A DNA stretch of 64,000 nucleotides from IMG/VR virus record IMGVR_UViG_3300029922_000001, positions 62,001 to 126,000 of that record. One strand, given 5' to 3'. Positions 1-64,000 of the stretch are shown piece after piece. The notes beneath the pieces are model-generated. The model had not been told where the DNA came from. It searched no databases and worked only from the letters and a program-made list of their open reading frames with translations. Within the stretch, counting starts at the first letter, position 1. The number at the start of each line of letters is the position of its first letter. A program made the position numbers and the translations under genes.

Positions 1-2
1 GT

Positions 3-1688
3 CGTTTCCCAGAGAACTATAAAAAAGCTAGATATGACTATCTAATTGACTTAATCTATCATGATGATGAATTAGAAGCAGAAGGTGGCGAAATCTCCAA
101 TGAAGAATTAGAACTCCAAAAGCTTCAAGAACGTCACGTTTCAGATAAATTTGCTACTGAAATGGATTTAATTACTAAAGGTGATTTGCTTCCAGAAGTA
201 AAAAAACAAATTTTAGATAAAATTAAAATGCGTAGAAGATTCTTTGAATTAGTTTTAGTTATGGGACGTAGAGGTAGCAAGAGTTTTATTGTTTGTATTA
301 TTGCTCTATACGAAGCTTTTAAACTATTACAAATGGGACATCCACAAAGTAGAATTCCTTCTGCTATTGACTCAACCGTTTTTACTATCTGTAATGTTGC
401 TGTTTCACAAAAACAGGCTGACTCTGCTATTTTCACTCCTTTGTCAAGTTATGTGAACTCTAGTCCATTCTTTACTCAGTGTATTGGTGGTCAAAATAGT
501 CAAGAAATTCACTTATTAACAGAACATGATAAACAAGAAAATGTCCTTAGAAAGAAAAAAGGATTAGATCCTCTAACTGGAACTATTCAAATTATATGCG
601 GACATAGTAACTCGTCTTCATTGGTTGGACGTTCTATGATCGTCGTTATCATTGACGAAATGGCTGAAATGGCTCAAGAAGGTGGGGCTGGTGTTGACTA
701 TGAATTGTACGAAAAACTACTTCCTGCTATCTCAAGCTTTGGTTTGGAATATGGAAAAATGATTAGTATTTCCAACCCATTAGGTCCTCATGGTAAATTG
801 TATGATCTATACAAAGATAGTTTTGATTCTAAAAGCAGTTTAATGTTTCAATTGTCAACTCATGAAGCTAACCCATTCATTCCATTAGACTTCCTTGAAG
901 CGCAAAAAACTAGAAATCCAGTTACTTACGAAATGTTTTATGGAGCTAGGTTTGGAGATGCAGGTAGCTCACCTTGGATACAAGCAGAACATGTGGATAA
1001 AGCCTTTGAAAATGGATATTGTAGAAGTCGCTTAGAAATGGGTGAGCCTGGAGTATCTTATTATGCTCATTTAGATCCCGCTAGAAGTAATGACTATTAC
1101 GCATTAGCCATTGTACATCCTGAAATGACTGGTTATTACAATCCAGATGGTAGCCCTATTAATAAAATAATTGTAGATCATATTCACGTATGGAAGCCTT
1201 TGAATGATCACAAAATAGACAGTAACGAAGTAGATCAATACATCATTAATTTATCTCAAAAAATATTTTTAAAACAAGTTTCTTATGACCAATGGGAAAG
1301 TGAAAACTCAATTAAGAAATTACAAGGTTTCAATATCAATGCTGTATGTACTACGTTTAATCCAGACTACAAACGTTTAGCATATGGAGAATTATATGAA
1401 CTCTTTGTTAGTGGTAGAATTGAATTCTATGGTAAGAACACTATTATAGCACAGCCAAATGGCACAATTATGGAATTAAATGAAATTGATGAAGCTAAAA
1501 AACAATTCAAGTTATTGCAACAAAAATTCCAGGCTAATAAAAGAAAGATTTATACATTACCTAATGCTTTTGATGATATTCCTGACGCCTTAGCTGGTGC
1601 TTGTTATCAGGCATTACAAAAGCAAGTATACCAAACTTCATTTAGACCAAGAGCAGTGTATTTACCATATAGAGGGGGACGCTTCTAA
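3..1688 (+). CDS. terL: Terminase large subunit, 5'-truncated by the window edge
   Basis: Walker A GRRGSKS, Walker B VVIIDE, coupling motif ISISNP, RNase H-like nuclease AHLDPA...DIPDA. The frame is open from position 3 (RFPENYKKARYDY...), so the true start lies upstream of the ORF-track start at 162. Confidence 0.93.
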   Translation, partial: RFPENYKKARYDYLIDLIYHDDELEAEGGEISNEELELQKLQERHVSDKFATEMDLITKGDLLPEVKKQILDKIKMRRRFFELVLVMGRRGSKSFIVCIIALYEAFKLLQMGHPQSRIPSAIDSTVFTICNVAVSQKQADSAIFTPLSSYVNSSPFFTQCIGGQNSQEIHLLTEHDKQENVLRKKKGLDPLTGTIQIICGHSNSSSLVGRSMIVVIIDEMAEMAQEGGAGVDYELYEKLLPAISSFGLEYGKMISISNPLGPHGKLYDLYKDSFDSKSSLMFQLSTHEANPFIPLDFLEAQKTRNPVTYEMFYGARFGDAGSSPWIQAEHVDKAFENGYCRSRLEMGEPGVSYYAHLDPARSNDYYALAIVHPEMTGYYNPDGSPINKIIVDHIHVWKPLNDHKIDSNEVDQYIINLSQKIFLKQVSYDQWESENSIKKLQGFNINAVCTTFNPDYKRLAYGELYELFVSGRIEFYGKNTIIAQPNGTIMELNEIDEAKKQFKLLQQKFQANKRKIYTLPNAFDDIPDALAGACYQALQKQVYQTSFRPRAVYLPYRGGRF

Positions 1689-2086
1689 GCCCCCTCTGTA
1701 TCTGAAGTATATAATAAAGTGCGTTCTTTATCTATCAAACCAATTATTTCCCAACAACCTTGAATGATCCAATGTTCCTCTTTAGGATGCCATGCTAACA
1801 CTAAATCTAGATTTAGTTCTTTAATTTTTGGTGCATTAACACGACCAAGAACAATATGATACCAGTCATTGCGTTTAATATAGTTAGTAACAGCATATGC
1901 ACCAAATAAACGTTTTTTAGCACCCTTGTTTGCTTTAATTTCGTCAGGAGAAGCAATCCAATATATTTTCTTATTTAAGTTAGTGGCTTTGCTATATTCT
2001 TTAAGTGTCATGATCTTATTGTTCTTGTCTACCATGTTGGGAACCTGATAACCACCTTCTATTTTAAAACATTGATCTATATTCAT
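1685..2086 (-). CDS. Hypothetical protein, convergent with terL
   Basis: 133-aa ORF filling the gap; TATAAT 5 nt upstream of the ATG, no SD. Confidence 0.65.
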   Translation of the reverse strand: MNIDQCFKIEGGYQVPNMVDKNNKIMTLKEYSKATNLNKKIYWIASPDEIKANKGAKKRLFGAYAVTNYIKRNDWYHIVLGRVNAPKIKELNLDLVLAWHPKEEHWIIQGCWEIIGLIDKERTLLYTSDTEGA

Positions 2087-2103
2087 GCTTTATTATACCT
2101 AAG

Positions 2104-2129
2104 CAGGGTAATTTATTTATCGTATTGAA
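2104..2129 (+). promoter_or_regulatory. Putative promoter, variant of AAAGGWTTT-N14-GWA
   Basis: CAGGGTAAT-N14-GAA ending 9 nt before ATG 2139; GG-to-GAA spacing matches the other copies. Confidence 0.45.
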
Positions 2130-2138
2130 TTAGAAAAT

Positions 2139-3305
2139 ATGAGTAAACGTATCGCGCAGTTTGGTGGCATAGGAGGTATGTCCAATCAAGGTGCCCCTGG
2201 AAGGTCGCCAATTCAATTTGGTAACGCAGGAAACAATGGTAAACCCAATGCAATACAACCTGATGTTGTATTTGATAGTTTATTAAGTCCTTATCAAATT
2301 GGTTGTGATATTGAAAGAAGTATTGAAAATCAATTGGAAATCTTCCATACCGATATGGAAGCTGACCAAATCGCGTATTTAGATCCAAAACAAAGACAAA
2401 AAATTAAAGATGGTCAATATCTTCAAAGAAGAGATGAATATCGTTATAAGCCTTTGGCTAGTGACGAAAAGCCAAGATACCCTAAATTTGTACCTACAGA
2501 AACCGCTTTAAACAATAAGAGGGTAAACGATGATGCTAGATTAAACCAAGATAATGTCGTTGAACATATTAAACCAGACAGAATTCATATGTCTGCTAGA
2601 AAACTCAATAATGATGCTTTAAGATTTATTTTCGCAGATAATAAATTCGAAGAAGATTTAGATGAAAATTTTGATAATGGTGTTTTCGGGATGAACGCTG
2701 ATGGTGCGGAAATTGCAAGATCACCAACTTCTATGGGTGTTGAAGAAGATACTAATATCAATAACATGAAAAATGAAGGTCAAGATAAATATCATATGGA
2801 CCCTGCTAGTGGTGGATACAATTCCCCAAGTGCGCAATACGAAAAAGGTGGTATTGGTGGACGTAGCCAAGCAGATATTGAACATATGTTAAATGACGAT
2901 AAAGATGTTAGTGTAGGTGGTTATGGTAATAAATTACCAGAAAACGGTCAATTCTCTACATTATACGAAGGTGCTGCTGCCAACTATATTCAACCAGATC
3001 AATATTACAAGACAGATACAGAAGCTAAAACCTCTGAACCTGAATTAGATCCACAAATGAAAGAGTTATTAGATGGTATTATGAATAATTCAGAAGTTAC
3101 TACTGAATCCAAACTAAACTTACATAACAAAGTACAAAATCCTTCTCTTCAGGGTCCACCAACAAAGGACATGGATGCTGGATACAGTCAATATGATGCA
3201 TTAGGTAACAGTAAGGATAATAAATTCTATCAAGAAGCTGAAGGCGCAAACACTTGGAAGAATAACCCAGGTTCAATTGCTCAGCCTAGTAGCCCAATGC
3301 CTTAA
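2139..3305 (+). CDS. Hypothetical low-complexity protein, candidate internal head protein
   Basis: 388 aa, N-terminal KRIAQ then Gly/Met-rich segment; D/N/G/Q-rich; next to terL. Confidence 0.75.
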   Translation: MSKRIAQFGGIGGMSNQGAPGRSPIQFGNAGNNGKPNAIQPDVVFDSLLSPYQIGCDIERSIENQLEIFHTDMEADQIAYLDPKQRQKIKDGQYLQRRDEYRYKPLASDEKPRYPKFVPTETALNNKRVNDDARLNQDNVVEHIKPDRIHMSARKLNNDALRFIFADNKFEEDLDENFDNGVFGMNADGAEIARSPTSMGVEEDTNINNMKNEGQDKYHMDPASGGYNSPSAQYEKGGIGGRSQADIEHMLNDDKDVSVGGYGNKLPENGQFSTLYEGAAANYIQPDQYYKTDTEAKTSEPELDPQMKELLDGIMNNSEVTTESKLNLHNKVQNPSLQGPPTKDMDAGYSQYDALGNSKDNKFYQEAEGANTWKNNPGSIAQPSSPMP

Positions 3306-3331
3306 TATAAAATACGTGTATAAATTAAAAT

Positions 3332-4429
3332 ATGCATTACGATTTTCTAATTGTAGGAACTGGCTTTTATGGAGCTACCTTTGCTAACATAGCCCATGCC
3401 AAGGGCTATAAGGTTAGAATGATCGAACAACGCAATATTCCTGGTGGGAATAGCAGTACTGAATTAATACACAACATAAATGTTCATACTCATGGACCAC
3501 ATATTTTTAGAACAAATAAAGAGGAAATATGGGAGTTCATTAATCAATTCACTAAATTTCATCATTATTCACACAGACTAAAAGTAAGTCATAATAATAA
3601 ACTTTATTCCTTTCCCATCAATTTAATGACAATGCATCAGGTTTGGGGTGTAATGTCTCCAAATGAAGCAAAAGATAAGTTAGAGTCTGTAAGAGTTCAT
3701 AATGATAATCCAAAAAATATGGAAGAGTATTGTCTTTCTTTGATTGGTGAAGAATTATATGAAATTTTCATTAAAGGATATACCACTAAACACTGGGGAA
3801 GATCCCCTAAAGAACTACCTGCTTGGATTGTAAAGCGTATCCCTGTACGTTTCAATCTAGATGATCACTATTACCATAATGATAGTCAATATGAAGGTAT
3901 TCCAATTGGTGGTTACACGCGCATGTTTGAGAATATGTTAATAGACATTCCTGTAGATTACAATACTAACTTCATGGAAAATAAAAAAGAACTCAGCAAG
4001 ATAGCAGATAAGATTATCTTTACGGGTTGTATTGATGAATATTACGATTATGCTTTAGGTCGATTAGAATATCGTTCTTTAGATTTTCATCACGAAGTAC
4101 ACAAAGGAGATTATCAAGGTTGTTCTGTTGTTAATTATGCAGATGTAAATATTCCTTATACTCGTATTGTAGAGCATAAACATTTTGAACATTCTGATTC
4201 GGAATACACAATTATAACTAAAGAATATCCCAAAGCTTATACTACAGGTTCCGTTCCATACTATCCCATTAATGATGATACCAACAATAACTTATTTAAG
4301 AGTTACCAAGAGTTAAGTTCTCATGACAATAATGTGGTTTTTGGTGGCAGACTTGGTTCGTATAAATATTACGATATGGATCATGCAATTGCGGCTTCAA
4401 TGACACTTTCAAAAAGGTTATTGAATTAA
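3332..4429 (+). CDS. glf: UDP-galactopyranose mutase
   Basis: FAD-binding N-terminus LIVGTGFYGA, GGN, HTHGPHIFRTN, EYRSLDF, YTRIVEHKHF, PYYP, GGRLGSYKYYDMD; full length 365 aa. Confidence 0.95.
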   Translation: MHYDFLIVGTGFYGATFANIAHAKGYKVRMIEQRNIPGGNSSTELIHNINVHTHGPHIFRTNKEEIWEFINQFTKFHHYSHRLKVSHNNKLYSFPINLMTMHQVWGVMSPNEAKDKLESVRVHNDNPKNMEEYCLSLIGEELYEIFIKGYTTKHWGRSPKELPAWIVKRIPVRFNLDDHYYHNDSQYEGIPIGGYTRMFENMLIDIPVDYNTNFMENKKELSKIADKIIFTGCIDEYYDYALGRLEYRSLDFHHEVHKGDYQGCSVVNYADVNIPYTRIVEHKHFEHSDSEYTIITKEYPKAYTTGSVPYYPINDDTNNNLFKSYQELSSHDNNVVFGGRLGSYKYYDMDHAIAASMTLSKRLLN

Positions 4430-4438
4430 AAAATAGAA
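4413..4438 (+). promoter_or_regulatory. Putative promoter AAAGGTTAT-N14-GAA
   Basis: Overlaps the 3' end of glf; ends 10 nt before ATG 4449. Confidence 0.6.
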
Positions 4439-4448
4439 AGTAAATTAT

Positions 4449-5210
4449 ATGGGGTTAATCCAAACATTAAGATTGGCAAGCGTCTTAGATGGCATAGGCG
4501 ATGACGGCGATTATGAAAAAGCTGACGCCTTAGATCGTCATGTTCTTGCACAAATAGGTTATATTAACCAAAACCCATCAATTAACTGGTTTTTAAGACC
4601 TTGGAGCGATCACGCGCAAGAATTTAAAGATTCAGATTCTAAGCGTCAAAAATTCCATCAATCTACTATCCCAACTTATGGTAGTGGTTATACTCAAGCT
4701 CCTGAAGATTTTTCAGTTCAACCTAAAAAAGTACAAAATGTAAATGTTAGTGAATCTGCAAAACAAATTTTACAAACCATATCTGCACGTCCATGTTTTC
4801 TAAATATCAGCCTTAGAGGTTGTGGCGCTCAAGGAAGTGCTGTATTTGATGTTAAGATTACCAATAAACCACAAGGCGATAGGCAATTCCCTGTCTCCAC
4901 TGATATGTTTGTGGATTTTATGCCTGATACTGAAGGACACGAAAACGGTATATTAGATTGGAATGGTAAGAATTTTGTTTTTCAATCTCCAAACAAATGT
5001 AAACCACAAACCCAAAATACAAAAGAAGTGAGCGACACTTCTACTACTTTATTTAACATGGACGGTGGTAGCGGTGTTAACGGTCCAGCTTATGTAGTTA
5101 ATGACTACAAGAGTATTGGTATGAACGGTGGTAAAACTGGACCATTCGAATGGAATAGTCAACATCGCACTGAAGGCGTCGGAAGTTGGAAAAACGCCAT
5201 GCCAACATAA
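4449..5210 (+). CDS. Hypothetical protein with N-terminal helical tag
   Basis: 253 aa; RLASVLDGIGDDGDYEKADALD followed by HVLAQ. Confidence 0.75.
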   Translation: MGLIQTLRLASVLDGIGDDGDYEKADALDRHVLAQIGYINQNPSINWFLRPWSDHAQEFKDSDSKRQKFHQSTIPTYGSGYTQAPEDFSVQPKKVQNVNVSESAKQILQTISARPCFLNISLRGCGAQGSAVFDVKITNKPQGDRQFPVSTDMFVDFMPDTEGHENGILDWNGKNFVFQSPNKCKPQTQNTKEVSDTSTTLFNMDGGSGVNGPAYVVNDYKSIGMNGGKTGPFEWNSQHRTEGVGSWKNAMPT

Positions 5211-5255
5211 AGGAATTTGGAAATCGTTTAATAATATAAATATATAGGAGATAAT

Positions 5256-5972
5256 ATGCCCCGATCACCAATTAGACTTGTAAGCCAACAATATGATCTT
5301 GATATTTTCAATGGATCTTTCGAAAACGATGAAGTAGATGGTTTATCCGATTTACAACGCACTTTATTATCTAATGCATCTGTAACTAGAGAAGCATCCA
5401 AAAAGAAAGAACACTTTACTTCTTTATTGGAAATAATCGCTAAATCAGAAGATACCGTAGTAACTGCTGCATCCAAGATTGCTTACAATGATGACACTAA
5501 AATTTATCGTGTTCCAACTGAAATCAATGACGTAGAATTAATTGGCTTAAAAACTCATGGTTTAGTTCAGGGACAAGGTAGATTAGTTAAACTTACTGAA
5601 AGTGGTACTAATTTATTAAGAGATAAGTGGCTTACTTCCGAAAATAATATCAAACAAAAGAGAACCAAACCTAAATTTGATATTTTGAAAGAGCCAAAAT
5701 ATTCATATAGTGCAGCTAACGCCAATTATGTTGATAACTCTGCGTTTAAGGCTGTTGCTAGTTTGAATGATGAACAGAAAGTTGTGTTAGCTGAAAGTAT
5801 CTTAACAGATATTAAAGAAGGATATAATGATGAATTCATTAATGAAAGTCATGCTTATTTACGTCATTTAATCGGTTTAGAAGAAAATTGTCCTAATATT
5901 AACATCGCTACACGAACATTAGTTGCAAATCGTCTTGCATCTTCTGTACAAAGCAATAGACGCAATGGTTAA
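5256..5972 (+). CDS. Hypothetical protein with a possible winged-helix-like segment
   Basis: AGGAG SD; central LKTHGLVQGQGRLVKLTESG resembles a wHTH wing; several [RK]xA motifs. Confidence 0.7.
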   Translation: MPRSPIRLVSQQYDLDIFNGSFENDEVDGLSDLQRTLLSNASVTREASKKKEHFTSLLEIIAKSEDTVVTAASKIAYNDDTKIYRVPTEINDVELIGLKTHGLVQGQGRLVKLTESGTNLLRDKWLTSENNIKQKRTKPKFDILKEPKYSYSAANANYVDNSAFKAVASLNDEQKVVLAESILTDIKEGYNDEFINESHAYLRHLIGLEENCPNINIATRTLVANRLASSVQSNRRNG

Positions 5973-6687
5973 AGTTAAGTTAAACAGCACAGAGTTAATA
6001 GATATTTGCGGAGAATTAGTTCGCAAAACTGGAGTAAAGAAAGACAAATCTTTATTTAAATTACCTCCTAATTTCACTAGTGACAAAATCACTAGTGAAA
6101 AAAACTTAATAGCTTTGTTTCGTGTTTTATCCGAATATGAAGACGGCAGACATTTGAAGTTAATTAATTTGCCACAACTATATAATAAGTATGGCGGTTT
6201 ACCAATTTTAGAAGATAGTCAATATCGTACTGTACATAATTGGTTACAACAAGCACATTTTGCGTTTAGAGCAATTTTAGTCGAAAAAGCCATGCGACAA
6301 TTTGATAACCTTAATGATGCTGCTAAATGGGTTTATGAGCAAATGTATTTTAATAAACCTAGAAAATCATTTATTGCTAAAGACGGTAATGTTTACAAAC
6401 CACTTCGATATGCAACCTCTGAAGTTATTTTAAAATGGATTCAACAGGAATGTGAACAAAATCAACTAAATAAAGAATATGGTGCAAAAATCACAGTTGT
6501 AGAGTGGGAACTATACGGTTTACACGGAAAACTAAGAACTGCACAAAAAAATCTAACTCAAGAAATAAATTCAGTAGTAAAAATTGCAAAAACTTTAGAT
6601 TATAAAGGTTTTGCTCCCAATGCTGACGAACTAGATGATAAGTTAAATTCTTTTCTTGAGAATTTAGAAATAATGGATGGTGTTTAA
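5965..6687 (+). CDS. Hypothetical protein with C-terminal helical tag
   Basis: Start reassigned to ATG 5965, which overlaps the previous stop; ends LRTAQK...KIAKTLDYKGFAPNADELD. Confidence 0.7.
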   Translation: MVKVKLNSTELIDICGELVRKTGVKKDKSLFKLPPNFTSDKITSEKNLIALFRVLSEYEDGRHLKLINLPQLYNKYGGLPILEDSQYRTVHNWLQQAHFAFRAILVEKAMRQFDNLNDAAKWVYEQMYFNKPRKSFIAKDGNVYKPLRYATSEVILKWIQQECEQNQLNKEYGAKITVVEWELYGLHGKLRTAQKNLTQEINSVVKIAKTLDYKGFAPNADELDDKLNSFLENLEIMDGV

Positions 6688-9004
6688 AAGCATGAAGATT
6701 AAGATAGCCAAAAATGACAATTATAGTTATAGTTTTGAATATACTAAAGAAGAAAAAAAACGTCTTAGCGATTGGGCTATTTATGTAGAAGCTTTTGCAA
6801 CCACAGAAAGTGATAATTTAAGAACATCTTCTAGTATGATGTTGCAGATTAGAAACGCTGCTTTAATTAAAGACGTTTCCGGTCTTCCATCTGCTTTGGA
6901 AAATCTTTTTAGTCGTATTGAATCCTGGCGCAATCAAATTAGAAAAGTAGCTGATGCTAGACAAGATATTCCCCCTCAAGAAAAAGAAAGATTTGTTAAA
7001 ATCCAATTAGCTCTTAAAATTCAAGAAGTACTAACATCTAATTCAGAACTTAGAGATGCTTTGTTTACTCATATTTATGAATTATCAGATAAAATTGCAC
7101 ATAGCCCTAATTACTTACAAATTCCTCCTGGTTTTAGTGCTGAAGATGCTGTTGCCTATATGATTCGCAATACAATGGACTTAGATAAAACCGCTGCTTT
7201 ATCAGATAATGCTAATCGCGGTAAGATGTCTAGTTCTATTGTTGACTGGTTAGCTGGTTATGCTCCAGAAGCTAGTGGTGGCACTAAAAACTGGGAAAGT
7301 TATATTGCTCCTTTGTTAAGACAAAAGGGTAAAAATGCTGTTTCTGTTTGGAATAAAGGTAACAAGAGCGAAGAAGCATTAGAATATGAAGGTTCTGATG
7401 GTAAGACAACTGAAAATGCAAATATTTATCAAAATAGACAGCAAGATCCACATGCTTTAGTTGATGTTAAACCAGTTAATTTGTCTGCTTGGACAAAAGA
7501 AATGTTTAACAGCGTTAGAAACTTAGTTATGAAGTTGGCAAACAAGAATCCAGAAAAATACGAAGTTCTTGCGGAAAAATTTGGTACTTATACCGAAGCT
7601 ATGAACACAGTTGTAGCACAAGCTAAAAAAATAGATCAAATGCAAATTGGCTATTTCCAAGATAAAAACCCAGAAACTCTAAAGCAAATTCAAAATGCAG
7701 TACAAATTTTCCAAACTTCATTTATGAAGGCTCATGAAATTTTTCCAAATACCTCAAAGGGTTTTGCGGATGAATTAGCAGACATTTTAGAAGATTTCAT
7801 TCCTCAAGCACCAGTTGCTGAAGAAGTTGTTAATCCACAAACTGGTGAAACCGAAGTTGCACCACAGGTTGGAGAGACTGAAGAAAAAACAGATGATTTA
7901 GCTTGGATTGAACAACATGCTCCTGATTTAGCTCGTAAATTATTGAGTATTGGTGGTAAACCAGGTATGTATGTAGAAAATGGTTCTACCAAACCATATT
8001 CTAAGATGCTTGGTCAACAAGGTCCAGAAGGTCAACCTGTAATGAAATATTACATTGGCTTATCTAAACTATTACATTTAGGTATTAATTCTATTGGAGA
8101 TTTAAGTGACTTGTTAGATGAAACACGTTCATTGTCTTCTCAAAATTACGAAGCTATTATCTCTCATTTGATTACACAAGCTGGTTTTTACGAAAGTAGA
8201 TATCGTGCAGTTATGTTGTCTAAACTTTCTTCACCATCTCAGTATAAACCAATTTTCGGTAAATTCTTATTTGATTTGATTGCTCAATTTGGCGATAAGT
8301 ATTATGCTTATGCCGTTAAAGCTGCGGAAGAAAGTGGCGAATTGGCTCAAAATCCTCAAGCAACACAAGCTATTCAAGCTGCCAAGGATACTCTTATTAC
8401 TAATTTGCGTTCAGCCGCAAAAGCAAGACTTGGTGGAAAGAAAGAATTAGATGATTCTCAAGTTGAAAATATGACTCAAGCTAATGACGTATTCAGAGGT
8501 TTATTGTCAAGTATTGATCCTTCAATGAGAGCCGCTGCTTACGAATTCTTTAAGGACGAAATTGCAAAACGTCGTCAAGAGAAACTAGAATGGGGTGGTA
8601 ACTTCGGTGGTACAGCATTAACTCAAGAGGATCTTGAAGAAATCGCAAATGAAGTTTTCCAGAAAGTTTATTTGAATGGTAAAGTTGATATGTCACTTAG
8701 AAGTAAGGGCAAGAATCCTTATGAACCAGCTAAAGGATTAAGCTTCTTACAGCCACACGTTATTAAACAAGAACTTCAAAAGCTTAACACACCTGGTACT
8801 AAAGGTGATAGTTGGATGATGGGCATGGACGATTTGACTAAAGAAACAAGAAAAACTCCAGAAGCCACAGTGCGTGTTAAACTAAAAAGATGCGCTTCTA
8901 AAGAAGAACTTAATGATTTAGCTGCATATTACGATACTATTTCAAATTATGAATTTGCTGACAAGGTAGATAGATTAATTTTCAAATGGTATGCCAATGA
9001 CTAA
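6677..9004 (+). CDS. Large helical hypothetical protein, candidate internal/ejection protein
   Basis: 775 aa Ala/Gln/Leu-rich; C-terminal KRCAS then DLAAYYDTISNYEFADKVD tag. Confidence 0.8.
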   Translation: MVFKSMKIKIAKNDNYSYSFEYTKEEKKRLSDWAIYVEAFATTESDNLRTSSSMMLQIRNAALIKDVSGLPSALENLFSRIESWRNQIRKVADARQDIPPQEKERFVKIQLALKIQEVLTSNSELRDALFTHIYELSDKIAHSPNYLQIPPGFSAEDAVAYMIRNTMDLDKTAALSDNANRGKMSSSIVDWLAGYAPEASGGTKNWESYIAPLLRQKGKNAVSVWNKGNKSEEALEYEGSDGKTTENANIYQNRQQDPHALVDVKPVNLSAWTKEMFNSVRNLVMKLANKNPEKYEVLAEKFGTYTEAMNTVVAQAKKIDQMQIGYFQDKNPETLKQIQNAVQIFQTSFMKAHEIFPNTSKGFADELADILEDFIPQAPVAEEVVNPQTGETEVAPQVGETEEKTDDLAWIEQHAPDLARKLLSIGGKPGMYVENGSTKPYSKMLGQQGPEGQPVMKYYIGLSKLLHLGINSIGDLSDLLDETRSLSSQNYEAIISHLITQAGFYESRYRAVMLSKLSSPSQYKPIFGKFLFDLIAQFGDKYYAYAVKAAEESGELAQNPQATQAIQAAKDTLITNLRSAAKARLGGKKELDDSQVENMTQANDVFRGLLSSIDPSMRAAAYEFFKDEIAKRRQEKLEWGGNFGGTALTQEDLEEIANEVFQKVYLNGKVDMSLRSKGKNPYEPAKGLSFLQPHVIKQELQKLNTPGTKGDSWMMGMDDLTKETRKTPEATVRVKLKRCASKEELNDLAAYYDTISNYEFADKVDRLIFKWYAND

Positions 9005-9356
9005 ATTTAAAGTGGTTTTGATAGCTAATAACGAAGCAAAAAGAGAGAAGGGGTTAATGTTTACCAAGCCCCTTCATTCTGACGAAGTTGCTTATTTTAC
9101 TTTCACTAAACCTGATTGTTATGGATTTTGGAATAAAAATGTTTCTTACGATTTAACGTTAGCTTTTGTAGATGAAAATCATAAAATCATAGATTTCAAG
9201 GATTTAAAAGCCGAACAAGAAAAAACAGTTTATCCTGATACTCAATTTGTAAAATATGTTATTGAAGCATCAAAAGGCGCATTTGATAAGTATAAAATTA
9301 AAATAGGCGACGTGGTTCATCACAATGATGACGAATTAACAATCCACTCTTCTTAA
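8991..9356 (+). CDS. DUF192 (UPF0127) family protein
   Basis: REKGLMF, GFWNKNV, LAFVD, YVIEASKG, IKIGDVV match the DUF192 pattern GLM..FWMKN..YVLE..GD. Confidence 0.8.
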   Translation: MPMTKFKVVLIANNEAKREKGLMFTKPLHSDEVAYFTFTKPDCYGFWNKNVSYDLTLAFVDENHKIIDFKDLKAEQEKTVYPDTQFVKYVIEASKGAFDKYKIKIGDVVHHNDDELTIHSS

Positions 9357-9394
9357 ATTTTTTGAAAAACTATTTTGTTTTAGATTTCAAAAAA

Positions 9395-9420
9395 AAAGGG
9401 TTTATTATCTTTTTATTGAA
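9395..9420 (+). promoter_or_regulatory. Putative promoter AAAGGGTTT-N14-GAA
   Basis: Intergenic; followed by GGAG SD and ATG 9448. Confidence 0.65.
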
Positions 9421-9447
9421 CGAATAGATACTGGAGATAAACCAACA

Positions 9448-10548
9448 ATGAGAATTTTCCCAACAGCCCGTCAAGACAAACCATTAGAAGCCAAAGAAGT
9501 GCTTTCTACTATTAATTATGAAAACCTACCTGGTGCTATTGCTGACATTAGAAGTGGCAAGCACGAAACTCAATTAGATGATCTTTTAAAGGTTCTTTTA
9601 AGCGAAAAAAGTCAAAATTCACGTCTAGCTTCCAAAGATGAAGATGATGATGAAAATGATTTTACTGGTTTAGAAGATTCTCATGTTCATGATGAAGACG
9701 AAACACCAAGTAAAGGTAAATTTGCTAAAACATCTGACAACGAATGCAATAAACCAGAAAAAGGTAAGTTTGCTGATACTGATAATGATGACGAAAGCGA
9801 AGACAATGATGATGAAGAAGGCAAAGACGACGAAGACGATGACGAAGTTGAAGCTGATGCCGACATGGATACAGAAGCTAAATCTGGCGAAGAAAATAAA
9901 AAGCGCAAAGGCGTTTTCTCTGATGCTAAGAGAGTTATCCGTTTCACTAGCCCAGAACAAATTAGTGCTAGAGCATTGAATGAAGCACAAGCTGTTAACG
10001 ACCAAGTTCTAGTTAGAGCAATCTTATCCGCTAGAAATGATCGTCGTGTTGCTGTTGCTAAAAAGATTGTAGAAACAACTTCTACTCAAATGCAAAAAGA
10101 AGCACGTATCAACACAAAGACAACTAAGCAAGTTGCTGCTGCCGCAAAGAAAGAAGACGCACAAACAACTAAGCCTAAAACAGTTGCATCAACCACAACT
10201 CCTAAATCACGTAATGGATTTAAGACAGTTGATAAGATGTCTACTGCTGAAAAGAATCTATTCGCTTTAACTGCTAAAGAAAGTGGTTTACCAGAAGCTT
10301 ACATTCAAGCTTGTTTCGGTGTTAAATTTGCAGAAGCTGAAGATAGTTCACACGTCAAAGCTATCAAGTCTGTAATGGCTTCCAAGATGGATGCTGAAAC
10401 AAAGAAAGCCGCTGTAACAGCTATGATCAAAACTTCTATGTTAGATAAGGAATCTGAAAATCGTGTTATTCACTATTGGAAAGATGAACTTCACTATCAA
10501 GATACTGAATGGATCAAAGCTCTTGTAGAGGACTATAAAGCTGAGTAA
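9448..10548 (+). CDS. Acidic low-complexity hypothetical protein (scaffold/internal head-like)
   Basis: 366 aa with a D/E tract around residues 60-145 and RLAS, KFAE motifs; GGAG SD. Confidence 0.75.
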   Translation: MRIFPTARQDKPLEAKEVLSTINYENLPGAIADIRSGKHETQLDDLLKVLLSEKSQNSRLASKDEDDDENDFTGLEDSHVHDEDETPSKGKFAKTSDNECNKPEKGKFADTDNDDESEDNDDEEGKDDEDDDEVEADADMDTEAKSGEENKKRKGVFSDAKRVIRFTSPEQISARALNEAQAVNDQVLVRAILSARNDRRVAVAKKIVETTSTQMQKEARINTKTTKQVAAAAKKEDAQTTKPKTVASTTTPKSRNGFKTVDKMSTAEKNLFALTAKESGLPEAYIQACFGVKFAEAEDSSHVKAIKSVMASKMDAETKKAAVTAMIKTSMLDKESENRVIHYWKDELHYQDTEWIKALVEDYKAE

Positions 10549-10556
10549 TAAGGAGG

Positions 10557-10587
10557 TATCCCCCTTAGTTAAGAACTAAGGGGGATA
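10557..10587 (+). promoter_or_regulatory. Perfect 14-bp hairpin between an AGGAGG and the next start codon
   Basis: TATCCCCCTTAGTT-AAG-AACTAAGGGGGATA; AGGAGG at 10551-10556 abuts the 5' arm; ATG at 10597. Confidence 0.7.
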
Positions 10588-10596
10588 ATTTAAAAC

Positions 10597-10785
10597 ATGA
10601 GAAGCCCAATTCAAAGAGCAGAACAAGGTAATTTAGATCATTATATTAAGTATTTAGAAGAACATAAGAATACTTCTAATCCTTTTGCGGATTTATTCTT
10701 GGGACAAAAAAACGCTTCCGGTCCTGAAAATACTTACATTCAAGCAGGTACTTTGATTGACCTTAGCGAAAAGAATAATCATTAA
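10597..10785 (+). CDS. Small hypothetical protein
   Basis: 62-aa ORF filling the gap after the hairpin. Confidence 0.55.
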   Translation: MRSPIQRAEQGNLDHYIKYLEEHKNTSNPFADLFLGQKNASGPENTYIQAGTLIDLSEKNNH

Positions 10786-10795
10786 AGGAGTTAGA

Positions 10796-11659
10796 ATGGC
10801 TGAAATTAGAAAAGTATCACAATTAAATGAAATACCAGGTTACGTATCTGCTGCCTTCTTTGGCGAAGAAGAAGAAACAGATTTCGGTGGTAACCGTTAT
10901 GCGTCCTTAAAGGAAAATTCCGTTGGACGTAGATCAATTATTTCTAAAGAACAAAAAGCATGGGAACAAGAACGTTCTGCAAGCACCAAACGTCAAAGTT
11001 GGGAAAGAGATGATAGCCCTAGTGATGACGATAGTATGGCACAATTTTTGAAGAAGTTCCAAAGTCGTGGAGCATCAAGAATCGTACAAGATACTGATGA
11101 TTATAATTCTGGTTACCGTCCTAATCCTTCCAATAACCTAAACGATCCAGTCAACTTCTTTAATGCTGGTGGCGGTATTTTTGGTGATCTTGAATCCGCT
11201 GTTGCTGAAGGTATGGATAGAGAAATGGGAAAGAGAGTTGCCAAGTCTCAAATCAAGCATAACGAAGCATACAATCAAGCTTTAGAAGAAGAACGTAAGA
11301 ATCAATACAAAAAAGTTCTACGTGGAAGACAAGAAGTATTGGCTCATGGTAATGCTTTAATGGCTAACCGTGCTAAAGCGATTTTCCGTAATGGTGAAGA
11401 TGAAGCTATTGGTAGCTCTTTTGGTATGATGGATATGCACTCCGTTATGGCTAGAGAAGAACAGAGAGTCAGAATGGCAGAAAATAATCGTCAAGAAAGA
11501 TTAAGAATTCGTAGAGATACCGGTGAAGAATTAACCAATAATAACAATAAAGATTGGGAAGATAACATTAACTACGGAAGACAATCTTATCAAGATGCTG
11601 ACTTAGGATGGGTTGACTTCATTCCATACGGTCACTCAGAAGGTTTCGAAAGAGATTAA
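10796..11659 (+). CDS. Hypothetical protein (charged, helical)
   Basis: AAGGAG SD before ATG 10796 (MAEIRKVSQ). Confidence 0.75.
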   Translation: MAEIRKVSQLNEIPGYVSAAFFGEEEETDFGGNRYASLKENSVGRRSIISKEQKAWEQERSASTKRQSWERDDSPSDDDSMAQFLKKFQSRGASRIVQDTDDYNSGYRPNPSNNLNDPVNFFNAGGGIFGDLESAVAEGMDREMGKRVAKSQIKHNEAYNQALEEERKNQYKKVLRGRQEVLAHGNALMANRAKAIFRNGEDEAIGSSFGMMDMHSVMAREEQRVRMAENNRQERLRIRRDTGEELTNNNNKDWEDNINYGRQSYQDADLGWVDFIPYGHSEGFERD

Positions 11660-11667
11660 ACATTACA

Positions 11668-12585
11668 ATGGCTAAGAAAACTGCTCAATATTACAATCCA
11701 TCAACTCCTGAAAATTTGCTATTGCAACCAGGAGTTGATGGTCTTGGCAATGCTACTAATGGTGTATTGAGTCCTAGAGAACTATATGATTCATTAAAAA
11801 AAGTTCTTGAAAATACTGATCCAGAATTAGTTCTTGATGAATTAGAAGCAGTTTTAGAAAAATCGAGTAATCCAGACATTAAAGCTCAAATTCAAAGCGT
11901 TATTGATGCTGAAAAATTTGAAGGACATGGCAAGCCAAAAACACAAAACCTAGACACTGGAGAATTTCACAAAGATGGTCCTGCAAGGGCTAGAGAATTA
12001 ATGGAGGATCTGAAACCAATGATCAAAGCAGAAGAACAACAGCCACAACAGCAACAACAACAGTCACCACAGCCACAGCAACAACAGCAAGTAGTGGCTA
12101 AAGTTAGAAAGAATGATAAGCCAGCTAAGGATGACAGTAGAGGCAATCCTTTCAAGGTTTTGCTTGGTCAAATTGGTAAATTAAAGGATCATGGCGCAAG
12201 TGATAGTGAAGTTAAGAAATTCTTACGTAAAGATGGTATTTTTGGTGATGATATAATTGATAAAGGTCTTAAAATCTATAAAGATTTACAAAAAAAGAAA
12301 TCTAAAACACCAAAGAAAGCTTTTAATCTTAATGAATATCGTATCGCATTAGCTGCATCCGAAAAAGAGCCTGAAACAATTTATGATGTTCCACCTGATT
12401 TCATCAAGAGAAGCACTAATGAATTGATGGCACGTTTAGGTTGGTTAAAGTCATTAGAATCAATGACTAAAGACTCTCCCATAGGTGAAGGTAGAGAAGC
12501 TTTTAGTAAAGAAGGCGCTTCTGAGGAAATTACTAAAATTAAAAAAGCTTTACGTAGTAGAGGATTTGACGAATCTGAAATCTAA
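11668..12585 (+). CDS. Hypothetical protein with poly-Gln tract
   Basis: Starts MAKKTAQ; EEQQPQQQQQQSPQPQQQQQ near 12031-12090. Confidence 0.75.
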   Translation: MAKKTAQYYNPSTPENLLLQPGVDGLGNATNGVLSPRELYDSLKKVLENTDPELVLDELEAVLEKSSNPDIKAQIQSVIDAEKFEGHGKPKTQNLDTGEFHKDGPARARELMEDLKPMIKAEEQQPQQQQQQSPQPQQQQQVVAKVRKNDKPAKDDSRGNPFKVLLGQIGKLKDHGASDSEVKKFLRKDGIFGDDIIDKGLKIYKDLQKKKSKTPKKAFNLNEYRIALAASEKEPETIYDVPPDFIKRSTNELMARLGWLKSLESMTKDSPIGEGREAFSKEGASEEITKIKKALRSRGFDESEI

Positions 12586-12607
12586 ATAGTATTGAGAGGT
12601 TTAAAGA

Positions 12608-14029
12608 ATGAGAAAAACAGCAGGACACGAAGAAATTATCCACAGTGACACTTTTCCCAGTGCAACAGATAAGTACGATCCATGCGGAGATGATGCTAAA
12701 GATTACGAAACCTTAGAAGGCGAAAATCGTCGTGAGGAATCTTTTGATCATTCTATGGAAAATCAAGGTTGCGAAGGTGAAGGTGGTGCTGAAATAGATG
12801 GTAGTAAATTACTTAACATCTTTGAAAATGCTGTAACTCCTGTTTTTGAAAAATTACTTGATGGTCACGCTGAAGAAGGCGAAACTATTGAAGAAGACGT
12901 GAAACATGGTCCTTCTAGTAGCGTTAAGGTAATGAAGATTGACAATCCTTTAGATGTTTTCGGAAATGATGATTTTGATCATGGTTGTCCAGTTATTCAA
13001 CAATTAGAAAAAAGCTTAGGTGGCGATTTACCAACTAAACTACAGCCTTTATTTGATTGGGATGAAATAAGTGAAGAAGGCGATGAAAATAAAGAAGGTT
13101 TAATGCAATTAGCAAACACCTATAATCAATTTGTCAAACACTTATCTAAACTAGTGGAAGCACAAAAACTTTCTAACTTGAGAATGGCTTATTCTTACTT
13201 AAACAAGACTATTCAAGATCCAACTAATGTCGAAGTTAAATACAAGGCATTAAACAGTTTGAGAACCGCACAAAAGTATAGCAATAATCCAACAGAAATT
13301 GCTATACTTAGCAAAGCAGTTGATGCTGTCTTGAAAGGCACTCCAGAATTTTTAGATGCTGCTAAATACAGAACTCACCAAGTTTTCGCTTCCAATGTTG
13401 TAGCACCTAATATTAGAACAGCTTACACTACATTAGCTACTCAACCTGGTGAAGACTTCCTAATGTGTCCTAAAGGTTTGGATATGTTAGGTTATCCTAT
13501 TGCTATGGAAATTAGCAAGTGTAGAGATAATTGTATTGATAGTAGAGTAAATAGAGAATCAGGTGCAATCACTTGTGGCTATAAAGCTTGGATTAATAAT
13601 GTTGCTGATTCTAATAAGAAAGCAATGGCAAGATTAGATGTTCACAGACACCCAGATAATAAGAATAGCTTATTGTCTCTAAAGGCTGGTGAAAGAGGAC
13701 ATGATGATCCTACAATTACTACCGAAGCATCAATGAAGAAAGCAAAGCTTAACGATTCTAAAGTTTCAGATAAGACCTTAGCTGTTCAATTAGATGAATT
13801 CCATAAAGATGGCGAAAGATTGCAAGATCAAAAAGAAAAGGCAGAAAAGAAGGTTAAAGAATCCGATCTTCATGGTGTTGATGCTAGAAATACCAATAAA
13901 GATTCAGATGATAAAAGCTTCTTTGCTGGAATCGAAAAAAATCACAAAGCATTAACTGACGAAGATGTTAATAGATCACTTAATGCATGGTTAAACAAGC
14001 ATAGAGAAGACAATAAAAAGGGGAAATAA
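12608..14029 (+). CDS. Hypothetical protein with Cys-containing central domain
   Basis: Starts MRKTAG; RMAY, RTAQ, RTAY motifs; CPKG...KCRDNC...TCGYKAW segment. Confidence 0.75.
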   Translation: MRKTAGHEEIIHSDTFPSATDKYDPCGDDAKDYETLEGENRREESFDHSMENQGCEGEGGAEIDGSKLLNIFENAVTPVFEKLLDGHAEEGETIEEDVKHGPSSSVKVMKIDNPLDVFGNDDFDHGCPVIQQLEKSLGGDLPTKLQPLFDWDEISEEGDENKEGLMQLANTYNQFVKHLSKLVEAQKLSNLRMAYSYLNKTIQDPTNVEVKYKALNSLRTAQKYSNNPTEIAILSKAVDAVLKGTPEFLDAAKYRTHQVFASNVVAPNIRTAYTTLATQPGEDFLMCPKGLDMLGYPIAMEISKCRDNCIDSRVNRESGAITCGYKAWINNVADSNKKAMARLDVHRHPDNKNSLLSLKAGERGHDDPTITTEASMKKAKLNDSKVSDKTLAVQLDEFHKDGERLQDQKEKAEKKVKESDLHGVDARNTNKDSDDKSFFAGIEKNHKALTDEDVNRSLNAWLNKHREDNKKGK

Positions 14030-14383
14030 ATGAACAGGAAATTAGTATTACAGAAATTATGCATAGCGGCAAATGAATTAGATGGTCATCAATTCAAAAA
14101 AGAAGTTGATGCTATTACTGTTATTATGAGAAGGGTAGCAGGTATGTATGATGATATTAGTCATGAAGAAAACTGGCATCAAGTTGACCAAAGTCATAAA
14201 GAACCTTTTGACGGCGAAGAAGAAAATGAATTAGATATGCAAAATAATCTCCCTGATGAACGTTCACAATGTGAATTACTAATAAAATGGCTGAAGCTTA
14301 AAGGAATAGAAATTACTAATAAACACATAGCTTATGATAAAGAATTTCTAAGTAAACTTTATCAATCAGTATATTCCTTATAA
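14030..14383 (+). CDS. Hypothetical protein with N-terminal helical tag
   Basis: IAANELDGHQFKKEVDAIT then RRVAG. Confidence 0.7.
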   Translation: MNRKLVLQKLCIAANELDGHQFKKEVDAITVIMRRVAGMYDDISHEENWHQVDQSHKEPFDGEEENELDMQNNLPDERSQCELLIKWLKLKGIEITNKHIAYDKEFLSKLYQSVYSL

Positions 14384-14393
14384 AGATGTAATT

Positions 14394-14828
14394 ATGTGGT
14401 ATAAAAAGGCTTTAGCTCAATCTTCGGGTTTTAGGATTGCATTACAAAATGAACCAGTGCAAACGCTTCAAGACTTAATGCAAGCCTTTCCACAACTTGC
14501 TCAAATGAACACTCAACAAATTGCAGAGTTCATCAGTAAAAATTTAGATGCTAGTACATCACCTACTGATGTTAATAAGTTATTACAACAAGCAACAAAT
14601 GCACCTGATCCTGATAATAGTAGCACGGAATCTAAATTGGATATGGGTTTACACCAACAATATGAAGGTAATACTAATATTAATCCTCATGGTGTTCCAC
14701 AAGATATGAATCCGCAAATTATATGGCAAGGTATGCCTCAATATCAAACAGTAGGCGCACGTATTGAAAATCCTAATCTACCTACAGATAAAACATTTGT
14801 AGGAACCACAATAGGAAGTTCCGTGTAA
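14394..14828 (+). CDS. Hypothetical protein with MWYKKA N-terminus
   Basis: 144 aa, MWYKKALAQ; Gln/Pro/Asn-rich. Confidence 0.7.
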   Translation: MWYKKALAQSSGFRIALQNEPVQTLQDLMQAFPQLAQMNTQQIAEFISKNLDASTSPTDVNKLLQQATNAPDPDNSSTESKLDMGLHQQYEGNTNINPHGVPQDMNPQIIWQGMPQYQTVGARIENPNLPTDKTFVGTTIGSSV

Positions 14829-14850
14829 ATAAATTGTATAACAAAACATC

Positions 14851-17475
14851 ATGAGTGAAAAAAATATTCCATTAAGGCAAGTTCTGTCCGAGACTGCACA
14901 AAATGTGACAAGAAATGGTAACAAGCAAAAAGTATCTGTTAATGAAGCAATCATTAACAATGCAATGGACGTTATGGTTCCATTTCCTCGTCCTCATGCA
15001 ACTTCCTTTGAAGGTCGTGGTGCTTCTAGAGATCAAGGTTTAACAAGAACAGCCAATAGAATGAATCGTATTGCTTTTGGTGGAATGGGCGGCGGTGGTA
15101 TGGGTGGCGGTATGGGTGGAACTATTTCCACTCCACCACAATTTTATAGACCACAGTTAACCTCTATTGCTTTTAACACTGTTACACAAAGAAAAGAAGT
15201 ATATAACCAAGTTGATTGGTGGTTAAGAAATGAACCTATTATTGCTGCTGCTATTTTATTCTATTCTAGATTTCCCTTTTCTGGTTGGAAATTAGAAGGT
15301 TGCACCAGTTATGTAAAAGAATATTTCGAAAAGTTAATTGCTAAACTAGAGTTTGCTAAATGGCTACCATTAATTGCACAAGAATACTATGCAATGGGAG
15401 ACTGTTTTGTACAAGCTGAAATTAATTGTCCACTTTGTCATGGAAGTATGCAAGATGAATCAGGACAACCATGTAAGCATGAAGGTGCTGTTTGGAAAAA
15501 TCTTTACGTACATGATCCATCTTCTATCGAAGTAAGTAATGCTTATCCTGGTATGCCACCACAATACTACTTAACACCAACAGAAGAAATGAAAAGAGTT
15601 GTTATGGAAAAGCATCCTCGTGAACATTATGAGGCAATTCCAAATAAACTCAAGATGACTATTGCACAAGGTAATCCTATTCCTTTAGATCCTAGTTGTC
15701 TTACACACTTTAAACATTTTGGTAATGCTTATGCACCTTTTGGCAACTCTTTAATTAAGCCACTATTTCCATTGCTTATGTATAAAGATAGATTGCGCCA
15801 AGCACAATGGTTAATTGCAGAGAGGCACATTCTACCCATCAAAATCGTTAAGTTGGGTTCTGATAAGCGTTATGCTGGTGAAGCCGATCTACAGGCAGTA
15901 CAAGAGGAATTAGCAGCAGTTGCTAACGATCCATTCTTGACCTTAGTCGTACCTCATGACTTTGATTTTGAATTTTACGGTGCAACAGGTAAAGTACTTC
16001 AAATTACAGAAGAATTTGGACTTATTGAAAAAGAAATGATCAATGGTTTGATGCTTAACCAAGCTATTCTTAGTGGTGAAGGTCCTTCATACGCTAATGC
16101 TTCTATCGGTTTACTTGTTATGGCAAGACGTTTAGAAGAATTTAGAAATATAGTTGCAGAATGGATTCAAGAAAAATTATTCAAACCTGTTGCTATGTGG
16201 AACGGTTTCGAAGAAGAAGATGATACAGGTACTACTAAATATATTTATCCTAAGATTAAGTTTGATGACTTACAACTTAAAGATAACACTGGAACACTAC
16301 AGATTGTTATGCAATGTGTTGCTCAAGGATTCTTACCAGTACAAACTATTGTTGAAATGTTAGACTTAGATTGGGATACTCAAGTTGAAAGATTACGCTT
16401 TGAACAATCTATCAATATTATGCAAACCCCATCTGTTACTGGTACTGATATGGGAACAGGATTTAGAGGTCCAATGGGTGCGGATATGTCAGGTGGAATG
16501 GCTCAACAAGCTGGATTACCACCATTACCAATGGGTGGAATGGGTGCTGGTGCATCTGGAAATCCTGGTGGTGCTGGTGGCGGTGGTGCTTTGCCAGGTC
16601 AAGGAAACATCCCAGCAGTAGCTACAATACATTCACCTTGGGCTAGAGTTGCACAAGAAGTTCCTGAAGCTTACAGAATCGCACAAGATTTAACACGTCA
16701 CATTTATAACGAATACAATTTCTCTCAAGTTGATCAAACTAGTAGAGATAAAGGTAGTTATTCTTTGGTTAGAACCGCAGAAGAAAGTATTGGTATGTAC
16801 CGTAAAGCACATGCTATTACTAAAGAAGTATTTATGGAAGCATTAGATAATCCTAGATACAAGCGTAAGGCATCTAGAATCAAGAGTGCGGCTCATGCTA
16901 AGTTCTTAGAAACAGTTCGCCCTATTACTGGTAGAGGTTTCGATAAGCAACTATTACCTGAAAATGAAGTTTACTTTGTTGATTTTGGTAATTTTGTAGG
17001 AACTGGCGTACCAATGAACCGTCTCGCTATTAGAGATTACTTCTTTGATGATTCAGTACAAGAAATTGATGGCGTCAGAGTTGTAACTGCTCAAAGAAAG
17101 CCACAAGTTAATTTGCCTAAAGAGTACTTTACCAGTATCGAACAAGCACTTTACAATATCGTACTTGAAGCTGGTATTCCTTATGCATTTTATGCACAAT
17201 TTGCGGCTGGACCTGATGGTAAATACAAGATTGATGGTGCTTTCCCAGCAATTAAATTAGGGTTTGAAGCTGACTCAGAATCTTTCCACTCTCATGATGA
17301 TCAAATTGCTAGAGATAGACAAAGGGATCAAGAGTTAATGTCTCAAGGTTGGACAATTATGAGATTTACAGATCACGACATTAAACAAAAAGATAAAGAG
17401 GTACTTCGTGTTATCCAAGAAGTTGCATCAAAAATCATGGGACAATCCAGTAACTCCAATACTATCCAACTTTAA
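14851..17475 (+). CDS. Portal protein with C-terminal DUF559-like endonuclease domain
   Basis: Portal-like segments NEPIIAAAILFYSRFP, YAPFGNSLIKPLF..L..KDRLRQAQ, PIKIVKLG, IINGL-like region; position between terL and protease. C-terminus YKIDGAFPAIKLGFEADSESFH..RDRQRDQELMSQGWTIMRF is DUF559-like. Confidence 0.82.
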   Translation: MSEKNIPLRQVLSETAQNVTRNGNKQKVSVNEAIINNAMDVMVPFPRPHATSFEGRGASRDQGLTRTANRMNRIAFGGMGGGGMGGGMGGTISTPPQFYRPQLTSIAFNTVTQRKEVYNQVDWWLRNEPIIAAAILFYSRFPFSGWKLEGCTSYVKEYFEKLIAKLEFAKWLPLIAQEYYAMGDCFVQAEINCPLCHGSMQDESGQPCKHEGAVWKNLYVHDPSSIEVSNAYPGMPPQYYLTPTEEMKRVVMEKHPREHYEAIPNKLKMTIAQGNPIPLDPSCLTHFKHFGNAYAPFGNSLIKPLFPLLMYKDRLRQAQWLIAERHILPIKIVKLGSDKRYAGEADLQAVQEELAAVANDPFLTLVVPHDFDFEFYGATGKVLQITEEFGLIEKEMINGLMLNQAILSGEGPSYANASIGLLVMARRLEEFRNIVAEWIQEKLFKPVAMWNGFEEEDDTGTTKYIYPKIKFDDLQLKDNTGTLQIVMQCVAQGFLPVQTIVEMLDLDWDTQVERLRFEQSINIMQTPSVTGTDMGTGFRGPMGADMSGGMAQQAGLPPLPMGGMGAGASGNPGGAGGGGALPGQGNIPAVATIHSPWARVAQEVPEAYRIAQDLTRHIYNEYNFSQVDQTSRDKGSYSLVRTAEESIGMYRKAHAITKEVFMEALDNPRYKRKASRIKSAAHAKFLETVRPITGRGFDKQLLPENEVYFVDFGNFVGTGVPMNRLAIRDYFFDDSVQEIDGVRVVTAQRKPQVNLPKEYFTSIEQALYNIVLEAGIPYAFYAQFAAGPDGKYKIDGAFPAIKLGFEADSESFHSHDDQIARDRQRDQELMSQGWTIMRFTDHDIKQKDKEVLRVIQEVASKIMGQSSNSNTIQL

Positions 17476-17497
17476 TAAGTTGGATAGATTGCCTGGA

Positions 17498-18124
17498 ATG
17501 CAATTAGGTCATTATTTCAAAGAAAATTATTACTTTATTGAATATAATGCCTTGCCAGAAAACTTATTACTACAAAAAAATAAGTTTCACACTAATTTAC
17601 TTCAAGCTGTTGACTGCATAGAGTCTAACAATAAATATTATGTTGTGTATCCTTTTATTCAAAACAAATACGATTTGATGAAATTGGAATATAATGATAA
17701 ATACACAAAAATAAAACAAATTGTTGATGTTATTAGAGTATTGCACGATGAAAATTTAATTCATGGAGATATACAGCGTAGAAACATCTTAATTGATGAA
17801 GATATACATTTGATTGATCTAGAAACACTGTCCATTAATGACACAATTAGTACTCAGTTTTTAAAAGTACCAGAATTGGTTTATGGTGGGAATTTAAATA
17901 AGCAAACTGACATTTACATGCTCTGTTTATTAATTTACGAAGTTTTAAACGAAAGTGTTATACCAATATTAAAAACCCCATTAGCTTCTATATGCTATTA
18001 CAACACGCTCCAACCTGTCCGCAACAGGTTAAATAAAACACTTTTCGATGTTATCCAAACAGGTTTATCTCCAAACCCCTTAGAACGTAAAGTGGATGTT
18101 CAAGAAATTTATAATTCTTTTTAG
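17498..18124 (+). CDS. Ser/Thr protein kinase-like protein with short N-lobe
   Basis: HGDIQRRNILID catalytic loop, IDLE in place of DFG, VPE, TDIYML..LIYE, LSPNPLER; no Gly-rich loop visible. Start uncertain (17408-17498). Confidence 0.7.
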   Translation: MQLGHYFKENYYFIEYNALPENLLLQKNKFHTNLLQAVDCIESNNKYYVVYPFIQNKYDLMKLEYNDKYTKIKQIVDVIRVLHDENLIHGDIQRRNILIDEDIHLIDLETLSINDTISTQFLKVPELVYGGNLNKQTDIYMLCLLIYEVLNESVIPILKTPLASICYYNTLQPVRNRLNKTLFDVIQTGLSPNPLERKVDVQEIYNSF

Positions 18125-18139
18125 ATTTTTTGAAAAAAT

Positions 18140-18165
18140 AAAGGTTTTGCCTATGAATTTTAGAA
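18140..18165 (+). promoter_or_regulatory. Putative promoter AAAGGTTTT-N14-GAA, flanked by a 14-bp inverted repeat
   Basis: Intergenic upstream of the protease; arms at 18124-18137 and 18183-18196. Confidence 0.65.
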
Positions 18166-18232
18166 AGGTGAAATATATGTGGTTTTTCAAAAAATCATTT
18201 CTGAGCATCGTTTAAGGGAGCCAAAAGAAAAC

Positions 18233-21200
18233 ATGATACGCAAAGGAATATCAGGCGGTGTAATAGGTTTAAACAATTTAATTTGTTTGAACAAAAAAGA
18301 AGCAAACGCAATTAAGGCTAGAATCTTAACGGCATCTAGTTTGCGTGAAAGTGCCCGTATCGGTTTGCAACGTTTGTATGCAGACCCCGAAGATGCACTA
18401 AAGAAATATAAAGGAACCGAATTTGACATCGCCAACGAAATGCTTGAACGTCGTGGCATGAAATTACTATGGGTTAGATGTAGAGCTATTGACGCTAACG
18501 TAGTAAATGCTAATGGTGATTACTTCTCTACTAAAGAGTTATTGAAAGAAACCATACACAATGGCAAAAAAGTTCCAGCCTATAAAACATTTGAAGGCGT
18601 ACCAATTTATACCAATCATGAAAATGATGACATTGAAAAAGCAAAAGGTACTGTAGTTTATGCAGAGTGGGACGAAAAGGAAGAAGCGGTTTATTGTGTA
18701 TTTTACATAGACGAAGAAGCTTATCCCGAAATTGCTCATGCTATTCGTGGTGGAATTATGCACGACGTTAGTATGGGTTGTTTTATTCCAGGTACTAGAG
18801 TATTAACTAATTCAGGATATAAGAATATTGAAAATGTAAATATAAACGATTTACTTTTAGATAAAGATGGTAATTTTACCACTATAGTTAATAGACAAAT
18901 TAAAATTAAAAACGAAGATATTTTTGACATTAAATTTAATGGCGGCTTAACCATTAGTGCAACAAAAGAACATCCTCATTTTGTATTTAAAAAAGATGTA
19001 TGGAAATCTAGAAAAACTAGAAATAAACCAGGCAAAGGAAAAGAACGATGGTCTTATAAAGATATTGGAGAGCCAATTGAAATTACTTCTGAAAACTTAG
19101 AAGTTGGTGACGTGCTAGTAACACCTATTAATCAGGTTGAATTAAATCCTGATAATATAACTCCTGATTTCGCTAGATTATTAGGTTATTTTTTGGCTGA
19201 AGGAAATTTTCTTAAATACAATGATTCTATTAAAGAATTAGAGCTTACTTTTGGTCTTCACGAAAAATATACATTAGTTCAAGAATTTATTACACTTTTT
19301 TCAAAAGAATTTCCAAATTCTACAATTAGAGTATATGATCGTATACCTAACAATAATTGTGTTATTAGAGTATATGACACTGAAATAGCTAATTTATTTT
19401 ACAAATATTGCGGAGAATATTCTGATAGTAAAAAACTAGATTCATCATTAATGTTCCTTCCTAAAAATATTCAATTAGAATTAATCAAAGGGTATTTTAA
19501 TGGTGACGGTTGTATTCATCGTGCTAAAGATCGTGTTATTGGATTAAGCGCATCTTCTTGTTCTTTGGATTTAGTAGAACAAATCTCAATGATATTATTT
19601 AGAAATGGAATTTATCACAAGAAAAATGGAAGAATTAATGGGAAATATATTGAATATACCAAATCTAAAGAAGCATGGAAGCAGAAAGGTGATTTTAGGA
19701 AAACATATTATGAAATTTCTATTCCTCAAGCTTATTGTCCTCAATTGTTAAATGAAACTAGATTTGATTTTCAACCCAACTTACGACAAGATAATTTTCA
19801 TTATGGTAATTGGATAATTCATCCAATTAAAAACATAATCAAAAGACACTATGAAGGATTAGTATATAATTTTGAAACAGAAAGCCATACATATATGGTT
19901 GAGAATTTTGCTACTCATAATTGCGCGGTTCAATCTGGTAATTGTTCAATTTGTGGCAAAGAAGCAGTTAAGGAAGATGATTACTGTAGTCACATGAAGA
20001 ATTACAAGGGTAAGAAATTCCCTGGAACTGGCGAAATTGCTTACGAAAAGAATAAAGATATTAAGTTTATTGAAATCTCTATTGTTGCAGATGGTGCTTT
20101 TGATTCTTGTATGATTAAAGAAATTTACGAACAAGAAGAAATTGAAAATGCTGCTTCACAATTAAGACATAAGACTGCAAGTGTACAAGCAAACATTCTA
20201 TTAGCTGAAAACAATCTTCCAGAAGACATGCTTGAAAGAAGAAAGAGTGAAGAATTCTTACGTGCTATCAATAATTGTAATATTGAAATCTTTAGATTCG
20301 CTGAAAAATTAGGACACACAACTAGAATAGCTCAAGAAGCTGGAACATTAGTTGGTGGACAAATGGGTGGTGGACAAATAGGACAAAACGCTACAGTTAA
20401 TACACTAATGCAATTACTAGGTATTGATCCTACTACTGGATTAAATATCTTAGACATGTTGAACTTAGCTCTTAACTTCTTAGAAGTTGCAGTTATGGAA
20501 TTACTTTCTAAGAGTAGTTCAGTTAAGCTTGAGTACGTTAACAAGGTGACTAAAGCTATGACAGATTTACAAGATGTTATGGAAGACGTTATTAATGACG
20601 GTGTTGATGTTGCACAACAACCACAAGGTGTTCAATTACAAGGTGGTCCAGTTTCACAACAGCAACCAGTACCAGGACAGCAACCACAAGGACAACAACA
20701 ACAAACTCAAGTACCAGGTCAAGGACAACCAGGACAGGTACAACAGCAAGCAAATGTTATGCCAATGGCTTATCAACCAGCAGTTGGTCAGGTAACAGGT
20801 CCTATGTTTGGCGCTTTACCTGGTGTTACAGCTACATCAAGTAATAGAAAATTAGTATGGGCATCACATGATGACGATGATGTTCGTGAGGTTTTTGCCT
20901 CTAGCAATAGAGGTACCAGTGTAAAGAAAGTTAAATCTTTCGATGAAGCTTTAACTCACATTGGAGAAGTAGTTATCAAACTAGCAAGTGCAGTTGGTGT
21001 TGCTGACGATTCATCACTAAAAGCACTCAATTTTAAAATTAAAAAGAATCAAGAACAAAGCAAATCGACTCAACCCGGAGGAAACAATATGGAAAACAAC
21101 ATCTTCAACGAAATGGCGCAAAGACATCGTTTGCGCAACGCATCCAAACTCTCTATTGATGCAGTGTTTACAGACCACTCAAATAGATATAGTGTAGCCA

Positions 21201-23788
21201 TCTCAACAGATGGAACTGTCAAAGCGTCTGTAGACAACAAGCGTGTTGCTTGGGATTGTAGATTGAACGATACTCAAATCGAACGTCTTCAAAACAATGA
21301 CATTGCTCCTGTAGGTAACGAAATTCTAGATACATTTGTTGGTTTTGTTAAAACCGCAGAAACAGAAGGACGTAAAATTCTTGCATACGAAAAGCCAAAA
21401 ACTGTTACTAACATTTTCGAAGTTAGCTTAGAAGGTGAAAGAACTGGTACTGATGATGATGTTAGAGAAAACACTATCAAACCATTAAGAACCGGTGTTG
21501 AAGACGAAACTCAAGAAGTTAAACTTGAAAAGTATCGTACAGGCGTTAAAGAAGATGTTAGAGAAAATCTACTAGCAGATGAAGCTGGTTTATATGCACG
21601 TCGTAACGAAGAACGTGATATTGCAGAAGTTCTTTTGGAAGATGCTCGTGTTGGAGTTAATGAAGAAGTATTAGAAAATAAGCTTAATCATCACCGTGCC
21701 CAAGAAAGCAGTGTTGAAACACATGAAGCTGTTGCTAAAGTTCTAAGTGGTTTTGGTAATGCTGTACTAGCATCTAAGAATACTCCAGATGAAGTAGTTA
21801 CTGCCGCTATTGAATTAGCTAAGAAAGACAACTTCAATGAATTATTGGTAGTTGCTGCTGCTGGAACACAAACTAGAACAAAAGTTGCTTCTAGATATGC
21901 TTTCCACAACAAACCACTTCCTACACTATCTGCTTCTGCCGCTGTTCTTAATGAATTAGGTAAGGTAATCGTTAGTGGAGTTTCTGCTGTTGATGTTGCT
22001 CAAATTGTTAGAGAAGCAAGTGCAAATAAAGATCATGCTGTTAAAGCAGCATATATTGATGCTAAAGGTAAAATGGGAGAAGACTTCTCATTCGACGCTT
22101 ATTATTCTCAAAGAGAAGCAAGTAAAACAGACGCTATTCGTGTCGCGTTAGCTAGTTTATCAGGCGATGCAAATGATAACATTTCAGGTGTTGAACAAGT
22201 TAAAACAGCTTTGGCTGCTATGGCAAAAACAACTGTTGCTATCAAAGTTACACCAAAGGAAATTCTTACAGTATTAGCTAGTGTTGATGCTAAGCAATTA
22301 TCCAAGGACTTAACAGTTGCAAGAGATGCTAAAGAAGTTAAAGCAAGAAATGATTTACGTGAAAGAGTTGCCTTCTTTGAAGGTGCAAACATCCGTATCG
22401 CTAGTGAAGTAGACATCTACAATACTATCGTAGGTTACTTAGCTGACTATGCCAACAAAGATAAGTTCAATACATCTTCTATCGTAGAAGCTATTGGTAG
22501 AGTTGTAGACAAACCTCGTTATGCTGAGAAATATGTTTCTCGTTTAGCTTTCTCAAGTATTAGAGAAGCTGAAGCTACTATTACAGAAGACACAAACATC
22601 ACTCGTCGTCTTCAATGTACATTGGGTGAATTAGGATTAGACGCTAAAGATGAAAACTTTGACGACATGTTAAAGCAAAAAGTTGCTGAACTATTCGTTC
22701 AAAGAGGATATCCTATTGATCCAAACAACTTTAATCTAACTGATGTTATGATTACTGCTGAAGGTGCATGTACAGCAACTATTAGTACACGTTCAACAAA
22801 GACATTCAAAGTTGATCCTAGTGAATCTGGTGAAGATGAAAATGTAATCTCAGTAGATGGCGCTCCTACTCCTTTTGAACCAGAAGCACAACCTACAGAG
22901 GGTGAAGGCGTTCCTCTTGTTCCTACAGATATGTCTCTACCTCCGACAGATCCAAACGAACAACCAACTATCATGACTGCTGGTGCAATTGCTCTTAGAA
23001 AAGCTAAGAGAGAAAATCTATTAAGATTAGCTCAAATGCCAGGTGGCGGTGGTGGTGGAATGCCAGGTGCTGGCGGTGGAATGCCAGGTGGTGCTGGTGC
23101 TGCTGGTGCTGCTGGCGCACCTGATTTATCTGGTGCTGGTGACGGTCCTGGTGTTGGTGCATTAACCAATCCTCCTGATGGTGGATTAGATGATATGGGT
23201 GGAAGTGATCAAGCTACTGAAAACAAGGATTCTATGCCTACTCCTGGTAAGCAACTTCCTTGGGGTTCAATCTGTCCTGCCTGTGGTTCTGCTAGTGTTT
23301 CATTAGTAGACGGTAAAGGTAGCTGTGCTGATTGTAAAGCTGAAATCACATATGAATTCAAAGCAACAGTTATTCCTGGTAGCAAGAAGAATGAAGAAGC
23401 TCCTACAGATGAAATGTCTATGGACATTCCAGGCTTAGGAACCTTGCCAGGTGCTGAAGCTGGTGCAAATGGTGCAACCCCTCCTGCTGGTGGCGCACCA
23501 GGAATGGGCGGTGCTGCTCCTGCTGGTGGACAAGCTCTACTACAAGCACAAGCTTCTTGGTTAGCTGATAGTCGTACTTTTGTTAGAACAGCACAAGCTG
23601 ACTTTAACAAAGCTACAGAACAAGTTCTACCTCCTGGTTTCATCTGTCCTGGTTGTGCAAACAGAGAAGTTAATAAACTTGGATCTCAAACATTCTGTTA
23701 CGCTTGTAAGACAATAAGTAAGAGTCAAATTATAGCTTCCAGAATCCCTGGAAAGGTTATAGCTAGAGTCACTTGGGTTCTTAAATAA
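18233..23788 (+). CDS. Prohead (maturation) serine protease fused to a long scaffold-like region; intein-containing
   Basis: NANGDYF, IYTNH (putative catalytic His), DVSMG (putative catalytic Ser), CSICG..CSH, FIEISIVADGA fit HK97-type prohead proteases; AAGGGAG SD favours start 18233 over GTG 18179. Confidence 0.85.
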   Translation: MIRKGISGGVIGLNNLICLNKKEANAIKARILTASSLRESARIGLQRLYADPEDALKKYKGTEFDIANEMLERRGMKLLWVRCRAIDANVVNANGDYFSTKELLKETIHNGKKVPAYKTFEGVPIYTNHENDDIEKAKGTVVYAEWDEKEEAVYCVFYIDEEAYPEIAHAIRGGIMHDVSMGCFIPGTRVLTNSGYKNIENVNINDLLLDKDGNFTTIVNRQIKIKNEDIFDIKFNGGLTISATKEHPHFVFKKDVWKSRKTRNKPGKGKERWSYKDIGEPIEITSENLEVGDVLVTPINQVELNPDNITPDFARLLGYFLAEGNFLKYNDSIKELELTFGLHEKYTLVQEFITLFSKEFPNSTIRVYDRIPNNNCVIRVYDTEIANLFYKYCGEYSDSKKLDSSLMFLPKNIQLELIKGYFNGDGCIHRAKDRVIGLSASSCSLDLVEQISMILFRNGIYHKKNGRINGKYIEYTKSKEAWKQKGDFRKTYYEISIPQAYCPQLLNETRFDFQPNLRQDNFHYGNWIIHPIKNIIKRHYEGLVYNFETESHTYMVENFATHNCAVQSGNCSICGKEAVKEDDYCSHMKNYKGKKFPGTGEIAYEKNKDIKFIEISIVADGAFDSCMIKEIYEQEEIENAASQLRHKTASVQANILLAENNLPEDMLERRKSEEFLRAINNCNIEIFRFAEKLGHTTRIAQEAGTLVGGQMGGGQIGQNATVNTLMQLLGIDPTTGLNILDMLNLALNFLEVAVMELLSKSSSVKLEYVNKVTKAMTDLQDVMEDVINDGVDVAQQPQGVQLQGGPVSQQQPVPGQQPQGQQQQTQVPGQGQPGQVQQQANVMPMAYQPAVGQVTGPMFGALPGVTATSSNRKLVWASHDDDDVREVFASSNRGTSVKKVKSFDEALTHIGEVVIKLASAVGVADDSSLKALNFKIKKNQEQSKSTQPGGNNMENNIFNEMAQRHRLRNASKLSIDAVFTDHSNRYSVAISTDGTVKASVDNKRVAWDCRLNDTQIERLQNNDIAPVGNEILDTFVGFVKTAETEGRKILAYEKPKTVTNIFEVSLEGERTGTDDDVRENTIKPLRTGVEDETQEVKLEKYRTGVKEDVRENLLADEAGLYARRNEERDIAEVLLEDARVGVNEEVLENKLNHHRAQESSVETHEAVAKVLSGFGNAVLASKNTPDEVVTAAIELAKKDNFNELLVVAAAGTQTRTKVASRYAFHNKPLPTLSASAAVLNELGKVIVSGVSAVDVAQIVREASANKDHAVKAAYIDAKGKMGEDFSFDAYYSQREASKTDAIRVALASLSGDANDNISGVEQVKTALAAMAKTTVAIKVTPKEILTVLASVDAKQLSKDLTVARDAKEVKARNDLRERVAFFEGANIRIASEVDIYNTIVGYLADYANKDKFNTSSIVEAIGRVVDKPRYAEKYVSRLAFSSIREAEATITEDTNITRRLQCTLGELGLDAKDENFDDMLKQKVAELFVQRGYPIDPNNFNLTDVMITAEGACTATISTRSTKTFKVDPSESGEDENVISVDGAPTPFEPEAQPTEGEGVPLVPTDMSLPPTDPNEQPTIMTAGAIALRKAKRENLLRLAQMPGGGGGGMPGAGGGMPGGAGAAGAAGAPDLSGAGDGPGVGALTNPPDGGLDDMGGSDQATENKDSMPTPGKQLPWGSICPACGSASVSLVDGKGSCADCKAEITYEFKATVIPGSKKNEEAPTDEMSMDIPGLGTLPGAEAGANGATPPAGGAPGMGGAAPAGGQALLQAQASWLADSRTFVRTAQADFNKATEQVLPPGFICPGCANREVNKLGSQTFCYACKTISKSQIIASRIPGKVIARVTWVLK
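18779..19921 (+). mobile_element. Intein with LAGLIDADG homing endonuclease (381 aa)
   Basis: N-terminal CFIPGTRVLT, block B SATKEHP, LAGLIDADG motifs LLGYFLAEG and IKGYFNGDG, C-terminal VYNFETESHTY...THN followed by +1 Cys; visibly more AT-rich than its flanks. Confidence 0.95.
21440..21698 (+). repeat. About five degenerate ~16-aa repeats (R-T/V-G-x-[DE]..E..L) in the protease extension
   Basis: RTGTDDDVRENTIKPL / RTGVEDETQEVKLEKY / RTGVKEDVRENLL / RRNEERDIAEVLLEDA / RVGVNEEVLENKLNHH. Confidence 0.7.
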
Positions 23789-23794
23789 GCCCTA

Positions 23795-23836
23795 AATGAT
23801 GCCCACTATTTCGATAGTGGGCATCATTGTTTTATT
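23795..23836 (+). terminator. Rho-independent terminator after the protease gene
   Basis: Perfect 15-bp stem AATGATGCCCACTAT / ATAGTGGGCATCATT, TTCG loop, T-rich tail. Confidence 0.85.
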
Positions 23837-23888
23837 TTTCCCCAACAGTAAAAAAAACCGCGATATTTATTCCTTCGTTTTCAAATAA

Positions 23889-23914
23889 AAAGGATTTTTC
23901 CATTTTTTTTAGTA
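23889..23914 (+). promoter_or_regulatory. Putative promoter AAAGGATTT-N14-GTA
   Basis: Intergenic, between the terminator and the scaffold-decoration-capsid genes. Confidence 0.65.
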
Positions 23915-23971
23915 TGAGTAATATGTAAGCACTCAATTGAGTGCAAGACAGATCGCAGGAGCGAGTCAAAT

Positions 23972-25768
23972 ATGAAGAATAACAATGACAGAATAGCGAA
24001 AGCGATGAGGTTAGCCGAACTTGCCTTAGAAGATAAGCGTGATGTAAATCAATGCATTGATGAAATGCAAACATTCGCAGGTTTATCTCCTGAAGAAGCA
24101 AAGATCGTAACTTCTTCACTCAGAGCGGGACTTTACCCTCAAGAATTAAGAGCGGAAGGTTTCTCTGATGAAGAAATTCAACACCTTATCACTGCTAATG
24201 CTGACTTCGCAACAGACCCAACTCAAACGCCTCAACCATTCCAAAAGCCAGTTAAATCTGGAGTACCTGGAGTAGTTGAATACAAAGACGAAACTGATGA
24301 TACAGATGAAGATTCCGAACCAGCAATGCTAGGTGGAGAAGACGAAGATGAAGATGCAGTAGATGACACTGAAACAAACGAATTTCCAACAACAGACCCA
24401 AGCGAAGATACAGATGACGAATTTGATACAACCGGTAATGATGACACTGCTGAACTAACAGTAGAAGTGCCTAAAGAAAAATTACTTGCCCTTCAACAAG
24501 CTATTGCAGATGTTTTTGCCGAACAAGGTATGGATGACTTTGGTGATACCGAATCTCCATCTCCATTTGACGGTGACGACACTAGTGAATTTGCTAACGA
24601 AAGCGGTTCAGACGAACACTTGCATTCAGGTGACGACGATGAACTCGGTGACGATTATGACATAGAAATTATGGACGACGAACCAGTTCATGGCAAACCT
24701 GCATCACGTGGTTTCCCTAAAGAACCTGATTTCGGTAGTGAAGATGAAGTAGATGATGTTCGTGATTTTGACGATGATAAACATGTTTTATCAAAATTAG
24801 AGGTAGACAAAATGACTAAAGAAGTTTTAGCTAAAAGAAAAGCCGCTAGAGAGGCATTACTAGCACAAGCAAAGACAAAGAGCGTCAGAACAGCATCAGA
24901 TGGAGAGCAAGAAACAAAGGGCGTTGGCTTAGCTGCTGACCCTGCTTCTAATACATTTGATAAATCAAAGGCTGCTCAATTGCACACAGATGAATTTGAT
25001 TTTGAACGTGACAGCTTAGACAATAGTCAAGGCAGTGAACTCGTTAACGAAGCAAAGTGGAAACCTGCAAAACAAGAAATTCCTACTTTGAACAAGGGAC
25101 GTTTAGAACTCAACAAGGCATATACACCTTCTACTATGGAAGGTTCACCAGAAGATCGTTCTGATTACGTTATTGACTTTGATGTTTATGACATTCCAAG
25201 CCAAATGACTGATGCAGAACGTGGCAAATTACCCAAGATTCCTCAAACCGAAGGTGGCGCATTTGATTCTCATAGAGGTCAAGTATTAGCTACTGCTAAA
25301 GACGGTAAGAAAGAAAAGAAAGGCGACAAGGAAGCAGAAAATCTAAAGATTGAAGTTGAAGCGAAAGCTAAGAAAGCTTTAGATGAAGCATTTATTTCTG
25401 AAAGAGCAAGAATGAAGACTGCTTATTCATGTGCTTATAGATTAGTTGCAGCTAACCACATTAACGTGGATGAAGCTGATGGATTCGTAGACATGTGGCT
25501 AGACAATAACGCAACAGCTAAACAAATTAAGGTGCAAACCGGTGTTATGCTTCGTTCTTCTGGCGCTATCAACAATAACAGAATGGCATCATCTGATGCT
25601 CCTTCTACTAGAACAGCTTCAAAATCAACAGTACCAACCTTTGTGGGCTACGGTTCACTAAGCAATCCTGCTGTCGAAGATTTGAAACAGGCATTGAGCG
25701 GGGTTTGGTCCACTCCCAGCAAAGATGAATTTGAACAATGGACTAACAGAAATTTGGAGGATAAATAA
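23972..25768 (+). CDS. Acidic scaffold-like protein
   Basis: 598 aa, very D/E-rich first half, coiled-coil-like C-half, VRTAS/RMAS/RTAS motifs; lies between protease and capsid genes. Confidence 0.6.
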   Translation: MKNNNDRIAKAMRLAELALEDKRDVNQCIDEMQTFAGLSPEEAKIVTSSLRAGLYPQELRAEGFSDEEIQHLITANADFATDPTQTPQPFQKPVKSGVPGVVEYKDETDDTDEDSEPAMLGGEDEDEDAVDDTETNEFPTTDPSEDTDDEFDTTGNDDTAELTVEVPKEKLLALQQAIADVFAEQGMDDFGDTESPSPFDGDDTSEFANESGSDEHLHSGDDDELGDDYDIEIMDDEPVHGKPASRGFPKEPDFGSEDEVDDVRDFDDDKHVLSKLEVDKMTKEVLAKRKAAREALLAQAKTKSVRTASDGEQETKGVGLAADPASNTFDKSKAAQLHTDEFDFERDSLDNSQGSELVNEAKWKPAKQEIPTLNKGRLELNKAYTPSTMEGSPEDRSDYVIDFDVYDIPSQMTDAERGKLPKIPQTEGGAFDSHRGQVLATAKDGKKEKKGDKEAENLKIEVEAKAKKALDEAFISERARMKTAYSCAYRLVAANHINVDEADGFVDMWLDNNATAKQIKVQTGVMLRSSGAINNNRMASSDAPSTRTASKSTVPTFVGYGSLSNPAVEDLKQALSGVWSTPSKDEFEQWTNRNLEDK

Positions 25769-25770
25769 TT

Positions 25771-26451
25771 ATGGCAATGAAAGAACTATTCAGCATATTA
25801 ACTACAACTTATCCAGTTACAGCAGATGCTAACTGGAGACAAGGAGCAGTTATGCTTTTAGACGTTACAACAGGTAACGTATTAACAGCTAATCGTCTAG
25901 GTACTGCCGCTCAAAATGGATTATTCGTCGGTTTTTCCGCTGATAATACCGCTAAGGTAGCTACCGAAATTCAACCTTCTCCTGCTGGATCTAACTATAT
26001 TTCCGGTGGACAATTCTTAGCTAATAACAACGGTTATTTCGTAGCTTTGAAGAGAAACGTCATGTTAACAGTTGCTGGTGAAACAATCACTAACCCAACT
26101 AACTTTACAGACTTAACAGCCGCAGGTAACTCCGGTCCACGTAGAGGATGCTCTGTATTCTCTAATGGCGGTAAGTTTATTACTGACATGTTAGCTTGGG
26201 ACGGCAGCGGTAACGCAGTTCAAACCAACGGTACTAACGCCGACAACACTTCTGGAACCATGTATGCCATCGGTGATTTACTTACCTGGTCCGCTGGAAC
26301 CTACTCTGGAACAACCGGTTTATTGGTTAGAATTGCCTCCGGTGATATGGCTACTTCTCGTGCAGTAGCTCGTATTGAGAATTTACAACTCGGATCTATC
26401 AAGTCTAATACAGTTCAAAACTCAACATTAGCCTTCATATCTGCACTATAA
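25771..26451 (+). CDS. Head decoration / minor capsid protein
   Basis: 226 aa Gly/Thr/Asn-rich, directly upstream of the major capsid gene. Confidence 0.55.
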   Translation: MAMKELFSILTTTYPVTADANWRQGAVMLLDVTTGNVLTANRLGTAAQNGLFVGFSADNTAKVATEIQPSPAGSNYISGGQFLANNNGYFVALKRNVMLTVAGETITNPTNFTDLTAAGNSGPRRGCSVFSNGGKFITDMLAWDGSGNAVQTNGTNADNTSGTMYAIGDLLTWSAGTYSGTTGLLVRIASGDMATSRAVARIENLQLGSIKSNTVQNSTLAFISAL

Positions 26452-26464
26452 GGAGAAAACAAAA

Positions 26465-27334
26465 ATGTCATCAATGATTAGAAATAATAAAGCATATAAT
26501 GAACAAAGAGAAGCCATCATTGCAATGGCAGTGGAAACACCTGATGGTCGTTCCGCTCTTGCTGGAGCTATGGTAGACCCTATCAAGAACGCTCTTAACT
26601 ACCAAGGCGTTATCCGTAAATTAATTATGGTAGACGAACTACCTCAAGGTGCTTACCCTCGCTACGAAAGAGATATTACAGTCAAAAGCTGGATCATCGG
26701 TAATCGTGCTGGTGTACCTGTTAGCGTTATCGAAGGCGAAGACTTATTTATCCCTACAGTCGAATTAGCAGCATTGCCTACAATTCGTCTCCAAGAGGTG
26801 AAAAGCAGGAGATATTACATAGTAGATCGTGCCCAAGTTAAGGCTAAGGACTCTCTACAACGTCAAGAAGATACTCTAGGATTTGAAGTTATCAACGCTG
26901 CTGTTCCAACAGAACAGTCAATTACAGTAGTTGGACAATTGCAACCTGAGAACCTTAACCACGCTTTAACACTTATTGAAGAACATGAATTGGTCGGAGC
27001 AAAGATAGTCCTTCCTCCTTCACGTTACAAAGATATTAGAGGCTTTGGTAAGGAATTCTTTGATGAAGCAACTCAAAGAGATATCTTAATGACAGGACTT
27101 TATGGACACATTTACTCTGCGGACATCCACGTAAGTACTATGGTTCCTAAGAACTGTGTGTATATCATGGCTCCTGCCCAATTCGTTGGTGCAATGCCTA
27201 TTCGTCAAGACGTTACAGTTATCCCTGCTGACGATCCTCGCAAGCTTCGCTTGGGTTGGGTAGTCTACGAAGATATCGGTATTGGCGTCATCAACGACTA
27301 TTCTTTGGCTCGTATTCAAGTAACTGTTTCCTAA
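26465..27334 (+). CDS. Major capsid protein (HK97 fold)
   Basis: AGGAG SD, strong terminator downstream; ALAGAMVDPIKNALNYQGVIRKL, VDELPQG, VDRAQ..A...QRQED, GLYGHIYSADI, GWVVYE pattern of large-phage capsids. Confidence 0.85.
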   Translation: MSSMIRNNKAYNEQREAIIAMAVETPDGRSALAGAMVDPIKNALNYQGVIRKLIMVDELPQGAYPRYERDITVKSWIIGNRAGVPVSVIEGEDLFIPTVELAALPTIRLQEVKSRRYYIVDRAQVKAKDSLQRQEDTLGFEVINAAVPTEQSITVVGQLQPENLNHALTLIEEHELVGAKIVLPPSRYKDIRGFGKEFFDEATQRDILMTGLYGHIYSADIHVSTMVPKNCVYIMAPAQFVGAMPIRQDVTVIPADDPRKLRLGWVVYEDIGIGVINDYSLARIQVTVS

Positions 27335-27353
27335 GAAATGGTACTGGTTTGGA

Positions 27354-27390
27354 AAGAAAACCCTGGAGAAGTCCGGGGTTTTCTTGTTTA
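27354..27390 (+). terminator. Rho-independent terminator after the capsid gene
   Basis: AAGAAAACCCTGGA-GAAG-TCCGGGGTTTTCTT (14 bp with one G-U), T-rich tail. Confidence 0.8.
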
Positions 27391-27422
27391 TCATTATATG
27401 AAAAAATGATTTATAATTAGTC

Positions 27423-27869
27423 ATGAAGACTTACACCTATCATAGAGAACACGAAGTTGGATATCGTCGTGGTTTATCTAATCAGTTACTGTATATAGCC
27501 ATATCACAAGCAGTACTAAAAGGCTTTCAGACCACCAATAAAGAATGGAATGGATACACCTTAGATGATATGGATCGAAAAGATCGTTTTAATAAATTTG
27601 AAGAACTTTTTAATACGGCTTATCCTACACCTAAAATACAAAATGAAAACTACTACAATTCATTACCATTTTGTTTTCATTCTTTAGCCAATCATATTTT
27701 CTATACTGCTATAAGTTGGACTACAGAAGAATGGAATAATGAGACTTCCCCACACACCACTATTGATGGTAGTACTAAAATGTTAGAATTTTATGAAGAT
27801 ATCTACCAACTGTTTACTGGGTTATTAGATGAAGATGAAAAACCAGACTATTTAAAACCATTCATATAA
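27423..27869 (+). CDS. Hypothetical protein
   Basis: 148 aa; TATAAT 5 nt before ATG, no SD. Confidence 0.65.
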   Translation: MKTYTYHREHEVGYRRGLSNQLLYIAISQAVLKGFQTTNKEWNGYTLDDMDRKDRFNKFEELFNTAYPTPKIQNENYYNSLPFCFHSLANHIFYTAISWTTEEWNNETSPHTTIDGSTKMLEFYEDIYQLFTGLLDEDEKPDYLKPFI

Positions 27870-28432
27870 GGTTCTCTAAGTGTAATAATATCATTATATT
27901 TACTCATTACTGATTTCAAATCAGTAATTTTTATTACATACATTTTCATTAATGGGAGTACTAAAAATCCATATTCTAGTTTAGCTGGTAAATTCACAGG
28001 ATACAACTCAAATTTATTTTCCAAAGCGAACCCTTTTAGCATATGATACCAGGCATCCACATCTTTAATATAAGTAGTATTGGTTTTAATATTTTGCTTG
28101 GTGAATAAACGATATTCTATATGATGTATTACATCGTCTATTTTTGTTTGTAATAATTTAGCAATTTTATCTGCATCAAAATAAACATTAACAATTGGAG
28201 GATTACCTAAATCTTCTAAAATTTTATCTACTTCAGTTTGAGAATAAACAATATAATGTTTACATGTATCATTAGTAAAATACCCATCAGTAGTTAAATT
28301 ATATTTTTGTATTACCGATTCTAAACAAATATCCCCAATAGTGGTTTTCATGCGGTTTAAATTAGATTTTTCTAATGCTATATCTTTAAGTTTCTCTATC
28401 ATCCCATCGGGAATGTTAATTGTAATTCTCAT
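27848..28432 (-). CDS. Hypothetical protein with ribbon-helix-helix-like N-terminus
   Basis: MRITINIPDGMIEKLKDIA resembles CopG/RHH; TATAAT 7 nt before this ATG (ORF track starts at 28462). Confidence 0.55.
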   Translation of the reverse strand: MRITINIPDGMIEKLKDIALEKSNLNRMKTTIGDICLESVIQKYNLTTDGYFTNDTCKHYIVYSQTEVDKILEDLGNPPIVNVYFDADKIAKLLQTKIDDVIHHIEYRLFTKQNIKTNTTYIKDVDAWYHMLKGFALENKFELYPVNLPAKLEYGFLVLPLMKMYVIKITDLKSVMSKYNDIITLREPYMNGFK

Positions 28433-28461
28433 ACGACATATTATACCTGATTTACTAGACA

Positions 28462-28839
28462 TTAAACACTTTTACGATCTTTTTTGAATACCGTATTGTC
28501 CTCTAATGTAGGTTTTGTTGTAATTTCTTCTTTTTTCTTTCGGTAGATTCGAACACTTTTTTCTTTGAGCCTACCCACTGGTTCAGTGCTACTTTCATGA
28601 TAAATATTACCATCTTTATCAATATTGTGACCCACAATATTGCCATTTTTATCGTAAACCTTACCACTGTGTAAAGAATACATCTTACTTCTTAATGTAC
28701 CCTTTGAATTAGGTGATCTAAAAATACCTTTCGTTGGCAATAATTGACTTACAACCATATGCAATTCGTCTGCCTCTGCGAATCTTTGCTGTGCCTCTAA
28801 TGCTTCAGAAATTTCCAAAAGCTTTAAACGAATATCCAT
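28462..28839 (-). CDS. Hypothetical protein with N-terminal helical tag
   Basis: EISEALEAQQRFAEADEL then MVVSQ; own promoter motif upstream. Confidence 0.7.
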   Translation of the reverse strand: MDIRLKLLEISEALEAQQRFAEADELHMVVSQLLPTKGIFRSPNSKGTLRSKMYSLHSGKVYDKNGNIVGHNIDKDGNIYHESSTEPVGRLKEKSVRIYRKKKEEITTKPTLEDNTVFKKDRKSV

Positions 28840-28849
28840 AGTAATATGT

Positions 28850-28875
28850 TATAAAATTTGCCACCTAAATCCTCT
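28850..28875 (-). promoter_or_regulatory. Putative promoter AGAGGATTT-N14-ATA
   Basis: Ends 10 nt before ATG 28839. Confidence 0.5.
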
Positions 28876-28995
28876 TCCGCTATTTAACTGTATAAATATA
28901 TAAGCAGGAAAATGTGTTATTTTCGTTATAAAATAAATATAATAAGATAATCAATATCAAAATTTGTTTTCCCAACAAATTGCAGGAGTAAATCA

Positions 28996-29751
28996 ATGAA
29001 TATTAAAGCAATAGCAAAAGAAAGACAAGTCATCTCAGAAGTTTTAATGCAAGTGGCAAACAAATTAGATGATATGCTAGATGTTAACAGGGCAGATGCA
29101 TTAACATTAATGGCAAGTGAATTATTAGAGGAATATGTTCCCAGACTACCCAATAGACAAGCTCAAAGCGTAAACGATCAGCACTCTAATAGAGACGAAT
29201 ATACTACCAATTTTAATTATTCCGAAAGAGAAGACGAAGAAGATGAAGATGCAGAATACGATAGGTTTATTCACGCTGACGATGATGAAGATTTGGACTT
29301 TGATTTTGATGGTCGTGGTAGGTCTGTTGAAGTTAAAGAATTAGATAGTATTGATGCTTTTGCTAGAAGTCTTATGGAAAAGGGTGGTAGAACCTCTGAA
29401 GCTGCAATTGTTAGAGATGGTATTTCTTTTGGATCAGATCCTTATGCTGAATTTATGAAAGCTAGAGCAGGTAAAGATGGTGGCAAACGAACCATAGATA
29501 AAGGTGCTGGTTATCGTGAAATGCAAGAGCGTATTGCAGCGCAAGCCGATAGAGCAGCTAGAAAGAACGGGACAATGGTTGAAGAAAGAGTTCAAACTCC
29601 AGAAGATATCATTTTCTCTAGAATTATTGAAGCTAGAAAAGTGTATGGTACATTAATGAGAAAATCAGAATTAAGTCCAAGTGATGATAAGAAGTATATG
29701 CAAGTTACACAATTCCTCAAACAGTATGATCCACAATATACAGGAATGTAA
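28996..29751 (+). CDS. Hypothetical protein with N-terminal helical tag
   Basis: AGGAG SD; QVANKLDDMLDVNRADALT then RQAQ and an acidic tract. Confidence 0.75.
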   Translation: MNIKAIAKERQVISEVLMQVANKLDDMLDVNRADALTLMASELLEEYVPRLPNRQAQSVNDQHSNRDEYTTNFNYSEREDEEDEDAEYDRFIHADDDEDLDFDFDGRGRSVEVKELDSIDAFARSLMEKGGRTSEAAIVRDGISFGSDPYAEFMKARAGKDGGKRTIDKGAGYREMQERIAAQADRAARKNGTMVEERVQTPEDIIFSRIIEARKVYGTLMRKSELSPSDDKKYMQVTQFLKQYDPQYTGM

Positions 29752-29753
29752 CA

Positions 29754-30341
29754 ATGGAAATATGCCTTAAAAGCACCAATAAAGAATATACAAAATTAGC
29801 GATTAACACATTTTTGTCTGATGTTAAAGATTTGAAAATTGATAATGATTTTAAGTCTACACCAGACAAAATTATATTCCATGATAGTGTTTTTATGTTT
29901 ACGACTAACCCCGTAGAAAAAGTGATAAATCATATCAATAAGCATGGTGCTTTCTTTTCACAACGTAGTCCCTTACTATATAATAATTCAGATGGAGTGT
30001 ACTTATTAAGGTCATTAGGTATTATTCCACACGATTTCACTTCAGTACAACCTGATTTATCTGAAATGAATACAGACTTTATTGCAGATAATGAATCAAA
30101 AGAGAGTGTTCTTCTTTATTGCTTTGATGGACTAGATAAAATATTTAAATACAAAACCATCGACAATTATTCCAAATACTATAACGAATATTTCGACAAC
30201 AGATATATATTACATGATTCTGGAGTTAAAAAACAAAAAACATATATCACTAATTTGTTTGGATTTGAAATTACCTCTAATGAATATATTAACTTGTTTG
30301 CTGCGGAATTTAAGGCTTGTAAGCAGCAAGGTTGGTTGTAA
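29754..30341 (+). CDS. Hypothetical protein
   Basis: 195-aa ORF directly after the preceding stop. Confidence 0.6.
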   Translation: MEICLKSTNKEYTKLAINTFLSDVKDLKIDNDFKSTPDKIIFHDSVFMFTTNPVEKVINHINKHGAFFSQRSPLLYNNSDGVYLLRSLGIIPHDFTSVQPDLSEMNTDFIADNESKESVLLYCFDGLDKIFKYKTIDNYSKYYNEYFDNRYILHDSGVKKQKTYITNLFGFEITSNEYINLFAAEFKACKQQGWL

Positions 30342-30936
30342 GAGTGTTAGGACCCTGATATTTGTTTAATCCAAAATCGTATTGAACAGTTTTACGAGGA
30401 ACATTATTACCATAAATGTTTTTCTCTGGTAAATATTTTCTTTCACAAGGAAAACCGATGTTTTTTCCAAGTCTATTAATAACGGTTTCAGTGTACATTC
30501 CACGATGTTTATTGATGTCAATAAGAGAATTTAAATAATCTTTAATTGAGATTAAAAACTCATGTTTAAATAGTCCTAAATTAGTAAATCCTACTGGACT
30601 AAACGTACAACTATCAACCGCATTGTACTCTTTGCTGTTAATCATTTGCATTGTCTTCTTGTAAAAACTTAATGATGTTACCTCACAAGTATCATGTATA
30701 AAACACCAATTTTTTACACCTGTTAGTTTGGTAGCCTCAATAAAGGAAGTGTAATCTGATGAATTATGCGTTGCATATATATATAAAACACCATCCCTGT
30801 ATTCAGAACCTTCCATATTACAATTACCGAATATAACCAGTATATTTTCTTTAGGAATGCCATATCTCAATAAACTGTTAAGACATCTTACTCCTGCAAC
30901 ATCAAAATAAGTTGGTACGCTATTGATAACATACAT
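30310..30936 (-). CDS. Glycosyltransferase-like protein (THNS..HDTC family)
   Basis: YVINS, THNSSDYTSFIE, FIHDTC; paralogous to the N-domain of 51212-52681. Start 30936 or 30969. Confidence 0.55.
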   Translation of the reverse strand: MYVINSVPTYFDVAGVRCLNSLLRYGIPKENILVIFGNCNMEGSEYRDGVLYIYATHNSSDYTSFIEATKLTGVKNWCFIHDTCEVTSLSFYKKTMQMINSKEYNAVDSCTFSPVGFTNLGLFKHEFLISIKDYLNSLIDINKHRGMYTETVINRLGKNIGFPCERKYLPEKNIYGNNVPRKTVQYDFGLNKYQGPNTLTTNLAAYKP

Positions 30937-30944
30937 TAAGTCTA

Positions 30945-31718
30945 TTACATTTCCTCTGGAAACATCCATTTAGGTAAACCTCCATATCTATCAAATTCTT
31001 CTTGGCTATCTGGTGTAGTAGACACACTAACACTTGTTGGAATATCATTCTGTTGTGCAAATAAAGCATGTGTTCTAGCCATTAAAATGAGTTTATACTT
31101 TTGATATTTAATACAACCTAAATTCATGTAAACATCATATGGTAATGAAACAAAATGAGTTAAATCATCTACTTCTAAAATAATAGCTGGAACTGGCGTA
31201 GTACCATTGCTTTTATTTTTAAAATATTCAAAAGCACTATTATATAACAAACCAGCATCTTCAGTAGATAATTCGTAATAATTTTGATAAACATACCAAA
31301 ATTCTTCCGCAAATTCTTCTGTAAGTTTTCTGCTAACATTTTCTTCTTGTAATATGTTATTATTAATATCATACACCCACTTTAGACATTTAGGTATAAC
31401 ATTGCGAATTTCAAATGTTTCATTATAAAATGTATCTTCACCATGAGTTGCAAATGCCTGTGCTTGAATATCTGCCTTTTCCTGCCAAGTTAATTCACGC
31501 ACACAACAAATTGTTTTATTAACTAAAATCATAAAACAACCATCGTCCACTTTCTCATTAAGAAAATCTATATCTACACTAATATCTAGTTGTTGATTTT
31601 TTAAAAATTCCACAGCAGTTTGTGGTGCTGAAAAACTATTAGTGTTTTTACGCTGATTTTGCTTCATGTATTGCGCAATTTGCTGAGCAAAACCTTGGGG
31701 TGTCATTCCGTTATCCAT
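30945..31718 (-). CDS. Tail assembly chaperone-like protein
   Basis: CVRELTWQEKADI motif typical of chaperones; downstream of tube-like genes. Confidence 0.45.
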   Translation of the reverse strand: MDNGMTPQGFAQQIAQYMKQNQRKNTNSFSAPQTAVEFLKNQQLDISVDIDFLNEKVDDGCFMILVNKTICCVRELTWQEKADIQAQAFATHGEDTFYNETFEIRNVIPKCLKWVYDINNNILQEENVSRKLTEEFAEEFWYVYQNYYELSTEDAGLLYNSAFEYFKNKSNGTTPVPAIILEVDDLTHFVSLPYDVYMNLGCIKYQKYKLILMARTHALFAQQNDIPTSVSVSTTPDSQEEFDRYGGLPKWMFPEEM

Positions 31719-33108
31719 TATTTGTTGCCTCTATAACATCTGTTGGAATTAAAAACTCAGAAAAATTACCAACAGATAAATCTCCTAAAAAGTATTGATA
31801 TGGCACTGTAGTTTGAGCATTTGGTGCTGCACGAGCGATGAAATTCAATGTTACGTCTACACCAGCAGCGGTGAATTTTGCACTTGGCTCTTGTAAATCA
31901 ACATTTGGTAAAATGAACAAAAATGGACCACCAAAATACATCGCAAAGGCATAGCCTGGATATCTAATACCTAACACTCTATTATAAATATCTTGTGGCA
32001 TAAATAGATTGACTGTTCCACTTACTGCTCTGGTGTTAATAGCTACATATTTAGGACCAAACATGGCATTTCTACCCTCGTCGCCCACTGCGGTAAATTT
32101 TAATTCTTGAGTAACAGTTAAAGACATACCTTTAATCTTAATAGTTAATAAACCATTGTCATCAAACCAATCAGAATCTTGATAAGCAGATTGAAGATCA
32201 TCAAAATTATTCCAAGATGTTGTGCCATCACTAGAAGCTTGTTCCCATAAGATCATACAGTCTCGAATATTAGCAGAACGATAAGCTTCATATTCATCAA
32301 CAGTAGTAATATTGTCTGAATTACTACTATCATTCGTAATTAAAGTAACATCTCTTTGAGTTATATCAGGGTATTCTGCCTTAAAATAACTAATTCCATC
32401 AGGACTTGAATCTCCATAATCTACACCAATTGTAGGCATTAAAATAGCTTTACTACCAGCATATTTGGCACTAATTGTTACAGGACCTTCTATACCTTCT
32501 GTGCTTATCTGGATATGTTCCGCAAATAATGGTCCAAAATTCACTACATTTTGAAAACTATTCGTAATACACATAGGAAAGGCTGGAACTATCATACTTT
32601 GCCACACGATTAATTCGGCGGGATATGATACAGTATCTGCATATAATATGCTTTGTAGTGTTGTGTTTTCAGTATCAGAATAAGTATAAGTAGTAACTGG
32701 GTTTTGATTTACCAAAGGGTGAAATGTCAAACCTGCTCTAAAAATATTTTCATCAGAATTAAAAGTATTAAAAACATTTACAGAAAAATGCGTGGGTAAA
32801 GCTGAAATGGGTTGCCCCGCATTTGAGTCATGATCTTTGCACCATAATGGACTAAATATACTCGTATTATCTAAATATGCCCATTCAACTAAAGATGATT
32901 GGTTAGTGCTTAAATTAGATTGTATTGTCTGTGCTAATAAATACATATTCCACACATAAACATTTTTAGTGATAGAAGTTTGTGTTCTAGCTGACATTCT
33001 TAATTGATTAGGATCAGACCAAACATATGGTATAAAATCCGAGATTGAAGCAACATAAATAGTATGTTCCGCACCAGAAGGAAAAAGCCTATTAATCTCT
33101 TTGGGCAT
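31711..33108 (-). CDS. Tail tube-like protein (paralogue 2)
   Basis: Beta-rich; IQISTEG..PVTISAKY, GMSLTVTQEL, RAVSGTVNLF, FILPNV pattern typical of tube proteins. Confidence 0.5.
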   Translation of the reverse strand: MPKEINRLFPSGAEHTIYVASISDFIPYVWSDPNQLRMSARTQTSITKNVYVWNMYLLAQTIQSNLSTNQSSLVEWAYLDNTSIFSPLWCKDHDSNAGQPISALPTHFSVNVFNTFNSDENIFRAGLTFHPLVNQNPVTTYTYSDTENTTLQSILYADTVSYPAELIVWQSMIVPAFPMCITNSFQNVVNFGPLFAEHIQISTEGIEGPVTISAKYAGSKAILMPTIGVDYGDSSPDGISYFKAEYPDITQRDVTLITNDSSNSDNITTVDEYEAYRSANIRDCMILWEQASSDGTTSWNNFDDLQSAYQDSDWFDDNGLLTIKIKGMSLTVTQELKFTAVGDEGRNAMFGPKYVAINTRAVSGTVNLFMPQDIYNRVLGIRYPGYAFAMYFGGPFLFILPNVDLQEPSAKFTAAGVDVTLNFIARAAPNAQTTVPYQYFLGDLSVGNFSEFLIPTDVIEATNNG

Positions 33109-33508
33109 AACGCTTACCTCCTGTCATTTTCATCCACTTTTTAGCTATCGCTTTAATAAGACTGTGGTGAATTTTTTTAATATTATCTCTAGTAATCGGT
33201 ATTGTTTTTTCTTCTTTGCCTTGTTTAATATTCCAAGCAACAAAGAAATTTAAAATTATTTCTGGGTAAAGAATCTTGGATCTCAATAATCTTTCATTAT
33301 CTCTAGCTAGAACACAACTAGCTTCCGTTATGGTTGAGAAATTTTCCCAATCCCTACCTTTAGCAAAACATTCTATCGTAAGAATATGCTCCCCTGTTGC
33401 ATCATCTGGTTCCAAGCAAACACCAATAGGTTGTTGCGTAACATTATGATAAATTACACTAAATTTTTGTTCCAATGGAAACGTAGAATCATCAATAAAT
33501 ATAGACAT
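33092..33508 (-). CDS. Small tail assembly chaperone-like protein
   Basis: Between two tube-like genes; FFVAWNI motif. TATAAA 6 nt before ATG 33508. Confidence 0.45.
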   Translation of the reverse strand: MSIFIDDSTFPLEQKFSVIYHNVTQQPIGVCLEPDDATGEHILTIECFAKGRDWENFSTITEASCVLARDNERLLRSKILYPEIILNFFVAWNIKQGKEEKTIPITRDNIKKIHHSLIKAIAKKWMKMTGGKRYAQRD

Positions 33509-33515
33509 ATTAATT

Positions 33516-34877
33516 TTATACAATATTTAAAGTTGAATATTCTAAATCTGGATAACTATATGAAGTTTGATGATATGAATACCATTTTAGTGTTGCAATA
33601 GACTCTTCATTTACTGGTACCTTTCTTTCACCTGGGGACCAAACAACACCAGGTATTGTTAAGGCAAAATTACTATAATCTAGTTTAAGACCCGATTGTA
33701 GAGCATTATTTAATGAATTGATGTATCCGTTGCCTACTAGTTTTTCTAAGACAGCAGAGGGTTGTAGAGGGCTATAAACCTCTACTATACCTTCGATCAA
33801 TCTACCACTAGAATAAATTAAAGTAGGGAAAGAGTTTTCATATGTGCGTTCTGGATATTCACTTAATGAATCATCCGCAAACTCTGCTGTTAAATTGTTT
33901 TTTATACTAAAGGTGGTATTGTAAATTACTTCATTTTGTATATGTGGTGTTTGAAAACCGGTGGTTAACCCTTTACCAAAATATTGATAAGAATTATAAG
34001 TACCACCCAAACCAGGTGCCAAATAAAGCTTAATGGTATTTCCCAAAATAGGAGTGATAATCTGTTCAAAATCATAATCCTGAGTAATATTTTGAAGACA
34101 ATTGTAAAGTGCAACTTGATAACTTCTATCTATTTTTAACGCTTTAATTGTTACTGATGCGGTTAACTCTTCTTTGGAATTTGCAGTAATAGTAATAGTG
34201 TCAATTAAACATGGACCAATCAAGCCATTACCTAATGACCATAATAAAAATGTTGGACTTTTAATGGTTTTAGTTGTGACAATATCGGTGTCGTCTATGA
34301 ATACAAGAAATTTGGAGCCGTCTGGTAAAGAACTTCCTAATTGTAATGTTCTATGTATTTTATCAGCCCCAGAAACCATAATATTGGAAATTAATTTTTG
34401 ATTTTGATCTAAAATAGAAACTAATAATGACGATTTTTGACTTAATAGTTCCTCAAATTCAATCACATTATCTACTGAAACTAGTCTAGTTTCATCATTA
34501 TAGCTTAATATTTCTGTTTTAATAGCTAATGGAGTACCATAAACTGCTAATCCAGCCAAAGACCATAAAGAAGCAAAACTAGCCTGTACAAAGCCTTGCG
34601 CTGGTGAAAAAATAGGAACTTGAAATGATATGCCTAAATCCAATGTACTTCCAGCAATGTTGATTTTATCTACAGCACCAATCATAGGTGTTGGCTCTAA
34701 ACGAGTGTTGAATCCAACCTCCATATTCGACACAGGAAAGATATGATGATGTTTAATATCACTAATATCTGCGCTAAACAAGATGTCTTTATAGTTACCT
34801 GGCACTAAAGCTACAATATCATTGTAACCCTTATTATAACCAAAAATCTCTAAAAACTCTTCTAAATATTCTATCAT
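33516..34877 (-). CDS. Tail tube-like protein (paralogue 1)
   Basis: FPVSNMEVG, CLIDTITITANSKEELTASVTIKA, TFSIKNNL, GRLIEGIVEVY, LTIPGVVW. Confidence 0.5.
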   Translation of the reverse strand: MIEYLEEFLEIFGYNKGYNDIVALVPGNYKDILFSADISDIKHHHIFPVSNMEVGFNTRLEPTPMIGAVDKINIAGSTLDLGISFQVPIFSPAQGFVQASFASLWSLAGLAVYGTPLAIKTEILSYNDETRLVSVDNVIEFEELLSQKSSLLVSILDQNQKLISNIMVSGADKIHRTLQLGSSLPDGSKFLVFIDDTDIVTTKTIKSPTFLLWSLGNGLIGPCLIDTITITANSKEELTASVTIKALKIDRSYQVALYNCLQNITQDYDFEQIITPILGNTIKLYLAPGLGGTYNSYQYFGKGLTTGFQTPHIQNEVIYNTTFSIKNNLTAEFADDSLSEYPERTYENSFPTLIYSSGRLIEGIVEVYSPLQPSAVLEKLVGNGYINSLNNALQSGLKLDYSNFALTIPGVVWSPGERKVPVNEESIATLKWYSYHQTSYSYPDLEYSTLNIV

Positions 34878-37348
34878 ATTGCATTTTCCACAGTTACCAA
34901 ATCACTAATTGTCCACAAAACTCTATTGTCACTAGTGACATTAAAATTATTTCCAACCTGCACGTACATATAATCAATAGTATCAAATAAATCCGTAGTG
35001 GCACCTAATAATGTTTTAGTTCCACGTAATGTACCTTGTGTCAAGGTTGTAGTTAGGGTGTTTGTAGCTCCAGTAATAGTATTTCTAGCATAAACAGTTA
35101 ACAGTATATCATTAGTTAAAGCAGTTGCGGCAGGTGGAGTAGCACTCGAATTTGTAACAACAGGAGTACCTAATAAATCATTTGTTAAGGTTAATAATGG
35201 TACATTAGCCACCAATCGTGATGGTTTATTTGTCACTTCACCAGTAATGTAAACGCCATTACTGGACATCTGAGTACCAGGTTGACCATAATCAAGAAAG
35301 CCATATACAGTAATAGGTAATGTTCCAGAAATTTCAGAGAAACCAGTAACAGTTAATGGATTGGTATAATCTGAAGTTCCATAGCTTGTTGAATTAGTAG
35401 TGTATGTACTATTTGAACCAGTAGATTGCATCGCTATTTGAAGTAATCCTAAAGCATCCGTTGGGAAATATAAAGCAATATAATGGTCCCCTGCTGGTAA
35501 TTGAATAAAATTATTAAATGTTATAAAGCAATTAGTTGTCAATGTTGAATTAGTACTGAAATTCGCAAAAGCAAATGAAGATGATCCATATTGGCTAGTT
35601 GGTACACTTGTTCCAGAAGTAGAAGTTCCCCAATAAAAAGCCTGTATTCCATCTAACAAAGTCAATAAGGTAGCTAATGTTCCATTACTTACTGGTATTA
35701 ATGGAATATTGACACCACCCAATAAGCATCCTGTACTGGTAACGTGAATCAATAAAAAGTTATTGTTGATAATGTAATATCCATTAGGTGTGCAACTATC
35801 TGGAATTGGTGGCGAAATATATTTAAATCCACCAATTGGCGATAAACATAAACTTTCTATATTTCCGATTACATTAGAATTTCGATATATATTGTAGGTA
35901 GTATTTGCATTTGTAGTCCAGTTTAATTGATTAGCAATATAAATACTGTTACCATTTGATGCAGTAACCACCAAGGGTGTCGGTGCGCTTTCTAAGCCGT
36001 TTATATCAACACCAGTAATATTGTAAATTATCGTTCCTGTGGTTAAACTACCATTTGGTAAGTCAATAGTGGTTACAGTTACTGCGCTACTGACTGGCGG
36101 CGTGGCTGCGGAATTAGCTTGTTGTTTAGATATTAAATCTCCCCTAAAAATACCCAAAGTATGCATTGTGTCTTGCTGTTTATTAAGACTAAAATAAGCC
36201 TTAGAAAAAGATGTTGGAAATTCAAATCGTTGTAAATTGTTAAAACTAATACCAGGAGCGTATGAATTTACTGCTTCAAATGGTTGCCCTGCCCAATATT
36301 GAACGAAGCTTTGTCCTCCACCATCAATGGCGTTTGTATATTGCACTAAACTTTGAATAAGATTTGCAGCACTAGTGTAATTAAGACTTGTACCAATAGA
36401 TTTTTTTAAAGTGTTATAATCATTAATTAATCCAGTTTGTTCTGTTGTACTCAATCCAGTTGTTAAAGAATAAAGATTTTGTATATCTTGAATTTGATAA
36501 TTATTTGAAGTAACTAATGTTGGGCTATTTGGATTAGAAACCAGTAGCTTAGCAATAGGTAATACGTCATTTGGTATATATGGAAAATATGTACTTACAT
36601 CAGGATAACATAATACAGGAGCATTAAAAAAAGTATTAATTTTAGGTTGATATATGAATGTAACTCTAGTTTGAGCAGGAAAACTACTGCCTACAATTCC
36701 ATAACTAATACTACTATTGCCAATACCAATAGAAGGACTAGATGGGCTGACATAAAGAACTCCAGTATTTAAATCTCCATCAGAGAATTCAATAACCGTA
36801 TTATTCACAACGGCTTTAATAGGAAATCCTAAATTAAAAACACTTTTAATGTCTTGAACGGTAATATAAGTTTGATTAGTTGTTGCGACATTAGTCGTTA
36901 CGGTATTTAATACAGTGGATGCTTTGGTGAGTTCTGAATATTTCAAACCAAGTAGAACGCCGTAATAATAATTAGGATCTACTGAGTTTTCTGTGTAAGT
37001 CATTGCAAAACTAGTAGCAATAGGCACTGTCTGAGTAGGGATATTAACGATTTGCCCCTTAAATCCAACTTGCCCTCTATTAACAAGCACTTGACGACTC
37101 ATTAAATCAGTTGTTGTTGGTGACATGCCATTAGGATTAGCTTGTGTGGGCGTAACTAAGAAACCGTTAGGAACATCTAAAATACCGAAATAAGGTAAAC
37201 CATTAGTGGCTAAAGAATTAATCTGTTCAAGTTCAAATAAAGCTGTGCCAGGTGTATTGGTATCCCCAATTCCAGAATTAATTAAAGTATAGGCGTTTCC
37301 TATGCTTCTCACTAAATCATAAATATATTCTTTGATGACTATTGGCAT
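34874..37348 (-). CDS. Virion structural protein (tail/baseplate)
   Basis: ~824 aa Thr/Ser/Asn-rich with an FN3-like segment (YNITGVDINGLES..YNIYRN). TATAAA 6 nt before ATG 37348. Confidence 0.65.
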   Translation of the reverse strand: MPIVIKEYIYDLVRSIGNAYTLINSGIGDTNTPGTALFELEQINSLATNGLPYFGILDVPNGFLVTPTQANPNGMSPTTTDLMSRQVLVNRGQVGFKGQIVNIPTQTVPIATSFAMTYTENSVDPNYYYGVLLGLKYSELTKASTVLNTVTTNVATTNQTYITVQDIKSVFNLGFPIKAVVNNTVIEFSDGDLNTGVLYVSPSSPSIGIGNSSISYGIVGSSFPAQTRVTFIYQPKINTFFNAPVLCYPDVSTYFPYIPNDVLPIAKLLVSNPNSPTLVTSNNYQIQDIQNLYSLTTGLSTTEQTGLINDYNTLKKSIGTSLNYTSAANLIQSLVQYTNAIDGGGQSFVQYWAGQPFEAVNSYAPGISFNNLQRFEFPTSFSKAYFSLNKQQDTMHTLGIFRGDLISKQQANSAATPPVSSAVTVTTIDLPNGSLTTGTIIYNITGVDINGLESAPTPLVVTASNGNSIYIANQLNWTTNANTTYNIYRNSNVIGNIESLCLSPIGGFKYISPPIPDSCTPNGYYIINNNFLLIHVTSTGCLLGGVNIPLIPVSNGTLATLLTLLDGIQAFYWGTSTSGTSVPTSQYGSSSFAFANFSTNSTLTTNCFITFNNFIQLPAGDHYIALYFPTDALGLLQIAMQSTGSNSTYTTNSTSYGTSDYTNPLTVTGFSEISGTLPITVYGFLDYGQPGTQMSSNGVYITGEVTNKPSRLVANVPLLTLTNDLLGTPVVTNSSATPPAATALTNDILLTVYARNTITGATNTLTTTLTQGTLRGTKTLLGATTDLFDTIDYMYVQVGNNFNVTSDNRVLWTISDLVTVENAI

Positions 37349-37369
37349 AACTATTTTATACAAATTTTT

Positions 37370-38248
37370 TCACAGACTGATACCAAACTTAGCCAAAATA
37401 TAAGCCTTCAAAGCTGGTGGCATAAGCGGATTCCCTGTCCAATAAGATTGGAAATTCGTATAAGATTTTGCCCAATGTTGAATTGCTAACAACAATTGTG
37501 AGTTCAAATTATTTTGAGAAACATCAGTTAAGGCTTTAGCTTTAATGATGGCAGGCAATAAATTGACTGCCATATTTTCTTCTGCAAAACCAGGATAACA
37601 TTGATTTCGTCTTACATCATAAATTGTAGTATTACCCACAATAATATCATTACCCCCAGTACGAGTATAAGAATTTAAATCGACCAAAAATCTATACAAT
37701 TCAACAGCGGTTTGTCCACTAGATAAACTAGGCGATGTACCAGGTGGAGTTAAACCATTTAATAATTTACTATTTAAAACATCTATACTGTAATTTGCAA
37801 TATTAACTAAAGGCTCAGTAAAAGTAATAATAATTTCCGCAGATACAGGTGTTGCGGGTGGTCCTATGGTTGGTTCAGACATAACCAAATAAATAGATCC
37901 CATCAAATATACGCCTTGCACGGTTTCACTAGAATTATTGGGGTAATATTTAGCTAATTCACCAGAATTGTATGTATATAAATTAGCTAACAACGTATAG
38001 TTAGTAGCAGCACTTGTATTGCTAAATTGATTTCCTTCTCTAATAAATCCAGGTCCAATGTTAATTACAGTCCCAGTGCCAATATTTAAGATATCATAAC
38101 CGAAAGCAAGAACCTTTTGCGTATTCGGTGTTGTTATATACCCACCTAACGCAAATTCTTGTAAATTAGACATTACACCCTGACTGCCATTAACAGTGTT
38201 TATGGCAGTTACTAAATTTGAATAATGTTGTACTAAACTATCTTCCAT
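37370..38248 (-). CDS. Virion structural protein (baseplate/tail)
   Basis: 292 aa, translationally coupled within the tail operon; INIGPG, IYDVR motifs. Confidence 0.55.
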   Translation of the reverse strand: MEDSLVQHYSNLVTAINTVNGSQGVMSNLQEFALGGYITTPNTQKVLAFGYDILNIGTGTVINIGPGFIREGNQFSNTSAATNYTLLANLYTYNSGELAKYYPNNSSETVQGVYLMGSIYLVMSEPTIGPPATPVSAEIIITFTEPLVNIANYSIDVLNSKLLNGLTPPGTSPSLSSGQTAVELYRFLVDLNSYTRTGGNDIIVGNTTIYDVRRNQCYPGFAEENMAVNLLPAIIKAKALTDVSQNNLNSQLLLAIQHWAKSYTNFQSYWTGNPLMPPALKAYILAKFGISL

Positions 38249-41200
38249 TATTGACTCCTAATTATTAGCAAATCACCAGGTGGGGCACCGTAATTTGCAT
38301 CACTAATATCATTCATTGTCTTACCTACACCTATATATACAATACTATCGGCATAACCTAATGAAATTGGTGTAGCATGACCAACTGAATACGAAGTATT
38401 TGGATCAATAAATCCATAATCATTTGCTGACAATAATGTTTGTTGTGCAGTTGGTACATTACCAGAATTGGTTACAACATAAGAACTAATAAGAATCTTA
38501 TCCGCGCTTAAACTAGCTGATGTATTACCACCGTCTATTTCAAAAGTATATAATTCTTGAACAGGCACAATATTGAATACCAAAGTGTATGGTTGAGTAA
38601 GTGTGTTGCTGTTACTGATTGGAGTGTCGCCACCACCAGCATTAGGTGTTAAGCTAATCTTTGTAAAACCTAATGAACTAACAGTATCGGCATTAATAAC
38701 CACACCGTTAATCTTTAAGACAAAATTCTTAGGAACACTAATAGACCACTGATATGTATTTGAAGTGTTAAGTGCTAAATAGTGCTTCAAAACATAAGTG
38801 TAAGCAGTACCATTAGTGGTGACAATGCTAGGCAACGCAAATCCACTATTGTAATATTTCTCTTGATTTGTTCTAAGTTGGGTTTGCGCATTAACCGTCC
38901 AAGTTTCTTCCCAACCATGACTAAACCACTTAACTTCGATAGGTGTATCAGTAGTTATTGCTTCAGTTGGCGCTCTACTAAGGAAGTAATCAACCTGTAA
39001 TGGATAGAATACACCATTAGTCAATAGAATAGCAGAGGAATTATTTGTTTCAATAACTGCATTTGTTGGTTGCCAATTATTAATGATATAACTATCATTA
39101 AATGTAACTCTAACACCGTCTCTACATACCACCTGAATATAGTAATAAGTTTGTTCTGATAATAATGGAGCAAAAGACCCAACAAATCTAGCTCTATAAT
39201 AATCAATATTTGGGCTGATAGGAACGGTGTTATATTGATAATAGGCTTGAGAAACACCAGTATTTAAGCTATTGGAATTAATAAATTTAATTACTGAGTT
39301 ATTTAAATCAAATCCACCTGTGAAATTGCCGTCCATGTTTTGTACGCTATCAACAGTAGATGCCACCCAGAAGCATTGCCAAGCTGGGTAACGACTTAAT
39401 GAACCATAAACATTTTGTATTTCACCATCTAATTTTTTACGTACAACAAAATAAATATTAGAATTTGGATCTACCCATTGATATTCGGTTCCATCATAAA
39501 CGGCTCTTGGGTATAATGAAATTTCCTGAGTGTAAGGTAATTCATTAGCTGTCCAACTCCAATAACCATCCACAGTATATACACCAGCTTGTTCTCTTAA
39601 ATTATTAGGTCCTGGCAGTTGAGGGATATCAGAACGATTGAACGCTCCTAATGCTAATGGTGTTTGATATCTAAATAACAATTGAGTTAAATTAGTATCT
39701 GGCAACCATGCACCATCAATAGATTGAGCAATATGACCTATTTTACTAATAGTTGTGTTACGTAAACCAATTAGAATATTTCCACCAATCACTTCTACGG
39801 AATTCATAGATACAGTATTGTATTTCTTGAGAACAATCCAATACAGAACATTGTGTGTAGGAGCAAAAATGTTGTTATTAGGGAATGTAAATTCTAATAA
39901 AGTTTGAGTACTAGATAAACTGTTAATGGGAACAGGTGAACTAATAGCATAATTCGAACCTGATACTAACATGATACTATCACTTGGTTGAGTTCCGCTG
40001 GCAGCATGAATTTCGGCAACAATTACATCGTTATCTGAGTTTAACAACGTAGTAAAATCACATTGAATTTGTAGGGATATAGAAGCAATTGAATTACTAC
40101 CAGATGTATATTTGATGGGTATTGCAAAACTCTCTCCAACCCACGCTGTAAATAAATCAATAGTGTTTACATAAGTGTAATCTAGGTTAGATACTGTAAA
40201 ATTACTATTATTATAAACAGTTAATAATGGTACACCTGTTCCAATTAACCAAGTACCTCCATTGAAAAATCTATTAGACCAATCTATATCATTTAATGGA
40301 GTACCTGTTGTTATAGGATTTGATGGTATTTGAGTTGGAGCAGAAGTGCTATTATCCACTGAGTTGGAGTCACTAATAAGTCTACCACCAACAATGCTAC
40401 CACCAAAGCGTACAACAGACCAATATGATGCATTTGCATCTAGATTTAACACAGCACCAAATGTAAATTGTATTTTAGGTATTGGTAGAGTGTAATTAAA
40501 TACTGGAATAGCACTATATGGAATTAGATCACTACTACTTAATAAAGTTGAACCTGGTATACCATTATTGTCTAAGTAAACCTCTAAAATTAAACCTTGA
40601 GTAGCTACATTACCCACGGCAGCTACAGCATCATTAAGTTCAATTGCCAATGGAAGACCAATACTAGTAATAGTGCTTACTTCAGATGTATTAAAAGCAA
40701 AAGCAGTATCATATTCAATGATTTTAGCTATACCAGAGCGTGGATTTTGTATTAGATCACTATCGCTAATTGCTGCTGCGGGATCTTGATACGTATAACG
40801 TGTTTCAAGAATACCTGGACTCAATCCAGATGGTGCAATAGTAAATGAGTCTGCTCTAACCTGTGTATAATCATTAACCTGATTTTCGTTACCAACAGTA
40901 ACTCCACTATCATTACCATATGAACTTTCAATATTATTACTCCAATATGGAATGCTACTTATGGTGTATTGTGTTATATTCATAGCCACTGACTGAACAC
41001 CAATAAAGCTCTGTTCGTGTTCCCTAGTGTCAATAACATAAAACACATTACCCTCATCTAAATACTGTTGAATCATATCCGCAATTTGACTAGCGGTATA
41101 ACCTTGATCCTGTAACTGAGTGGTATATTCTTCTTCAGTAGGGGGTCTATTTAAAGTACCTGGAGGGTTAACCTCTCTCATATACAAAGGTCGAGATTCT

Positions 41201-43509
41201 CCCATGAATAAATCTGGCACAACTCCTGCATATCCATATGCAGACCATTCATTAATAGTATTCAACGTCGAAGACGTATAATAACCGGCTACAGATTGAC
41301 CCAAAGATAACCTTCTATTATAAGCATCTTGATTCAGATAATATAATGATGAATCAATATACCAATCTTTAATTATGACACTAGTATCATATGCCTGAAG
41401 ATATAAACGCAAAGTATAGTCTAAAGTAACGCCAGTGCCACCAGGGTAAATTCCTTGATAATTACATTGATCTGATGATTGTAAGAAAATTTCTAAAGGT
41501 GCATTAACAGGTAACCATTGATTAGTTAAATAAAGATTATTTGAATCAAATCTTACTAACTCTGTAGATGGTGCAACTCCACAAAAATCAGCAATAGATA
41601 TTCTTTCATCACTGTTGAATTGTATAGCTAATGGTTCATTAGGCAATCTGGCAATAACCGAATTATCAACAGGTGCTTTAAGGTAATTTCTAAATAGAAT
41701 CGAACCAATTGAATTGGGGTCAACAAAACTAGATGTAGTATCTGCTAAAACTGGATTAACATCAGCAAAACCTACTGTGATCAAAAATTGAGCATAATTA
41801 TTAAGCCATTCATATAATCCAGACCTTAAACTAACAACAAAAGAATATAAGGCTGGCAAAGTATATTGAACTAAATCTAAACTTCCAAGTGGTTCTTCAG
41901 CTATGTCATAAGGCACTTGTTTTGACCATACAACGTCGATATCTTGTAAGGTGGGACTAAACGTACCATTCCAACTAGAAAGGTTATTATTCGTGAATAA
42001 ATTTCTGCCAACTACATTAGATAATACGTTGTTGCGATATTGATCGTTAGAACCTTTGACAATGAATTTAGCTAAAGCAATGTAGTTATTAGGGATTTCT
42101 GGGAAGTATTTGAATTTTTCCCAATCAGCTTGTGTAAATTTAGCTTCAACTGGAGGACCCAATAAGAATTCATATTGCATATATTGAGACGCACCCTGTG
42201 TAATGGCTACTAAGACAACACCCATATATTGATCTTTAGTTAAAGATGCAATACCATTCAAGCTATTTGGTATAGAATTACTTGGTATTAAGTTGTATGT
42301 TTGATTGATGATATATTGACTAGGTGGATCAATAAAAACAGCCGAACCATCTTCCATAACTGCATTAGAGTAGTTGTTAGCAATAAGATAAGTTATTCCA
42401 TTATATGGACTAGTTGTAGACCAAGTAAATAGAGAATTATTTTTATTATAAAAGAAGCTTTTTCGTGGTCCAATAATGACATCACTACTATTAAGAATAG
42501 TAGCGGCAGGTTGAGTTGGTGTACTACCAGCTTTAGTATAGCTTTGGGTATCAGCATCCCCGAAATACATGATAAATAATTTTTCTATTCCATTAGACCA
42601 TGATGAATCAGTTATGTGTGTGGATGTTAATGAAAAAGTTAATGTATACAAGTTCTTAGTTGTATCAAAATAAATTCTAAAGTTATTAATTTGAATTGGT
42701 ATCGTACCTGCGTTGGGTTGACTGACATACTGATTGGTGCTTTTATTAAAATATAAATTACCAAAAGTAGTTAATGTAAAGTCAACAGGCATTTGTGATA
42801 TCGTGTATGACCCAGCCCCTATCAAATCTGAATTAATCACATTACGAAATGTTCTACAGCCTTGGAAATAGCTAGAATCTAAATCAAGTTGGTAACTTCC
42901 ACTAGTATAAGCTGAACCTGTAGAGTTATTAATAGCGATAATTCTTGCCGTTTCCCAAAGATGAACCCTAGCAAAGCTTGAACCAGTCCAAGCTACTGGG
43001 TAACTATATCCCAATCTATTAACACTACCCGTTTCACCCGTAGATGCAGTATTGTTTTTATTTAAATACGCATTATTAGTATTAGCAATAGGCGTTTGAG
43101 CTAAATTGTAATAAAACCAAGAATTATAATCCCAAACTTCCCATCCTTCAGTACAACAAGGACCATCTAACAACCACGTTCTTGGTGTTGTGGCGGGAAG
43201 TTGAGGAAAGCCAATTGGTGACGTGAAGCCAGCAGATGAATCTGCAAAGCGACTATCAAAACAATCTAAATAACCTTGAGTTGCAAATAATGGTGTATCT
43301 GACACACCAAAAGTTAAGTTATCTTTTAATGAAATATTATTGTCGTGATAGAAAGTTGAAATTCTTAATTTTGCTAACAATGCTTCCAATGATAGTTGAA
43401 CACCAGGATTTTTATCTAAATCCCCCAATGCACCATTTAGTGCTAAATTTATTTTAGAAATACTATCAAATAAATTCTTATATGTGGTTCTGGTAATTTG
43501 TGTTGACAT
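38248..43509 (-). CDS. Large virion structural protein with C-terminal PA14-like domain(s)
   Basis: 1753 aa beta-rich; YYRARFVGSFAPLL..YYIQVVCRDGVRVTFND..INNW..LTNGVFYPLQVDYF matches PA14. Confidence 0.7.
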   Translation of the reverse strand: MSTQITRTTYKNLFDSISKINLALNGALGDLDKNPGVQLSLEALLAKLRISTFYHDNNISLKDNLTFGVSDTPLFATQGYLDCFDSRFADSSAGFTSPIGFPQLPATTPRTWLLDGPCCTEGWEVWDYNSWFYYNLAQTPIANTNNAYLNKNNTASTGETGSVNRLGYSYPVAWTGSSFARVHLWETARIIAINNSTGSAYTSGSYQLDLDSSYFQGCRTFRNVINSDLIGAGSYTISQMPVDFTLTTFGNLYFNKSTNQYVSQPNAGTIPIQINNFRIYFDTTKNLYTLTFSLTSTHITDSSWSNGIEKLFIMYFGDADTQSYTKAGSTPTQPAATILNSSDVIIGPRKSFFYNKNNSLFTWSTTSPYNGITYLIANNYSNAVMEDGSAVFIDPPSQYIINQTYNLIPSNSIPNSLNGIASLTKDQYMGVVLVAITQGASQYMQYEFLLGPPVEAKFTQADWEKFKYFPEIPNNYIALAKFIVKGSNDQYRNNVLSNVVGRNLFTNNNLSSWNGTFSPTLQDIDVVWSKQVPYDIAEEPLGSLDLVQYTLPALYSFVVSLRSGLYEWLNNYAQFLITVGFADVNPVLADTTSSFVDPNSIGSILFRNYLKAPVDNSVIARLPNEPLAIQFNSDERISIADFCGVAPSTELVRFDSNNLYLTNQWLPVNAPLEIFLQSSDQCNYQGIYPGGTGVTLDYTLRLYLQAYDTSVIIKDWYIDSSLYYLNQDAYNRRLSLGQSVAGYYTSSTLNTINEWSAYGYAGVVPDLFMGESRPLYMREVNPPGTLNRPPTEEEYTTQLQDQGYTASQIADMIQQYLDEGNVFYVIDTREHEQSFIGVQSVAMNITQYTISSIPYWSNNIESSYGNDSGVTVGNENQVNDYTQVRADSFTIAPSGLSPGILETRYTYQDPAAAISDSDLIQNPRSGIAKIIEYDTAFAFNTSEVSTITSIGLPLAIELNDAVAAVGNVATQGLILEVYLDNNGIPGSTLLSSSDLIPYSAIPVFNYTLPIPKIQFTFGAVLNLDANASYWSVVRFGGSIVGGRLISDSNSVDNSTSAPTQIPSNPITTGTPLNDIDWSNRFFNGGTWLIGTGVPLLTVYNNSNFTVSNLDYTYVNTIDLFTAWVGESFAIPIKYTSGSNSIASISLQIQCDFTTLLNSDNDVIVAEIHAASGTQPSDSIMLVSGSNYAISSPVPINSLSSTQTLLEFTFPNNNIFAPTHNVLYWIVLKKYNTVSMNSVEVIGGNILIGLRNTTISKIGHIAQSIDGAWLPDTNLTQLLFRYQTPLALGAFNRSDIPQLPGPNNLREQAGVYTVDGYWSWTANELPYTQEISLYPRAVYDGTEYQWVDPNSNIYFVVRKKLDGEIQNVYGSLSRYPAWQCFWVASTVDSVQNMDGNFTGGFDLNNSVIKFINSNSLNTGVSQAYYQYNTVPISPNIDYYRARFVGSFAPLLSEQTYYYIQVVCRDGVRVTFNDSYIINNWQPTNAVIETNNSSAILLTNGVFYPLQVDYFLSRAPTEAITTDTPIEVKWFSHGWEETWTVNAQTQLRTNQEKYYNSGFALPSIVTTNGTAYTYVLKHYLALNTSNTYQWSISVPKNFVLKINGVVINADTVSSLGFTKISLTPNAGGGDTPISNSNTLTQPYTLVFNIVPVQELYTFEIDGGNTSASLSADKILISSYVVTNSGNVPTAQQTLLSANDYGFIDPNTSYSVGHATPISLGYADSIVYIGVGKTMNDISDANYGAPPGDLLIIRSQ

Positions 43510-44381
43510 TAGTTTGGTGCTGCACTTAAAATTGAAACATTATTTGGTCCAAATTCTATTTCTTTATACAATTCTTTGGCTTGGATTTCAAAAGTTGAAC
43601 CATATAAGAGCGCCTTATTCTCACCTTTGTCTGTTGGCTTAATATCAGAAGCGAATACATCAAACAATAGTCTAATTGGTTTACGTAAAAACAATTGCAT
43701 ATTCACGATATTGTTAAATACTTGCTCTGGGCTGTAATTATCAGGCAAAGTGTTAAGTGCAATTTTTACCATATCATTAGATGGAACGTTATTCCAGCTT
43801 CCGTTAACTTTGTTTGCGCGTTGAATATCTCGCCAAAACAAAGTATACGCATGATATGCTAACACAGCAGAAGGTGTTATTGGGAGTGGTAAATTGCCGT
43901 TTGTAACACTCCAAAGGTCTTGTAACCCTGTAGACGCTTCTGCAATGTATGGTTGTAAAACAGCATTTATGTCAGGTTGATTAAGGAAGTATTCAGGGGA
44001 TAGAATTTGCGCATCTGTAAATGGGCAAAGGCTACAAACCCAAATAAATCTATGCTTTCTCATAACTTCATTTACTAGACGAGTAAATTCCAAAATACTT
44101 CTTTCACTATTTTCTTTATCATTGCTTTGTGCATAACAACTAATAGTAAACTTATATTCTTGTTGGCGAACACGAAAAGCTTTAAATGTTGGTGTAACAT
44201 TTGTTCCAAAAATAGAAATAGCAGGAGTGTCTGTGTTTGGAATAATAGTTCTGTCGCCAAAATACCATCCGACTACAGGCTTATCATAAATAGTAGGTAA
44301 GAACTTACCAGCAGAAACTTCTTTCTTTGGTAAATCATTAAAAATAATGCCTAATATTGTATCATATGCCTGTTCTAACAT
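43509..44381 (-). CDS. Tail terminator / tail completion-like protein
   Basis: WYFGD..TPAISIF..EYKFTISCY..ERSILEFTRLVNEVM pattern; follows the head-tail adaptor. Confidence 0.55.
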   Translation of the reverse strand: MLEQAYDTILGIIFNDLPKKEVSAGKFLPTIYDKPVVGWYFGDRTIIPNTDTPAISIFGTNVTPTFKAFRVRQQEYKFTISCYAQSNDKENSERSILEFTRLVNEVMRKHRFIWVCSLCPFTDAQILSPEYFLNQPDINAVLQPYIAEASTGLQDLWSVTNGNLPLPITPSAVLAYHAYTLFWRDIQRANKVNGSWNNVPSNDMVKIALNTLPDNYSPEQVFNNIVNMQLFLRKPIRLLFDVFASDIKPTDKGENKALLYGSTFEIQAKELYKEIEFGPNNVSILSAAPN

Positions 44382-44869
44382 TAAACTCCCTCAGACTTAT
44401 TATCTTTGTTGACTGGATTAAATGGTGCATTATATAGTGTTCCAGTAACGTATCTAGAACTCTTAGTGGCTCTAATATGATCTAGAACTCTTTCTCCGTT
44501 TTGCACTAATTTCAATTCATTTAAGGCTCTTTTTTCACCTTCTTTTTGTTCTTCTGTCTTTTGATTATCAGAACCTTGTAAGACTTGTTCATAAATGAAT
44601 CTAGCAGTCAATAGACTTGCAATATAAGGAATGGGTTGAGGATAGCCAATAATACCACCACGGTTAGTTTCGCGCAAAGGAACATCATAAATAGTTCCAA
44701 TTGCAGCATCAATTAATCCAGACGCCATTTCAATATAAAATTCAATGGTATCAAGTGGTAGATTATCTGATTGTGGACTACCAAATGTTGGGTTATCATT
44801 ATCGCCCTCGACAAACAAATTAGATGGCAAAAACTTTCTTACACTATTTACATCGCAATATTTAGACAT
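44381..44869 (-). CDS. Head-tail adaptor, DUF1320 / Mu gp36-like
   Basis: MSKYCDVNSVR, YIEMASGLIDAAIGTIYDVPL, PQPIPYIA, ALNELKLVQNG; AGGAG SD before 44869. Confidence 0.75.
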   Translation of the reverse strand: MSKYCDVNSVRKFLPSNLFVEGDNDNPTFGSPQSDNLPLDTIEFYIEMASGLIDAAIGTIYDVPLRETNRGGIIGYPQPIPYIASLLTARFIYEQVLQGSDNQKTEEQKEGEKRALNELKLVQNGERVLDHIRATKSSRYVTGTLYNAPFNPVNKDNKSEGV

Positions 44870-45587
44870 TTTTAACTCCTTTTCCTGGTTGAGAAGTATC
44901 ATCCTTAATAACTGGATTTTGAGTAATCTGATTATTAAGTCTGTTTTGAATTTCCAAATAATTAGGAACATAATCAATGCCCTGATTTTGTGGTAGTAGA
45001 TTCATTGCTTCAACTTCTTCTCGTCTTTTGAGCGTATAAACATTGGTGTGTGTAAGGTCATCAGCACTTTGAGAAGCTGAAGATACGAATTTAGGATAAT
45101 CTAATTCAATATCATTAAATCCACCAATAGCAGCGTTATAAATTTCAACAGCATCAGGTGCTTCAGGAGTATCCTTAATATGGTTATATCTTTGTGCTTG
45201 TCTTTTTGTGATATTGGTAGCTAAAACAAAACCACCCTTAGAGTGGACAAGTTTAATAACTTCACCAACAGGTAAACCTTCTTGGATTTTTTCTTGGATT
45301 TTATAAATATTTACATGTTCACCTTCTAAACATGTATATTGTTCACCAGGCAAAACCCAAATGTCTAAATTGTTTTGAGTGGCAATTTGAACTCCAAGCC
45401 ATCCTATATTTGGACCATTAACATCAACCAATCCTACAATGTCTAGTCCCTGAAAAATAGCAGTTAAAAGGATATTTCTAACTGCTGTGGAGATTGCATT
45501 AGAATCATTAAGATTATTTAGGTTAGTACAATATATACCTAAATCTATCCTTAATTGATTTTTGCGCAGGGCTTTACGATACCACAT
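44862..45587 (-). CDS. Degenerate PHP-domain protein with MWYRKA N-terminus
   Basis: RIDLGIYC, GLDIVGLVD, VLPGEQY..GEH, VHSKGGFVLATN, PDAVEIYN follow the PHP fold but metal-binding His residues are replaced. Confidence 0.6.
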   Translation of the reverse strand: MWYRKALRKNQLRIDLGIYCTNLNNLNDSNAISTAVRNILLTAIFQGLDIVGLVDVNGPNIGWLGVQIATQNNLDIWVLPGEQYTCLEGEHVNIYKIQEKIQEGLPVGEVIKLVHSKGGFVLATNITKRQAQRYNHIKDTPEAPDAVEIYNAAIGGFNDIELDYPKFVSSASQSADDLTHTNVYTLKRREEVEAMNLLPQNQGIDYVPNYLEIQNRLNNQITQNPVIKDDTSQPGKGVKNV

Positions 45588-45597
45588 ATATATATAG

Positions 45598-45623
45598 TAC
45601 AAGAAAGATTGGCTAAATCCCTT
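45598..45623 (-). promoter_or_regulatory. Putative promoter AAGGGATTT-N14-GTA
   Basis: Ends 10 nt before ATG 45587. Confidence 0.6.
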
Positions 45624-45628
45624 GAGGA

Positions 45629-46228
45629 TTAAATAGCCAATCTTGCTTCGCCACATGATGGGCAGAATTTTTCACTACCCTTAAATCCATAACGGCATTG
45701 AGCGCAAAACATTGCCATGTCACTATCTGTTCTACTGGCAACTTTGTAAATAGCGGGTTCCTTATAAGTAGAAGCGTCATATGAAGGATTTACAGCTTGT
45801 CTAATTATTGAGCGTTGAACTCTAGCTTGAATTGATCCATTACTTAAACCATTAGCCAAGTCATCAAAATTGTCGAAACGGTCAACTAGGGATTCTAAAT
45901 CATTAGAAAGTTCAACTGATTCTACAACAACTTCTTTAACAGGAGGACCATCGTATTTTCTAAATTCATTTCCTACTTTTTCAATACCTTTACTTGCCAT
46001 AAATTGACGCATTTGTGGCGTATCTAATGTACGTTCTAAACCTTCTTCGTAGCTAAGATCATATTTTAGCTCTCCAGTTTCTGGATCTATAGAAGGCTTG
46101 ATGTTAAGATCATTCGTAGGTTTAGCATGAATGACTTTATTGCCAAATTTATCTGATTGAACAGTATGAGCAATTTTACTTTGTTTAAAGCTATGACGAG
46201 CGGGTATCCCTGTTTTAATATCTTCCAT
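45629..46228 (-). CDS. Hypothetical protein with C-terminal double-CxxC zinc ribbon
   Basis: FCAQC...FCPSCGE at the C-terminus, preceded by YKVAS. Confidence 0.7.
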   Translation of the reverse strand: MEDIKTGIPARHSFKQSKIAHTVQSDKFGNKVIHAKPTNDLNIKPSIDPETGELKYDLSYEEGLERTLDTPQMRQFMASKGIEKVGNEFRKYDGPPVKEVVVESVELSNDLESLVDRFDNFDDLANGLSNGSIQARVQRSIIRQAVNPSYDASTYKEPAIYKVASRTDSDMAMFCAQCRYGFKGSEKFCPSCGEARLAI

Positions 46229-46279
46229 TTTACACCTATTTTTGTTTTTGAGTGTTGTATTTTATTTATACAATTTTAT

Positions 46280-46690
46280 TTAGTTCTTTCTGGATTCTTC
46301 TTTAACGCCCCATTGCATACTCACTGGTTTAACATCAAGTTTTCCTTCAATGTCTCCAATGTAATTCATCATGTCATTTTTAGTAACATCTGGTGCGGCT
46401 TCAAGAACGATGGTGAGCGTATGATGAACTAATGGAGCGTGTTGAGCTTCACTAGCAAATTGCTTAACAGCTAATGGGTTACCAGCAGGAGCAGCACCAG
46501 GAACTTGTGGTTGACCTGGCTGTTGACCAGCAAGCATAGGGTTAGTTGCGCCTGATTCAATAGAAGGATCAAACATAGCACCTTCTAGTTGTTGTGCAAA
46601 TCTAGTTAATTCATCGGCTAATGCTACCTCTTTTCTATTAACTCTCAAATTTTCTGCGATTCTTATTAGTTGATAACCAATGCTGCTCAT
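46280..46690 (-). CDS. Hypothetical protein with N-terminal helical tag
   Basis: RIAENLRVNRKEVALADELT then RFAQQ; Gln/Pro/Gly/Ala linker. Confidence 0.7.
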   Translation of the reverse strand: MSSIGYQLIRIAENLRVNRKEVALADELTRFAQQLEGAMFDPSIESGATNPMLAGQQPGQPQVPGAAPAGNPLAVKQFASEAQHAPLVHHTLTIVLEAAPDVTKNDMMNYIGDIEGKLDVKPVSMQWGVKEESRKN

Positions 46691-46701
46691 AATTCACCTA
46701 T

Positions 46702-47961
46702 TTATTTTTTCTGTGTGGGTAATTGATTTCCTTTTTCCACAACACTTTGTTGATATTTTTGTACAGCTTCATAAACCTCATTTGCAGAAGCAGAGTCAAT
46801 ATATTCAATCATACTCTTGCCTTGCCTCATAGCTAGAAGGGCAGATTTCCAAGGAGTTGATTCAGCAATGTAATTAAAAGCAGTATCATCTAAATCTTTA
46901 TTAGCTTGGTATATTTCATTTAAATCATTCATTAAACTAATAACACTAATGACGGGTTTGTGAATAGACATGATTTGAGGTTCACCAATACTAGACATGG
47001 CTGTTGTCGAAGATATAGTGATAACTGTTTTGGTAAACGTCGTACCGCCAGTTCCATCAGTGCCAGTGCTAGGAGAGCCAACATCTAACATAAAAAATTC
47101 TGGAGCATAAAGAGATAAAAAGTCGATAGCTTCTTTATTAGAAGCTGTTGATTGTGCTGTTATAGATCGCTGTTGTGCTTTAGGTATTACACTGGTGTCA
47201 TATGACATAGTTCGCATTTTTAATCGCTTAAAATTAGAATCACACAAGACAATTCCCTCATGAATTTCTTCCAATGTATTTAAATAATTAAATGCTTCTT
47301 CAATACTATTAACTATTAGGTATAATGGTTTATCAACACCAATATCAATATCGTCTATTGATATTTCTTCAAGATTAGAGTCCACCACACACAATAATTG
47401 TATATAAGGTTTGTCATATAGAATACCAACTCGTAAATCTTCATCAAAAACTTCAAAACTGTAACTGTAACCAGGTATTAATTTTGATGTAAACTGTTCC
47501 CAAGTTAAATGATAAACATCCAACAAAATGCTTCTAAAAACATCAGCAAATGTACGTGAGTGATTTGAAAAATTAACTGATCCAGCTAAAATATTTGCCG
47601 TGGGATGTATTCTGCAACCAATATGCCAACTATTTTTATAGTAATACACAAACAATAAAGCGCCGTCATACTTAATAGACGCTCTGGCTTGATTCCAATC
47701 AAAATTACGTTGTACGGAAAATGCATTAGGTTCTCCATAATAGAAAAATGCATTTAATGACTTACATACAACATTCCAACTTTCATTCTCTAAGATTAAC
47801 CCGCGACTCTCTTGAACCATTGGTATATGCAACGGACTAAAATTCGTATAATTGAATAAGACCAATGGTAATTCACTGTCCACAGTAACTTCTATGTTAA
47901 AATCCTGCTTTATATCTTGCAGTGTCTTACCATCTAATAAATATTTTTGAAGCTCCAGCAT
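46702..47961 (-). CDS. RNA ligase, T4 Rnl1-like
   Basis: LVLFNY, QESRGLIL, KSLNAFFYYGE, motif I KYDG, SFEV, EGIVL, KRLKMR. Confidence 0.82.
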   Translation of the reverse strand: MLELQKYLLDGKTLQDIKQDFNIEVTVDSELPLVLFNYTNFSPLHIPMVQESRGLILENESWNVVCKSLNAFFYYGEPNAFSVQRNFDWNQARASIKYDGALLFVYYYKNSWHIGCRIHPTANILAGSVNFSNHSRTFADVFRSILLDVYHLTWEQFTSKLIPGYSYSFEVFDEDLRVGILYDKPYIQLLCVVDSNLEEISIDDIDIGVDKPLYLIVNSIEEAFNYLNTLEEIHEGIVLCDSNFKRLKMRTMSYDTSVIPKAQQRSITAQSTASNKEAIDFLSLYAPEFFMLDVGSPSTGTDGTGGTTFTKTVITISSTTAMSSIGEPQIMSIHKPVISVISLMNDLNEIYQANKDLDDTAFNYIAESTPWKSALLAMRQGKSMIEYIDSASANEVYEAVQKYQQSVVEKGNQLPTQKK

Positions 47962-47972
47962 TTATATTTGTA

Positions 47973-49859
47973 TTATACATTTTTTATTTTGCAAATACCA
48001 AATGTTGGTTTAGTAGATACATCAACAGGAATTATGTTAAAGTGATATGTTTCTTGAATATTTTTTTGAATGGAATACAATAAATCCTCAGTACCATAAA
48101 TAACCATCAATTGTTTAGGCTGTAAAGTCGGTATTAGTATTTTAAGTAAATTATCCAATTGTGTACCAGCAGTTTGAAGAAATAAAGGATTGGTTGATAC
48201 TGCCAAAGTATCCAACAAAATTAAATCACTATTTTGAACTTGGTATTCAATGTCATTTTCTATGTATGGCTTGTGAAGACTTATAAGCTTTGCCAACATA
48301 AGATGATCTTGATAAATAAGCTTAATATTTTGCGTTATCTTAAATGGTGCATGTTCATACAAATCCTGAAGATCCTTATTCATCCCATTAATAACGGAAT
48401 AGACCTTTTTGCCCTGTAAAGCAGCATGTAGACAAAATATACCATTACCAGGTGTAGCTTCTAAGACACTCTTAATACCATTGCCTTCCAAAATAGAGTT
48501 AAATGTGTTTATTGCATTTGTGTTGGGACTCAAATCATTAGCAAAAGTCCTGCCTGTAGTATTAATAAACATATTTGGGTCCATATCGACATTGAATCCA
48601 ACTTTAGACTTAGCAATAAACCCATCTAACAATGCCCTGGAATTACCGTTAAAATGTAGAATTTTAGCTGGCAGTTTATTAACATCATCTATGCTTTTTA
48701 TTTTATCCAAGTGAGAATGTAGCTGATAATTGTAACTATTCTTAATGAAAGCTGTGTTTTTTAGTCTAATAGTGGCAATGTTAGTTAATATTTGTTCTCT
48801 AATGGAATTAAACTTGTGCGATTCCCAAATTTCTGCTTTTGGAAACATTCTCAATAAGATATCTTCTATTGCATAGAAAGCCTGTCGTGAACCACCATAA
48901 ACACCTGTGTTGATTACTATTTTAGACTTACATTCATCTTCGGTTAACCCTAAATCTATTAATTCTTCAAGATTAGAATCATAAATCCATGATGCAGATT
49001 CATATAGTCTAATATAAGGTGTCATCCCTAATTCTTTAGTGGTGATAAAGACACTATCATCTAAAACCTTCAATGCTTCTAATAATTGACCAACAACATC
49101 TTCTTTAAACAACATATCACAGTCTAAAAATAAGAAATATTCAGAATCACACACATGAGGAATGGAGTGAGAAATTAGTTTCTTACCAATAGCTGTTTTA
49201 TTCTTTTTGTCTTCGCATTTAATTTCAATTACATTATTGTCTAAACAAAACTTTTCAACTTCAGGCGTACTATCAAAAGAAAGAGCGATAAATTGCAGAT
49301 CGTTTAAGTTTGAAACTTCACTTAATGAATCCAGCATGGATTTGAACAACTTTAGGAAGTTGGGTGTAATGGTTGTCATTATTGAGATTGGCTTAGAAGT
49401 GTTTTTAGGAGTTGTATTAGCCCATAAATGAGAGAAGCATCCTTGGAATTTATTAATTTTCTCTTTACTTAATTTGGGATCAATCCAGATGCTATGAGCA
49501 TTACCTGTGGTTTTTAAAGTGAGTATTTTAGCTCCACGTAAATTACAAGCAATGCTTCTCTTTCCATCCCCTTTAATCAATTGTGGTATGTGAGCAACTA
49601 ATAAATCATCCGCATATACAAAAAATTCTGAAAATCTATCATCTAAACAAGTGGAATTTATGCCAACCTCCATAATTAGAGATTCCCATTCGCCGTTTAA
49701 GTCGAAAACTAATTCACTAGGTGGGTGAGCAGAAAAACTACGTGTGTAATATTGATCTTTGACGTTGATCCACTCATTATCATAACCAGTCACACCTGAA
49801 TAACCTATATTCTGGTATCCAGACACTGCTTTAATGGGTTTCAAGTCATCTAAATACAT
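47973..49859 (-). CDS. NPCBM - GT8-like glycosyltransferase - methyltransferase-like fusion
   Basis: N-terminal YLDDLKP..SAHPPSELVFDL..VGIN..YADD..HSIWIDPKL (NPCBM); FLFLDCDML, INTGV, EQ, YNYQ, ILHFNG (GT8); VLEATPGNG (SAM-binding-like). Confidence 0.75.
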   Translation of the reverse strand: MYLDDLKPIKAVSGYQNIGYSGVTGYDNEWINVKDQYYTRSFSAHPPSELVFDLNGEWESLIMEVGINSTCLDDRFSEFFVYADDLLVAHIPQLIKGDGKRSIACNLRGAKILTLKTTGNAHSIWIDPKLSKEKINKFQGCFSHLWANTTPKNTSKPISIMTTITPNFLKLFKSMLDSLSEVSNLNDLQFIALSFDSTPEVEKFCLDNNVIEIKCEDKKNKTAIGKKLISHSIPHVCDSEYFLFLDCDMLFKEDVVGQLLEALKVLDDSVFITTKELGMTPYIRLYESASWIYDSNLEELIDLGLTEDECKSKIVINTGVYGGSRQAFYAIEDILLRMFPKAEIWESHKFNSIREQILTNIATIRLKNTAFIKNSYNYQLHSHLDKIKSIDDVNKLPAKILHFNGNSRALLDGFIAKSKVGFNVDMDPNMFINTTGRTFANDLSPNTNAINTFNSILEGNGIKSVLEATPGNGIFCLHAALQGKKVYSVINGMNKDLQDLYEHAPFKITQNIKLIYQDHLMLAKLISLHKPYIENDIEYQVQNSDLILLDTLAVSTNPLFLQTAGTQLDNLLKILIPTLQPKQLMVIYGTEDLLYSIQKNIQETYHFNIIPVDVSTKPTFGICKIKNV

Positions 49860-51205
49860 TATTTAAGCTCCTTATACAAAAACTCCACATTTGGAGTGAA
49901 ATTCAAAATAGTATTATACTGCTGTAAAAGATTTATTCCGTCATCTGCTGTAAAGAGTAGAACTTTAATATCTCCATACTCAGAAGTTGCAACGATCTTA
50001 TCGTGAACGTTGAAAATTTGCAGATTCTGAACGTTGTGTGGTAATTCACCATACTCTCTGTCTAGCGTAGTTATGTTTTTGCTTCTACATCCATATAGAT
50101 TTAACAAAGCGCCGTGACGATTCCATGTTTCACCATATTTTGACTGTTCCCACTCAGCTAAATACGGATAAAAAGTCTTAATGGCACTATCCATTGCCAT
50201 CATTGCCTTTTTAGAAGCTAAAAAGAAAACCGAGTTAACAACGGTACTATAATGTCTTTCATTCTCATTAATTCGTAATTTTTCTAAGTCGCCTCTACTA
50301 GACACATAAAGATTTAAACCGGGTTCAACCATTGATGATTCGATTGTTGTAATGAAATTAGGTTTATATAATGGTGCAACGACATTATAAACAGGAGTGA
50401 CATTGAAAATATCAACTAAAGGCATAACGTTATCAAAAAATATCACACCAGGAGTGAGACTGATATAGTAATCAGCATTGACAACATAATGTGTTTTGTA
50501 TAAAGCAGTCTGTTCAGTGCCAGGGTTGCTTTTAACCACCATTTCACATTTAACCCAAAATGGTTTAAATGCACTAAATTTCCTCATTACATCTTCTGAA
50601 AGATTAAAATAATAAAGTATTAAAGGCGTTTTAGAACCATCATTAAAAGCGTAAAACGAAGAGAGTGTCTTTAATGCCATTTCCACCTTGTCTTCAGCCA
50701 CACACATAGCAATAGCTGTCTTAAATTTAGCTTTAGGCATGACATTAATTGGAATTCTAATTTTCCCAACAGGACCACTCGTATACACTGGTTTAGTTTT
50801 AAACAATAAAGGCTCTATCCATACTGAATGTGCATGTTGGTGAGTGTTACTGTGTGTGATTAGTTTTAATTGTCGTACACCTTCTAAATTAATATCTAAG
50901 TATACAATACCGTTTTCTTGTTTAATACCATTAGCTATACCTAATAATTCTTTACCAGACCATATTTGGAAATCAATAGAGACATAATCTGAACCTGTAT
51001 CGTTAATTGCGCATCCAATAGTCATCCAAGAGTATTTAGCATCTAAATCGTAAATTAATTCAGAGTTAGAATGAACACTAAGCGAATTCAAGAATTTTTG
51101 ACCTTTGATAGCGATAAATTTATCTTCAAAACCAAGAGTGCCATTTAACCCCAATTCTCCATATCCAGTTTTCTTTTCTATAGGAGTTGTTCTACTGAGA
51201 AACAT
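49859..51205 (-). CDS. NPCBM domain fused to a degenerate GT8-like domain
   Basis: SLSVHSNSELIYDL..AIND..FQIW..HSVWIEPLL (NPCBM); C-half follows the GT8 layout but has YYISLTPG where DxD is expected. Confidence 0.65.
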   Translation of the reverse strand: MFLSRTTPIEKKTGYGELGLNGTLGFEDKFIAIKGQKFLNSLSVHSNSELIYDLDAKYSWMTIGCAINDTGSDYVSIDFQIWSGKELLGIANGIKQENGIVYLDINLEGVRQLKLITHSNTHQHAHSVWIEPLLFKTKPVYTSGPVGKIRIPINVMPKAKFKTAIAMCVAEDKVEMALKTLSSFYAFNDGSKTPLILYYFNLSEDVMRKFSAFKPFWVKCEMVVKSNPGTEQTALYKTHYVVNADYYISLTPGVIFFDNVMPLVDIFNVTPVYNVVAPLYKPNFITTIESSMVEPGLNLYVSSRGDLEKLRINENERHYSTVVNSVFFLASKKAMMAMDSAIKTFYPYLAEWEQSKYGETWNRHGALLNLYGCRSKNITTLDREYGELPHNVQNLQIFNVHDKIVATSEYGDIKVLLFTADDGINLLQQYNTILNFTPNVEFLYKELK

Positions 51206-51211
51206 ATCTTA

Positions 51212-52681
51212 TTATATGTAATTATTGTTATTAGTGCGAATCCATTGACGAATAGGATTCTGCATGTCTCTTTCGACTGGATGCACCCAGTAATCCATAG
51301 GACCAATTTTGATATTCTCTATATTAAACTCCATTCGAAATTTAATATAATCAAAAGAAATAGGATTACGTTTACACTCTAAATTAGCACCAAGACACAT
51401 TAAGTTAAAGAATATTTCTTCTGTAGCAAATATCTTACTATCATTGATGGCTTGTGCATACAAAGGATCTTTGCAAGCTTGTAATATAGCGTCTGCTCCC
51501 TTTTTGGTAATGACGGTACCAGGATTAAAAGTCCAAAACTGATGGGTTTTTATAGGTATTTTATATTTTTCTACAATTGGTTCCCATATAGCAATTTCAT
51601 CATGAAAAGTGCGAATAGGATATGGTTCCATGTATTCATTAGAATCCTTAACAAAAGCAGGGAATTTATGCGAACCGTTTGGAGAAATCCAAATTCCAAC
51701 TTTAGGATTTTGGATTTTAGACATTAAATTACTATAGCCTTTTTGAAGTAAAAGTTGGTCAGAATCACAGTTTGTAATGGTGTCATAATTGAAATTATCA
51801 TTAGCAAACAACATACAATCAATCATGAAGTCGTGTAAACGTCCATATGATTGAGGTTGTGACTTTGGATGAATATATACGTTTGGGTATTGTTTTAGAT
51901 CAAAATTTTTAAGTAATTTCATATCATGACCACCATTATATAAAATTATCTTACTATGAGGATCAAAATATGTTAAATTTTTAACCATGTCTAGTACAAC
52001 GTCAATCTTTTCGTGTACTAAACAGGCAAACACATTTTGGAACTCTGGTTTAGGCGTAATGACTTTAGACATAGACGGATTTGAATTAATAACAGATAGT
52101 AAAGCTGTAGAGTTCTGATAATGTCTTTGTTTTTTGTAAATTTCAAATTCAGGTAAATAGAATGTCTGAATTTCATCCTTAACACCTAAATCAACCGTCT
52201 TTTGTGTGGTGGGAGTTTGAAATAGGGTTGGTATGACTTTTTCAGCAATAAGCCCTTTTTGTTTGTTGCAGTTTTTAAGTCGGACAAGATAATTACCAAT
52301 ATTTTTCAAAGCCTGAGTTTTGTAAATACCAATATTGAACCAATGTTCATCACACGCTGGATAATAATCGTATTTCATAGGGATACGTCTAATTAGTTTA
52401 CTATAAAAATTATCTCCAACGTCACACGTATCATGAATTAGAAAAACATATTCCTCTTCAATATTTTGTTCAATCACTTCAATAAGAATAGAGTATTCAA
52501 ACGAATTATGCGTCACATAATGATAAACAATGTCATTATTGACTTCAATTTTTTCCTGAGTATTTCCAGTAACCACTACGTAAATATCGTTGGCTGGCAC
52601 ACCAACGCTACATAGTTTTTTAACCAAATTATGTGTTTGATCAATATAATTGATAAATCCAGCAACCATTATTTTAACCAT
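51212..52681 (-). CDS. Two-domain glycosyltransferase-like protein
   Basis: N-domain THNSFEY..FLIHDTC; C-domain FACLVHE..IILYNGG..NCDSD (DxD); GGAG SD before 52681. Confidence 0.6.
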   Translation of the reverse strand: MVKIMVAGFINYIDQTHNLVKKLCSVGVPANDIYVVVTGNTQEKIEVNNDIVYHYVTHNSFEYSILIEVIEQNIEEEYVFLIHDTCDVGDNFYSKLIRRIPMKYDYYPACDEHWFNIGIYKTQALKNIGNYLVRLKNCNKQKGLIAEKVIPTLFQTPTTQKTVDLGVKDEIQTFYLPEFEIYKKQRHYQNSTALLSVINSNPSMSKVITPKPEFQNVFACLVHEKIDVVLDMVKNLTYFDPHSKIILYNGGHDMKLLKNFDLKQYPNVYIHPKSQPQSYGRLHDFMIDCMLFANDNFNYDTITNCDSDQLLLQKGYSNLMSKIQNPKVGIWISPNGSHKFPAFVKDSNEYMEPYPIRTFHDEIAIWEPIVEKYKIPIKTHQFWTFNPGTVITKKGADAILQACKDPLYAQAINDSKIFATEEIFFNLMCLGANLECKRNPISFDYIKFRMEFNIENIKIGPMDYWVHPVERDMQNPIRQWIRTNNNNYI

Positions 52682-53360
52682 TAATAACTCCATCTGTATC
52701 AAAACAAACATTTGTTCCAGAGACTTTCACACTTTGATTTTTGCATAAATACAATAACATTTGATTAACATTAGAATTCACCGAACCACTTTTCATTTCG
52801 GACATCAAATAATCATTAAGCTTCCGATCCCAACCAATTGCAGCAGGAACGTAAAAGTCTTTTGCTCTAACGTAAAAAGACGGTATCGAATAGAATTCAC
52901 TAGTGTTGCTATTATAGTCATTCCATAAATATTGATAATCTTCTGGATTTTTGATAGCACTCAAACTAGAATTTGCCCAAGTGTTAGCAAAACCCAATGG
53001 TATAGAACCCCAAGTTTGATGATAAGGAATGATAAAAGGACAATTTACAATATTTGGAATCACAATAAATTCGGAATCAATCACTGCTAACGAATCGCCT
53101 TCAACCGTATCTTTGATTGAATAAAACCTCTTATGAGTACTTGTTAAAGATAGTAAAAATGGCGTATATGCATCAAACTTGTCAACAGTATGAATATTTA
53201 AATTTGGATAATCTAACTTCAATTGTTGCAAATAGACATATAGATAAATATTGTTTTTATCCACAATTGCCGTCACTTCTTTTATGTCGCTACTTAAAAA
53301 TAAATAGTTCAATATGTTTTTTGTTTTTTCTTTTTGAGTAGAAAATACGTAGACGTGCAT
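52674..53360 (-). CDS. Hypothetical, possibly GT-A-like protein
   Basis: Beta-alpha N-terminus and AVIDSEF; inside the glycosyltransferase cluster. TATAAT 6 nt before ATG 53360. Confidence 0.45.
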   Translation of the reverse strand: MHVYVFSTQKEKTKNILNYLFLSSDIKEVTAIVDKNNIYLYVYLQQLKLDYPNLNIHTVDKFDAYTPFLLSLTSTHKRFYSIKDTVEGDSLAVIDSEFIVIPNIVNCPFIIPYHQTWGSIPLGFANTWANSSLSAIKNPEDYQYLWNDYNSNTSEFYSIPSFYVRAKDFYVPAAIGWDRKLNDYLMSEMKSGSVNSNVNQMLLYLCKNQSVKVSGTNVCFDTDGVING

Positions 53361-53376
53361 AATATCATTATACATT

Positions 53377-53943
53377 TTAGCTTTCTGGATTTATCAAAAG
53401 ACTATTTGTATTTGGATCAATTGCAGCTTGAGTTTTGCCTATATTGCCTGTAATCGTATTACTGTCAGTGGATGCCCCACCATAACATGTAATTTCTTTA
53501 ATACCAGTCCAGCCTTTTTCATTTTTATACTGTTCCCATTGTGTTTGATTAACTTGTCGTCCTGGTTCCACAGTATATATTTTTTCGCCGTTCTCATTGC
53601 TACTGGAATGAACAAATAAATTACGTTGACCATCTTTGGATGTAATAATGAAAGGTGGACTATCTGGACCTACTTTGCTTTGGAATTTTTCAATTTCACC
53701 TGGATCTAAGGCGAAACTAGTGATTTGATTACTTTCTAATTTACCACCACTATATGGCTTGATTGGATTCCCGTTTGCATCTGTTAAACTAGAACCTCCC
53801 GTTGGAGCAGTGACAACATTGTAATTCATTTGAGATAATTTGATGTATTGTGCGAATAAATCAGTAATTTGATCTGCCTCCAAATCATAACCCTTTGCAT
53901 CTATTCTGTTAGCAAATTTTAAAAACTGTTCTGCGTATTTCAT
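53377..53943 (-). CDS. Hypothetical protein with N-terminal helical tag
   Basis: Start reassigned to MKYAEQF (GGAG SD); KFANRIDAKGYDLEADQIT then IKLSQ. Confidence 0.7.
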   Translation of the reverse strand: MKYAEQFLKFANRIDAKGYDLEADQITDLFAQYIKLSQMNYNVVTAPTGGSSLTDANGNPIKPYSGGKLESNQITSFALDPGEIEKFQSKVGPDSPPFIITSKDGQRNLFVHSSSNENGEKIYTVEPGRQVNQTQWEQYKNEKGWTGIKEITCYGGASTDSNTITGNIGKTQAAIDPNTNSLLINPES

Positions 53944-54031
53944 CTGTTTTAACTCCAATATCATTCTCTTTTTTGACGTACATAATAAGGCATATAATAA
54001 ATAAGCTATAGTATATATAAGAAGAATTTTT

Positions 54032-55036
54032 TTATCCCAATCCACTATGCCAAATTTGACGATACATTCTAGACATTCCACCAGGCATTGTATTGGTAGG
54101 AGAGACGATAGAGAAGATATGTGGGTACCTTGAATAAGGTAAAGTTTCCTTATACTTTTCATAATCTTCTTTGTATGTCGCAGCCAATCCCTTAACATAA
54201 TCTGGTGTAATATTACTGTTAACCAACAACCTTTGTGTTTGTTGATTAAGAATTCTTGTTTGTAAGCTTCTCATAAGGAAATAACCAGCCCCTGAAATCA
54301 AAGCTGCATCCCATTCAAATGGTGCTTGAGCTACATTTTCAATTTTATAAGTACCAGGTAAAGCAGTAATTCCTGAAAGTGCCATTTTTAGAGCATCGTT
54401 CATCTCTCTGACAGTAAACATTCTGATTTGATAAGAAGCTACGACATCATCATATGGTTGTACTGCTTGAGGATTACCTTGAGTATTTACAGTATGTACA
54501 ACACCTTGATAATTAGGTTTAATTAATAATCCATCAGGGTAGTTTTGCCCTCCTTTAAGAGTTGTTTGAAAAATAGGATCATGATCACTTAAACCGGAAA
54601 ATCCACCAGGTTCAGCACTAGTAATTCTAAGTTCTAAAGGATTCCAATAATTCCAATTACCATGTTGAAATTTAGCCTTGGTACGTGTGTAATCAAAAAT
54701 CGCTAACTCATTACTTACGTTTACTTCAAGCAAATCTCTAACTTGATAATATAAACTTTGTTTAATTAAAGCTTCTTCACCCACAAATGGACCCATTGTA
54801 GATAGTACATTCATATTGGCATCTAATTCTACAACTTTGTAATAGTCAAATGGAGTACCATTAGCATCGTAATAATCATTAGCTGGAAATGGTATAATAT
54901 CTATTTCTTCATAATCGCCATTAAAGTTTAATGACTTTAGAATTTTATAGTAAGCTACATTTGTTCTGATTGTATAATCCCAAACAATGTAAATGGAGCG
55001 ACTATCATTATATAGCATTTCTCTGAAACATGACAT
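54032..55036 (-). CDS. Neck / head-completion-like protein
   Basis: FN3-like N-terminus (IVWD..AYYKILKS) plus helical adaptor-like C-terminus (REMNDALKMAL..FEWDAALISGA). Confidence 0.5.
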   Translation of the reverse strand: MSCFREMLYNDSRSIYIVWDYTIRTNVAYYKILKSLNFNGDYEEIDIIPFPANDYYDANGTPFDYYKVVELDANMNVLSTMGPFVGEEALIKQSLYYQVRDLLEVNVSNELAIFDYTRTKAKFQHGNWNYWNPLELRITSAEPGGFSGLSDHDPIFQTTLKGGQNYPDGLLIKPNYQGVVHTVNTQGNPQAVQPYDDVVASYQIRMFTVREMNDALKMALSGITALPGTYKIENVAQAPFEWDAALISGAGYFLMRSLQTRILNQQTQRLLVNSNITPDYVKGLAATYKEDYEKYKETLPYSRYPHIFSIVSPTNTMPGGMSRMYRQIWHSGLG

Positions 55037-55046
55037 AAATATATGT

Positions 55047-55072
55047 TACAAAAAAAGAGAGAAGAAACCTTT
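55047..55072 (-). promoter_or_regulatory. Putative promoter AAAGGTTTC-N14-GTA
   Basis: Ends 10 nt before ATG 55036; overlaps a terminator hairpin. Confidence 0.6.
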
Positions 55073-55087
55073 AATTTCTTCTCTCTT
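55050..55087 (-). terminator. Rho-independent terminator for 55105-55872
   Basis: 13-bp perfect stem 55055-55067 / 55075-55087 followed by a T run on the minus strand. Confidence 0.7.
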
Positions 55088-55104
55088 CATAATACATGTA
55101 TATA

Positions 55105-55872
55105 TTAATCTAGTTCAAGATCAATAGATTCACCCATTCCACCTAAGTCCAAGTCAACATCTGGTTGATCTAGGTCAAGTGCAATATCTCCTTTAGCTGC
55201 GTATCTACGAGTTGCGATACCACCATGTCCATCAGCTTCAGCAACATAGGCATTACCTCTTTGCTGTTGTTGTGGATTGTAAGCTGGTCTATTTAACATA
55301 GCAGGACTAATGATGTTACTCTTATTCTTAGCTAAGTGTTCTGCGAAATCGGCTGGATCTAGGTATTCACCCTTGGCAGCAGCTTCATCAGAAGCAATTT
55401 GGAAAGCCGTGACGAATGAACGAGAGTCATTTGCATATCCAGCAGTAGAGACACGACTCTTTTGCTTACCTGTAGCGGAATTAATATCCATCAATTGTGG
55501 AGCATTACGTCCGTATTTCTCACGAATATGGGATTCTCTTTCTTCTTGTGCCCAAGCTTCTTGTTCTTTTTCTTGCTTTCTCTTACGAAGCATAGTATAT
55601 GTTTTTCTGTCAATACGTTGTAGAAAACCGCAGTCTAGTGCCGCAGTTAAATCGCGTGAACCACGAACGTACATAGGGTTTTCATGAGTTAAATCTTCTG
55701 CCTCAAATGGGGGAATAGATAACTTGATGTCACCAATAAATAAAGGTGTAGGTACAATGCTTCTAACAAGGAAATCGGTTGGATTTGCATCGGTGTTAAA
55801 GCTTCTTTCTTCTGCTTGTGCGTTTTTAGCGCCTAATTTTGACGAACGTTGTGGATTTGATAATTTTCCCAT
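55105..55872 (-). CDS. Hypothetical protein
   Basis: 255 aa, AAGGAG SD, own promoter motif. Confidence 0.75.
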   Translation of the reverse strand: MGKLSNPQRSSKLGAKNAQAEERSFNTDANPTDFLVRSIVPTPLFIGDIKLSIPPFEAEDLTHENPMYVRGSRDLTAALDCGFLQRIDRKTYTMLRKRKQEKEQEAWAQEERESHIREKYGRNAPQLMDINSATGKQKSRVSTAGYANDSRSFVTAFQIASDEAAAKGEYLDPADFAEHLAKNKSNIISPAMLNRPAYNPQQQQRGNAYVAEADGHGGIATRRYAAKGDIALDLDQPDVDLDLGGMGESIDLELD

Positions 55873-55920
55873 TTTTCTCCTTTTTTTGTTTTTACCGTTT
55901 TTACGGGGGTAAATATTGTA

Positions 55921-55946
55921 TTCTGAATTTATATAAAAAATCCTTT
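55921..55946 (-). promoter_or_regulatory. Putative promoter AAAGGATTT-N14-GAA
   Basis: Best consensus copy, continuing as GAAT; upstream of 55872. Confidence 0.65.
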
Positions 55947-55947
55947 T

Positions 55948-56367
55948 TTAAATATTTATAATTTCTGGTGTCATGACTGGTCTTGGTTGAGAAGCTTGTG
56001 TTGGAGCTTCCATAGTGTGTTTTGACTTGATATAAGACTTAGGATTAAGAACGCCTTTAAGGTTTTCATTACCCATCCATAATTCATTTGAATCATGTTC
56101 TCTAGTGCCTGGAGCCGCGTCTTTCTTTCTTGTTTCACGTACACTTTTGCAATGTTGTGCAAATTCTCTACGTTTCTTTGTGGTACCAGATACTTTTTCT
56201 TTTCTAGTCATACCTTCTTGAATAGCGAAGGATGATGGTACTTTGTTGGCGTCATATTTTCCGCAAGGACTTTTGATCGCACTTAAATCTGCTGTCGATG
56301 GAAATAAATCTTCAAACACAAATCTATCTCCATTGTCATCATAATATTCAAATTCATATAATGGCAT
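55948..56367 (-). CDS. FmdB-like protein with degenerate zinc ribbon
   Basis: MPLYEF..SPCGK..KVPSSF matches the FmdB layout but most Cys ligands are missing. Confidence 0.5.
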   Translation of the reverse strand: MPLYEFEYYDDNGDRFVFEDLFPSTADLSAIKSPCGKYDANKVPSSFAIQEGMTRKEKVSGTTKKRREFAQHCKSVRETRKKDAAPGTREHDSNELWMGNENLKGVLNPKSYIKSKHTMEAPTQASQPRPVMTPEIINI

Positions 56368-56432
56368 TTTTGTTCTCCAATTTGTTTATACAGTGAAGCA
56401 GGATCGTATTTGTTTATTTATAATAAATAAGT

Positions 56433-58559
56433 ATGAATAAAAAGCCTCAAAAAACAGCGGCGAATTTAGGCAGTTTAGTTGGTCCAGCAGTAATGGGACT
56501 TGTTGGTGCTGCCGCTGAACCATTAGTTGGTGAAGTTACAAGTAAATTACTTGGTGATGCGGCTCAGCCAGCAATTAATAATGCATTAAATCAACCAGCA
56601 GATGGTGATATTGCAGCCCCAGCAAAAGCCCCAATTGATTTTTTAACCGGCTTAGAAACAAAAAATAAGGATTTAGAAAGTTCAATTGGTCGCTTAACAG
56701 GTCAGGATACACAAACCCAAGGTGATACAGCCGCAAAACTAATTGATTTACTTAAACAGGCAGGAATAAGCCCAGCAAAGGCATATCCAGCTTGTCAAGC
56801 TGTATTTCAACAACTCGATGCGCGATTAGCTGGTGGTGACATTAATACGTTTTTAACTAACTACACAAATATATTAATTACAATGTTAAGGGCAAACATA
56901 GAACAGCCTCAAGTCGCTGTTCAAAAGGTTATAGAAATTGCCAAATTTGAACAGCAATATCCATTTTTTAGTAGTTTAGGATATCAACCATCTAAATTGG
57001 CAATTAAAAAATTAAGTGGAGGTAATATTAATGATGATTTAAACTCAATGCTTATGTTAGCCTATGCTCATGGTGGCAGTGAAGAATATGGTGAGGTTGG
57101 AAATGCAATTAAGAATTTTAATCAAATTTTAGAATTAGGCGCAACAAGAACCGATCAATTTGGTGTTCAAAATTTTTGGAAAATTCACGAACAGACTCAA
57201 GAAGCTAAACAAGAAGCCTATATTCAACATGGTAAAGTGTTAATGTCTCTACAAGAGGGTTATGATGAAATTCAAAAAGGAATGGCTCAATCATTAACAG
57301 CTTTAGGTATACCTACGGCTTATGCATCATTAGTAGGAACACCATTAATGATTATTTCTTTTGTTAAAAGTTTAGGTGGAACTATTGGTGGCGGTCCTGC
57401 TCCTACTTTGGCTTTTGTAGAAGATTTGAATATGAGATTAGCTTATGGTAATCATGGTTATAGATATGCACAGACTCCTACTACACCTACTACTCCTACT
57501 ACTCCTACTACACCTACTACACCTATCTCAATACCTCCATCTATTCCTAGTTCTTCTACTACTGATTTAACAACACCCTCAATATCTAAACCTTCTGGTA
57601 TGGGTTCAAAATCTATGTCAGGTACAGATCCAGCAAAAATGTCTTTATTAATGGAACAGGTAGTAAATACTATGCAAATATTGGATAAAAATTATCATAT
57701 TTATGAATCACTTATTCCAAATATGCAAGATCCTATTAAAACTGATTTGTCAGTAATGAAACCATCTCAGACTATGGATTTTGTTAATAGCCAACTACAA
57801 ATAGTTAATGATATTAAACCTATAATATTAAATGTATTAAGCTCGTTGACGAGATCTAATTCCATGTCTGATTCTACATTAAATTCTACTAATAATGAAG
57901 TGCAACAACTTGGAAAATATCCAAATCAATCCGATCTTTTAAAAATATTAACATATGAGTTCGCGCTTGAATCTGTGAAAGTTTCTTATAGTTTTGCAGT
58001 ACCATTGGTTCAATTAATGAATCAATTACGGAAAGAAAAAGCTGCTAGTGAATCTTATTTAGGATTCAAAGGTAGCGGGTTAAATCTTCCTGCAATTAAT
58101 ATAGAAACAATGATTAACTTAAATATGAAAATTAAAGATATTTATGAACAAGCCGCGACTGCGTATTCTGATCTATCAGGATCAGGTGGTGATAAAATTA
58201 CTGGTTTAGTTTCTAGTTGTCAGGCTAAAGCCGCTGAAGCTCTTTCTGAAGCATCTAAATTGATACAACAATACAATCTCGGTGGAATGAGTCTTGGAGC
58301 TAGTGTAAACCCTATAGATCGGTTAGAAAGACTTGCTGAAACTAGAAAATTAACTTTTGATGAGGTTTTGAAGTTTGCTGAAATCGCTCAAGAAGATAAA
58401 AAGCCTGATGAAGACGATGATGCTGGTTATGATTTTAGTGAACTTTTAGCTCATGTCAAAGATAAAAGTGATGACGAAATATATGATTATTTTGATGACT
58501 TATTACCTGGATATGGAAAACTTTATGAAGACATTGGTGAAGGTCATCATCAAAGCTAA
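56433..58559 (+). CDS. Large helical hypothetical protein (candidate virion/ejection protein)
   Basis: 708 aa; QKTAA, MRLAY, YRYAQ, KFAE motifs; central Pro/Thr repeat. Confidence 0.75.
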   Translation: MNKKPQKTAANLGSLVGPAVMGLVGAAAEPLVGEVTSKLLGDAAQPAINNALNQPADGDIAAPAKAPIDFLTGLETKNKDLESSIGRLTGQDTQTQGDTAAKLIDLLKQAGISPAKAYPACQAVFQQLDARLAGGDINTFLTNYTNILITMLRANIEQPQVAVQKVIEIAKFEQQYPFFSSLGYQPSKLAIKKLSGGNINDDLNSMLMLAYAHGGSEEYGEVGNAIKNFNQILELGATRTDQFGVQNFWKIHEQTQEAKQEAYIQHGKVLMSLQEGYDEIQKGMAQSLTALGIPTAYASLVGTPLMIISFVKSLGGTIGGGPAPTLAFVEDLNMRLAYGNHGYRYAQTPTTPTTPTTPTTPTTPISIPPSIPSSSTTDLTTPSISKPSGMGSKSMSGTDPAKMSLLMEQVVNTMQILDKNYHIYESLIPNMQDPIKTDLSVMKPSQTMDFVNSQLQIVNDIKPIILNVLSSLTRSNSMSDSTLNSTNNEVQQLGKYPNQSDLLKILTYEFALESVKVSYSFAVPLVQLMNQLRKEKAASESYLGFKGSGLNLPAINIETMINLNMKIKDIYEQAATAYSDLSGSGGDKITGLVSSCQAKAAEALSEASKLIQQYNLGGMSLGASVNPIDRLERLAETRKLTFDEVLKFAEIAQEDKKPDEDDDAGYDFSELLAHVKDKSDDEIYDYFDDLLPGYGKLYEDIGEGHHQS
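57474..57524 (+). repeat. 9-bp tandem repeat encoding (TPT)n
   Basis: ACTCCTACT/ACACCTACT, about 5.7 copies. Confidence 0.9.
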
Positions 58560-58576
58560 TACTGTACAAAGAAAAT

Positions 58577-60913
58577 ATGTCAGTTTTCTTGAGAGATGAT
58601 GTATTCTTAAAACCAGAAGAGTTAAATGCAGATGTAGATGATGCCTATGAAACGGTATCATCTATATTTGGAAGACGTGCTTATGCATTACCACCAGAAA
58701 ACTTTATCGTTAGTTACTTAGGTGAAAATAACGAATGGGAATATGTAAAACCTGAAAAAGCCACATTACCTTCTAGACTTATGAGGGTGTTTATGCCAAT
58801 GACCGTTAATGAGCTAAACAGGAATTTGCCTCAATCTCCAACATTTCCATCTAGAGGTAGTATAGCGTCATTTAAAGAAGAATTTAAGCCCAAAGCGTTA
58901 GATGATTTCTCTAAGATTATAAACATTGGAACAACTAAAAATAAAATTCAAGAAGATGAGAGTTTAAGAGCATATGATTTTAGACAACTAGAAAGAGCAG
59001 AACGTTTAGGCGGTTTATCTTTAGAAGAAAAACACATATTAAAGAAGTTTAGAGATCGTCAAAGAAAAGAACAAATTGAATCTAAAACTCAGTTAAATTT
59101 ACTTTACAAACAAACTCAAGAATCATATGAGTTTAAAGGTTTTGTTAGTGATGAACCTTCTAACCGAAACGCATTGACATTTAATAGTTTCATTAATTTA
59201 GATAATAAAAAAAATAGTGAAATGGCTATGTTTGATGGTGCGGTAGCGGCAGCAGAAAGCAATGTGTTACCAGGGGTTGATTTATTAGACCTTATGAAAA
59301 CACCAGTAATTCCATTGAGTGAACTTAAATTTATTACTACTAGTTTACCTCATGGAACTATTTATTTAAGATCCTCTGTTGATGATTTAAATCTAGTTGA
59401 GCCTAATTTAGAACCATTCTCGGAGTCTGTTTTTACTATAGAATTGCCTAAAGAAGTGGGTGACGAATCAGTTAAAAAATATAGTGTAATTGCTACGGAA
59501 GAAAAATTAGATACAAATATTTACTATATCAATAGCAGTGAAAATATTATGGAAATTGGTCATAATATATCTAATTTCCTAAACGAAGGCGTTAGTGGAT
59601 CAAACTATTATGATGCAGAATTAGCAGATATTCAAAATGGTTCTCTAAAGATTGGCAAATTATCTGGAACTCTACAAAATTACAAGAAAGATGCTATTAA
59701 GAACTATATTTTTTACATTAAGACCAAACATGCCGCTAGATTTGCTGATCTTTTGAAGCAATTTAATAATGAAAAATTTGTTATTAAGTGTATTGAAGAC
59801 ACATTAATGGTTATTGTTGATAAATCCATTGATCCGGTGGGTGTTTATAACTGGATTCAACAAACTTTAACTAAAAATGTTATAGATATTCAAAAGAAAA
59901 TCGCTTTATCAGAGGTTAGAGATAACACAATTTCACTTCCTATTTCTTTACCTAATTTAAGTGATAAAGTCGTTTTTGAAACCCCAATTTCGGTAAATGA
60001 AGTTGAGCTACCATTTATTGAAACACAACACATTACATTAAAAAATATAAACATAGATGAATCTAAGTTAGCTCAATTAGTTAATCAGAAGTTAATACAT
60101 AAAGGCGCTTATGCGACTAAAAATACTGATTCAGAATGGCAAATTAGGTCTAAAAACCAGAATGGTATTAATTTAGCTGAATACATTGCTGAAATTGTAG
60201 ACGAACTAGTATATCAGCACACCAATGCGCCAGTTGTGAATGATTTTTCTTATAAATCTTCTCTAGAGGATAGTTTATTTATTGACCAAGATATACCCAG
60301 TATTGTCAGTAAATATAAAACATCTATTAAAGACAAGGTGATGAAACTTTACAGTTTGGAAACAGGAGTCCAAACCAATGTGGTTGAGAACCATATTGTC
60401 GAAAAAATTATTGGTAATGAAATTGACAAAAATCCATTAATTGGTGTAGATGTTGAAAAAGAAATTACAGTCAACTTAATAAAAAATATTATTGAGCAAA
60501 TCAAACTGTTAGACTCCTTTAAAACCAATTACACCAATGAGGGTACTAATACTAATTTTGTTAATGCAAGATTAGTGGAAAATAGATTTAGAAATTTGCT
60601 TCAAAAAACCACAAAAGAGGTTAAAACAGAATCTAAGTCTAAGTCGTCAACGGACAAAAGTGTGAATTCAATTCATAATATATATGAAAACGAAACAATA
60701 CATGAAATTGTAAAAATTGTAGAAGAAAGAAGTGATAAAAAAATAGAATCTAAATCTGTTGATATTGATAAGCAAATTCAAAAAGCACAACGTGACATTG
60801 AAAAGAAAATGAAATTTGAATTGGAATTTATTTTACCTAAAATGATGAAAGAAGAAAGAGATCAACTGCTTAAAGAAAGTGAAGCAATGTTAATGAAGAA
60901 ACTAAACGGTTAA
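58577..60913 (+). CDS. Large hypothetical protein
   Basis: 778-aa ORF, K/E/I/N-rich, coiled-coil-like C-terminus; no motif recognised. Confidence 0.7.
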   Translation: MSVFLRDDVFLKPEELNADVDDAYETVSSIFGRRAYALPPENFIVSYLGENNEWEYVKPEKATLPSRLMRVFMPMTVNELNRNLPQSPTFPSRGSIASFKEEFKPKALDDFSKIINIGTTKNKIQEDESLRAYDFRQLERAERLGGLSLEEKHILKKFRDRQRKEQIESKTQLNLLYKQTQESYEFKGFVSDEPSNRNALTFNSFINLDNKKNSEMAMFDGAVAAAESNVLPGVDLLDLMKTPVIPLSELKFITTSLPHGTIYLRSSVDDLNLVEPNLEPFSESVFTIELPKEVGDESVKKYSVIATEEKLDTNIYYINSSENIMEIGHNISNFLNEGVSGSNYYDAELADIQNGSLKIGKLSGTLQNYKKDAIKNYIFYIKTKHAARFADLLKQFNNEKFVIKCIEDTLMVIVDKSIDPVGVYNWIQQTLTKNVIDIQKKIALSEVRDNTISLPISLPNLSDKVVFETPISVNEVELPFIETQHITLKNINIDESKLAQLVNQKLIHKGAYATKNTDSEWQIRSKNQNGINLAEYIAEIVDELVYQHTNAPVVNDFSYKSSLEDSLFIDQDIPSIVSKYKTSIKDKVMKLYSLETGVQTNVVENHIVEKIIGNEIDKNPLIGVDVEKEITVNLIKNIIEQIKLLDSFKTNYTNEGTNTNFVNARLVENRFRNLLQKTTKEVKTESKSKSSTDKSVNSIHNIYENETIHEIVKIVEERSDKKIESKSVDIDKQIQKAQRDIEKKMKFELEFILPKMMKEERDQLLKESEAMLMKKLNG

Positions 60914-60914
60914 T

Positions 60915-63900
60915 ATGTTAAGTCCCTACATGAATCAAAATAATCCATTACCTAAAGGTGCCTATCAGTGGGTGCCACCCGTTCCCGCGAATGGCTTAGC
61001 TACTGCTGGAAGTACTGCTGGATTTAACTTTCTATCTATTGTAAGAGGAACTTTTAGAAATGATGTTCCTAAAGATACACCAAACGATAGTAGAACTTAT
61101 GCCACTATTACTACTTCATATTCAGGCACAGTTAACGGTGTATCAGATAAGAATGATATTTCGAGAAACTACCCATTTTGGGCAGCTTTTAGACGAAAAA
61201 GAAGACCTAGTTGGAAGGTTGCAACACCACCAGTTGGAGTTAATTTCACTATGACTGCTGATGATAATGGTGTCTTAGAGTATAAAATTGATCTTGGATC
61301 TAATCAAAACATATCAGCTATGACAATGGAATATACATTAGTTGTAGATCCTAATTTCCCATATTGGAAAGACTTACTTGCTGATGCAGATGATACTAAT
61401 AACGCTAATGATCAACAAAACTTTGCCTCTGGAAATGTTACTGCGGTAAATTGGACACAATATCACCCTATGCAGATAGTTGGTATACCAGATGGATCTA
61501 ATACAGCTACAGAATATCCCTTGTTAGTTAAAAATAAATATCAAGCTTTAGCTATTACTGGTGTTAAGGGTAGTGGATTTGAAAATCTAACTAATATGCA
61601 GCAAAACCCCGCAAATGGAACACAGTTATATGCTCCAGGTGGTACTTTTACGTTTAATTTAGGTGCCCCTACTAGTTTTCCGAATATTCGTTATATTATT
61701 ATTCGTCAAAGAAATCCAGAATACCAAAATTTAACTTTATCTATTAATCGTATTTTATTATTTAATAATTCTAGAGTTAATATGGCAGATAAACAATATC
61801 CTGCTCAAGCATTTGGATATCAAGCGGATTTAGAAGCTAGTGTATATATAGATGGTAGTTCTTCTGGTGGTATTTATCCAAACTTGGAACCTGGTAGACC
61901 ATTAATATACTTTAAGATTTTCTCTCCAGAAGATTTAAATGCAAGTATTGGATTCGCACATGCAATAGATGTTAGATTTTTATTAGTTTGGTTTCCTATG
62001 TTATCTCAAGCTGGAGCAACCGCATATATGGCAATTAATGCAGGTCCATTGCCTGGATTAAAGCAATTGGCGTATAGCATGAACGCTACACTAGATAACA
62101 CGAATATTAATCCAATTTATGGATATGCAGTTAATTTAGACGCGGATAAGTTAGTTAATGATATTATCAGTTTTGATATTCAGCGCGGAACTGGTACTAC
62201 AACTACTCCACCTACTACTTGGTCAGAACTTCCGCAACCTAATAATCCAGTGTCAGAAAGTGATACAAATTATCAGTTTAATGGACCAATGGTTAGTCGA
62301 TATTTATATTTAGATACGTTACCTTTTAATGGCAAAACGCTCAATGATACATTTCAAACTAAAACGCCAATGTGGTATCGCATCAATCAAACATATAGCC
62401 TTGGTTCTGCGTCAGGATCAAGATTAAGCCCTGCTTTTCAGCCTTCACGATATTCTGAGGGTAGTCCTATGCAAATGGCTCCTGGGAGCGAAGTAGGTAA
62501 TTTGCCAACTACTGTTATTGCAAGAAGAATTAAAGATTATGTCTTGAGTGACCCTACTCAAGTTATGAACAGTTCACCGGTTGCTATTTTCATTGCTGAT
62601 GATCCAAATCCTCCTGCTGGTAGTGCTACATTTACCTCTGGTGTATTTAATTTTAGTTTTGCCGCTCATACTGATGATGCCAATAATGTTGCTGAAACTT
62701 ATTTAGTTGCAAGATTTTGGTTTCACCCAGTTGGCGTTACTTTTAATGCCCAAAATCCTCATCAATATAGAAGTGTTTCAGAGTTGATTTTTATTACAAA
62801 TAGTGCTGGAGAACAGGTTATTAGCAGACAAAACCCTGCTGATGTTTCGCAATTAATGATTTCCCCAGCGTTGGGTACGGATGATGCCAATTACTCTATT
62901 AACAAATACATTACTTCTGCTCAAGGAACGGGTGTTTCTAATAATGTGTGGACTTTCCCATCATCGTTTTCTCAACCTGGTAACACTTATAACCAAGGAA
63001 GATTAGTAATAGGTTTATATATTGTTACCGTTCCAAATCCTGGTGATACGACATTAAATTCAGTGAATTCAGCAACTTCTTCTGATTCATCTCCTAAAGT
63101 TTATATTACTGTTGATCCCACACGTATGAGTGTTACAACTACTATTGGTCAAACTATTACTGGTAACTTATTTCCAACTCAACCTAATTTATTTGGAACC
63201 GCAAATTATGAGTCCGTACCAGAACCTTTATATCTAAATGCTACTACATTAGCTGGCGCGACTTTAAACGCTACAAATAATTGGTACATTTACAATAATT
63301 CAGTTGCCACTCCTACTGTTAACAGCCCAGACACTGCTTTGAATAATTTAATGATAATGACATCTACAAATAACAATATTCAAGTTGCAATTCCGTACAA
63401 AAGTGTTCCTCTAACCTTTAGTTCTAATACAAGGGTGTATGCAGATTTTGTAACAAATAACCTTGTTCTCACTGATGGTAAAATAACTAACGGAACATGG
63501 ACTTTTAGTTTCACAGCAGATCAAGGTGCTGATACCGGATCTATTAGTTATAAATATCAATTTGAAGCATTTTTGTGTACAGCAGATGGCGTTTTAATCA
63601 ATTATATCTTGAAATCTCCTATTCAAGATTCAGCATCATATACGGTAGACTTAACATTACCTTATGCAATTGAATCTAATAATGTACAAATGGTAGTTAG
63701 AGTTTCAGGCTATCCATATTCCACAAATGGTACACCGATTGATTTATCAGTAATACAAACAGAATTAGGAAGTAAACCAGTTGGATTGAGAATTACAAAA
63801 TTCACAGTCTCAGCACACACATTAACCACAATGGATGTTAGTCAAACAGATAGTTTGTTATTGAGTATAGCCTCTTTTGAAGGTTTGCCAATGGTGCCAT

Positions 63901-64000
63901 CAGTGACATTTGGTGGTGAAAATTTTTGGGTTGATTTAGATCCAGACATGAATCAGCAAGTAGTTGTCACGTCCATTGGACCTATGTTACTATCTGCTAC
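60915..64000 (+). CDS. Large beta-rich virion protein-like ORF, 3'-truncated (>1028 aa)
   Basis: ATG 60915 (MLSPYMNQNNPLPKGAYQW...). Frame read open at both ends (..SVTFGGENFWVDLDPDMNQQVVVTSIGPMLLSA). Its absence from the ORF track fits a frame with no stop inside the window. Confidence 0.8.
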   Translation, partial: MLSPYMNQNNPLPKGAYQWVPPVPANGLATAGSTAGFNFLSIVRGTFRNDVPKDTPNDSRTYATITTSYSGTVNGVSDKNDISRNYPFWAAFRRKRRPSWKVATPPVGVNFTMTADDNGVLEYKIDLGSNQNISAMTMEYTLVVDPNFPYWKDLLADADDTNNANDQQNFASGNVTAVNWTQYHPMQIVGIPDGSNTATEYPLLVKNKYQALAITGVKGSGFENLTNMQQNPANGTQLYAPGGTFTFNLGAPTSFPNIRYIIIRQRNPEYQNLTLSINRILLFNNSRVNMADKQYPAQAFGYQADLEASVYIDGSSSGGIYPNLEPGRPLIYFKIFSPEDLNASIGFAHAIDVRFLLVWFPMLSQAGATAYMAINAGPLPGLKQLAYSMNATLDNTNINPIYGYAVNLDADKLVNDIISFDIQRGTGTTTTPPTTWSELPQPNNPVSESDTNYQFNGPMVSRYLYLDTLPFNGKTLNDTFQTKTPMWYRINQTYSLGSASGSRLSPAFQPSRYSEGSPMQMAPGSEVGNLPTTVIARRIKDYVLSDPTQVMNSSPVAIFIADDPNPPAGSATFTSGVFNFSFAAHTDDANNVAETYLVARFWFHPVGVTFNAQNPHQYRSVSELIFITNSAGEQVISRQNPADVSQLMISPALGTDDANYSINKYITSAQGTGVSNNVWTFPSSFSQPGNTYNQGRLVIGLYIVTVPNPGDTTLNSVNSATSSDSSPKVYITVDPTRMSVTTTIGQTITGNLFPTQPNLFGTANYESVPEPLYLNATTLAGATLNATNNWYIYNNSVATPTVNSPDTALNNLMIMTSTNNNIQVAIPYKSVPLTFSSNTRVYADFVTNNLVLTDGKITNGTWTFSFTADQGADTGSISYKYQFEAFLCTADGVLINYILKSPIQDSASYTVDLTLPYAIESNNVQMVVRVSGYPYSTNGTPIDLSVIQTELGSKPVGLRITKFTVSAHTLTTMDVSQTDSLLLSIASFEGLPMVPSVTFGGENFWVDLDPDMNQQVVVTSIGPMLLSA

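What the first reader, a model, noticed from the sequence alone, without database searches (positions are those of the whole stretch)
2104..55946. Recurring bipartite promoter-like motif AAAGGWTTT-N14-GWA
Seen: fixed 14-nt spacing in at least nine places, always oriented towards a gene: 2104, 4413, 9395, 18140, 23889 (+) and 28850, 45598, 55047, 55921 (-), with weaker variants near 5209, 12559, 28904 and 56398. In five copies the motif ends 9-10 nt before an ATG with no SD; in the other four a longer leader carries a GGAG SD. Established: it resembles the Bacillus sigma-H consensus (RnAGGAwWW..GAAT). Inference: late promoter read by a phage-encoded alternative sigma factor or a host sigma-H-like factor.
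Basis: partly seen in the sequence, partly recalled or inferred. Interest (0 to 1): 0.6.

Follow-up and report, generated by a model that had tools for sequence, protein, structure and literature searches.

The report
SigH-type late promoters, jumbo phage
The repeated motif is a real set of late-gene promoters in a 441-kb phage; it has the layout of Bacillota sigma-H promoters, and the phage carries its own sigma-H-like factor that probably reads them, often starting the mRNA right at the ATG.

Summary
The window is bases 62,001-126,000 of a 441,498-bp jumbo phage, distantly related to Bacillus phage G, and holds its structural module: portal, prohead protease and major capsid protein. The strict pattern matches only 3 of the 9 listed sites, and 4 more match with one mismatch. 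The element is still real. Near-matches are about 6-fold enriched on the gene-ward strand of intergenic DNA. An ORF-opening ATG lies exactly 10 nt after GWA far more often than at other offsets. In five orthologous intergenic regions from metagenomic relatives (45-69% protein identity) the box, the 14-nt spacing and GWA are kept while the spacer diverges. The layout is the one reported for SigH-dependent promoters of Clostridioides difficile. The genome has no multisubunit RNA polymerase hit but at least four sigma genes. One of them, 5 kb upstream of the window, matches SigH models far better than any other sigma family and has a syntenic ortholog in a relative that also keeps the motif. The sites head the portal, protease and scaffold-capsid operons. 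Of the weaker variants, 5209 is real and 12559 doubtful. Sites 28904 and 56398 are not this motif; 56398 is a conserved TGTATAAA promoter. A new site lies at 46709-46734 (-). No transcript data could be obtained.

The parts
23889..23914 (+). Best copy (exact match). Heads the operon of a 598-aa acidic scaffold-like protein (23972), a 226-aa protein and the major capsid protein (26465-27334). Leader of 57 nt.
   Evidence: The AGGA box, T-run and GTA are conserved in relatives L020 and L021 while the flanks diverge (A1). The capsid protein is 46% identical to phage G gp27.
23925..23971 (+). Structured 5' UTR downstream of the 23889 promoter. It has a 5' stem-loop and a second hairpin that shows the GGAG in its loop.
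   Evidence: Fold of -16.1 kcal/mol, z -4.4. A 19-nt block around the SD is invariant in L020 and L021, and the first stem appears to change on both sides (not counted formally).
18140..18165 (+). Exact match upstream of the prohead protease gene, which carries an intein. The probable start is ATG 18233, preceded by a GGGAG SD.
   Evidence: Protease and intein/LAGLIDADG matches. No ortholog data.
9395..9420 (+). One-mismatch copy heading the operon 9448 to the portal gene (14851-17475). Leader of 27 nt with GGAG.
   Evidence: In L026 the box, the 14-nt spacing and TTGAA are kept while the spacer differs (A8). Portal identified.
4413..4438 (+). One-mismatch copy; ATG 4449 lies 10 nt after GAA (leaderless type). 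The box overlaps the 3' end of the upstream UDP-galactopyranose mutase-like gene.
   Evidence: L026 and L027 keep the box, 14 nt, GAA and an ATG 9-10 nt later, with different spacers (A6).
5209..5234 (+). Variant with TAA in place of GWA. Leader of 21 nt with GGAG; ATG at 5256.
   Evidence: The box and spacing are kept in L026 (TAA), L027 (GTA) and the near-identical L028 (A7).
2104..2129 (+). Degenerate candidate (4 mismatches in the box, GAA kept); ATG 2139 lies 9 nt after GAA.
   Evidence: Leave-one-out score is negative. No informative ortholog. Weakest of the set.
28850..28875 (-). Candidate with an AGAGGATTT box and ATA in place of GWA; ATG 28839 lies 10 nt after it.
   Evidence: No ortholog found: the L020 neighbour is not homologous.
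45598..45623 (-). One-mismatch copy; in-frame ATG 45587 lies 10 nt after GTA. The box lies in the 3' arm of a strong hairpin ending the upstream gene (stop at 45629).
   Evidence: Hairpin of -21.8 kcal/mol, z -5.3.
46709..46734 (-). Leader of 18 nt with an AGGTGA SD; ATG at 46690. The box lies inside the 3' end of the RNA-ligase-like gene.
   Evidence: Fourth best score with a weight matrix built only from relatives. Geometry.
55047..55072 (-). One-mismatch copy; ATG 55036 lies 10 nt after GTA (leaderless type). The box sits in the loop and 3' arm of the terminator of the upstream gene.
   Evidence: Terminator scan finds 16 pairs; fold of -18.9 kcal/mol. In L023, L024 and L025 the stems differ but a hairpin, the box, 14-15 nt, GTA or TAA, and an ATG 9-10 nt later are kept; three of the four proteins begin MS[AC]F and L024 begins MSAH (A3).
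55921..55946 (-). Exact match. Leader of 48 nt with GGAG; ATG at 55872.
   Evidence: The box and spacing are conserved in L023, L024 and L025. Their -10 region reads G(T/A)ATA(C/T)A (A4).

Best explanation
The motif is a class of late promoters of a 441-kb jumbo phage. It is bipartite. An upstream box, (A)AAGG(A/T)TT, sits at about -36 to -28. Exactly 14 nt later comes a short downstream element, G-(A/T)-A, at about -13 to -11. Transcription is expected to begin 10-11 nt after that element.

Host core RNA polymerase is directed to these sites by a SigH-family sigma factor. The most likely one is the phage's own SigH-like protein, encoded at G000:56284-56937 between the clamp-loader and sliding-clamp genes, about 5 kb upstream of the window. 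That gene would be expressed with the replication genes and would then switch on the structural operons.

At five sites in the window, and at several elsewhere in the genome, the predicted start coincides with the A of the ATG, so the mRNA would be leaderless. At the other sites a leader of 18-67 nt carries a GGAG-type Shine-Dalgarno sequence.

Shown here: the sites, their orientation, their fixed geometry, their conservation in relatives, their position before structural genes, and the presence of a SigH-like sigma. Inferred: promoter activity, the start sites, the timing, and which sigma reads them.
For: Statistics.
- One-mismatch matches: 11 on the gene-ward intergenic strand against 1.83 +/- 1.37 expected, and 2 on the away strand.
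- A weight matrix built only from relatives' sites puts 9 of 22 hits scoring 13 or more, and 12 of 41 scoring 12 or more, into the gene-ward intergenic class, which is 2.5% of the search space.
- An ORF-opening ATG lies exactly 10 nt after GWA in 6 hits, against about 0.7 per other offset.

Conservation. Five orthologous intergenic regions keep the box, the 14-nt spacing and GWA while the spacers diverge. A first tally, with two rows of site 4413 out of register, gave identity to the window of 0.74 for the box, 0.81 for GWA, 0.46 for the spacer and 0.48 downstream.

Gene context. The sites head the portal operon, the prohead protease, and the scaffold-like protein plus major capsid protein.

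The reader of the sites.
- No RNAP beta-prime match in the genome.
- The SigH-like sigma scores 111 and 105 bits on SigH models against 38 bits for the next family.
- Its only PDB hit is the sigma-H factor 3MZY.
- Its homologs at 36-37% identity are bona fide SigH that pass a curated SigH cut-off.
- Its 4.2 recognition helix and region 2 are shared with them.
- A 47%-identical ortholog lies in the same synteny in contig L080, from sample SRR14005094, which also yielded L024 with the conserved promoters.

Precedent. C. difficile SigH promoters have the same box, spacing and, on my reading of the table, start distance (PMC7438776 Table 3).

Genome habit. Two other promoter classes in this genome also place the ATG 5-7 nt after their -10 element. 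That arrangement precedes about 100 ORFs for GGTATACW and 121 for TATAAT spaced 4-8 nt from the ATG (107 at 5-7 nt; the TATAAT count was not restricted to called gene starts).
Against: - No transcript 5' ends or expression data exist.
- The element is loosely defined. Only 3 exact copies exist, there is no enrichment at two mismatches, and full-width weight matrices barely beat a reversed-matrix control at low thresholds.
- The T of the canonical sigma-H GAAT is not conserved, and several sites have GTA, TAA or ATA.
- The SigH-like protein scores below the curated SigH cut-offs.
- Three or more other phage sigma genes could read the sites instead. One of them (59271-59876) lies directly before the structural module.
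- At 4413 and 46709 the box lies in coding sequence. At 45598 and 55047 it lies inside terminator hairpins, so part of its conservation could have another cause.
- The host is unknown.
Confidence: 0.62

Rival explanations
1. The sites are promoters read by the host's own SigH (Spo0H), not by the phage protein. Late phage transcription would then be tied to the host's transition-state physiology, and the phage SigH-like gene would serve another purpose, such as manipulating sporulation.
For: The motif matches host-type SigH promoters. The UDP-galactopyranose mutase gene's best genome matches are Clostridia/Eubacteriales MAGs at 44-46% identity, a weak hint that the host has SigH. Published phage sporulation-like sigma factors have been found dispensable for lytic growth (PMC9429907).
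Against: The phage keeps a SigH-like gene in conserved synteny in at least two lineages that also keep the motif. A lytic 441-kb phage that depends on a stationary-phase host sigma for its capsid genes would be fragile. The host is not identified.
Confidence: 0.12
2. The AAAGG box is bound by another phage factor. This could be a different phage sigma, for example the 201-aa one at G000:59271-59876 just before the structural module. It could also be a MotA-like activator working with host sigma-A on a shared G-TATA-type -10 element.
For: In relatives the -10 element of the 55921 ortholog reads GTATAC, like the -10 GGTATACT of the abundant early class. The box occupies the same position relative to that -10 as the early-class box. 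At least four sigma genes exist. Phage G also has a sigma gene beside its terminase gene and structural module.
Against: The T at -7, the hallmark of sigma-A -10 elements, appears no more often than composition predicts in the window sites (and my count). The box sequence and spacing fit SigH promoters specifically. Only one of the phage sigmas is SigH-like.
Confidence: 0.16
3. There is no promoter. The similarity would be a by-product of AT-rich intergenic DNA, A/T runs and terminator hairpins.
For: No enrichment at two mismatches. Reversed-matrix controls give similar counts at low thresholds. Two boxes lie inside terminator hairpins.
Against: The strand bias is 11 against 2. The ATG sits at a fixed offset. 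The box, the spacing and GWA are conserved across diverged spacers in five orthologous regions, including hairpins whose stems have changed.
Confidence: 0.05

Closest known systems
SigH (Spo0H)-dependent promoters of Bacillota (B. subtilis consensus RnAGGAwWW, 11-12 nt, RnnGAATww, from my own knowledge; C. difficile set in PMC7438776 Table 3)
   Same: An upstream box with an invariant AGG flanked by A's and followed by A/T. A gap of 14 (to 15) nt to G-A-A. A start about 9-12 nt after GAA, on my reading of the table. The phage sites have the same register.
   Different: The final T of GAAT is not conserved, and GTA, TAA or ATA often replace GAA. The sites lie in a phage, before structural genes, and many would give leaderless mRNAs. 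Dependence on SigH is untested.
Phage late or middle promoters read by phage-encoded sigma factors (SPO1 gp28 and gp33/34, T4 gp55; from my own knowledge, and cited in PMC9429907)
   Same: A phage without its own RNAP encodes alternative sigma factors. A distinct promoter consensus precedes its structural genes.
   Different: The consensus and the sigma belong to the SigH family rather than the SPO1 or T4 types. At least four sigma genes and three promoter classes occur in one genome.
Phage-encoded sporulation-like sigma factors (SP10 g120, Goe3 g157, Eldridge g168/g169; PMC9429907)
   Same: A phage gene homologous to a Bacillota sporulation-pathway sigma factor.
   Different: The published cases are SigF/SigG-like. 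They are discussed as auxiliary genes acting on the host, and one was shown to be dispensable. Here the homolog is SigH-like and matching promoters sit before the phage's own capsid, protease and portal genes.
Bacillus phage G (Donellivirus gee, 498 kb)
   Same: Closest named phage. The portal is 27% identical and the major capsid protein 46% identical. A sigma gene lies beside the terminase gene and structural module.
   Different: In the first 34 kb of phage G the intergenic regions show SD-led genes and no such motif or leaderless layout. The phage G sigma gp3 is not similar to the SigH-like protein.

Membership tests
SigH-type promoter | Upstream box RnAGGAwWW with an invariant AGG | tested here: met
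   Ten of the 11 window sites have AGG in register at box positions 3-5 (2104 reads GGG), preceded by A's and followed by A/T-rich bases. The box is conserved in relatives. The same box appears in the C. difficile SigH set.
SigH-type promoter | Fixed gap of 14-15 nt between the 9-nt box and GAA(T) | tested here: met
   The gap is 14 nt at all window sites and 14 nt in 11 of 13 relatives' sites by my count; two (the L024 site-55047 and L025 site-55921 orthologs) fit better at 15 nt. The C. difficile examples I counted have 14-15 nt.
SigH-type promoter | Downstream element GAAT | tested here: inconclusive
   G-(A/T)-A is kept: GAA at 6, GTA at 3, TAA or ATA at 2 of 11 sites. The following T is not enriched. 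GTAT variants do occur among the lower-scoring C. difficile SigH promoters.
SigH-type promoter | Transcript start about 9-12 nt after GAA, dependent on SigH | not testable with these tools
   There is only indirect support: an ORF-opening ATG lies 9-10 nt after GWA at many sites.
SigH sigma factor (for the protein at G000:56284-56937) | Score above the curated SigH model cut-offs | tested here: not met
   NF006148 scores 111 bits against a cut-off of 208. TIGR02859 scores 105 bits against 295. The protein is therefore SigH-like, not an equivalog.
SigH sigma factor (for the protein at G000:56284-56937) | SigH is the best-matching sigma family over the full length, with region 2 and the 4.2 helix conserved | tested here: met
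   The top five NCBIfam hits are all models of the SigH group (PRK08295/TIGR02859), covering 4-192 of 198 positions; the next family scores 38 bits. The only PDB hit is sigma-H 3MZY. Residues invariant with bona fide SigH include K, D, N, R, I and K of the 4.2 helix.
Phage late promoter read by a phage-encoded sigma | The phage lacks its own RNAP but encodes sigma factors | tested here: met
   No PF00623 match; T7-like single-subunit RNAP was not searched. Four sigma-family genes plus two weak matches.
Phage late promoter read by a phage-encoded sigma | The sites precede virion structural genes and are expressed late | tested here: inconclusive
   Position before the portal operon, the protease and the scaffold-capsid operon is shown. 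Timing is untested.
Sigma-70/SigA-type promoter (TTGACA, 17 nt, TATAAT) | TTGACA-like -35 element and a -10 element with conserved T at -7 | tested here: not met
   The box is AAAGGWTTT. Information content after GWA is low. True TGTATAAT-type promoters exist elsewhere in the window and are distinct.

The most novel reading that the evidence does not exclude
A SigH-family sigma factor has been taken over by a lineage of very large phages as the master switch for virion genes. Its promoters are still close enough to the host SigH consensus for cross-talk in both directions: the phage sigma could turn on the host's sporulation-entry regulon, and host SigH could fire phage late genes. The same genome appears to run a largely leaderless expression programme, with roughly 200 of about 576 called ORFs placing a -10 element 5-7 nt before the ATG, in three promoter classes.
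Probability: 0.25. Interest if true: 0.75.

Novelty: new variant of a known kind. Interest (0 to 1): 0.6.

Why it matters
Phage-borne homologs of sporulation sigma factors have mostly been read as tools for manipulating the host. Here a SigH-like one comes with matching promoters in front of the phage's own capsid, protease and portal genes. That would make it a core regulator of a 441-kb phage.

The case gives a directly testable sigma-promoter pair, and the means to annotate late operons and true start codons in an uncultured phage lineage. Gene callers mis-set at least one leaderless start here: 55036 was called at 55018.

It also exposes a genome in which a large share of genes appear to be leaderless, which is unusual for a phage whose other genes use GGAG ribosome-binding sites.

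Tried and rejected
- Megablast of the window against the phage collection found no match.
- A viral-contig scan with the 598-aa protein, and exact-pattern scans with the conserved 5' UTR block, returned nothing or only the genome itself.
- Phage G intergenic regions were read for the motif. None was found, and its genes are SD-led.
- Dyad enumeration over gene-ward intergenic DNA was dominated by TATAAT-ATG and tRNA-like signals. It gave only a faint AGGAA-N17-GAA signal.
- Full-width weight matrices, from the window sites or from the relatives, discriminated poorly at low thresholds against a reversed-matrix control. Restricting the matrix to informative columns worked.
- The region upstream of 28839 could not be compared, because the L020 neighbour is not homologous.
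- Pfam and PHROG scans of most genes downstream of the sites gave nothing.
- A phiKZ/AR9-type multisubunit polymerase was considered and set aside (no PF00623 match).
A handful were compared by eye only.

Full report
Setting

The window is G000:C1:62,001-126,000 of a 441,498-bp IMG/VR virus record. The record has 34% G+C, reads well in the standard code and is about 91% coding. The window holds the structural module:
- a portal gene at 14851-17475;
- a prohead protease gene interrupted by an intein with a LAGLIDADG domain, at 18179-23788;
- the major capsid protein at 26465-27334, 46% identical to Bacillus phage G gp27.

Phage G is the nearest named phage, but it is distant: the portal is 27% identical.

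Checking the observation

The pattern as written is too strict for most of the listed places. It matches exactly at 18140, 23889 and 55921, against 0.14 expected. It matches with one mismatch at 4413, 9395, 45598 and 55047. In all there are 9 one-mismatch hits against 4.2 expected, and two of them lie inside genes. At two mismatches the pattern is no more frequent than chance. Site 28850 has two mismatches and 2104 has four.

What makes the set non-random is where the hits lie and how they are arranged:
- Genome-wide, one-mismatch hits number 11 on the gene-ward strand of intergenic DNA, against 1.83 +/- 1.37 in resamples of those same segments. Only 2 lie on the opposite strand.
- A weight matrix built only from sites in other genomes, using only the informative columns, places 9 of its 22 best hits in the gene-ward intergenic class. 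That class is 2.5% of the search space.
- Among the matrix hits, an ORF-opening ATG lies exactly 10 nt after GWA six times, against about 0.7 per other offset. A reversed matrix gives no such peak.

Five sites have the ATG 9-10 nt after the motif. Four have longer leaders that carry GGAG. For 18140 the likely start is ATG 18233.

Conservation in relatives

Three protein searches found metagenomic relatives at 45-69% identity, plus one near-identical genome. Their contigs are L020, L021 and L023-L028. They allowed six orthologous intergenic regions to be aligned.

At 23889, 55921, 55047, 4413, 5209 and 9395 the relatives keep three things: the AAAGG-type box, the 14-nt gap (15 in two cases), and G/T-A/T-A. 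The spacers and flanks have diverged.

At 55047 all four genomes have a terminator-like hairpin whose stem sequence differs from genome to genome. The box still sits in its loop and 3' arm, with GTA 14-15 nt later and an ATG 9-10 nt after that. Three of the four encoded proteins begin MS[AC]F and the fourth begins MSAH. This supports the leaderless ATG at 55036 over the start at 55018 used by the pipeline.

At 56398 the conserved element is TGTATAAA plus an SD. That site is a different, sigma-A-like promoter. Site 28904 has no box either.

What the motif is

The C. difficile promoters shown to depend on SigH (PMC7438776 Table 3) have an (A/G)AGGAwww box, then 14-15 nt, then GAAT. If the tabulated sequences end at the mapped start, as I read the table, the start lies 9-12 nt after GAA. 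The phage motif has the same box, the same register and the same implied start distance. At the leaderless sites that distance puts the start on the A of the ATG.

The genome has no match to the RNAP beta-prime domain, but it encodes at least four sigma-70-family proteins. One of them, at G000:56284-56937, is specifically SigH-like:
- SigH models score 111 and 105 bits over their full length, and the next family scores 38 bits.
- Its only solved-structure match is a sigma-H factor.
- Homologs at 36-37% identity include bona fide SigH that pass a curated SigH cut-off.
- Its region 2 and its 4.2 recognition helix share invariant residues with them.

The gene lies between the clamp-loader and sliding-clamp genes. 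The same arrangement, with a 47%-identical ortholog, occurs in contig L080 from sample SRR14005094, which also yielded L024 with the conserved promoters. The protein scores below the curated SigH cut-offs, so I call it SigH-like and not SigH.

Most likely mechanism

The SigH-like sigma is made with the replication genes. It binds host core polymerase and initiates at these promoters, which head the portal operon (9395), the protease gene (18140), the scaffold-like/capsid operon (23889) and further virion-module genes.

Two sites overlap the terminators of the preceding genes. One transcript would end where the next begins.

The 23889 leader is strongly structured and invariant around its SD, as might be expected for a highly expressed capsid operon.

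Promoter activity, timing and the identity of the sigma are inferences. Host SigH, another phage sigma, or an activator working with sigma-A remain possible.

Wider context in the genome

- About 100 ORFs, almost all at 338-441 kb, follow AAATCCCCAAY, 13 nt, GGTATACT, 6 nt, ATG.
- 121 ORF-opening ATGs lie 4-8 nt after TATAAT (107 at 5-7 nt), often as TGTATAAT and sometimes with a TTGACA 17 nt upstream. This count was not restricted to called gene starts.

So roughly 200 of about 576 called ORFs appear to be leaderless. Two relative contigs (L020, L021) each show one similar TATAAT-type case. The first 34 kb of phage G show no such layout.

Novelty

Phage late promoters read by phage sigma factors are a known kind. 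SigF/G-like sigma genes in phages have been described (PMC9429907). A review of jumbo phages does not mention SigH-like factors. I found no description of a SigH-like phage sigma paired with SigH-type promoters on virion genes, nor of a leaderless programme in a jumbo phage. These searches cover open-access text only.

Limits

The host is unknown. The only hint is that a UDP-galactopyranose mutase gene is closest to Clostridia MAGs at 44-46% identity. Sites 2104, 18140, 28850, 45598 and 46709 have no ortholog test.

Noticed in passing
G000:C1 about 338,000-441,498 (outside the window): A highly stereotyped promoter, AAATCCCCAAY, 13 nt, GGTATACT, 6 nt, ATG, precedes about 100 mostly small ORFs, nearly all on the + strand. 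The spacing is exactly 6 nt in 92 cases, which implies leaderless mRNAs. It may be read by one of the other phage sigma factors.
   Followed up: partly
window 2086(-), 27423(+), 28432(-), 51205(-), 53360(-), 56433(+), and genome-wide: A sigma-A-like (TG)TATAAT element lies 5-7 nt before the ATG of many genes: 121 ORF-opening ATGs genome-wide lie 4-8 nt after TATAAT (not restricted to called starts). With the early class, roughly 200 of about 576 called ORFs look leaderless, although other genes use GGAG.
   Followed up: partly
G000:C1 59271-59876(+), 229402-229983(-), 397154-398047(+), 56284-56937(+); weak matches near 47798 and 252660: There are at least four sigma-70-family genes in one phage genome. 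One is generic ECF/FliA-like, one SigB/F/G-like, one divergent (297 aa) and one SigH-like.
   Followed up: partly
window 18179-23788 (+): The prohead protease ORF is 1869 codons long. It contains an intein splicing domain and a LAGLIDADG endonuclease domain.
   Followed up: no
window 14851-17475 (+): The portal protein carries a C-terminal DUF559 / restriction-endonuclease-like domain at residues 789-858.
   Followed up: no
window 23835-23876 (+): A TTTTTCCCCAAY box of the early-promoter type, followed by GATATT, is conserved in relatives about 50 nt upstream of the 23889 late promoter. This may be a tandem second promoter for the capsid operon.
   Followed up: no
G000:C1 207,607-207,768 (+): Three tandem 41-bp repeats, each carrying AAAGGTTTT, 14 nt, TAA, lie upstream of a 1732-aa ORF starting at 207757.
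   Followed up: no
L028 10831-11991, equivalent to window about 5210: In the near-identical genome (295-kb scaffold) an IS605-family OrfB/TnpB gene is inserted right after the stop codon of the 253-aa gene, inside the 5209 box. A box with the same spacing is still present at the right-hand junction.
   Followed up: partly
window 9358 and 18126 (+): The 12-nt palindrome TTTTTTGAAAAA lies just upstream of the 18140 box and 37 nt upstream of the 9395 box, and is conserved in L026. TTTCAAA also precedes the boxes at 4413, 9395 and 23889. It may be an upstream element or an operator.
   Followed up: no
window 28880 and 56375 (-); also G000 170.2, 177.1, 236.6 and 137.2 kb: A TCCTGC motif recurs in divergent intergenic regions. 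It is not conserved in the relatives at 56398.
   Followed up: partly
window 3332-4429 (+): This is a UDP-galactopyranose mutase-like gene (GLF domain in the relative's annotation). Its best genome matches are Clostridia/Eubacteriales MAGs at 44-46% identity, a weak clue to the host.
   Followed up: partly
window 47973-49859 and 49859-51205 (-): Two adjacent large proteins each begin with an NPCBM/NEW2 carbohydrate-binding domain. They may be receptor-binding proteins.
   Followed up: no

What the first reader, a model, noticed from the sequence alone, without database searches (positions are those of the whole stretch)
2139..25768. Pervasive [RK]-hydrophobic-A-[QSEYG] motif at domain boundaries: candidate prohead-protease cleavage site
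Seen: head-module proteins are studded with KRIAQ, RLAS, LRTAQ, KKTAQ, RKTAG, RMAY, RTAY, RRVAG, RIAF, RVAQ, RIAQ, VRTAE, VVTAQ, HKTAS, TRIAQ, VKTAE, IRIAS, LRLAQ, VRTAQ, VRTAS, MKTAY, RMAS. It recurs in 45629-46690 and 56433-58559 (KVAS, RFAQ, KTAA, RLAY, RYAQ). It typically sits just after the start Met or just before Gly/Gln/Pro-rich linkers, and seems absent from glf, the intein and the capsid protein. Established: T4 gp21 and the phiKZ protease process many head proteins at a short consensus ending in Glu. Inference: this phage uses a different, Ala-P1-like specificity and encodes several head proteins as polyproteins.
Basis: partly seen in the sequence, partly recalled or inferred. Interest (0 to 1): 0.75.

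Follow-up and report, generated by a model that had tools for sequence, protein, structure and literature searches.

The report
Head-protease cleavage motif in a megaphage
The head-assembly proteins of this 441-kb relative of Bacillus phage G carry a short conserved motif, [K/R]-hydrophobic-Ala-[Ser/Gln], which is most likely where the phage's own herpesvirus-like head protease cuts them; cutting has not been shown experimentally.

Summary
The core [RK][TIVLMFY]A[QS] occurs 20 times against 2.6. Of the 24 orderings of the four residue classes, only this order is strongly enriched, and the rest of the 441-kb genome is at background.

The enrichment is repeated in seven syntenic metagenomic relatives, in phage G, and in 110 non-redundant protease polyproteins (704 vs 116±11).

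Individual sites are conserved in position:
- before the portal core;
- between the portal and its fused nuclease;
- at the C-terminal end of the protease domain;
- before Gly-rich linkers in the 1869-aa protease polyprotein;

The protease domain models as a T4 gp21/herpesvirus-assemblin fold with invariant His and Ser. A co-fold puts the motif on those two residues (weak support). T4/phiKZ-type x-E motifs are not enriched.

Best reading: a prohead-protease site, probably cut Ala↓Ser/Gln, laid out like the herpesvirus R and M sites. Cleavage and the scissile bond are inferred, not shown. The claims "just after Met" and "before linkers" hold only in part. This is a new variant of a known kind, and it can be tested in cultivable phage G.

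The parts
18179..23788 (+). 1869-aa protease polyprotein ORF. The likely true start is Met19, nt 18233. Order of parts: N-terminal prohead protease, intein, helical hairpin, several domains separated by disordered Q/P/G-rich linkers, and two C-terminal CxxC...CxxC Zn-ribbon-like modules.
   Evidence: It matches PHROG 18299 'head maturation protease' at 1.7e-18. Homologues start at MxRK-GxxGG. Most of the 150 best protease homologues listed are polyproteins of 1000-2600 aa. It is the protein most enriched for the motif in the whole genome: 7 core sites, Poisson p about 1e-6. The model of aa 700-1869 shows alternating folded and disordered segments.
18233..18778 (+). N-extein of the protease domain. 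It holds the conserved NxNGDxFS and TNHxNDD (His147) motifs and ends at DVSMG (catalytic Ser198).
   Evidence: His and Ser (H130 and S181 in P0121 numbering) are invariant in 54 homologues. The model has pLDDT 85; its best PDB matches are T4 gp21 5jbl (Z 10.4, rmsd 2.5 Å) and herpesvirus proteases (Z 7.5-9.2).
18779..19921 (+). LAGLIDADG intein (aa 201-581) inserted directly after the catalytic Ser-Met-Gly. It runs from Cys1 to His-Asn, followed by the +1 Cys. It contains no copy of the motif.
   Evidence: Pfam LAGLIDADG_3, Intein_splicing and Hom_end_hint match here. The translation and the homologue alignment show DVSMG|C...HN|CAVQSGNCSICG.
20171..20182 (+). KTAS (polyprotein aa 665): first of two release-type sites after the protease core.
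   Evidence: In 85 intein-free polyproteins the first downstream site clusters 86 and 127 residues after the catalytic Ser. Relatives carry KVAS or KTAQ followed by the same xxxNIxLA context.
20324..20335 (+). RIAQ (aa 716), followed by the conserved EAGTLVGGQ and a disordered linker: second release-type site at the end of the protease's C-terminal helices.
   Evidence: [KR]-[LIV]-AQ-xAGTLVGG is conserved in L003, L004, L007 and many P01xx sequences. It aligns with KVAS 248 of phage G gp19. In the model it sits where a helix ends and a stretch of pLDDT below 50 begins.
22394..22405 (+). RIAS (aa 1406): internal polyprotein site, followed by the conserved xxDxxxxIVGWLADYA.
   Evidence: A basic-x-[A/S]-[S/G/T] tetrapeptide aligns here in all 7 polyprotein orthologues, with A-S in three of them (L003, L004, L007). 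In the model it lies in a loop with a local pLDDT dip.
23024..23035 (+). RLAQ (aa 1616) at the end of a helix, immediately before a 70-residue Gly/Met/Pro-rich disordered linker.
   Evidence: It is conserved in all 7 polyprotein orthologues. Ala-Gln is invariant in the 25-sequence alignment A4. The low-pLDDT segment starts exactly here. The equivalent peptide of L007 was the one docked on the active site.
23585..23596 (+). RTAQ (aa 1803), about 20 residues before the last Zn-ribbon-like module.
   Evidence: RTAS, RTAM, KVAS or RLAA sits at the same column in 4 of the 7 polyprotein orthologues. The model places it inside a confidently folded terminal domain, so cleavage here is less certain.
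14851..17475 (+). Portal protein (Mu/PHROG 16240 type) fused at its C-terminus to a DUF559/Vsr-like endonuclease domain.
   Evidence: Pfam Portal_Mu, DUF559 and MTES_1575; PHROG portal at 1.3e-37. Nearly all of the 120 listed homologues share the fusion.
15046..15078 (+). RTAN-RMN-RIAF (portal aa 66-76), followed by a GGMGGGG linker and then the conserved portal core: predicted removal of an N-terminal propeptide of about 70 residues.
   Evidence: A [RK]-x-A-Q tetrapeptide (Ala replaced by Ser or Gly in three, Gln by Phe or Asn in three) occupies these columns in all 36 aligned portals (33-76% identity), inside an otherwise unalignable N-terminal region. Phage G has RKMAS at aa 55.
16645..16782 (+). 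RVAQ 599, RIAQ 609 and RTAE 641 in the segment between the G/M/P-rich linker after the portal core and the DUF559 nuclease domain.
   Evidence: Y-[RK]-h-A-[SAQ] is conserved at the RIAQ column, and an R-T-A-S site follows in most of the closer homologues. More distant homologues instead carry K-[TY]-A-S after the nuclease domain.
23972..25768 (+). 598-aa scaffold-like protein encoded between the protease polyprotein and the decoration-like and major capsid genes. Sites: RTAS 306, KTAY 482, RMAS 537, RTAS 547.
   Evidence: Its gene position is the same in L002-L005 and L007. It is the second most enriched protein in the genome. KTAY, RMAS and RTAS are conserved in 3-4 of 5 orthologues. Its role as a scaffold is inferred from gene position only.
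25580..25621 (+). [quoted passage not shown]
   Evidence: Tunturi_5 gp332 has KVAS 18 residues from its C-terminus.
12608..14029 (+). 473-aa head-module protein with KTAG 3, RMAY 192, RTAQ 219 and RTAY 270.
   Evidence: RTAY 270, followed by TTLxxQxGE, is conserved in 4 of 5 orthologues, and RMAY 192 in 2 of 5. Coordinates were verified.
11677..11688 (+). KTAQ at aa 4-7 of the 305-aa protein 11668-12585: an N-terminal propeptide-type site.
   Evidence: KTAQ or KYAQ is found at or near the N-terminus in L002, L003 and L007.
2148..2159 (+). RIAQ at aa 4-7 of the 388-aa protein 2139-3305 (MSKRIAQFGGIGG).
   Evidence: The L004 orthologue starts MDKRIANFGGVGG.
4470..4481 (+). RLAS at aa 8-11 of the 253-aa protein 4449-5210.
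   Evidence: The L002 orthologue reads LKLS here, so conservation is weak.
26465..27334 (+). Major capsid protein (HK97 type, 46% identical to phage G gp27). It carries no motif and serves as a negative landmark.
   Evidence: PHROG 2522 at 1.6e-65; tblastn. There are no sites in 2,576 aa of nine orthologues.

Best explanation
The tetrapeptide [K/R]-[T/L/V/I/F/Y/M]-Ala-[Ser/Gln (Gly, Tyr, Ala)], often preceded by two hydrophobic residues, is the recognition site of this phage's own prohead serine protease. That protease is the N-terminal domain of ORF 18179-23788.

Proposed sequence of events:
1. The LAGLIDADG intein splices out of the active-site loop.
2. The protease, a T4 gp21/herpesvirus-assemblin-fold enzyme with a His/Ser pair, is built into the procapsid as part of a polyprotein of about 1,470 residues.
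3. It cuts itself free at two sites just after its catalytic domain (KTAS 665, RIAQ 716). This matches the herpesvirus release site.
4. It cuts the rest of the polyprotein into separate internal head proteins (conserved sites RIAS 1406 and RLAQ 1616, perhaps RTAQ 1803).
5. It removes an N-terminal propeptide of about 70 residues from the portal, and probably separates or trims the portal's C-terminal nuclease domain.
6. It clips short N-terminal peptides from several minor head proteins.
7. It cuts the scaffold-like 598-aa protein, including a tandem site about 50 residues from its C-terminus. This matches the herpesvirus maturation site.

The scissile bond is most likely Ala↓Ser/Gln: P3 basic, P2 β-branched or hydrophobic, P1 Ala, P1' Ser/Gln.

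Shown here: the enrichment, its restriction to the head module, positional conservation across a large clade, the protease fold, and the invariant His/Ser. Inferred: that cleavage happens, which bond is cut, which matches are real sites, and the scaffold role of the 598-aa protein.
For: 1. Enrichment and specificity. Only the forward order of the residue classes is enriched, and the rest of the genome is at 1.2x.

2. Out-of-sample replication.
- Seven syntenic metagenomic head modules: z 5.5-10.5.
- Phage G gp2-27: 15 against 2.8±1.6, while the neighbouring gp28-73 give 3 against 2.1.
- LR745208.1: 15 against 4.0±2.0.
- 110 cluster-representative polyproteins: 704 against 116±11.

3. Each position is separately constrained: K/R 5-6x, T/L/V/I/F 5-9x, Ala 6x, Ser 9x and Gln 6x. 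There are weak hydrophobic preferences at the two positions upstream and nothing downstream.

4. Positional conservation inside variable sequence.
- The portal N-terminal site is present in 36 of 36 homologues.
- Polyprotein sites 716, 1406 and 1616 are conserved, with Ala-Gln invariant at 1616.
- The first site falls 86 or 127 residues after the catalytic Ser in 85 polyproteins, and the catalytic core itself is depleted (0.46 per 1000 aa).
- The scaffold-like C-terminal tandem site is conserved.

5. The enzyme. PHROG head maturation protease; invariant His and Ser; fold matches to T4 gp21 (Z 10.4) and to herpesvirus assemblins (Z up to 9.2).

6. Co-folding the protease core with a 26-residue peptide gives ipSAE 0.47 against a best control of 0.04. 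The tool's verdict is 'weak support'; that mark was reached by 51 of 78 solved complexes and 2 of 108 mismatches. The confident contacts are peptide residues 1183-1191 (ILN-RYAQ-AA) against residues 129-130 and 181-189, which include the invariant His130 and Ser181.

7. Sites 716 and 1616 coincide with transitions from helix to disordered linker in the model, and site 1406 with a dip in a loop.

8. Precedent. Herpesvirus proteases cut after Ala at R and M sites in a protease-scaffold fusion (PMC4498786). SPN3US, T4 and phiKZ proteases process many head proteins at a short motif, with Ser preferred at P1' (PMC10052503).
Against: - There is no experimental evidence of cleavage for this phage or for phage G. 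The phage G proteome paper held here says nothing on cleavage sites, and the 2020 structure paper could not be read.
- The co-fold is rated only 'weak support', the peptide's pLDDT is below 50, and the output does not show which bond faces the Ser.
- Several matches lie in helices or folded cores: portal RYAG 340, polyprotein 1235 and 1447, and 1803 inside a confident domain. About half of the window's matches are not conserved in orthologues. The true substrate list is therefore shorter than the match list.
- Related sequences share ancestry, so the replication is not fully independent.
- The protease domain has no Pfam or PDB sequence-level match.
Confidence: 0.75

Rival explanations
1. The motif is a real, conserved short linear motif of head proteins, but it is a docking or targeting signal rather than a cut site. 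For example, it could be a capsid-targeting or scaffold/portal-binding peptide, or an exosite ligand of the protease.
For: The conservation and head-module restriction fit a binding motif as well as a cleavage motif. T4 internal proteins use a short N-terminal capsid-targeting sequence (general knowledge). Some copies lie in helices.
Against: The positions look like cut sites: the ends of the protease domain, junctions between folded modules and disordered linkers, and the region just before the conserved portal core. The co-fold puts the motif on the catalytic His/Ser and not on an exosite. A strictly small residue followed by Ser/Gln resembles the P1/P1' pattern of the assemblin family.
Confidence: 0.1
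2. The sites are cut, but by a host protease or by a second phage protease (phage G also encodes ClpP), not by the prohead protease of ORF 18179-23788.
For: In Staphylococcus phage 80α, the host Prp protease cuts capsid and scaffold proteins after ...F-A (from memory, not checked here). Phage G packages ClpP/ClpX.
Against: Motif enrichment tracks the protease family across phages from marine, freshwater, soil and gut-type samples, which must have very different hosts. The motif flanks the protease domain itself at fixed distances. The co-fold is specific for this protease when compared with an unrelated protein.
Confidence: 0.04
3. The motif is a substrate motif (R-x-x-S) for the Ser/Thr protein kinase encoded between the portal and the protease (17408-18124).
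For: A Pkinase-family gene sits inside the head module. Basophilic kinases favour Arg at -3 from Ser (general knowledge).
Against: Gln, Gly, Tyr and Phe occupy the last position at the best-conserved sites. Ala at -1 is the most constrained position. The kinase gene is present only in the window and in L002, whereas the motif is enriched in all relatives and in phage G.
Confidence: 0.02
4. The enrichment is a by-product of composition, helical periodicity or shared ancestry of paralogous head proteins, and no factor reads the motif.
For: Head proteins are richer in Ala, Lys and Arg than tail proteins. Many matches are not conserved. Related genomes are not independent samples.
Against: Per-protein shuffles keep composition and still give z of about 10. 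Only one of 24 class orderings is enriched. The motif stands as an island of identity in regions that otherwise cannot be aligned. It recurs in non-homologous proteins: portal, protease polyprotein, scaffold-like protein and minor proteins.
Confidence: 0.04

Closest known systems
Herpesvirus assemblin (MEROPS S21) with its release (R) and maturation (M) sites in the protease-scaffold fusion (HSV UL26, PrV pUL26)
   Same: - Same fold class (Z 7.5-9.2).
- The protease is the N-terminal domain of a longer assembly protein.
[quoted passage not shown]
- A small residue (Ala) is followed by Ser/Thr-like residues at the predicted scissile bond; PrV uses YLQA-T and VQA-S (PMC4498786).
   Different: - The residue two positions before Ala is basic (K/R) here, where herpesviruses have a hydrophobic residue. 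The residue just before Ala is hydrophobic or Thr here, where herpesviruses have a polar residue.
- Gln is common after Ala.
- There are many more substrates, and the C-terminal extension is about 1,200 residues and multidomain.
- A third catalytic His was not identified.
- Sequence similarity is undetectable.
- The host is a bacterium.
T4 gp21 (MEROPS S77) and the phiKZ gp175 / SPN3US gp245 prohead proteases
   Same: - Closest solved structure: 5jbl, Z 10.4, 23% identity over 129 residues.
- One protease processes many head proteins (portal, internal/ejection proteins, scaffold and itself) at a three- to four-residue motif. This often removes N-terminal propeptides. Ser is preferred at P1' in SPN3US (PMC10052503).
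   Different: - Those enzymes cut after Glu ((L/I)-x-E, (S/A/G)-x-E, A-x-E). Such motifs are not enriched here.
- The MCP here appears uncut (no motif).
- The protease here leads a giant polyprotein and is interrupted by an intein.
Bacillus phage G gp19 (annotated head maturation protease) and its head module gp2-gp27
   Same: - Orthologous protease core, 36% identical over aa 110-201, in a syntenic head module.
- Its MCP is 46% identical to this window's.
- The same K-h-A-S motif is enriched (15 against 2.8). It includes the end of the protease domain (KVAS 248, KIAS 274) and both ends of the portal (KMAS 55, KIAS 625).
   Different: - gp19 is a stand-alone 300-aa protein, not a polyprotein.
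- Lys and Ser dominate there, where Arg and Gln are common in the window.
- The phage G paper that could be read here (PMC12484599) does not mention cleavage sites or specificity; the 2020 structure paper was not available.
HK97 gp4-type prohead proteases (MEROPS S78, Pfam Peptidase_S78/U35)
   Same: Same superfamily of capsid-maturation Ser/His proteases, encoded between the portal and capsid genes. The capsid protein has the HK97 fold.
   Different: No Pfam hit to S78/U35 models, even at E≤1. HK97 degrades the MCP delta domain, whereas this MCP has no delta domain and no motif.

Membership tests
Assemblin/T4 gp21-fold prohead serine proteases (MEROPS clan SH) | The characteristic β-barrel protease fold | tested here: met
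   An AF2 model of an intein-free orthologue (pLDDT 85) matches T4 gp21 5jbl at Z 10.4, rmsd 2.5 Å over 129 residues. It matches the VZV, PrV, HSV, HCMV, KSHV and EBV proteases at Z 7.3-9.2.
Assemblin/T4 gp21-fold prohead serine proteases (MEROPS clan SH) | Conserved catalytic Ser and His | tested here: inconclusive
   His130 (N-H motif) and Ser181 (S-M-G) are invariant in 54 homologues and contact the docked peptide. Their residue-by-residue superposition on the gp21 or assemblin catalytic residues could not be checked because no coordinates were available. A third catalytic residue was not identified.
Assemblin/T4 gp21-fold prohead serine proteases (MEROPS clan SH) | Sequence-profile membership (Pfam S21, S77, S78/U35) | tested here: not met
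   There is no Pfam protease family hit at E≤1 for six orthologous protease domains, and no PDB sequence or profile hit. Only PHROG 18299 'head maturation protease' matches, at 1.7e-18.
Assemblin/T4 gp21-fold prohead serine proteases (MEROPS clan SH) | Gene located between the portal and major capsid genes in the head module | tested here: met
   The order portal, (kinase), protease polyprotein, scaffold-like, decoration-like, MCP holds in the window and in L002-L005 and L007; in L006 and L008 no separate scaffold-like ORF lies between polyprotein and MCP, but the protease gene still lies between portal and MCP.
Assemblin/T4 gp21-fold prohead serine proteases (MEROPS clan SH) | Proteolytic activity on head proteins | not testable with these tools
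   This needs virion N-terminomics or in vitro cleavage.
T4/phiKZ-type Glu-P1 specificity ((L/I/S/A/G)-x-E↓) | Substrates carry x-E motifs at propeptide boundaries; enrichment in head proteins would be expected | tested here: not met
   In the window head module, [LI]xE gives 84 against 77±8, [SAG]xE 112 against 123±9 and AxE 45 against 49±6. Results are similar in the 7 relatives.
Herpesvirus-type specificity ((V/L/I)-x-A↓S) with R/M-site layout | Ala at P1 and Ser (Thr) at P1' | tested here: inconclusive
   Ala is the most constrained position, and Ser (9x) or Gln (6x) follows it. The scissile bond itself cannot be determined from sequence.
Herpesvirus-type specificity ((V/L/I)-x-A↓S) with R/M-site layout | Hydrophobic residue at P3 and polar residue at P2 | tested here: not met
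   K/R occupies the position two residues before Ala, and T/L/V/I/F the position one before.
Herpesvirus-type specificity ((V/L/I)-x-A↓S) with R/M-site layout | [quoted passage not shown] | tested here: met
   Sites fall 86 and 127 residues after the catalytic Ser in 85 polyproteins. A tandem site lies 50-60 residues from the end of the scaffold-like protein and is conserved. The scaffold role of that protein is assumed from gene order only.
Class 1 intein with LAGLIDADG homing endonuclease (the interruption in the protease) | N-terminal Cys, C-terminal His-Asn followed by Cys/Ser/Thr, Hint and LAGLIDADG domains, and restoration of the host-protein alignment on removal | tested here: met
   The sequence reads CFIP...THN|C. 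Pfam LAGLIDADG_3, Intein_splicing and Hom_end_hint match. Removing aa 201-581 restores DVSMG-CxVxxGxCSICG as in intein-free homologues.

The most novel reading that the evidence does not exclude
A large, globally distributed clade of phage-G-like megaphages builds its head with a herpesvirus-style strategy taken much further. An assemblin-fold protease leads a polyprotein of 1,000-2,600 residues. The protease cuts this polyprotein after Ala at [K/R]-h-A↓[S/Q] into a set of internal head or ejected proteins, including Zn-ribbon modules, and it also frees a nuclease from the portal. On this reading, Ala-P1 specificity and the R-site/M-site layout would be shared between herpesviruses and a phage lineage, either by descent or by convergence. 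The motif would also allow the packaged proteome of uncultivated megaphages to be predicted from sequence alone.
Probability: 0.35. Interest if true: 0.72.

Novelty: new variant of a known kind. Interest (0 to 1): 0.6.

Why it matters
Prohead proteases with a short consensus site are known for T4, phiKZ/SPN3US and herpesviruses. No specificity has been described for the phage G lineage in the literature I could search.

If confirmed, the [K/R]-h-A-[S/Q] rule would:
1. Give mature protein boundaries for the head proteins of phage G, the only cultivated megaphage, and of thousands of metagenomic relatives. The protease family has 2,749 cluster representatives.
2. Show that giant protease-led polyproteins are a normal way for these phages to deliver internal head proteins.
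3. Add a bacterial-virus example of Ala-type specificity and R/M-site logic to the argument that phage and herpesvirus capsid proteases are related.
4. Define the peptide that host immune sensors of phage protease activity would need to mimic. CBASS CD-NTases with decoy loops for T4 gp21 were reported recently (PMC12991175).

It can be tested directly with existing phage G virion preparations.

Tried and rejected
- A megablast of 12 kb of the head module against GenBank phages found nothing.
- A single-sequence scan of IMG/VR with the portal found nothing. Relatives were reached through the protein database instead.
- PHROG searches gave no hit for most minor head proteins or for the two secondary regions. 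Pfam likewise gave nothing for 45629-46690 and 56433-60913, so their link to the head is unresolved.
- Pfam and PDB sequence or profile searches did not recognise the protease domain. Only structure comparison did.
- I tested whether the scaffold-like protein is fused to the end of the polyprotein in L006 and L008, which lack a separate ~600-aa gene. A profile of six orthologues found no match there, so I dropped the idea.
- Foldseek's top hits to MCE/MlaD proteins come from the barrel-plus-long-helix shape. They have low TM-scores and I disregarded them.
- The phage G proteome paper has no cleavage data and no supplementary text is held. The 2020 phage G structure paper is not held.
- Literature searches for a described Ala-type phage prohead protease site, or for protease polyproteins in huge phages, found nothing relevant.
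- Rejected readings: a kinase substrate motif, a host Prp-like site, and a composition artefact. Reasons are given under the rival explanations.

Full report
**Context.** The window is bases 62001-126000 of a single 441,498-bp contig with 34% G+C. ORF calling and family searches show a head module on the + strand:

| Coordinates | Feature |
|---|---|
| 162-1688 | large terminase |
| 3332-4429 | UDP-galactopyranose mutase (glf) |
| 8991-9356 | DUF192 protein |
| 14851-17475 | Mu-type portal fused to a DUF559/Vsr-like nuclease |
| 17408-18124 | Ser/Thr kinase |
| 18179-23788 | 1869-aa ORF; its N-terminus matches PHROG 18299 'head maturation protease' and is interrupted by a LAGLIDADG intein |
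| 23972-25768 | 598-aa protein |
| 25771-26451 | 226-aa protein |
| 26465-27334 | HK97-type major capsid protein |

The capsid protein is 46% identical to gp27 of Bacillus phage G (497 kb), and phage G's head module is syntenic. The window therefore comes from a megaphage of the phage G lineage.

Per-protein shuffles give 8.9±2.9, with a maximum of 20 in 1,000 shuffles. The fibre/tail region 33516-56367 has 5 against 4.8.
- Along the whole genome, the three 10-kb bins covering the head module hold 45 of 155 hits (3.6-5.4 per 1,000 aa). Most other bins are near 1 per 1,000 aa (none above 2.1).
- A k-mer scan made without reference to the motif ranks RTA, RIA, RVA, RYA, IAQ, RTAQ and RIAQ highest once Q/G/M low-complexity words are set aside.
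- The core [RK][TIVLMFY]A[QS] gives 20 against 2.6±1.5.
- Among the 24 possible orderings of the four residue classes, only the forward order is strongly enriched: 7.5x in the head module and 1.2x in the rest of the genome. Composition or generic helix periodicity is therefore not the cause.
- All the listed peptides exist, and their coordinates were verified.
- glf, the intein and the capsid protein have none.

**Replication outside the window.** A portal search found more than 160 homologues, nearly all with the same portal-nuclease fusion and many on contigs of 100-490 kb. I fetched seven syntenic loci with 38-55% portal identity, from freshwater, marine (TARA) and other metagenomes.
- Phage G: gp2-27 have 15 [RK]hA[QSG] against 2.8±1.6, while gp28-73 next door have 3 against 2.1.
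- The 485-kb uncultured phage LR745208.1: 15 against 4.0±2.0 in its head module.
- The more distant Tunturi_5 is not enriched overall. All five of its hits nevertheless lie at the C-terminal end of its protease, in the next (scaffold-position) protein 18 residues from its end, and in an 'ejection protein'.
- An exhaustive search with the protease domain found 2,749 cluster representatives. Most of the 150 best listed are 1,000-2,600 residues long. In 110 of these polyproteins (185,008 aa), [RK][TIVLMFY]A[QSG] occurs 704 times against 116±11.

**Anatomy of the motif.** Pooling eight head modules, each position is separately constrained: R 6.1x and K 4.3x; T 3.4x and V/I/L 2.2-2.4x; Ala 5.0x; Ser 3.9x and Gln 3.8x. 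The polyprotein set gives the same picture with larger numbers, plus weak preferences for Met/Leu and Val/Ile at the two positions before the basic residue. Nothing is detectable after the Ser/Gln position.

**Positional conservation.**
- *Portal, N-terminal site.* In an alignment of 36 portals (33-76% identity), a [RK]-x-A-Q tetrapeptide (with Ser/Gly for Ala or Phe/Asn for Gln in a few) occupies the same columns in all 36. It lies inside an N-terminal region that otherwise cannot be aligned, and is followed by a Gly-rich linker and then the conserved portal core. The window reads RTAN-RMN-RIAF-GGMGGGG.
- *Portal, C-terminal sites.* A second site (Y-[RK]-h-A-[S/A/Q]; window RIAQ 609) follows the Gly/Met/Pro linker after the core, and a third R-T-A-S-type site precedes the nuclease domain. 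More distant portals have K-[T/Y]-A-S after the nuclease domain instead.
- *Polyprotein.* The conserved sites are RIAQ 716 (followed by the conserved AGTLVGGQ; aligned with KVAS 248 of phage G gp19), RIAS 1406 (all 7 polyprotein orthologues), RLAQ 1616 (all 7; Ala-Gln invariant in 25 sequences) and RTAQ 1803 (about half).
- *Around the catalytic core.* In 85 intein-free polyproteins the catalytic core is nearly free of the motif (0.46 per 1,000 aa). The first site downstream of the catalytic Ser clusters at +86 and +127, which are the window's KTAS 665 and RIAQ 716.
- *Scaffold-position protein.* It has conserved KTAY 482 and a tandem RMAS 537/RTAS 547, 50-60 residues from the C-terminus and upstream of a conserved tail.
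- *Minor proteins.* Some conserve N-terminal sites, for example MSKRIAQFGG against MDKRIANFGG, and KTAQ in 11668-12585.
- *Caveat.* About half of the window's matches are not conserved. One of them, portal RYAG 340, lies in the conserved core and is probably structural.

**Do sites lie at domain boundaries?** Partly. A model of polyprotein residues 700-1869 (mean pLDDT 61; folded blocks 75-90) places:
- sites 716 and 1616 exactly where a helix ends and a long segment with pLDDT below 50 begins;
- site 1406 in a loop with a local dip in confidence;
- sites 934 and 1058 at helix ends before low-confidence stretches;
- sites 1235 and 1447 in helices, and site 1803 inside the last confident domain.

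Pooled statistics are modest. N-terminal placement is 9 against 5.8. G/P/Q/M-rich sequence follows a site 11 times against 7.2±2.6, but precedes one only once against 7.3.

**The enzyme.** The protease domain has no Pfam or PDB sequence match. In an alignment of 54 homologues, a His (N-H motif) and a Ser (S-M-G) are invariant, as are three Cys. An AF2 model (pLDDT 85) matches T4 gp21 best (Z 10.4, rmsd 2.5 Å, 129 residues, 23% identity), and then the VZV, PrV, HSV, HCMV, KSHV and EBV proteases (Z 7.3-9.2). In the window, the intein (aa 201-581) sits immediately after the Ser-Met-Gly, so the protease cannot be active before splicing.

**Does the motif meet the active site?** I co-folded the protease core (L007 orthologue, aa 40-295) with its own 26-residue peptide around RYAQ 1186-1189.
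- The score was ipSAE 0.47 (three runs: 0.36-0.51), against 0.04, 0.03 and 0.00 for the controls.
- The tool's verdict is 'weak support'. That mark was reached by 51 of 78 solved complexes and 2 of 108 mismatches, but scores at or below 0.60 are often wrong.
- The confident interface is peptide residues 1183-1191 (ILN-RYAQ-AA) against protease residues that include 129-130 and 181-189, that is, the invariant His130 and Ser181.
- This is a model, not a measurement, and it does not say which bond is attacked.

**Which bond?** This is inference.
- Ala is the most constrained position and tolerates almost no substitute.
- The next position accepts Ser, Gln, Gly, Ala, Tyr and Phe.
- All remaining information lies upstream.
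- This is the pattern of a P1 residue followed by a tolerant P1'. Herpesvirus proteases of the same fold cut Ala↓Ser/Thr (PrV YLQA-T and VQA-S; PMC4498786), and SPN3US gp245 prefers Ser at P1' (PMC10052503).
- I put about 75% on Ala↓[S/Q], given that cleavage occurs at all.
- T4/phiKZ-type motifs ending in Glu are not enriched.

**Mechanism proposed.** After intein splicing, the protease-led polyprotein is co-assembled into the procapsid. The protease releases itself at the two sites after its core, as at a herpesvirus R site. It dissects the rest of the polyprotein into internal proteins. It trims the portal's N-terminal ~70 residues and cuts between portal and nuclease. It removes short N-terminal peptides from minor head proteins. 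It cuts the scaffold-position protein, including near its C-terminus, as at a herpesvirus M site. The capsid protein has no delta domain and no motif (0 in 2,576 residues of nine orthologues) and stays intact.

**Rivals.**
- A non-cleaved docking motif fits the conservation, but fits the placement and the active-site docking less well.
- A host protease is unlikely, because the motif follows the phage protease family across very different environments.
- The head-module kinase is excluded as the reader of the motif. Gln, Gly and Tyr occupy the last position at the best sites, and the kinase gene is absent from most relatives that keep the motif.
- Composition or ancestry alone is excluded.

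**Comparison with known systems and novelty.** The system works like the T4/phiKZ/SPN3US and herpesvirus maturation proteases. By fold it belongs to that superfamily, but it fails sequence-profile membership in the curated families, and its motif differs from all of theirs. The phage G paper that could be read (PMC12484599) does not discuss cleavage specificity, and my searches found no description of this motif or of these polyproteins. The 2020 phage G structure paper could not be read, so earlier mass-spectrometric hints there cannot be excluded. I rate it a new variant of a known kind.

**Verdict.** Confidence in the protease-site explanation is 0.75. Interest is 0.6.

Noticed in passing
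window 18779-19921: A 381-residue LAGLIDADG intein is inserted immediately after the catalytic Ser-Met-Gly of the prohead protease, so splicing must precede any protease activity. The L004, L005 and L008 orthologues also carry inteins in the protease (Pfam hits), while L002, L003 and L007 do not.
   Followed up: partly
window 14851-17475 (nuclease part roughly 17100-17475): The portal protein is fused to a DUF559/MTES_1575 (Vsr-like) endonuclease domain. The fusion is present in nearly all of the 120 listed homologues, but phage G's 648-aa portal has no room for the domain. What a nuclease does on a portal is unexplained. Motif sites lie between the two parts.
   Followed up: partly
window 17408-18124: A Ser/Thr protein-kinase-family gene sits between the portal and the protease. 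It is shared only with the closest relative, L002. The listed GTG start overlaps the end of the portal gene, so the real start is probably later.
   Followed up: partly
window 3332-4429: A UDP-galactopyranose mutase gene (glf; Pfam GLF 5e-76) lies inside the head module and is conserved at the same place in L002. This is an odd location for a sugar-nucleotide enzyme.
   Followed up: no
window 8991-9356: A DUF192 protein is conserved in the head module of all seven relatives. It is one of the few head-module genes with a Pfam match, and its function there is unknown.
   Followed up: no
window 23270-23340 and 23640-23710 (polyprotein aa 1699-1719 and 1823-1843): Two CxxC...CxxC Zn-ribbon-like modules lie at the C-terminal end of the polyprotein. 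Their Cys residues are invariant or nearly so in 25 homologues, and a disordered linker separates the two modules.
   Followed up: partly
window 18179-18233: The listed GTG start of the polyprotein ORF is probably too far upstream. Homologues begin at the equivalent of Met19 (MIRKGISGG), nt 18233.
   Followed up: partly
window 56433-58559: A 708-aa protein encoded outside the head module has KTAA at aa 7 and RLAY...RYAQ followed by a (TPT)n repeat. There are six loose motif matches but no family hit. It could be a packaged protein encoded elsewhere. A few other genome proteins start with M-x-K-I-A-Q-like peptides, for example genome 14878-16542 and 228687-229361.
   Followed up: partly
window 46702-51205 (- strand): A T4 RNA-ligase-like protein (46702-47961) lies next to two NPCBM-domain proteins (47973-49859 and 49859-51205), and a 1753-aa protein (38248-43509) has a PA14 domain. 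These are probably tail-fibre or receptor-binding genes. Phage G is reported to have an RNA ligase associated with tail-fibre attachment.
   Followed up: no
L006 and L008 (loci): These more distant relatives lack a separate ~600-aa scaffold-position gene and have longer polyproteins (1929 and 2306 aa). A profile of the scaffold-like protein did not match them, so it is not clear whether the scaffold function is fused in or has been replaced.
   Followed up: partly

What the first reader, a model, noticed from the sequence alone, without database searches (positions are those of the whole stretch)
4470..53943. A shared ~20-aa helical tag on eight unrelated proteins: candidate capsid-targeting signal
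Seen: the pattern A-x2-[LIY]-[DE]-x(7-10)-A-D-x-[LVI] occurs at a terminus of eight otherwise dissimilar ORFs on both strands: 4470-4538 RLASVLDGIGDDGDYEKADALD; 6579-6636 KIAKTLDYKGFAPNADELD; 8915-8971 DLAAYYDTISNYEFADKVD; ~14060-14119 IAANELDGHQFKKEVDAIT; ~28815-28762 EISEALEAQQRFAEADEL; ~29050-29106 QVANKLDDMLDVNRADALT; ~46663-46604 RIAENLRVNRKEVALADELT; ~53919-53863 KFANRIDAKGYDLEADQIT. N-terminal copies are followed within about 5-20 aa by an AQ/SQ/AG junction (HVLAQ, RRVAG, MVVSQ, RQAQ, RFAQ, KLSQ). Established: T4 internal proteins carry a short capsid-targeting sequence that the prohead protease removes. Inference: a portable docking module that addresses diverse cargo to the procapsid and is then clipped off, i.e. 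a distributed phage protein-packaging system.
Basis: partly seen in the sequence, partly recalled or inferred. Interest (0 to 1): 0.82.

Follow-up and report, generated by a model that had tools for sequence, protein, structure and literature searches.

The report
Shared terminal hairpin tag, huge phage
Eight otherwise unrelated proteins of a 441-kb phage carry the same ~33-residue helix-turn-helix module at one end; the module recurs at protein ends across a clade of huge phages and usually sits beside a likely protease site, so it is probably a detachable docking handle for virion assembly, though packaging into the capsid has not been tested.

Summary
They belong to a real sequence family. 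A profile seeded from them finds 32 distinct copies in 1.36 million six-frame residues of related phages and none in reversed decoys. Every copy lies at a protein end. The module is a 30-35 residue helix-turn-helix hairpin (AF2 pLDDT 90) with a TPR-like signature, consensus L..IA..LD..G...EAD.L. It is joined to unrelated ORFan bodies, usually through low-complexity linkers.

The window is the virion-structural region of a 441-kb uncultured phage whose closest cultured capsid relative is Bacillus phage G. A head-maturation protease domain starts the 1869-residue protein between the portal and capsid genes. A motif [KR]-h-A-Q is eight-fold enriched in head-module proteins. It is conserved at two positions in the protease-bearing protein and adjoins six of the eight tags on the body side.

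The best reading is a portable docking handle that brings varied proteins to a shared partner during head assembly and is probably then cut off. Encapsidation, cleavage and the partner are all inferred. The module is not a T4-type capsid targeting sequence by any feature tested. Interest is moderately high.

The parts
4455..4553 (+). N-terminal tag of ORF 4449-5210 (aa 3-35), ending in RHVLAQ
   Evidence: The tag is conserved in orthologues L011 and L013, although AQ becomes AY there.
6562..6669 (+). C-terminal tag of ORF 5965-6687 (aa 200-235). RTAQ lies at 6535-6546, just upstream of the tag.
   Evidence: Orthologue tags in L011 and L013 are conserved. AF2 places helix A at the end of a long helix, followed by a turn at aa 215-219 and helix B at aa 220-239.
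8903..9001 (+). C-terminal tag of ORF 6677-9004 (aa 743-775). RCAS lies at 8888-8899, just upstream of the tag.
   Evidence: The tag is 77% identical in P0003, against 42% for the rest of the protein. It is retained in the 28%-identical P0004.
14042..14143 (+). N-terminal tag of ORF 14030-14383 (aa 5-38), ending in RRVAG
   Evidence: The whole gene is absent from relative L013.
28744..28833 (-). N-terminal tag of ORF 28462-28839 (aa 3-32), ending in VVSQ
   Evidence: There is one substitution (A to S) in the 96%-identical relatives.
29023..29133 (+). N-terminal tag of ORF 28996-29751 (aa 10-46). RQAQ lies at 29155-29166.
   Evidence: The first 70 residues have no substitutions against relatives L009 and L010. 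The orthologue L014:12427-13101 keeps both the tag and a following AQ.
46592..46681 (-). N-terminal tag of ORF 46280-46690 (aa 4-33), ending in TRFAQ and followed by a P/Q/G-rich linker
53830..53937 (-). N-terminal tag of ORF 53377-53943 (aa 3-38; corrected start), containing LFAQ and ending in KLSQ
18179..23788 (+). 1869-aa protein between the portal and capsid genes. Its N-terminal head-maturation protease domain is interrupted by a LAGLIDADG intein. Conserved [KR]-h-A-Q sites lie at 20324-20335 and 23024-23035. It is the candidate enzyme for cutting off the tags and a candidate hub.
   Evidence: phrog_18299 hit, E 1.7e-18. Intein domains. Conserved sites in five relatives and in L058.
26465..27334 (+). 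Major capsid protein. It has no delta domain, so a separate scaffold is expected.
   Evidence: phrog_2522 hit, E 1.6e-65. More than 668 homologues at 65% identity or higher. It is 46% identical to Bacillus phage G gp27.
14851..17475 (+). Portal protein (Mu-like) with a C-terminal DUF559 nuclease-like domain. It contains RVAQ...RIAQ at 16645-16686.
2139..2159 (+). Short N-terminal leader MSKRIAQ. Similar leaders occur at 11668-11688, 12608-12625, 14394-14420, 10796-10822 and 5256-5288. All end in the same junction motif as the tags.
   Evidence: Six ORFs have the motif in their first nine residues, against 1.8 expected (p 0.003), and all six lie in the head module. Four of the six are conserved in L013. 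The N-terminal position bias holds across the clade.

Best explanation
The eight segments are copies of one portable module of about 30-35 residues. It is a helix-turn-helix hairpin with a TPR-like sequence signature (hh..L..IA..LD..G...EAD.L..hh). It is fused, usually through a low-complexity linker, to the extreme N- or C-terminus of otherwise unrelated and mostly ORFan proteins.

The module is a lineage-wide device in a clade of huge phages that share a phage-G-like capsid protein, a portal fused to a nuclease-like domain, and a giant protein that starts with a prohead protease domain.

The most likely role is a common docking handle. It would bring a variable set of proteins to one shared partner while the head is assembled. 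Candidate partners are the long non-protease part of the giant protein, the capsid shell interior, or the portal.

In most copies a [KR]-h-[AS]-[QGS] site lies on the body side of the tag. The prohead protease would then cut the handle off, as T4 removes its capsid targeting sequences.

Shown: the module, its terminal placement, its modularity, its conservation, the protease gene, and the enrichment and placement of the junction motif.

Inferred: a shared partner, encapsidation, and cleavage.
For: The module is real and terminal.
- 36 hits, 0 in decoys, and all 32 distinct copies lie at protein ends.
- Hairpin fold: AF2 gives H2-17, a turn, H21-39, with pLDDT 90.5.
- The profile matches designed helical-repeat and TPR proteins.

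Modularity.
- None of the eight bodies has a shared Pfam or PHROG family.
- The same tag subtype occurs on different bodies (L015:16872-17504 compared with ORF 4449).
- A tagged gene is present or absent between relatives (14030).
- Linkers next to tags are visible in the sequence.

Selection.
- Tags are as conserved as, or more conserved than, the bodies (77% against 42%; 37% against 24%).
- There are no substitutions in the first 70 residues (tag and flanks) of ORF 28996 against close relatives, while the remaining ~180 residues have ten.

Head context.
- Four window tags lie between the terminase and portal genes and two lie next to the capsid gene.
- In a distant subclade, a 570-860-aa protein encoded between the portal and the giant protein carries a strongly conserved C-terminal tag behind a P/E/K-rich linker, in seven loci.

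Protease and site.
- phrog_18299 head maturation protease, E 1.7e-18.
- [KR][ILVFYMT]AQ occurs 9 times against 1.09 expected in head-module ORFs; 0 of 3000 shuffles reach that, and permuted control motifs give 0-2.
- Two such sites are conserved in the giant protein, one directly after the protease domain.
- Six of eight tags have [KR]x[AS][QGS] within 22 residues on the body side, against 0.53 expected. For the two C-terminal tags the site lies upstream of the tag, as a removable handle requires.
- Small, very basic bodies behind some tags (L051 87-aa protein; ORF 28462) recall T4 internal proteins (PMC9026906).
Against: - There are no proteomic, structural or genetic data for any member.
- No partner was identified, and no window protein has a TPR-like array.
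- The junction is not conserved in all orthologues: VLAQ becomes VLAY in two lineages, and RTAQ becomes RTKI in L013.
- Several N-terminal tags in relatives lack the junction.
- Enrichment of the strict site motif is weaker in L013/L014 (4 observed, 1.09 expected, P 0.027) and absent in the distant subclade.
- The A of AQ falls about where a TPR helix B has its conserved small residue. Part of the junction signal may therefore be structural rather than a cleavage site (my own comparison with the TPR consensus).
- Two window tags sit in what looks like the tail and host-recognition part of the module.
- Relatives were sampled only +/-10 kb around capsid genes, so enrichment near structural genes is untested.
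- The ADP-ribosyltransferase hit, which would have paralleled T4 Alt, is not supported by the refined profile (E 0.0035, then 9.9).
Confidence: 0.45

Rival explanations
1. The hairpin is a permanent protein-protein interaction or oligomerisation module. It could stack with other copies, or cap a helical partner, in some complex that is not inside the capsid, for example a tail, baseplate or cytoplasmic assembly. The neighbouring A-Q is then simply the end of helix B.
For: - The signature is that of a single TPR-like hairpin, and such units normally pack against other helices.
- Two tagged genes lie in what looks like the tail and host-recognition part of the module.
- The junction is lost in some orthologues.
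- In L016 the tagged gene sits among non-structural genes.
Against: - [KR]-h-A-Q is enriched in head proteins even where no tag is present. It occurs at extreme N-termini and at conserved sites of the protease-bearing protein.
- For both C-terminal tags in the window the site lies upstream of the tag rather than within helix B.
- A C-terminally tagged protein belongs to the portal-protease-capsid gene block in a whole subclade.
Confidence: 0.3
2. The hairpin is an intramolecular structural cap or folding aid for each protein, spread by domain shuffling, with no common partner.
For: - In the AF2 model of ORF 5965, helix A of the tag continues a long helix of the body.
- No partner was found.
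Against: - Most tags are separated from the body by low-complexity or clearly disordered linkers.
- The bodies are unrelated in length and composition, yet the same surface-exposed acidic positions (D after L, A-D) are kept.
- Strict terminal placement in 32 of 32 copies.
Confidence: 0.12
3. The similarity is a chance or compositional resemblance between amphipathic helices, picked out after the fact.
For: - Within the window alone the leave-one-out E-values are only 0.045-1.1, and single-seed searches fail.
Against: - The profile finds new terminal copies in independent genomes and none in reversed decoys.
- The tags are conserved in orthologues.
- All copies are terminal.
Confidence: 0.02

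Closest known systems
T4 capsid targeting sequences (CTS) of internal proteins IPI-III and Alt, removed by the prohead protease gp21
   Same: A short terminal peptide is shared by divergent cargo proteins. It addresses them to the assembling head core and is cleaved at the protease motif that ends it. Alt is processed at both termini, and the cargo set varies between related phages (PMC9026906). In this window the tag occurs at either terminus, a candidate protease motif lies on the body side, a prohead protease gene is present, and tagged genes come and go between relatives.
   Different: The T4 CTS is 10-19 residues and N-terminal, and it ends in L/I-x-E. The tag here is a folded hairpin of 30-35 residues, and the adjacent motif is [KR]-h-A-[QSG]. 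The protease here matched phrog_18299 and no Pfam protease family; whether it is related to gp21 was not tested. Targeting is unproven. No sequence relationship was tested or is claimed.
C-terminal helix-turn-helix coat-binding domain of the P22 scaffolding protein (gp8), also used to load foreign cargo into P22 capsids
   Same: A terminal helix-turn-helix of about 35 residues is enough to bind the inside of an HK97-fold shell, and it is portable to unrelated cargo (my own knowledge). The 570-860-aa protein of the distant subclade carries its tag at the very C-terminus, with a basic second helix (HKIIRKY).
   Different: The profile search of PDB sequences returned no scaffolding protein. The window tags are acidic rather than basic. 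Most copies are N-terminal.
Encapsulin cargo-loading peptides
   Same: Short terminal tags on diverse cargo direct them into an HK97-fold shell (my own knowledge).
   Different: Those peptides are about 10-20 residues long, extended rather than hairpins, and not removed. The shell here is a tailed-phage capsid.
Tetratricopeptide (TPR) and Sel1-like helical repeats
   Same: The unit is a helix-turn-helix of about 34 residues with small residues at the packing positions and a G-x-[YF]-x-x-A turn. The best PDB profile hits are a designed helical-repeat protein (E 4e-7) and the TPR protein RapH (E 0.05).
   Different: There is one unit per protein, at a terminus, rather than a tandem array. No member reaches a Pfam TPR threshold; the best E is 0.046.
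Herpesvirus assemblin-scaffold polyprotein, and phage protease-scaffold fusions such as P2 gpO
   Same: An N-terminal protease domain is followed by a long region, with a conserved small-residue site just after the protease and another near the C-terminus. This recalls the assemblin release and maturation sites at A|S (my own knowledge).
   Different: The protein here is 1350-2400 residues long. A scaffold role for the remainder is not shown, and the scissile bonds are unknown.

Membership tests
T4-type capsid targeting sequence | N-terminal propeptide of 10-19 residues (PMC9026906) | tested here: not met
   The tag spans 30-35 residues. Two of eight window copies, and 14 of 32 copies across the clade, are C-terminal.
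T4-type capsid targeting sequence | Ends at the gp21 cleavage motif L/I-x-E | tested here: not met
   The adjacent motif is [KR]-h-[AS]-[QGS]; no L/I-x-E is found consistently at the junction.
T4-type capsid targeting sequence | Sufficient to carry a foreign protein into the head, and removed in the mature virion | not testable with these tools
   This needs fusion-protein packaging experiments and virion mass spectrometry.
TPR repeat | Match to the TPR sequence profile at family threshold | tested here: inconclusive
   The PDB profile search hits a designed helical repeat at E 4e-7 and RapH TPR at 0.05. In Pfam, only 2-3 of 30 members hit TPR_6 or TPR_10, at E 0.046-0.094, below the family thresholds. 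None of the eight full proteins hits TPR.
TPR repeat | Tandem array of three or more units | tested here: not met
   There is one copy per protein, and no second domain hit in any tagged protein.
P22-type scaffolding coat-binding helix-turn-helix | Terminal helix-turn-helix fold | tested here: met
   The AF2 model has two helices joined by a 3-residue turn, with pLDDT 90.5.
P22-type scaffolding coat-binding helix-turn-helix | Sequence relationship to known scaffolding proteins, and a basic coat-binding face | tested here: not met
   No scaffolding protein appears among the PDB profile hits up to E 10. The window tags are acidic.
Encapsulin cargo-loading peptide | Short extended terminal motif of about 10-20 residues | tested here: not met
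   The tag is a helical hairpin of 30-35 residues.
Prohead (head maturation) protease, for the N-terminal part of ORF 18179-23788 | Profile match to a phage head maturation protease family, and a gene position between portal and capsid | tested here: met
   phrog_18299, E 1.7e-18, two stretches around an intein. The position is shown. There is no Pfam or PDB sequence match, so catalytic residues were not assigned.

The most novel reading that the evidence does not exclude
A clade of huge phages uses a two-tier, genetically portable addressing code for head proteins. One tier is a folded TPR-like hairpin tag. The other is a 7-9-residue leader, M(N)WYKKAQ, with degenerate forms such as MSKRIAQ. 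Both end in the same [KR]-h-A-Q site, which is read by a prohead protease fused to a giant scaffold-like protein. Under this reading the phage loads a fast-changing repertoire of cargo proteins into its capsid and releases them by cleavage.
Probability: 0.22. Interest if true: 0.85.

Novelty: new variant of a known kind. Interest (0 to 1): 0.68.

Why it matters
Huge phages carry hundreds of ORFan genes, and it is largely unknown which of their products travel inside the particle. A recognisable terminal tag together with a recognisable cleavage motif would allow virion cargo, and possibly injected effectors, to be predicted from sequence alone across an uncultured clade with more than 600 capsid-gene relatives.

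It would also be a second natural example, mechanistically distinct from T4's, of a portable capsid-addressing signal. Such a signal could be tested directly as an encapsidation handle.

Even if the handle serves another assembly, a single orphan TPR-like hairpin used as a terminal adaptor on dozens of unrelated proteins is an unusual piece of protein architecture.

Tried and rejected
- Pfam and PHROG scans of the eight proteins gave no shared or informative family.
- Single-seed iterative searches inside the window did not recover the family.
- The search for related loci with single proteins (portal, ORF 28996, terminase) returned only the source contig. The one metagenome scan, with the ORF 5965 alignment, did the same.
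- The first four capsid relatives (L002-L005) showed no tags with the first, narrow profile.
- The ESM Atlas search with the tag gave nothing above noise.
- tblastn of a canonical tag against 50,697 phage records gave no match.
- The head region of Bacillus phage G (40 kb) has no tags.
- The tagged ADP-ribosyltransferase (ART-PolyVal) in L015 looked like a parallel to T4 Alt (E 0.0035). It drops to E 9.9 with the refined profile, so I do not count it.
- The large C-tagged protein of the distant subclade shows no homology to ORF 6677, the 598-aa ORF or any other window protein beyond the tag itself, and has no Pfam family.
- The AF2 model of ORF 5965 (pLDDT 69) has no significant fold match in the PDB.
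- The intein-free protease region has no Pfam or PDB sequence match.
- A literature search for the WYKKA leader found nothing relevant.
- Recent DNA duplication is rejected: the tags share 21% amino-acid and 43% nucleotide identity.
Full report
**Source and context.**
The window is bases ~62,001-126,000 of IMGVR_UViG_3300029922_000001 (also recorded as Ga0302280_1000004), a 441,498-bp viral contig. It holds a virion-structural region:
- large terminase, 162-1688;
- a Mu-like portal with a C-terminal DUF559 nuclease-like domain, 14851-17475;
- a Ser/Thr kinase, 17408-18124;
- an 1869-aa protein, 18179-23788;
- two ORFans of 598 and 226 aa;
- the major capsid protein, 26465-27334;
- a long minus-strand block with tail and host-recognition features. 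These are an RNA-ligase-like tail-fibre attachment protein and proteins with PA14 and NPCBM domains.

The capsid protein has more than 668 homologues at 65% identity or higher, on contigs up to about 480 kb. Its closest cultured relative is gp27 of the 497-kb Bacillus phage G, at 46% identity.

**The observation.**
All eight segments are present at the stated places. Two gene starts should be corrected, to 5965 and to 53943. That makes six tags N-terminal and two C-terminal.

Statistics confined to the window are only suggestive.
- The eight resemble each other more than shuffled or random segments do (mean Smith-Waterman score 25.9 against 17.6 +/- 0.8).
- Six of eight rank first in leave-one-out profile searches of all six frames. 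The E-values are 0.045-1.1, which a reader selecting the best matches could nearly produce by choice.
- Single-sequence iterative searches fail.

**Independent evidence that the module is real.**
(a) Orthologues.
- ORF 6677 has a 42%-identical relative (P0003) and a 28%-identical one (P0004).
- Their contigs (L011, L013) are syntenic and also carry orthologues of ORFs 4449 and 5965.
- All three tags are retained. The tag of ORF 6677 is 77% identical where the rest of the protein is 42%.
- The orthologue of ORF 28996 in L014 keeps its tag at 37% identity, against 24% for the rest.

(b) New members.
- A profile built from window tags plus orthologue tags finds N-terminal copies on unrelated proteins of L014, L015 and L016.
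- I then fetched 66 loci around capsid genes of the clade. In those, the profile gave 12 hits at E<=0.1 and none in reversed sequences.
- After four iterations over 1.36 million six-frame residues there are 36 hits (32 distinct) at E<0.01, and still none in the decoy.

(c) Position.
- All 32 distinct copies are terminal. Eighteen begin 0-17 residues after the initiator Met, and fourteen end 3-13 residues before the stop.

**What the module is.**
- The alignment (A3) has the consensus hh..L..IA..LD..G....AD.h...h, with an Ala and an Asp nearly invariant.
- AlphaFold2 on this alignment gives helix 2-17, a three-residue turn and helix 21-39, with pLDDT 90.5.
- A profile search of PDB sequences hits a designed helical-repeat protein (E 4e-7, several repeats) and the TPR protein RapH.
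- Pfam TPR models are touched only weakly.

It is therefore a single, orphan TPR-like hairpin. By the tandem-array criterion it is not a TPR domain.

The bodies attached to it share nothing. Tags are usually set off by low-complexity stretches. These are P/Q/G-rich in ORF 46280 and L016, acidic in ORF 28996, and P/E/K-rich before the C-terminal tags of the distant subclade. Paralogous tags share about 21% amino-acid identity and 43% nucleotide identity, so they are old rather than recent DNA repeats. A tagged gene (14030) is missing from L013.

**Head-assembly context.**
- Four window tags lie between the terminase and portal genes, and two flank the capsid gene.
- In the subclade with about 55% capsid identity, a 570-860-aa ORFan encoded between the portal and the giant protein carries a strongly conserved tag at its very C-terminus, in seven loci.
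- The giant protein begins with a head-maturation protease domain (phrog_18299, E 1.7e-18). In this genome a LAGLIDADG intein splits that domain. A 96%-identical relative lacks the intein.
- Phage G has a stand-alone protease and, in the 40 kb examined, no tags.

**The junction.**
Twelve of 18 N-terminal tags have it, against 3.6 expected; for AQ alone the figures are 8 against 2.2. It also turns out to be part of a wider signal.
- [KR][ILVFYMT]AQ occurs 9 times in the head-module ORFs 2139-25768, against 1.09 +/- 1.04 in shuffles (0 of 3000 shuffles reach 9). Elsewhere it occurs 4 times against 1.07. Permuted control motifs give 0-2.
- Two such sites are conserved in the giant protein of five relatives. 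One lies directly after the protease domain. The other lies about 250 residues from the C-terminus and is followed by a G/A/P/M-rich stretch. The second site persists in the distant subclade.
- Six head-module ORFs carry the motif within their first nine residues (MSKRIAQ, MAKKTAQ, MRKTAG, MWYKKALAQ and others; 6 against 1.8 expected). Across the clade, [KR]xAQ is about six-fold over-represented in residues 1-6.
- Six of the eight window tags have [KR]x[AS][QGS] within 22 residues on the body side, against 0.53 expected. For both C-terminal tags the site lies upstream of the tag.

This layout is what a maturation-protease site would produce, and it recalls the release and maturation sites of herpesvirus assemblin (my own knowledge).

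Caveats apply.
- The site is lost in some orthologues.
- It is weaker in L013/L014 and not enriched in the distant subclade.
- The Ala may partly reflect helix-B packing.

**Interpretation.**
The best-supported mechanism is a portable docking handle that recruits heterogeneous proteins to a shared partner during head assembly and is, in most cases, removed by the prohead protease. Functionally this matches T4's capsid targeting sequences (PMC9026906) and resembles the scaffolding helix-turn-helix of P22 and the encapsulin loading peptides. It fails the defining features of each family that I could test, so it is an analogue and not a member.

My confidence differs by claim:
- the module is real: about 0.97;
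- it is a handle for a shared partner: about 0.7;
- it acts in head assembly, with encapsidation: about 0.5;
- it is cleaved: about 0.4.

The main rival is a permanent interaction module with no link to the capsid interior.

**What did not help.**
Atlas, PDB, Pfam and fold searches of bodies and tags, the phage-record tblastn, phage G, and a marginal tagged ADP-ribosyltransferase were all uninformative. See Tried and rejected.

Noticed in passing
window 14394-14420 (+) and 45567-45587 (-); L062:11988-16101 (eight consecutive genes); L066, L065, L036, L040, L079, L081: There is a second N-terminal motif, M(N)WY[KR][KRQ]A, often followed by Q. Sixteen of 17 matches in 1.36 million six-frame residues come directly after a Met, against one match in reversed sequences. 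It heads unrelated proteins, for example a P-loop kinase-like ORF. It grades into the MSKRIAQ and MAKKTAQ leaders; the L079 ORF begins MWYRIKKAQFGGG where ORF 2139 begins MSKRIAQFGGIGG. It resembles the WY.KAA signature of Sel1-like repeats. No literature was found.
   Followed up: partly
window 20324-20335 and 23024-23035 (+); also 16645-16686, 13262-13273, 6535-6546: [KR]-h-A-Q is about eight-fold enriched in head-module proteins. It is conserved at two sites of the protease-bearing giant protein, making it a candidate cleavage motif of the prohead protease.
   Followed up: partly
window 18179-23788 (+), about aa 200-590: An intein with a LAGLIDADG homing-endonuclease domain interrupts the head-maturation protease domain. 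The 96%-identical relative L009 lacks it (1483 aa against 1869 aa).
   Followed up: partly
window 14851-17475 (+), aa 789-858: The portal protein carries a C-terminal DUF559/MTES_1575 restriction-endonuclease-like domain. The fusion is kept in L013, L015, L016 and the distant subclade.
   Followed up: no
window 17408-18124 (+): A Ser/Thr protein kinase gene lies directly after the portal gene and overlaps its end. It is conserved at this position in L009 and L013.
   Followed up: no
window 3332-4429 (+): A UDP-galactopyranose mutase-like flavoenzyme gene lies inside the head module. It is 64% identical in L011, and the L013 orthologue hits PF03275 GLF.
   Followed up: no
window 26465-27334 (+), aa 28-40: The capsid protein has the nearly invariant stretch G-R-x-A-L-A-Q-A-M-V-E-P (Q is G in this genome). 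It resembles the [KR]..A-Q junction, and whether it is a processing site is unknown.
   Followed up: no
window 47973-49859 and 49859-51205 (-); 30310-30969 and 51212-52711 (-): There are two apparent paralogue pairs in the minus-strand block. One is adjacent ORFs with similar NPCBM-type N-termini. The other is two ORFs sharing a Y-x-Y-[AV]-T-H-N-S stretch. Both were seen by eye in the translations.
   Followed up: no
window 14030-14383 (+) compared with L013:14198-15894: The tagged gene 14030 is absent between the orthologues of ORFs 12608 and 14394 in L013, so a tagged gene has been gained or lost.
   Followed up: partly
L015:12980-14191: An ART-PolyVal ADP-ribosyltransferase lies next to a ParB-like nuclease ORF downstream of the capsid gene of a 421-kb relative. 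It has a marginal tag-like segment near its C-terminus (E 0.0035 with the early profile, 9.9 with the refined one).
   Followed up: yes
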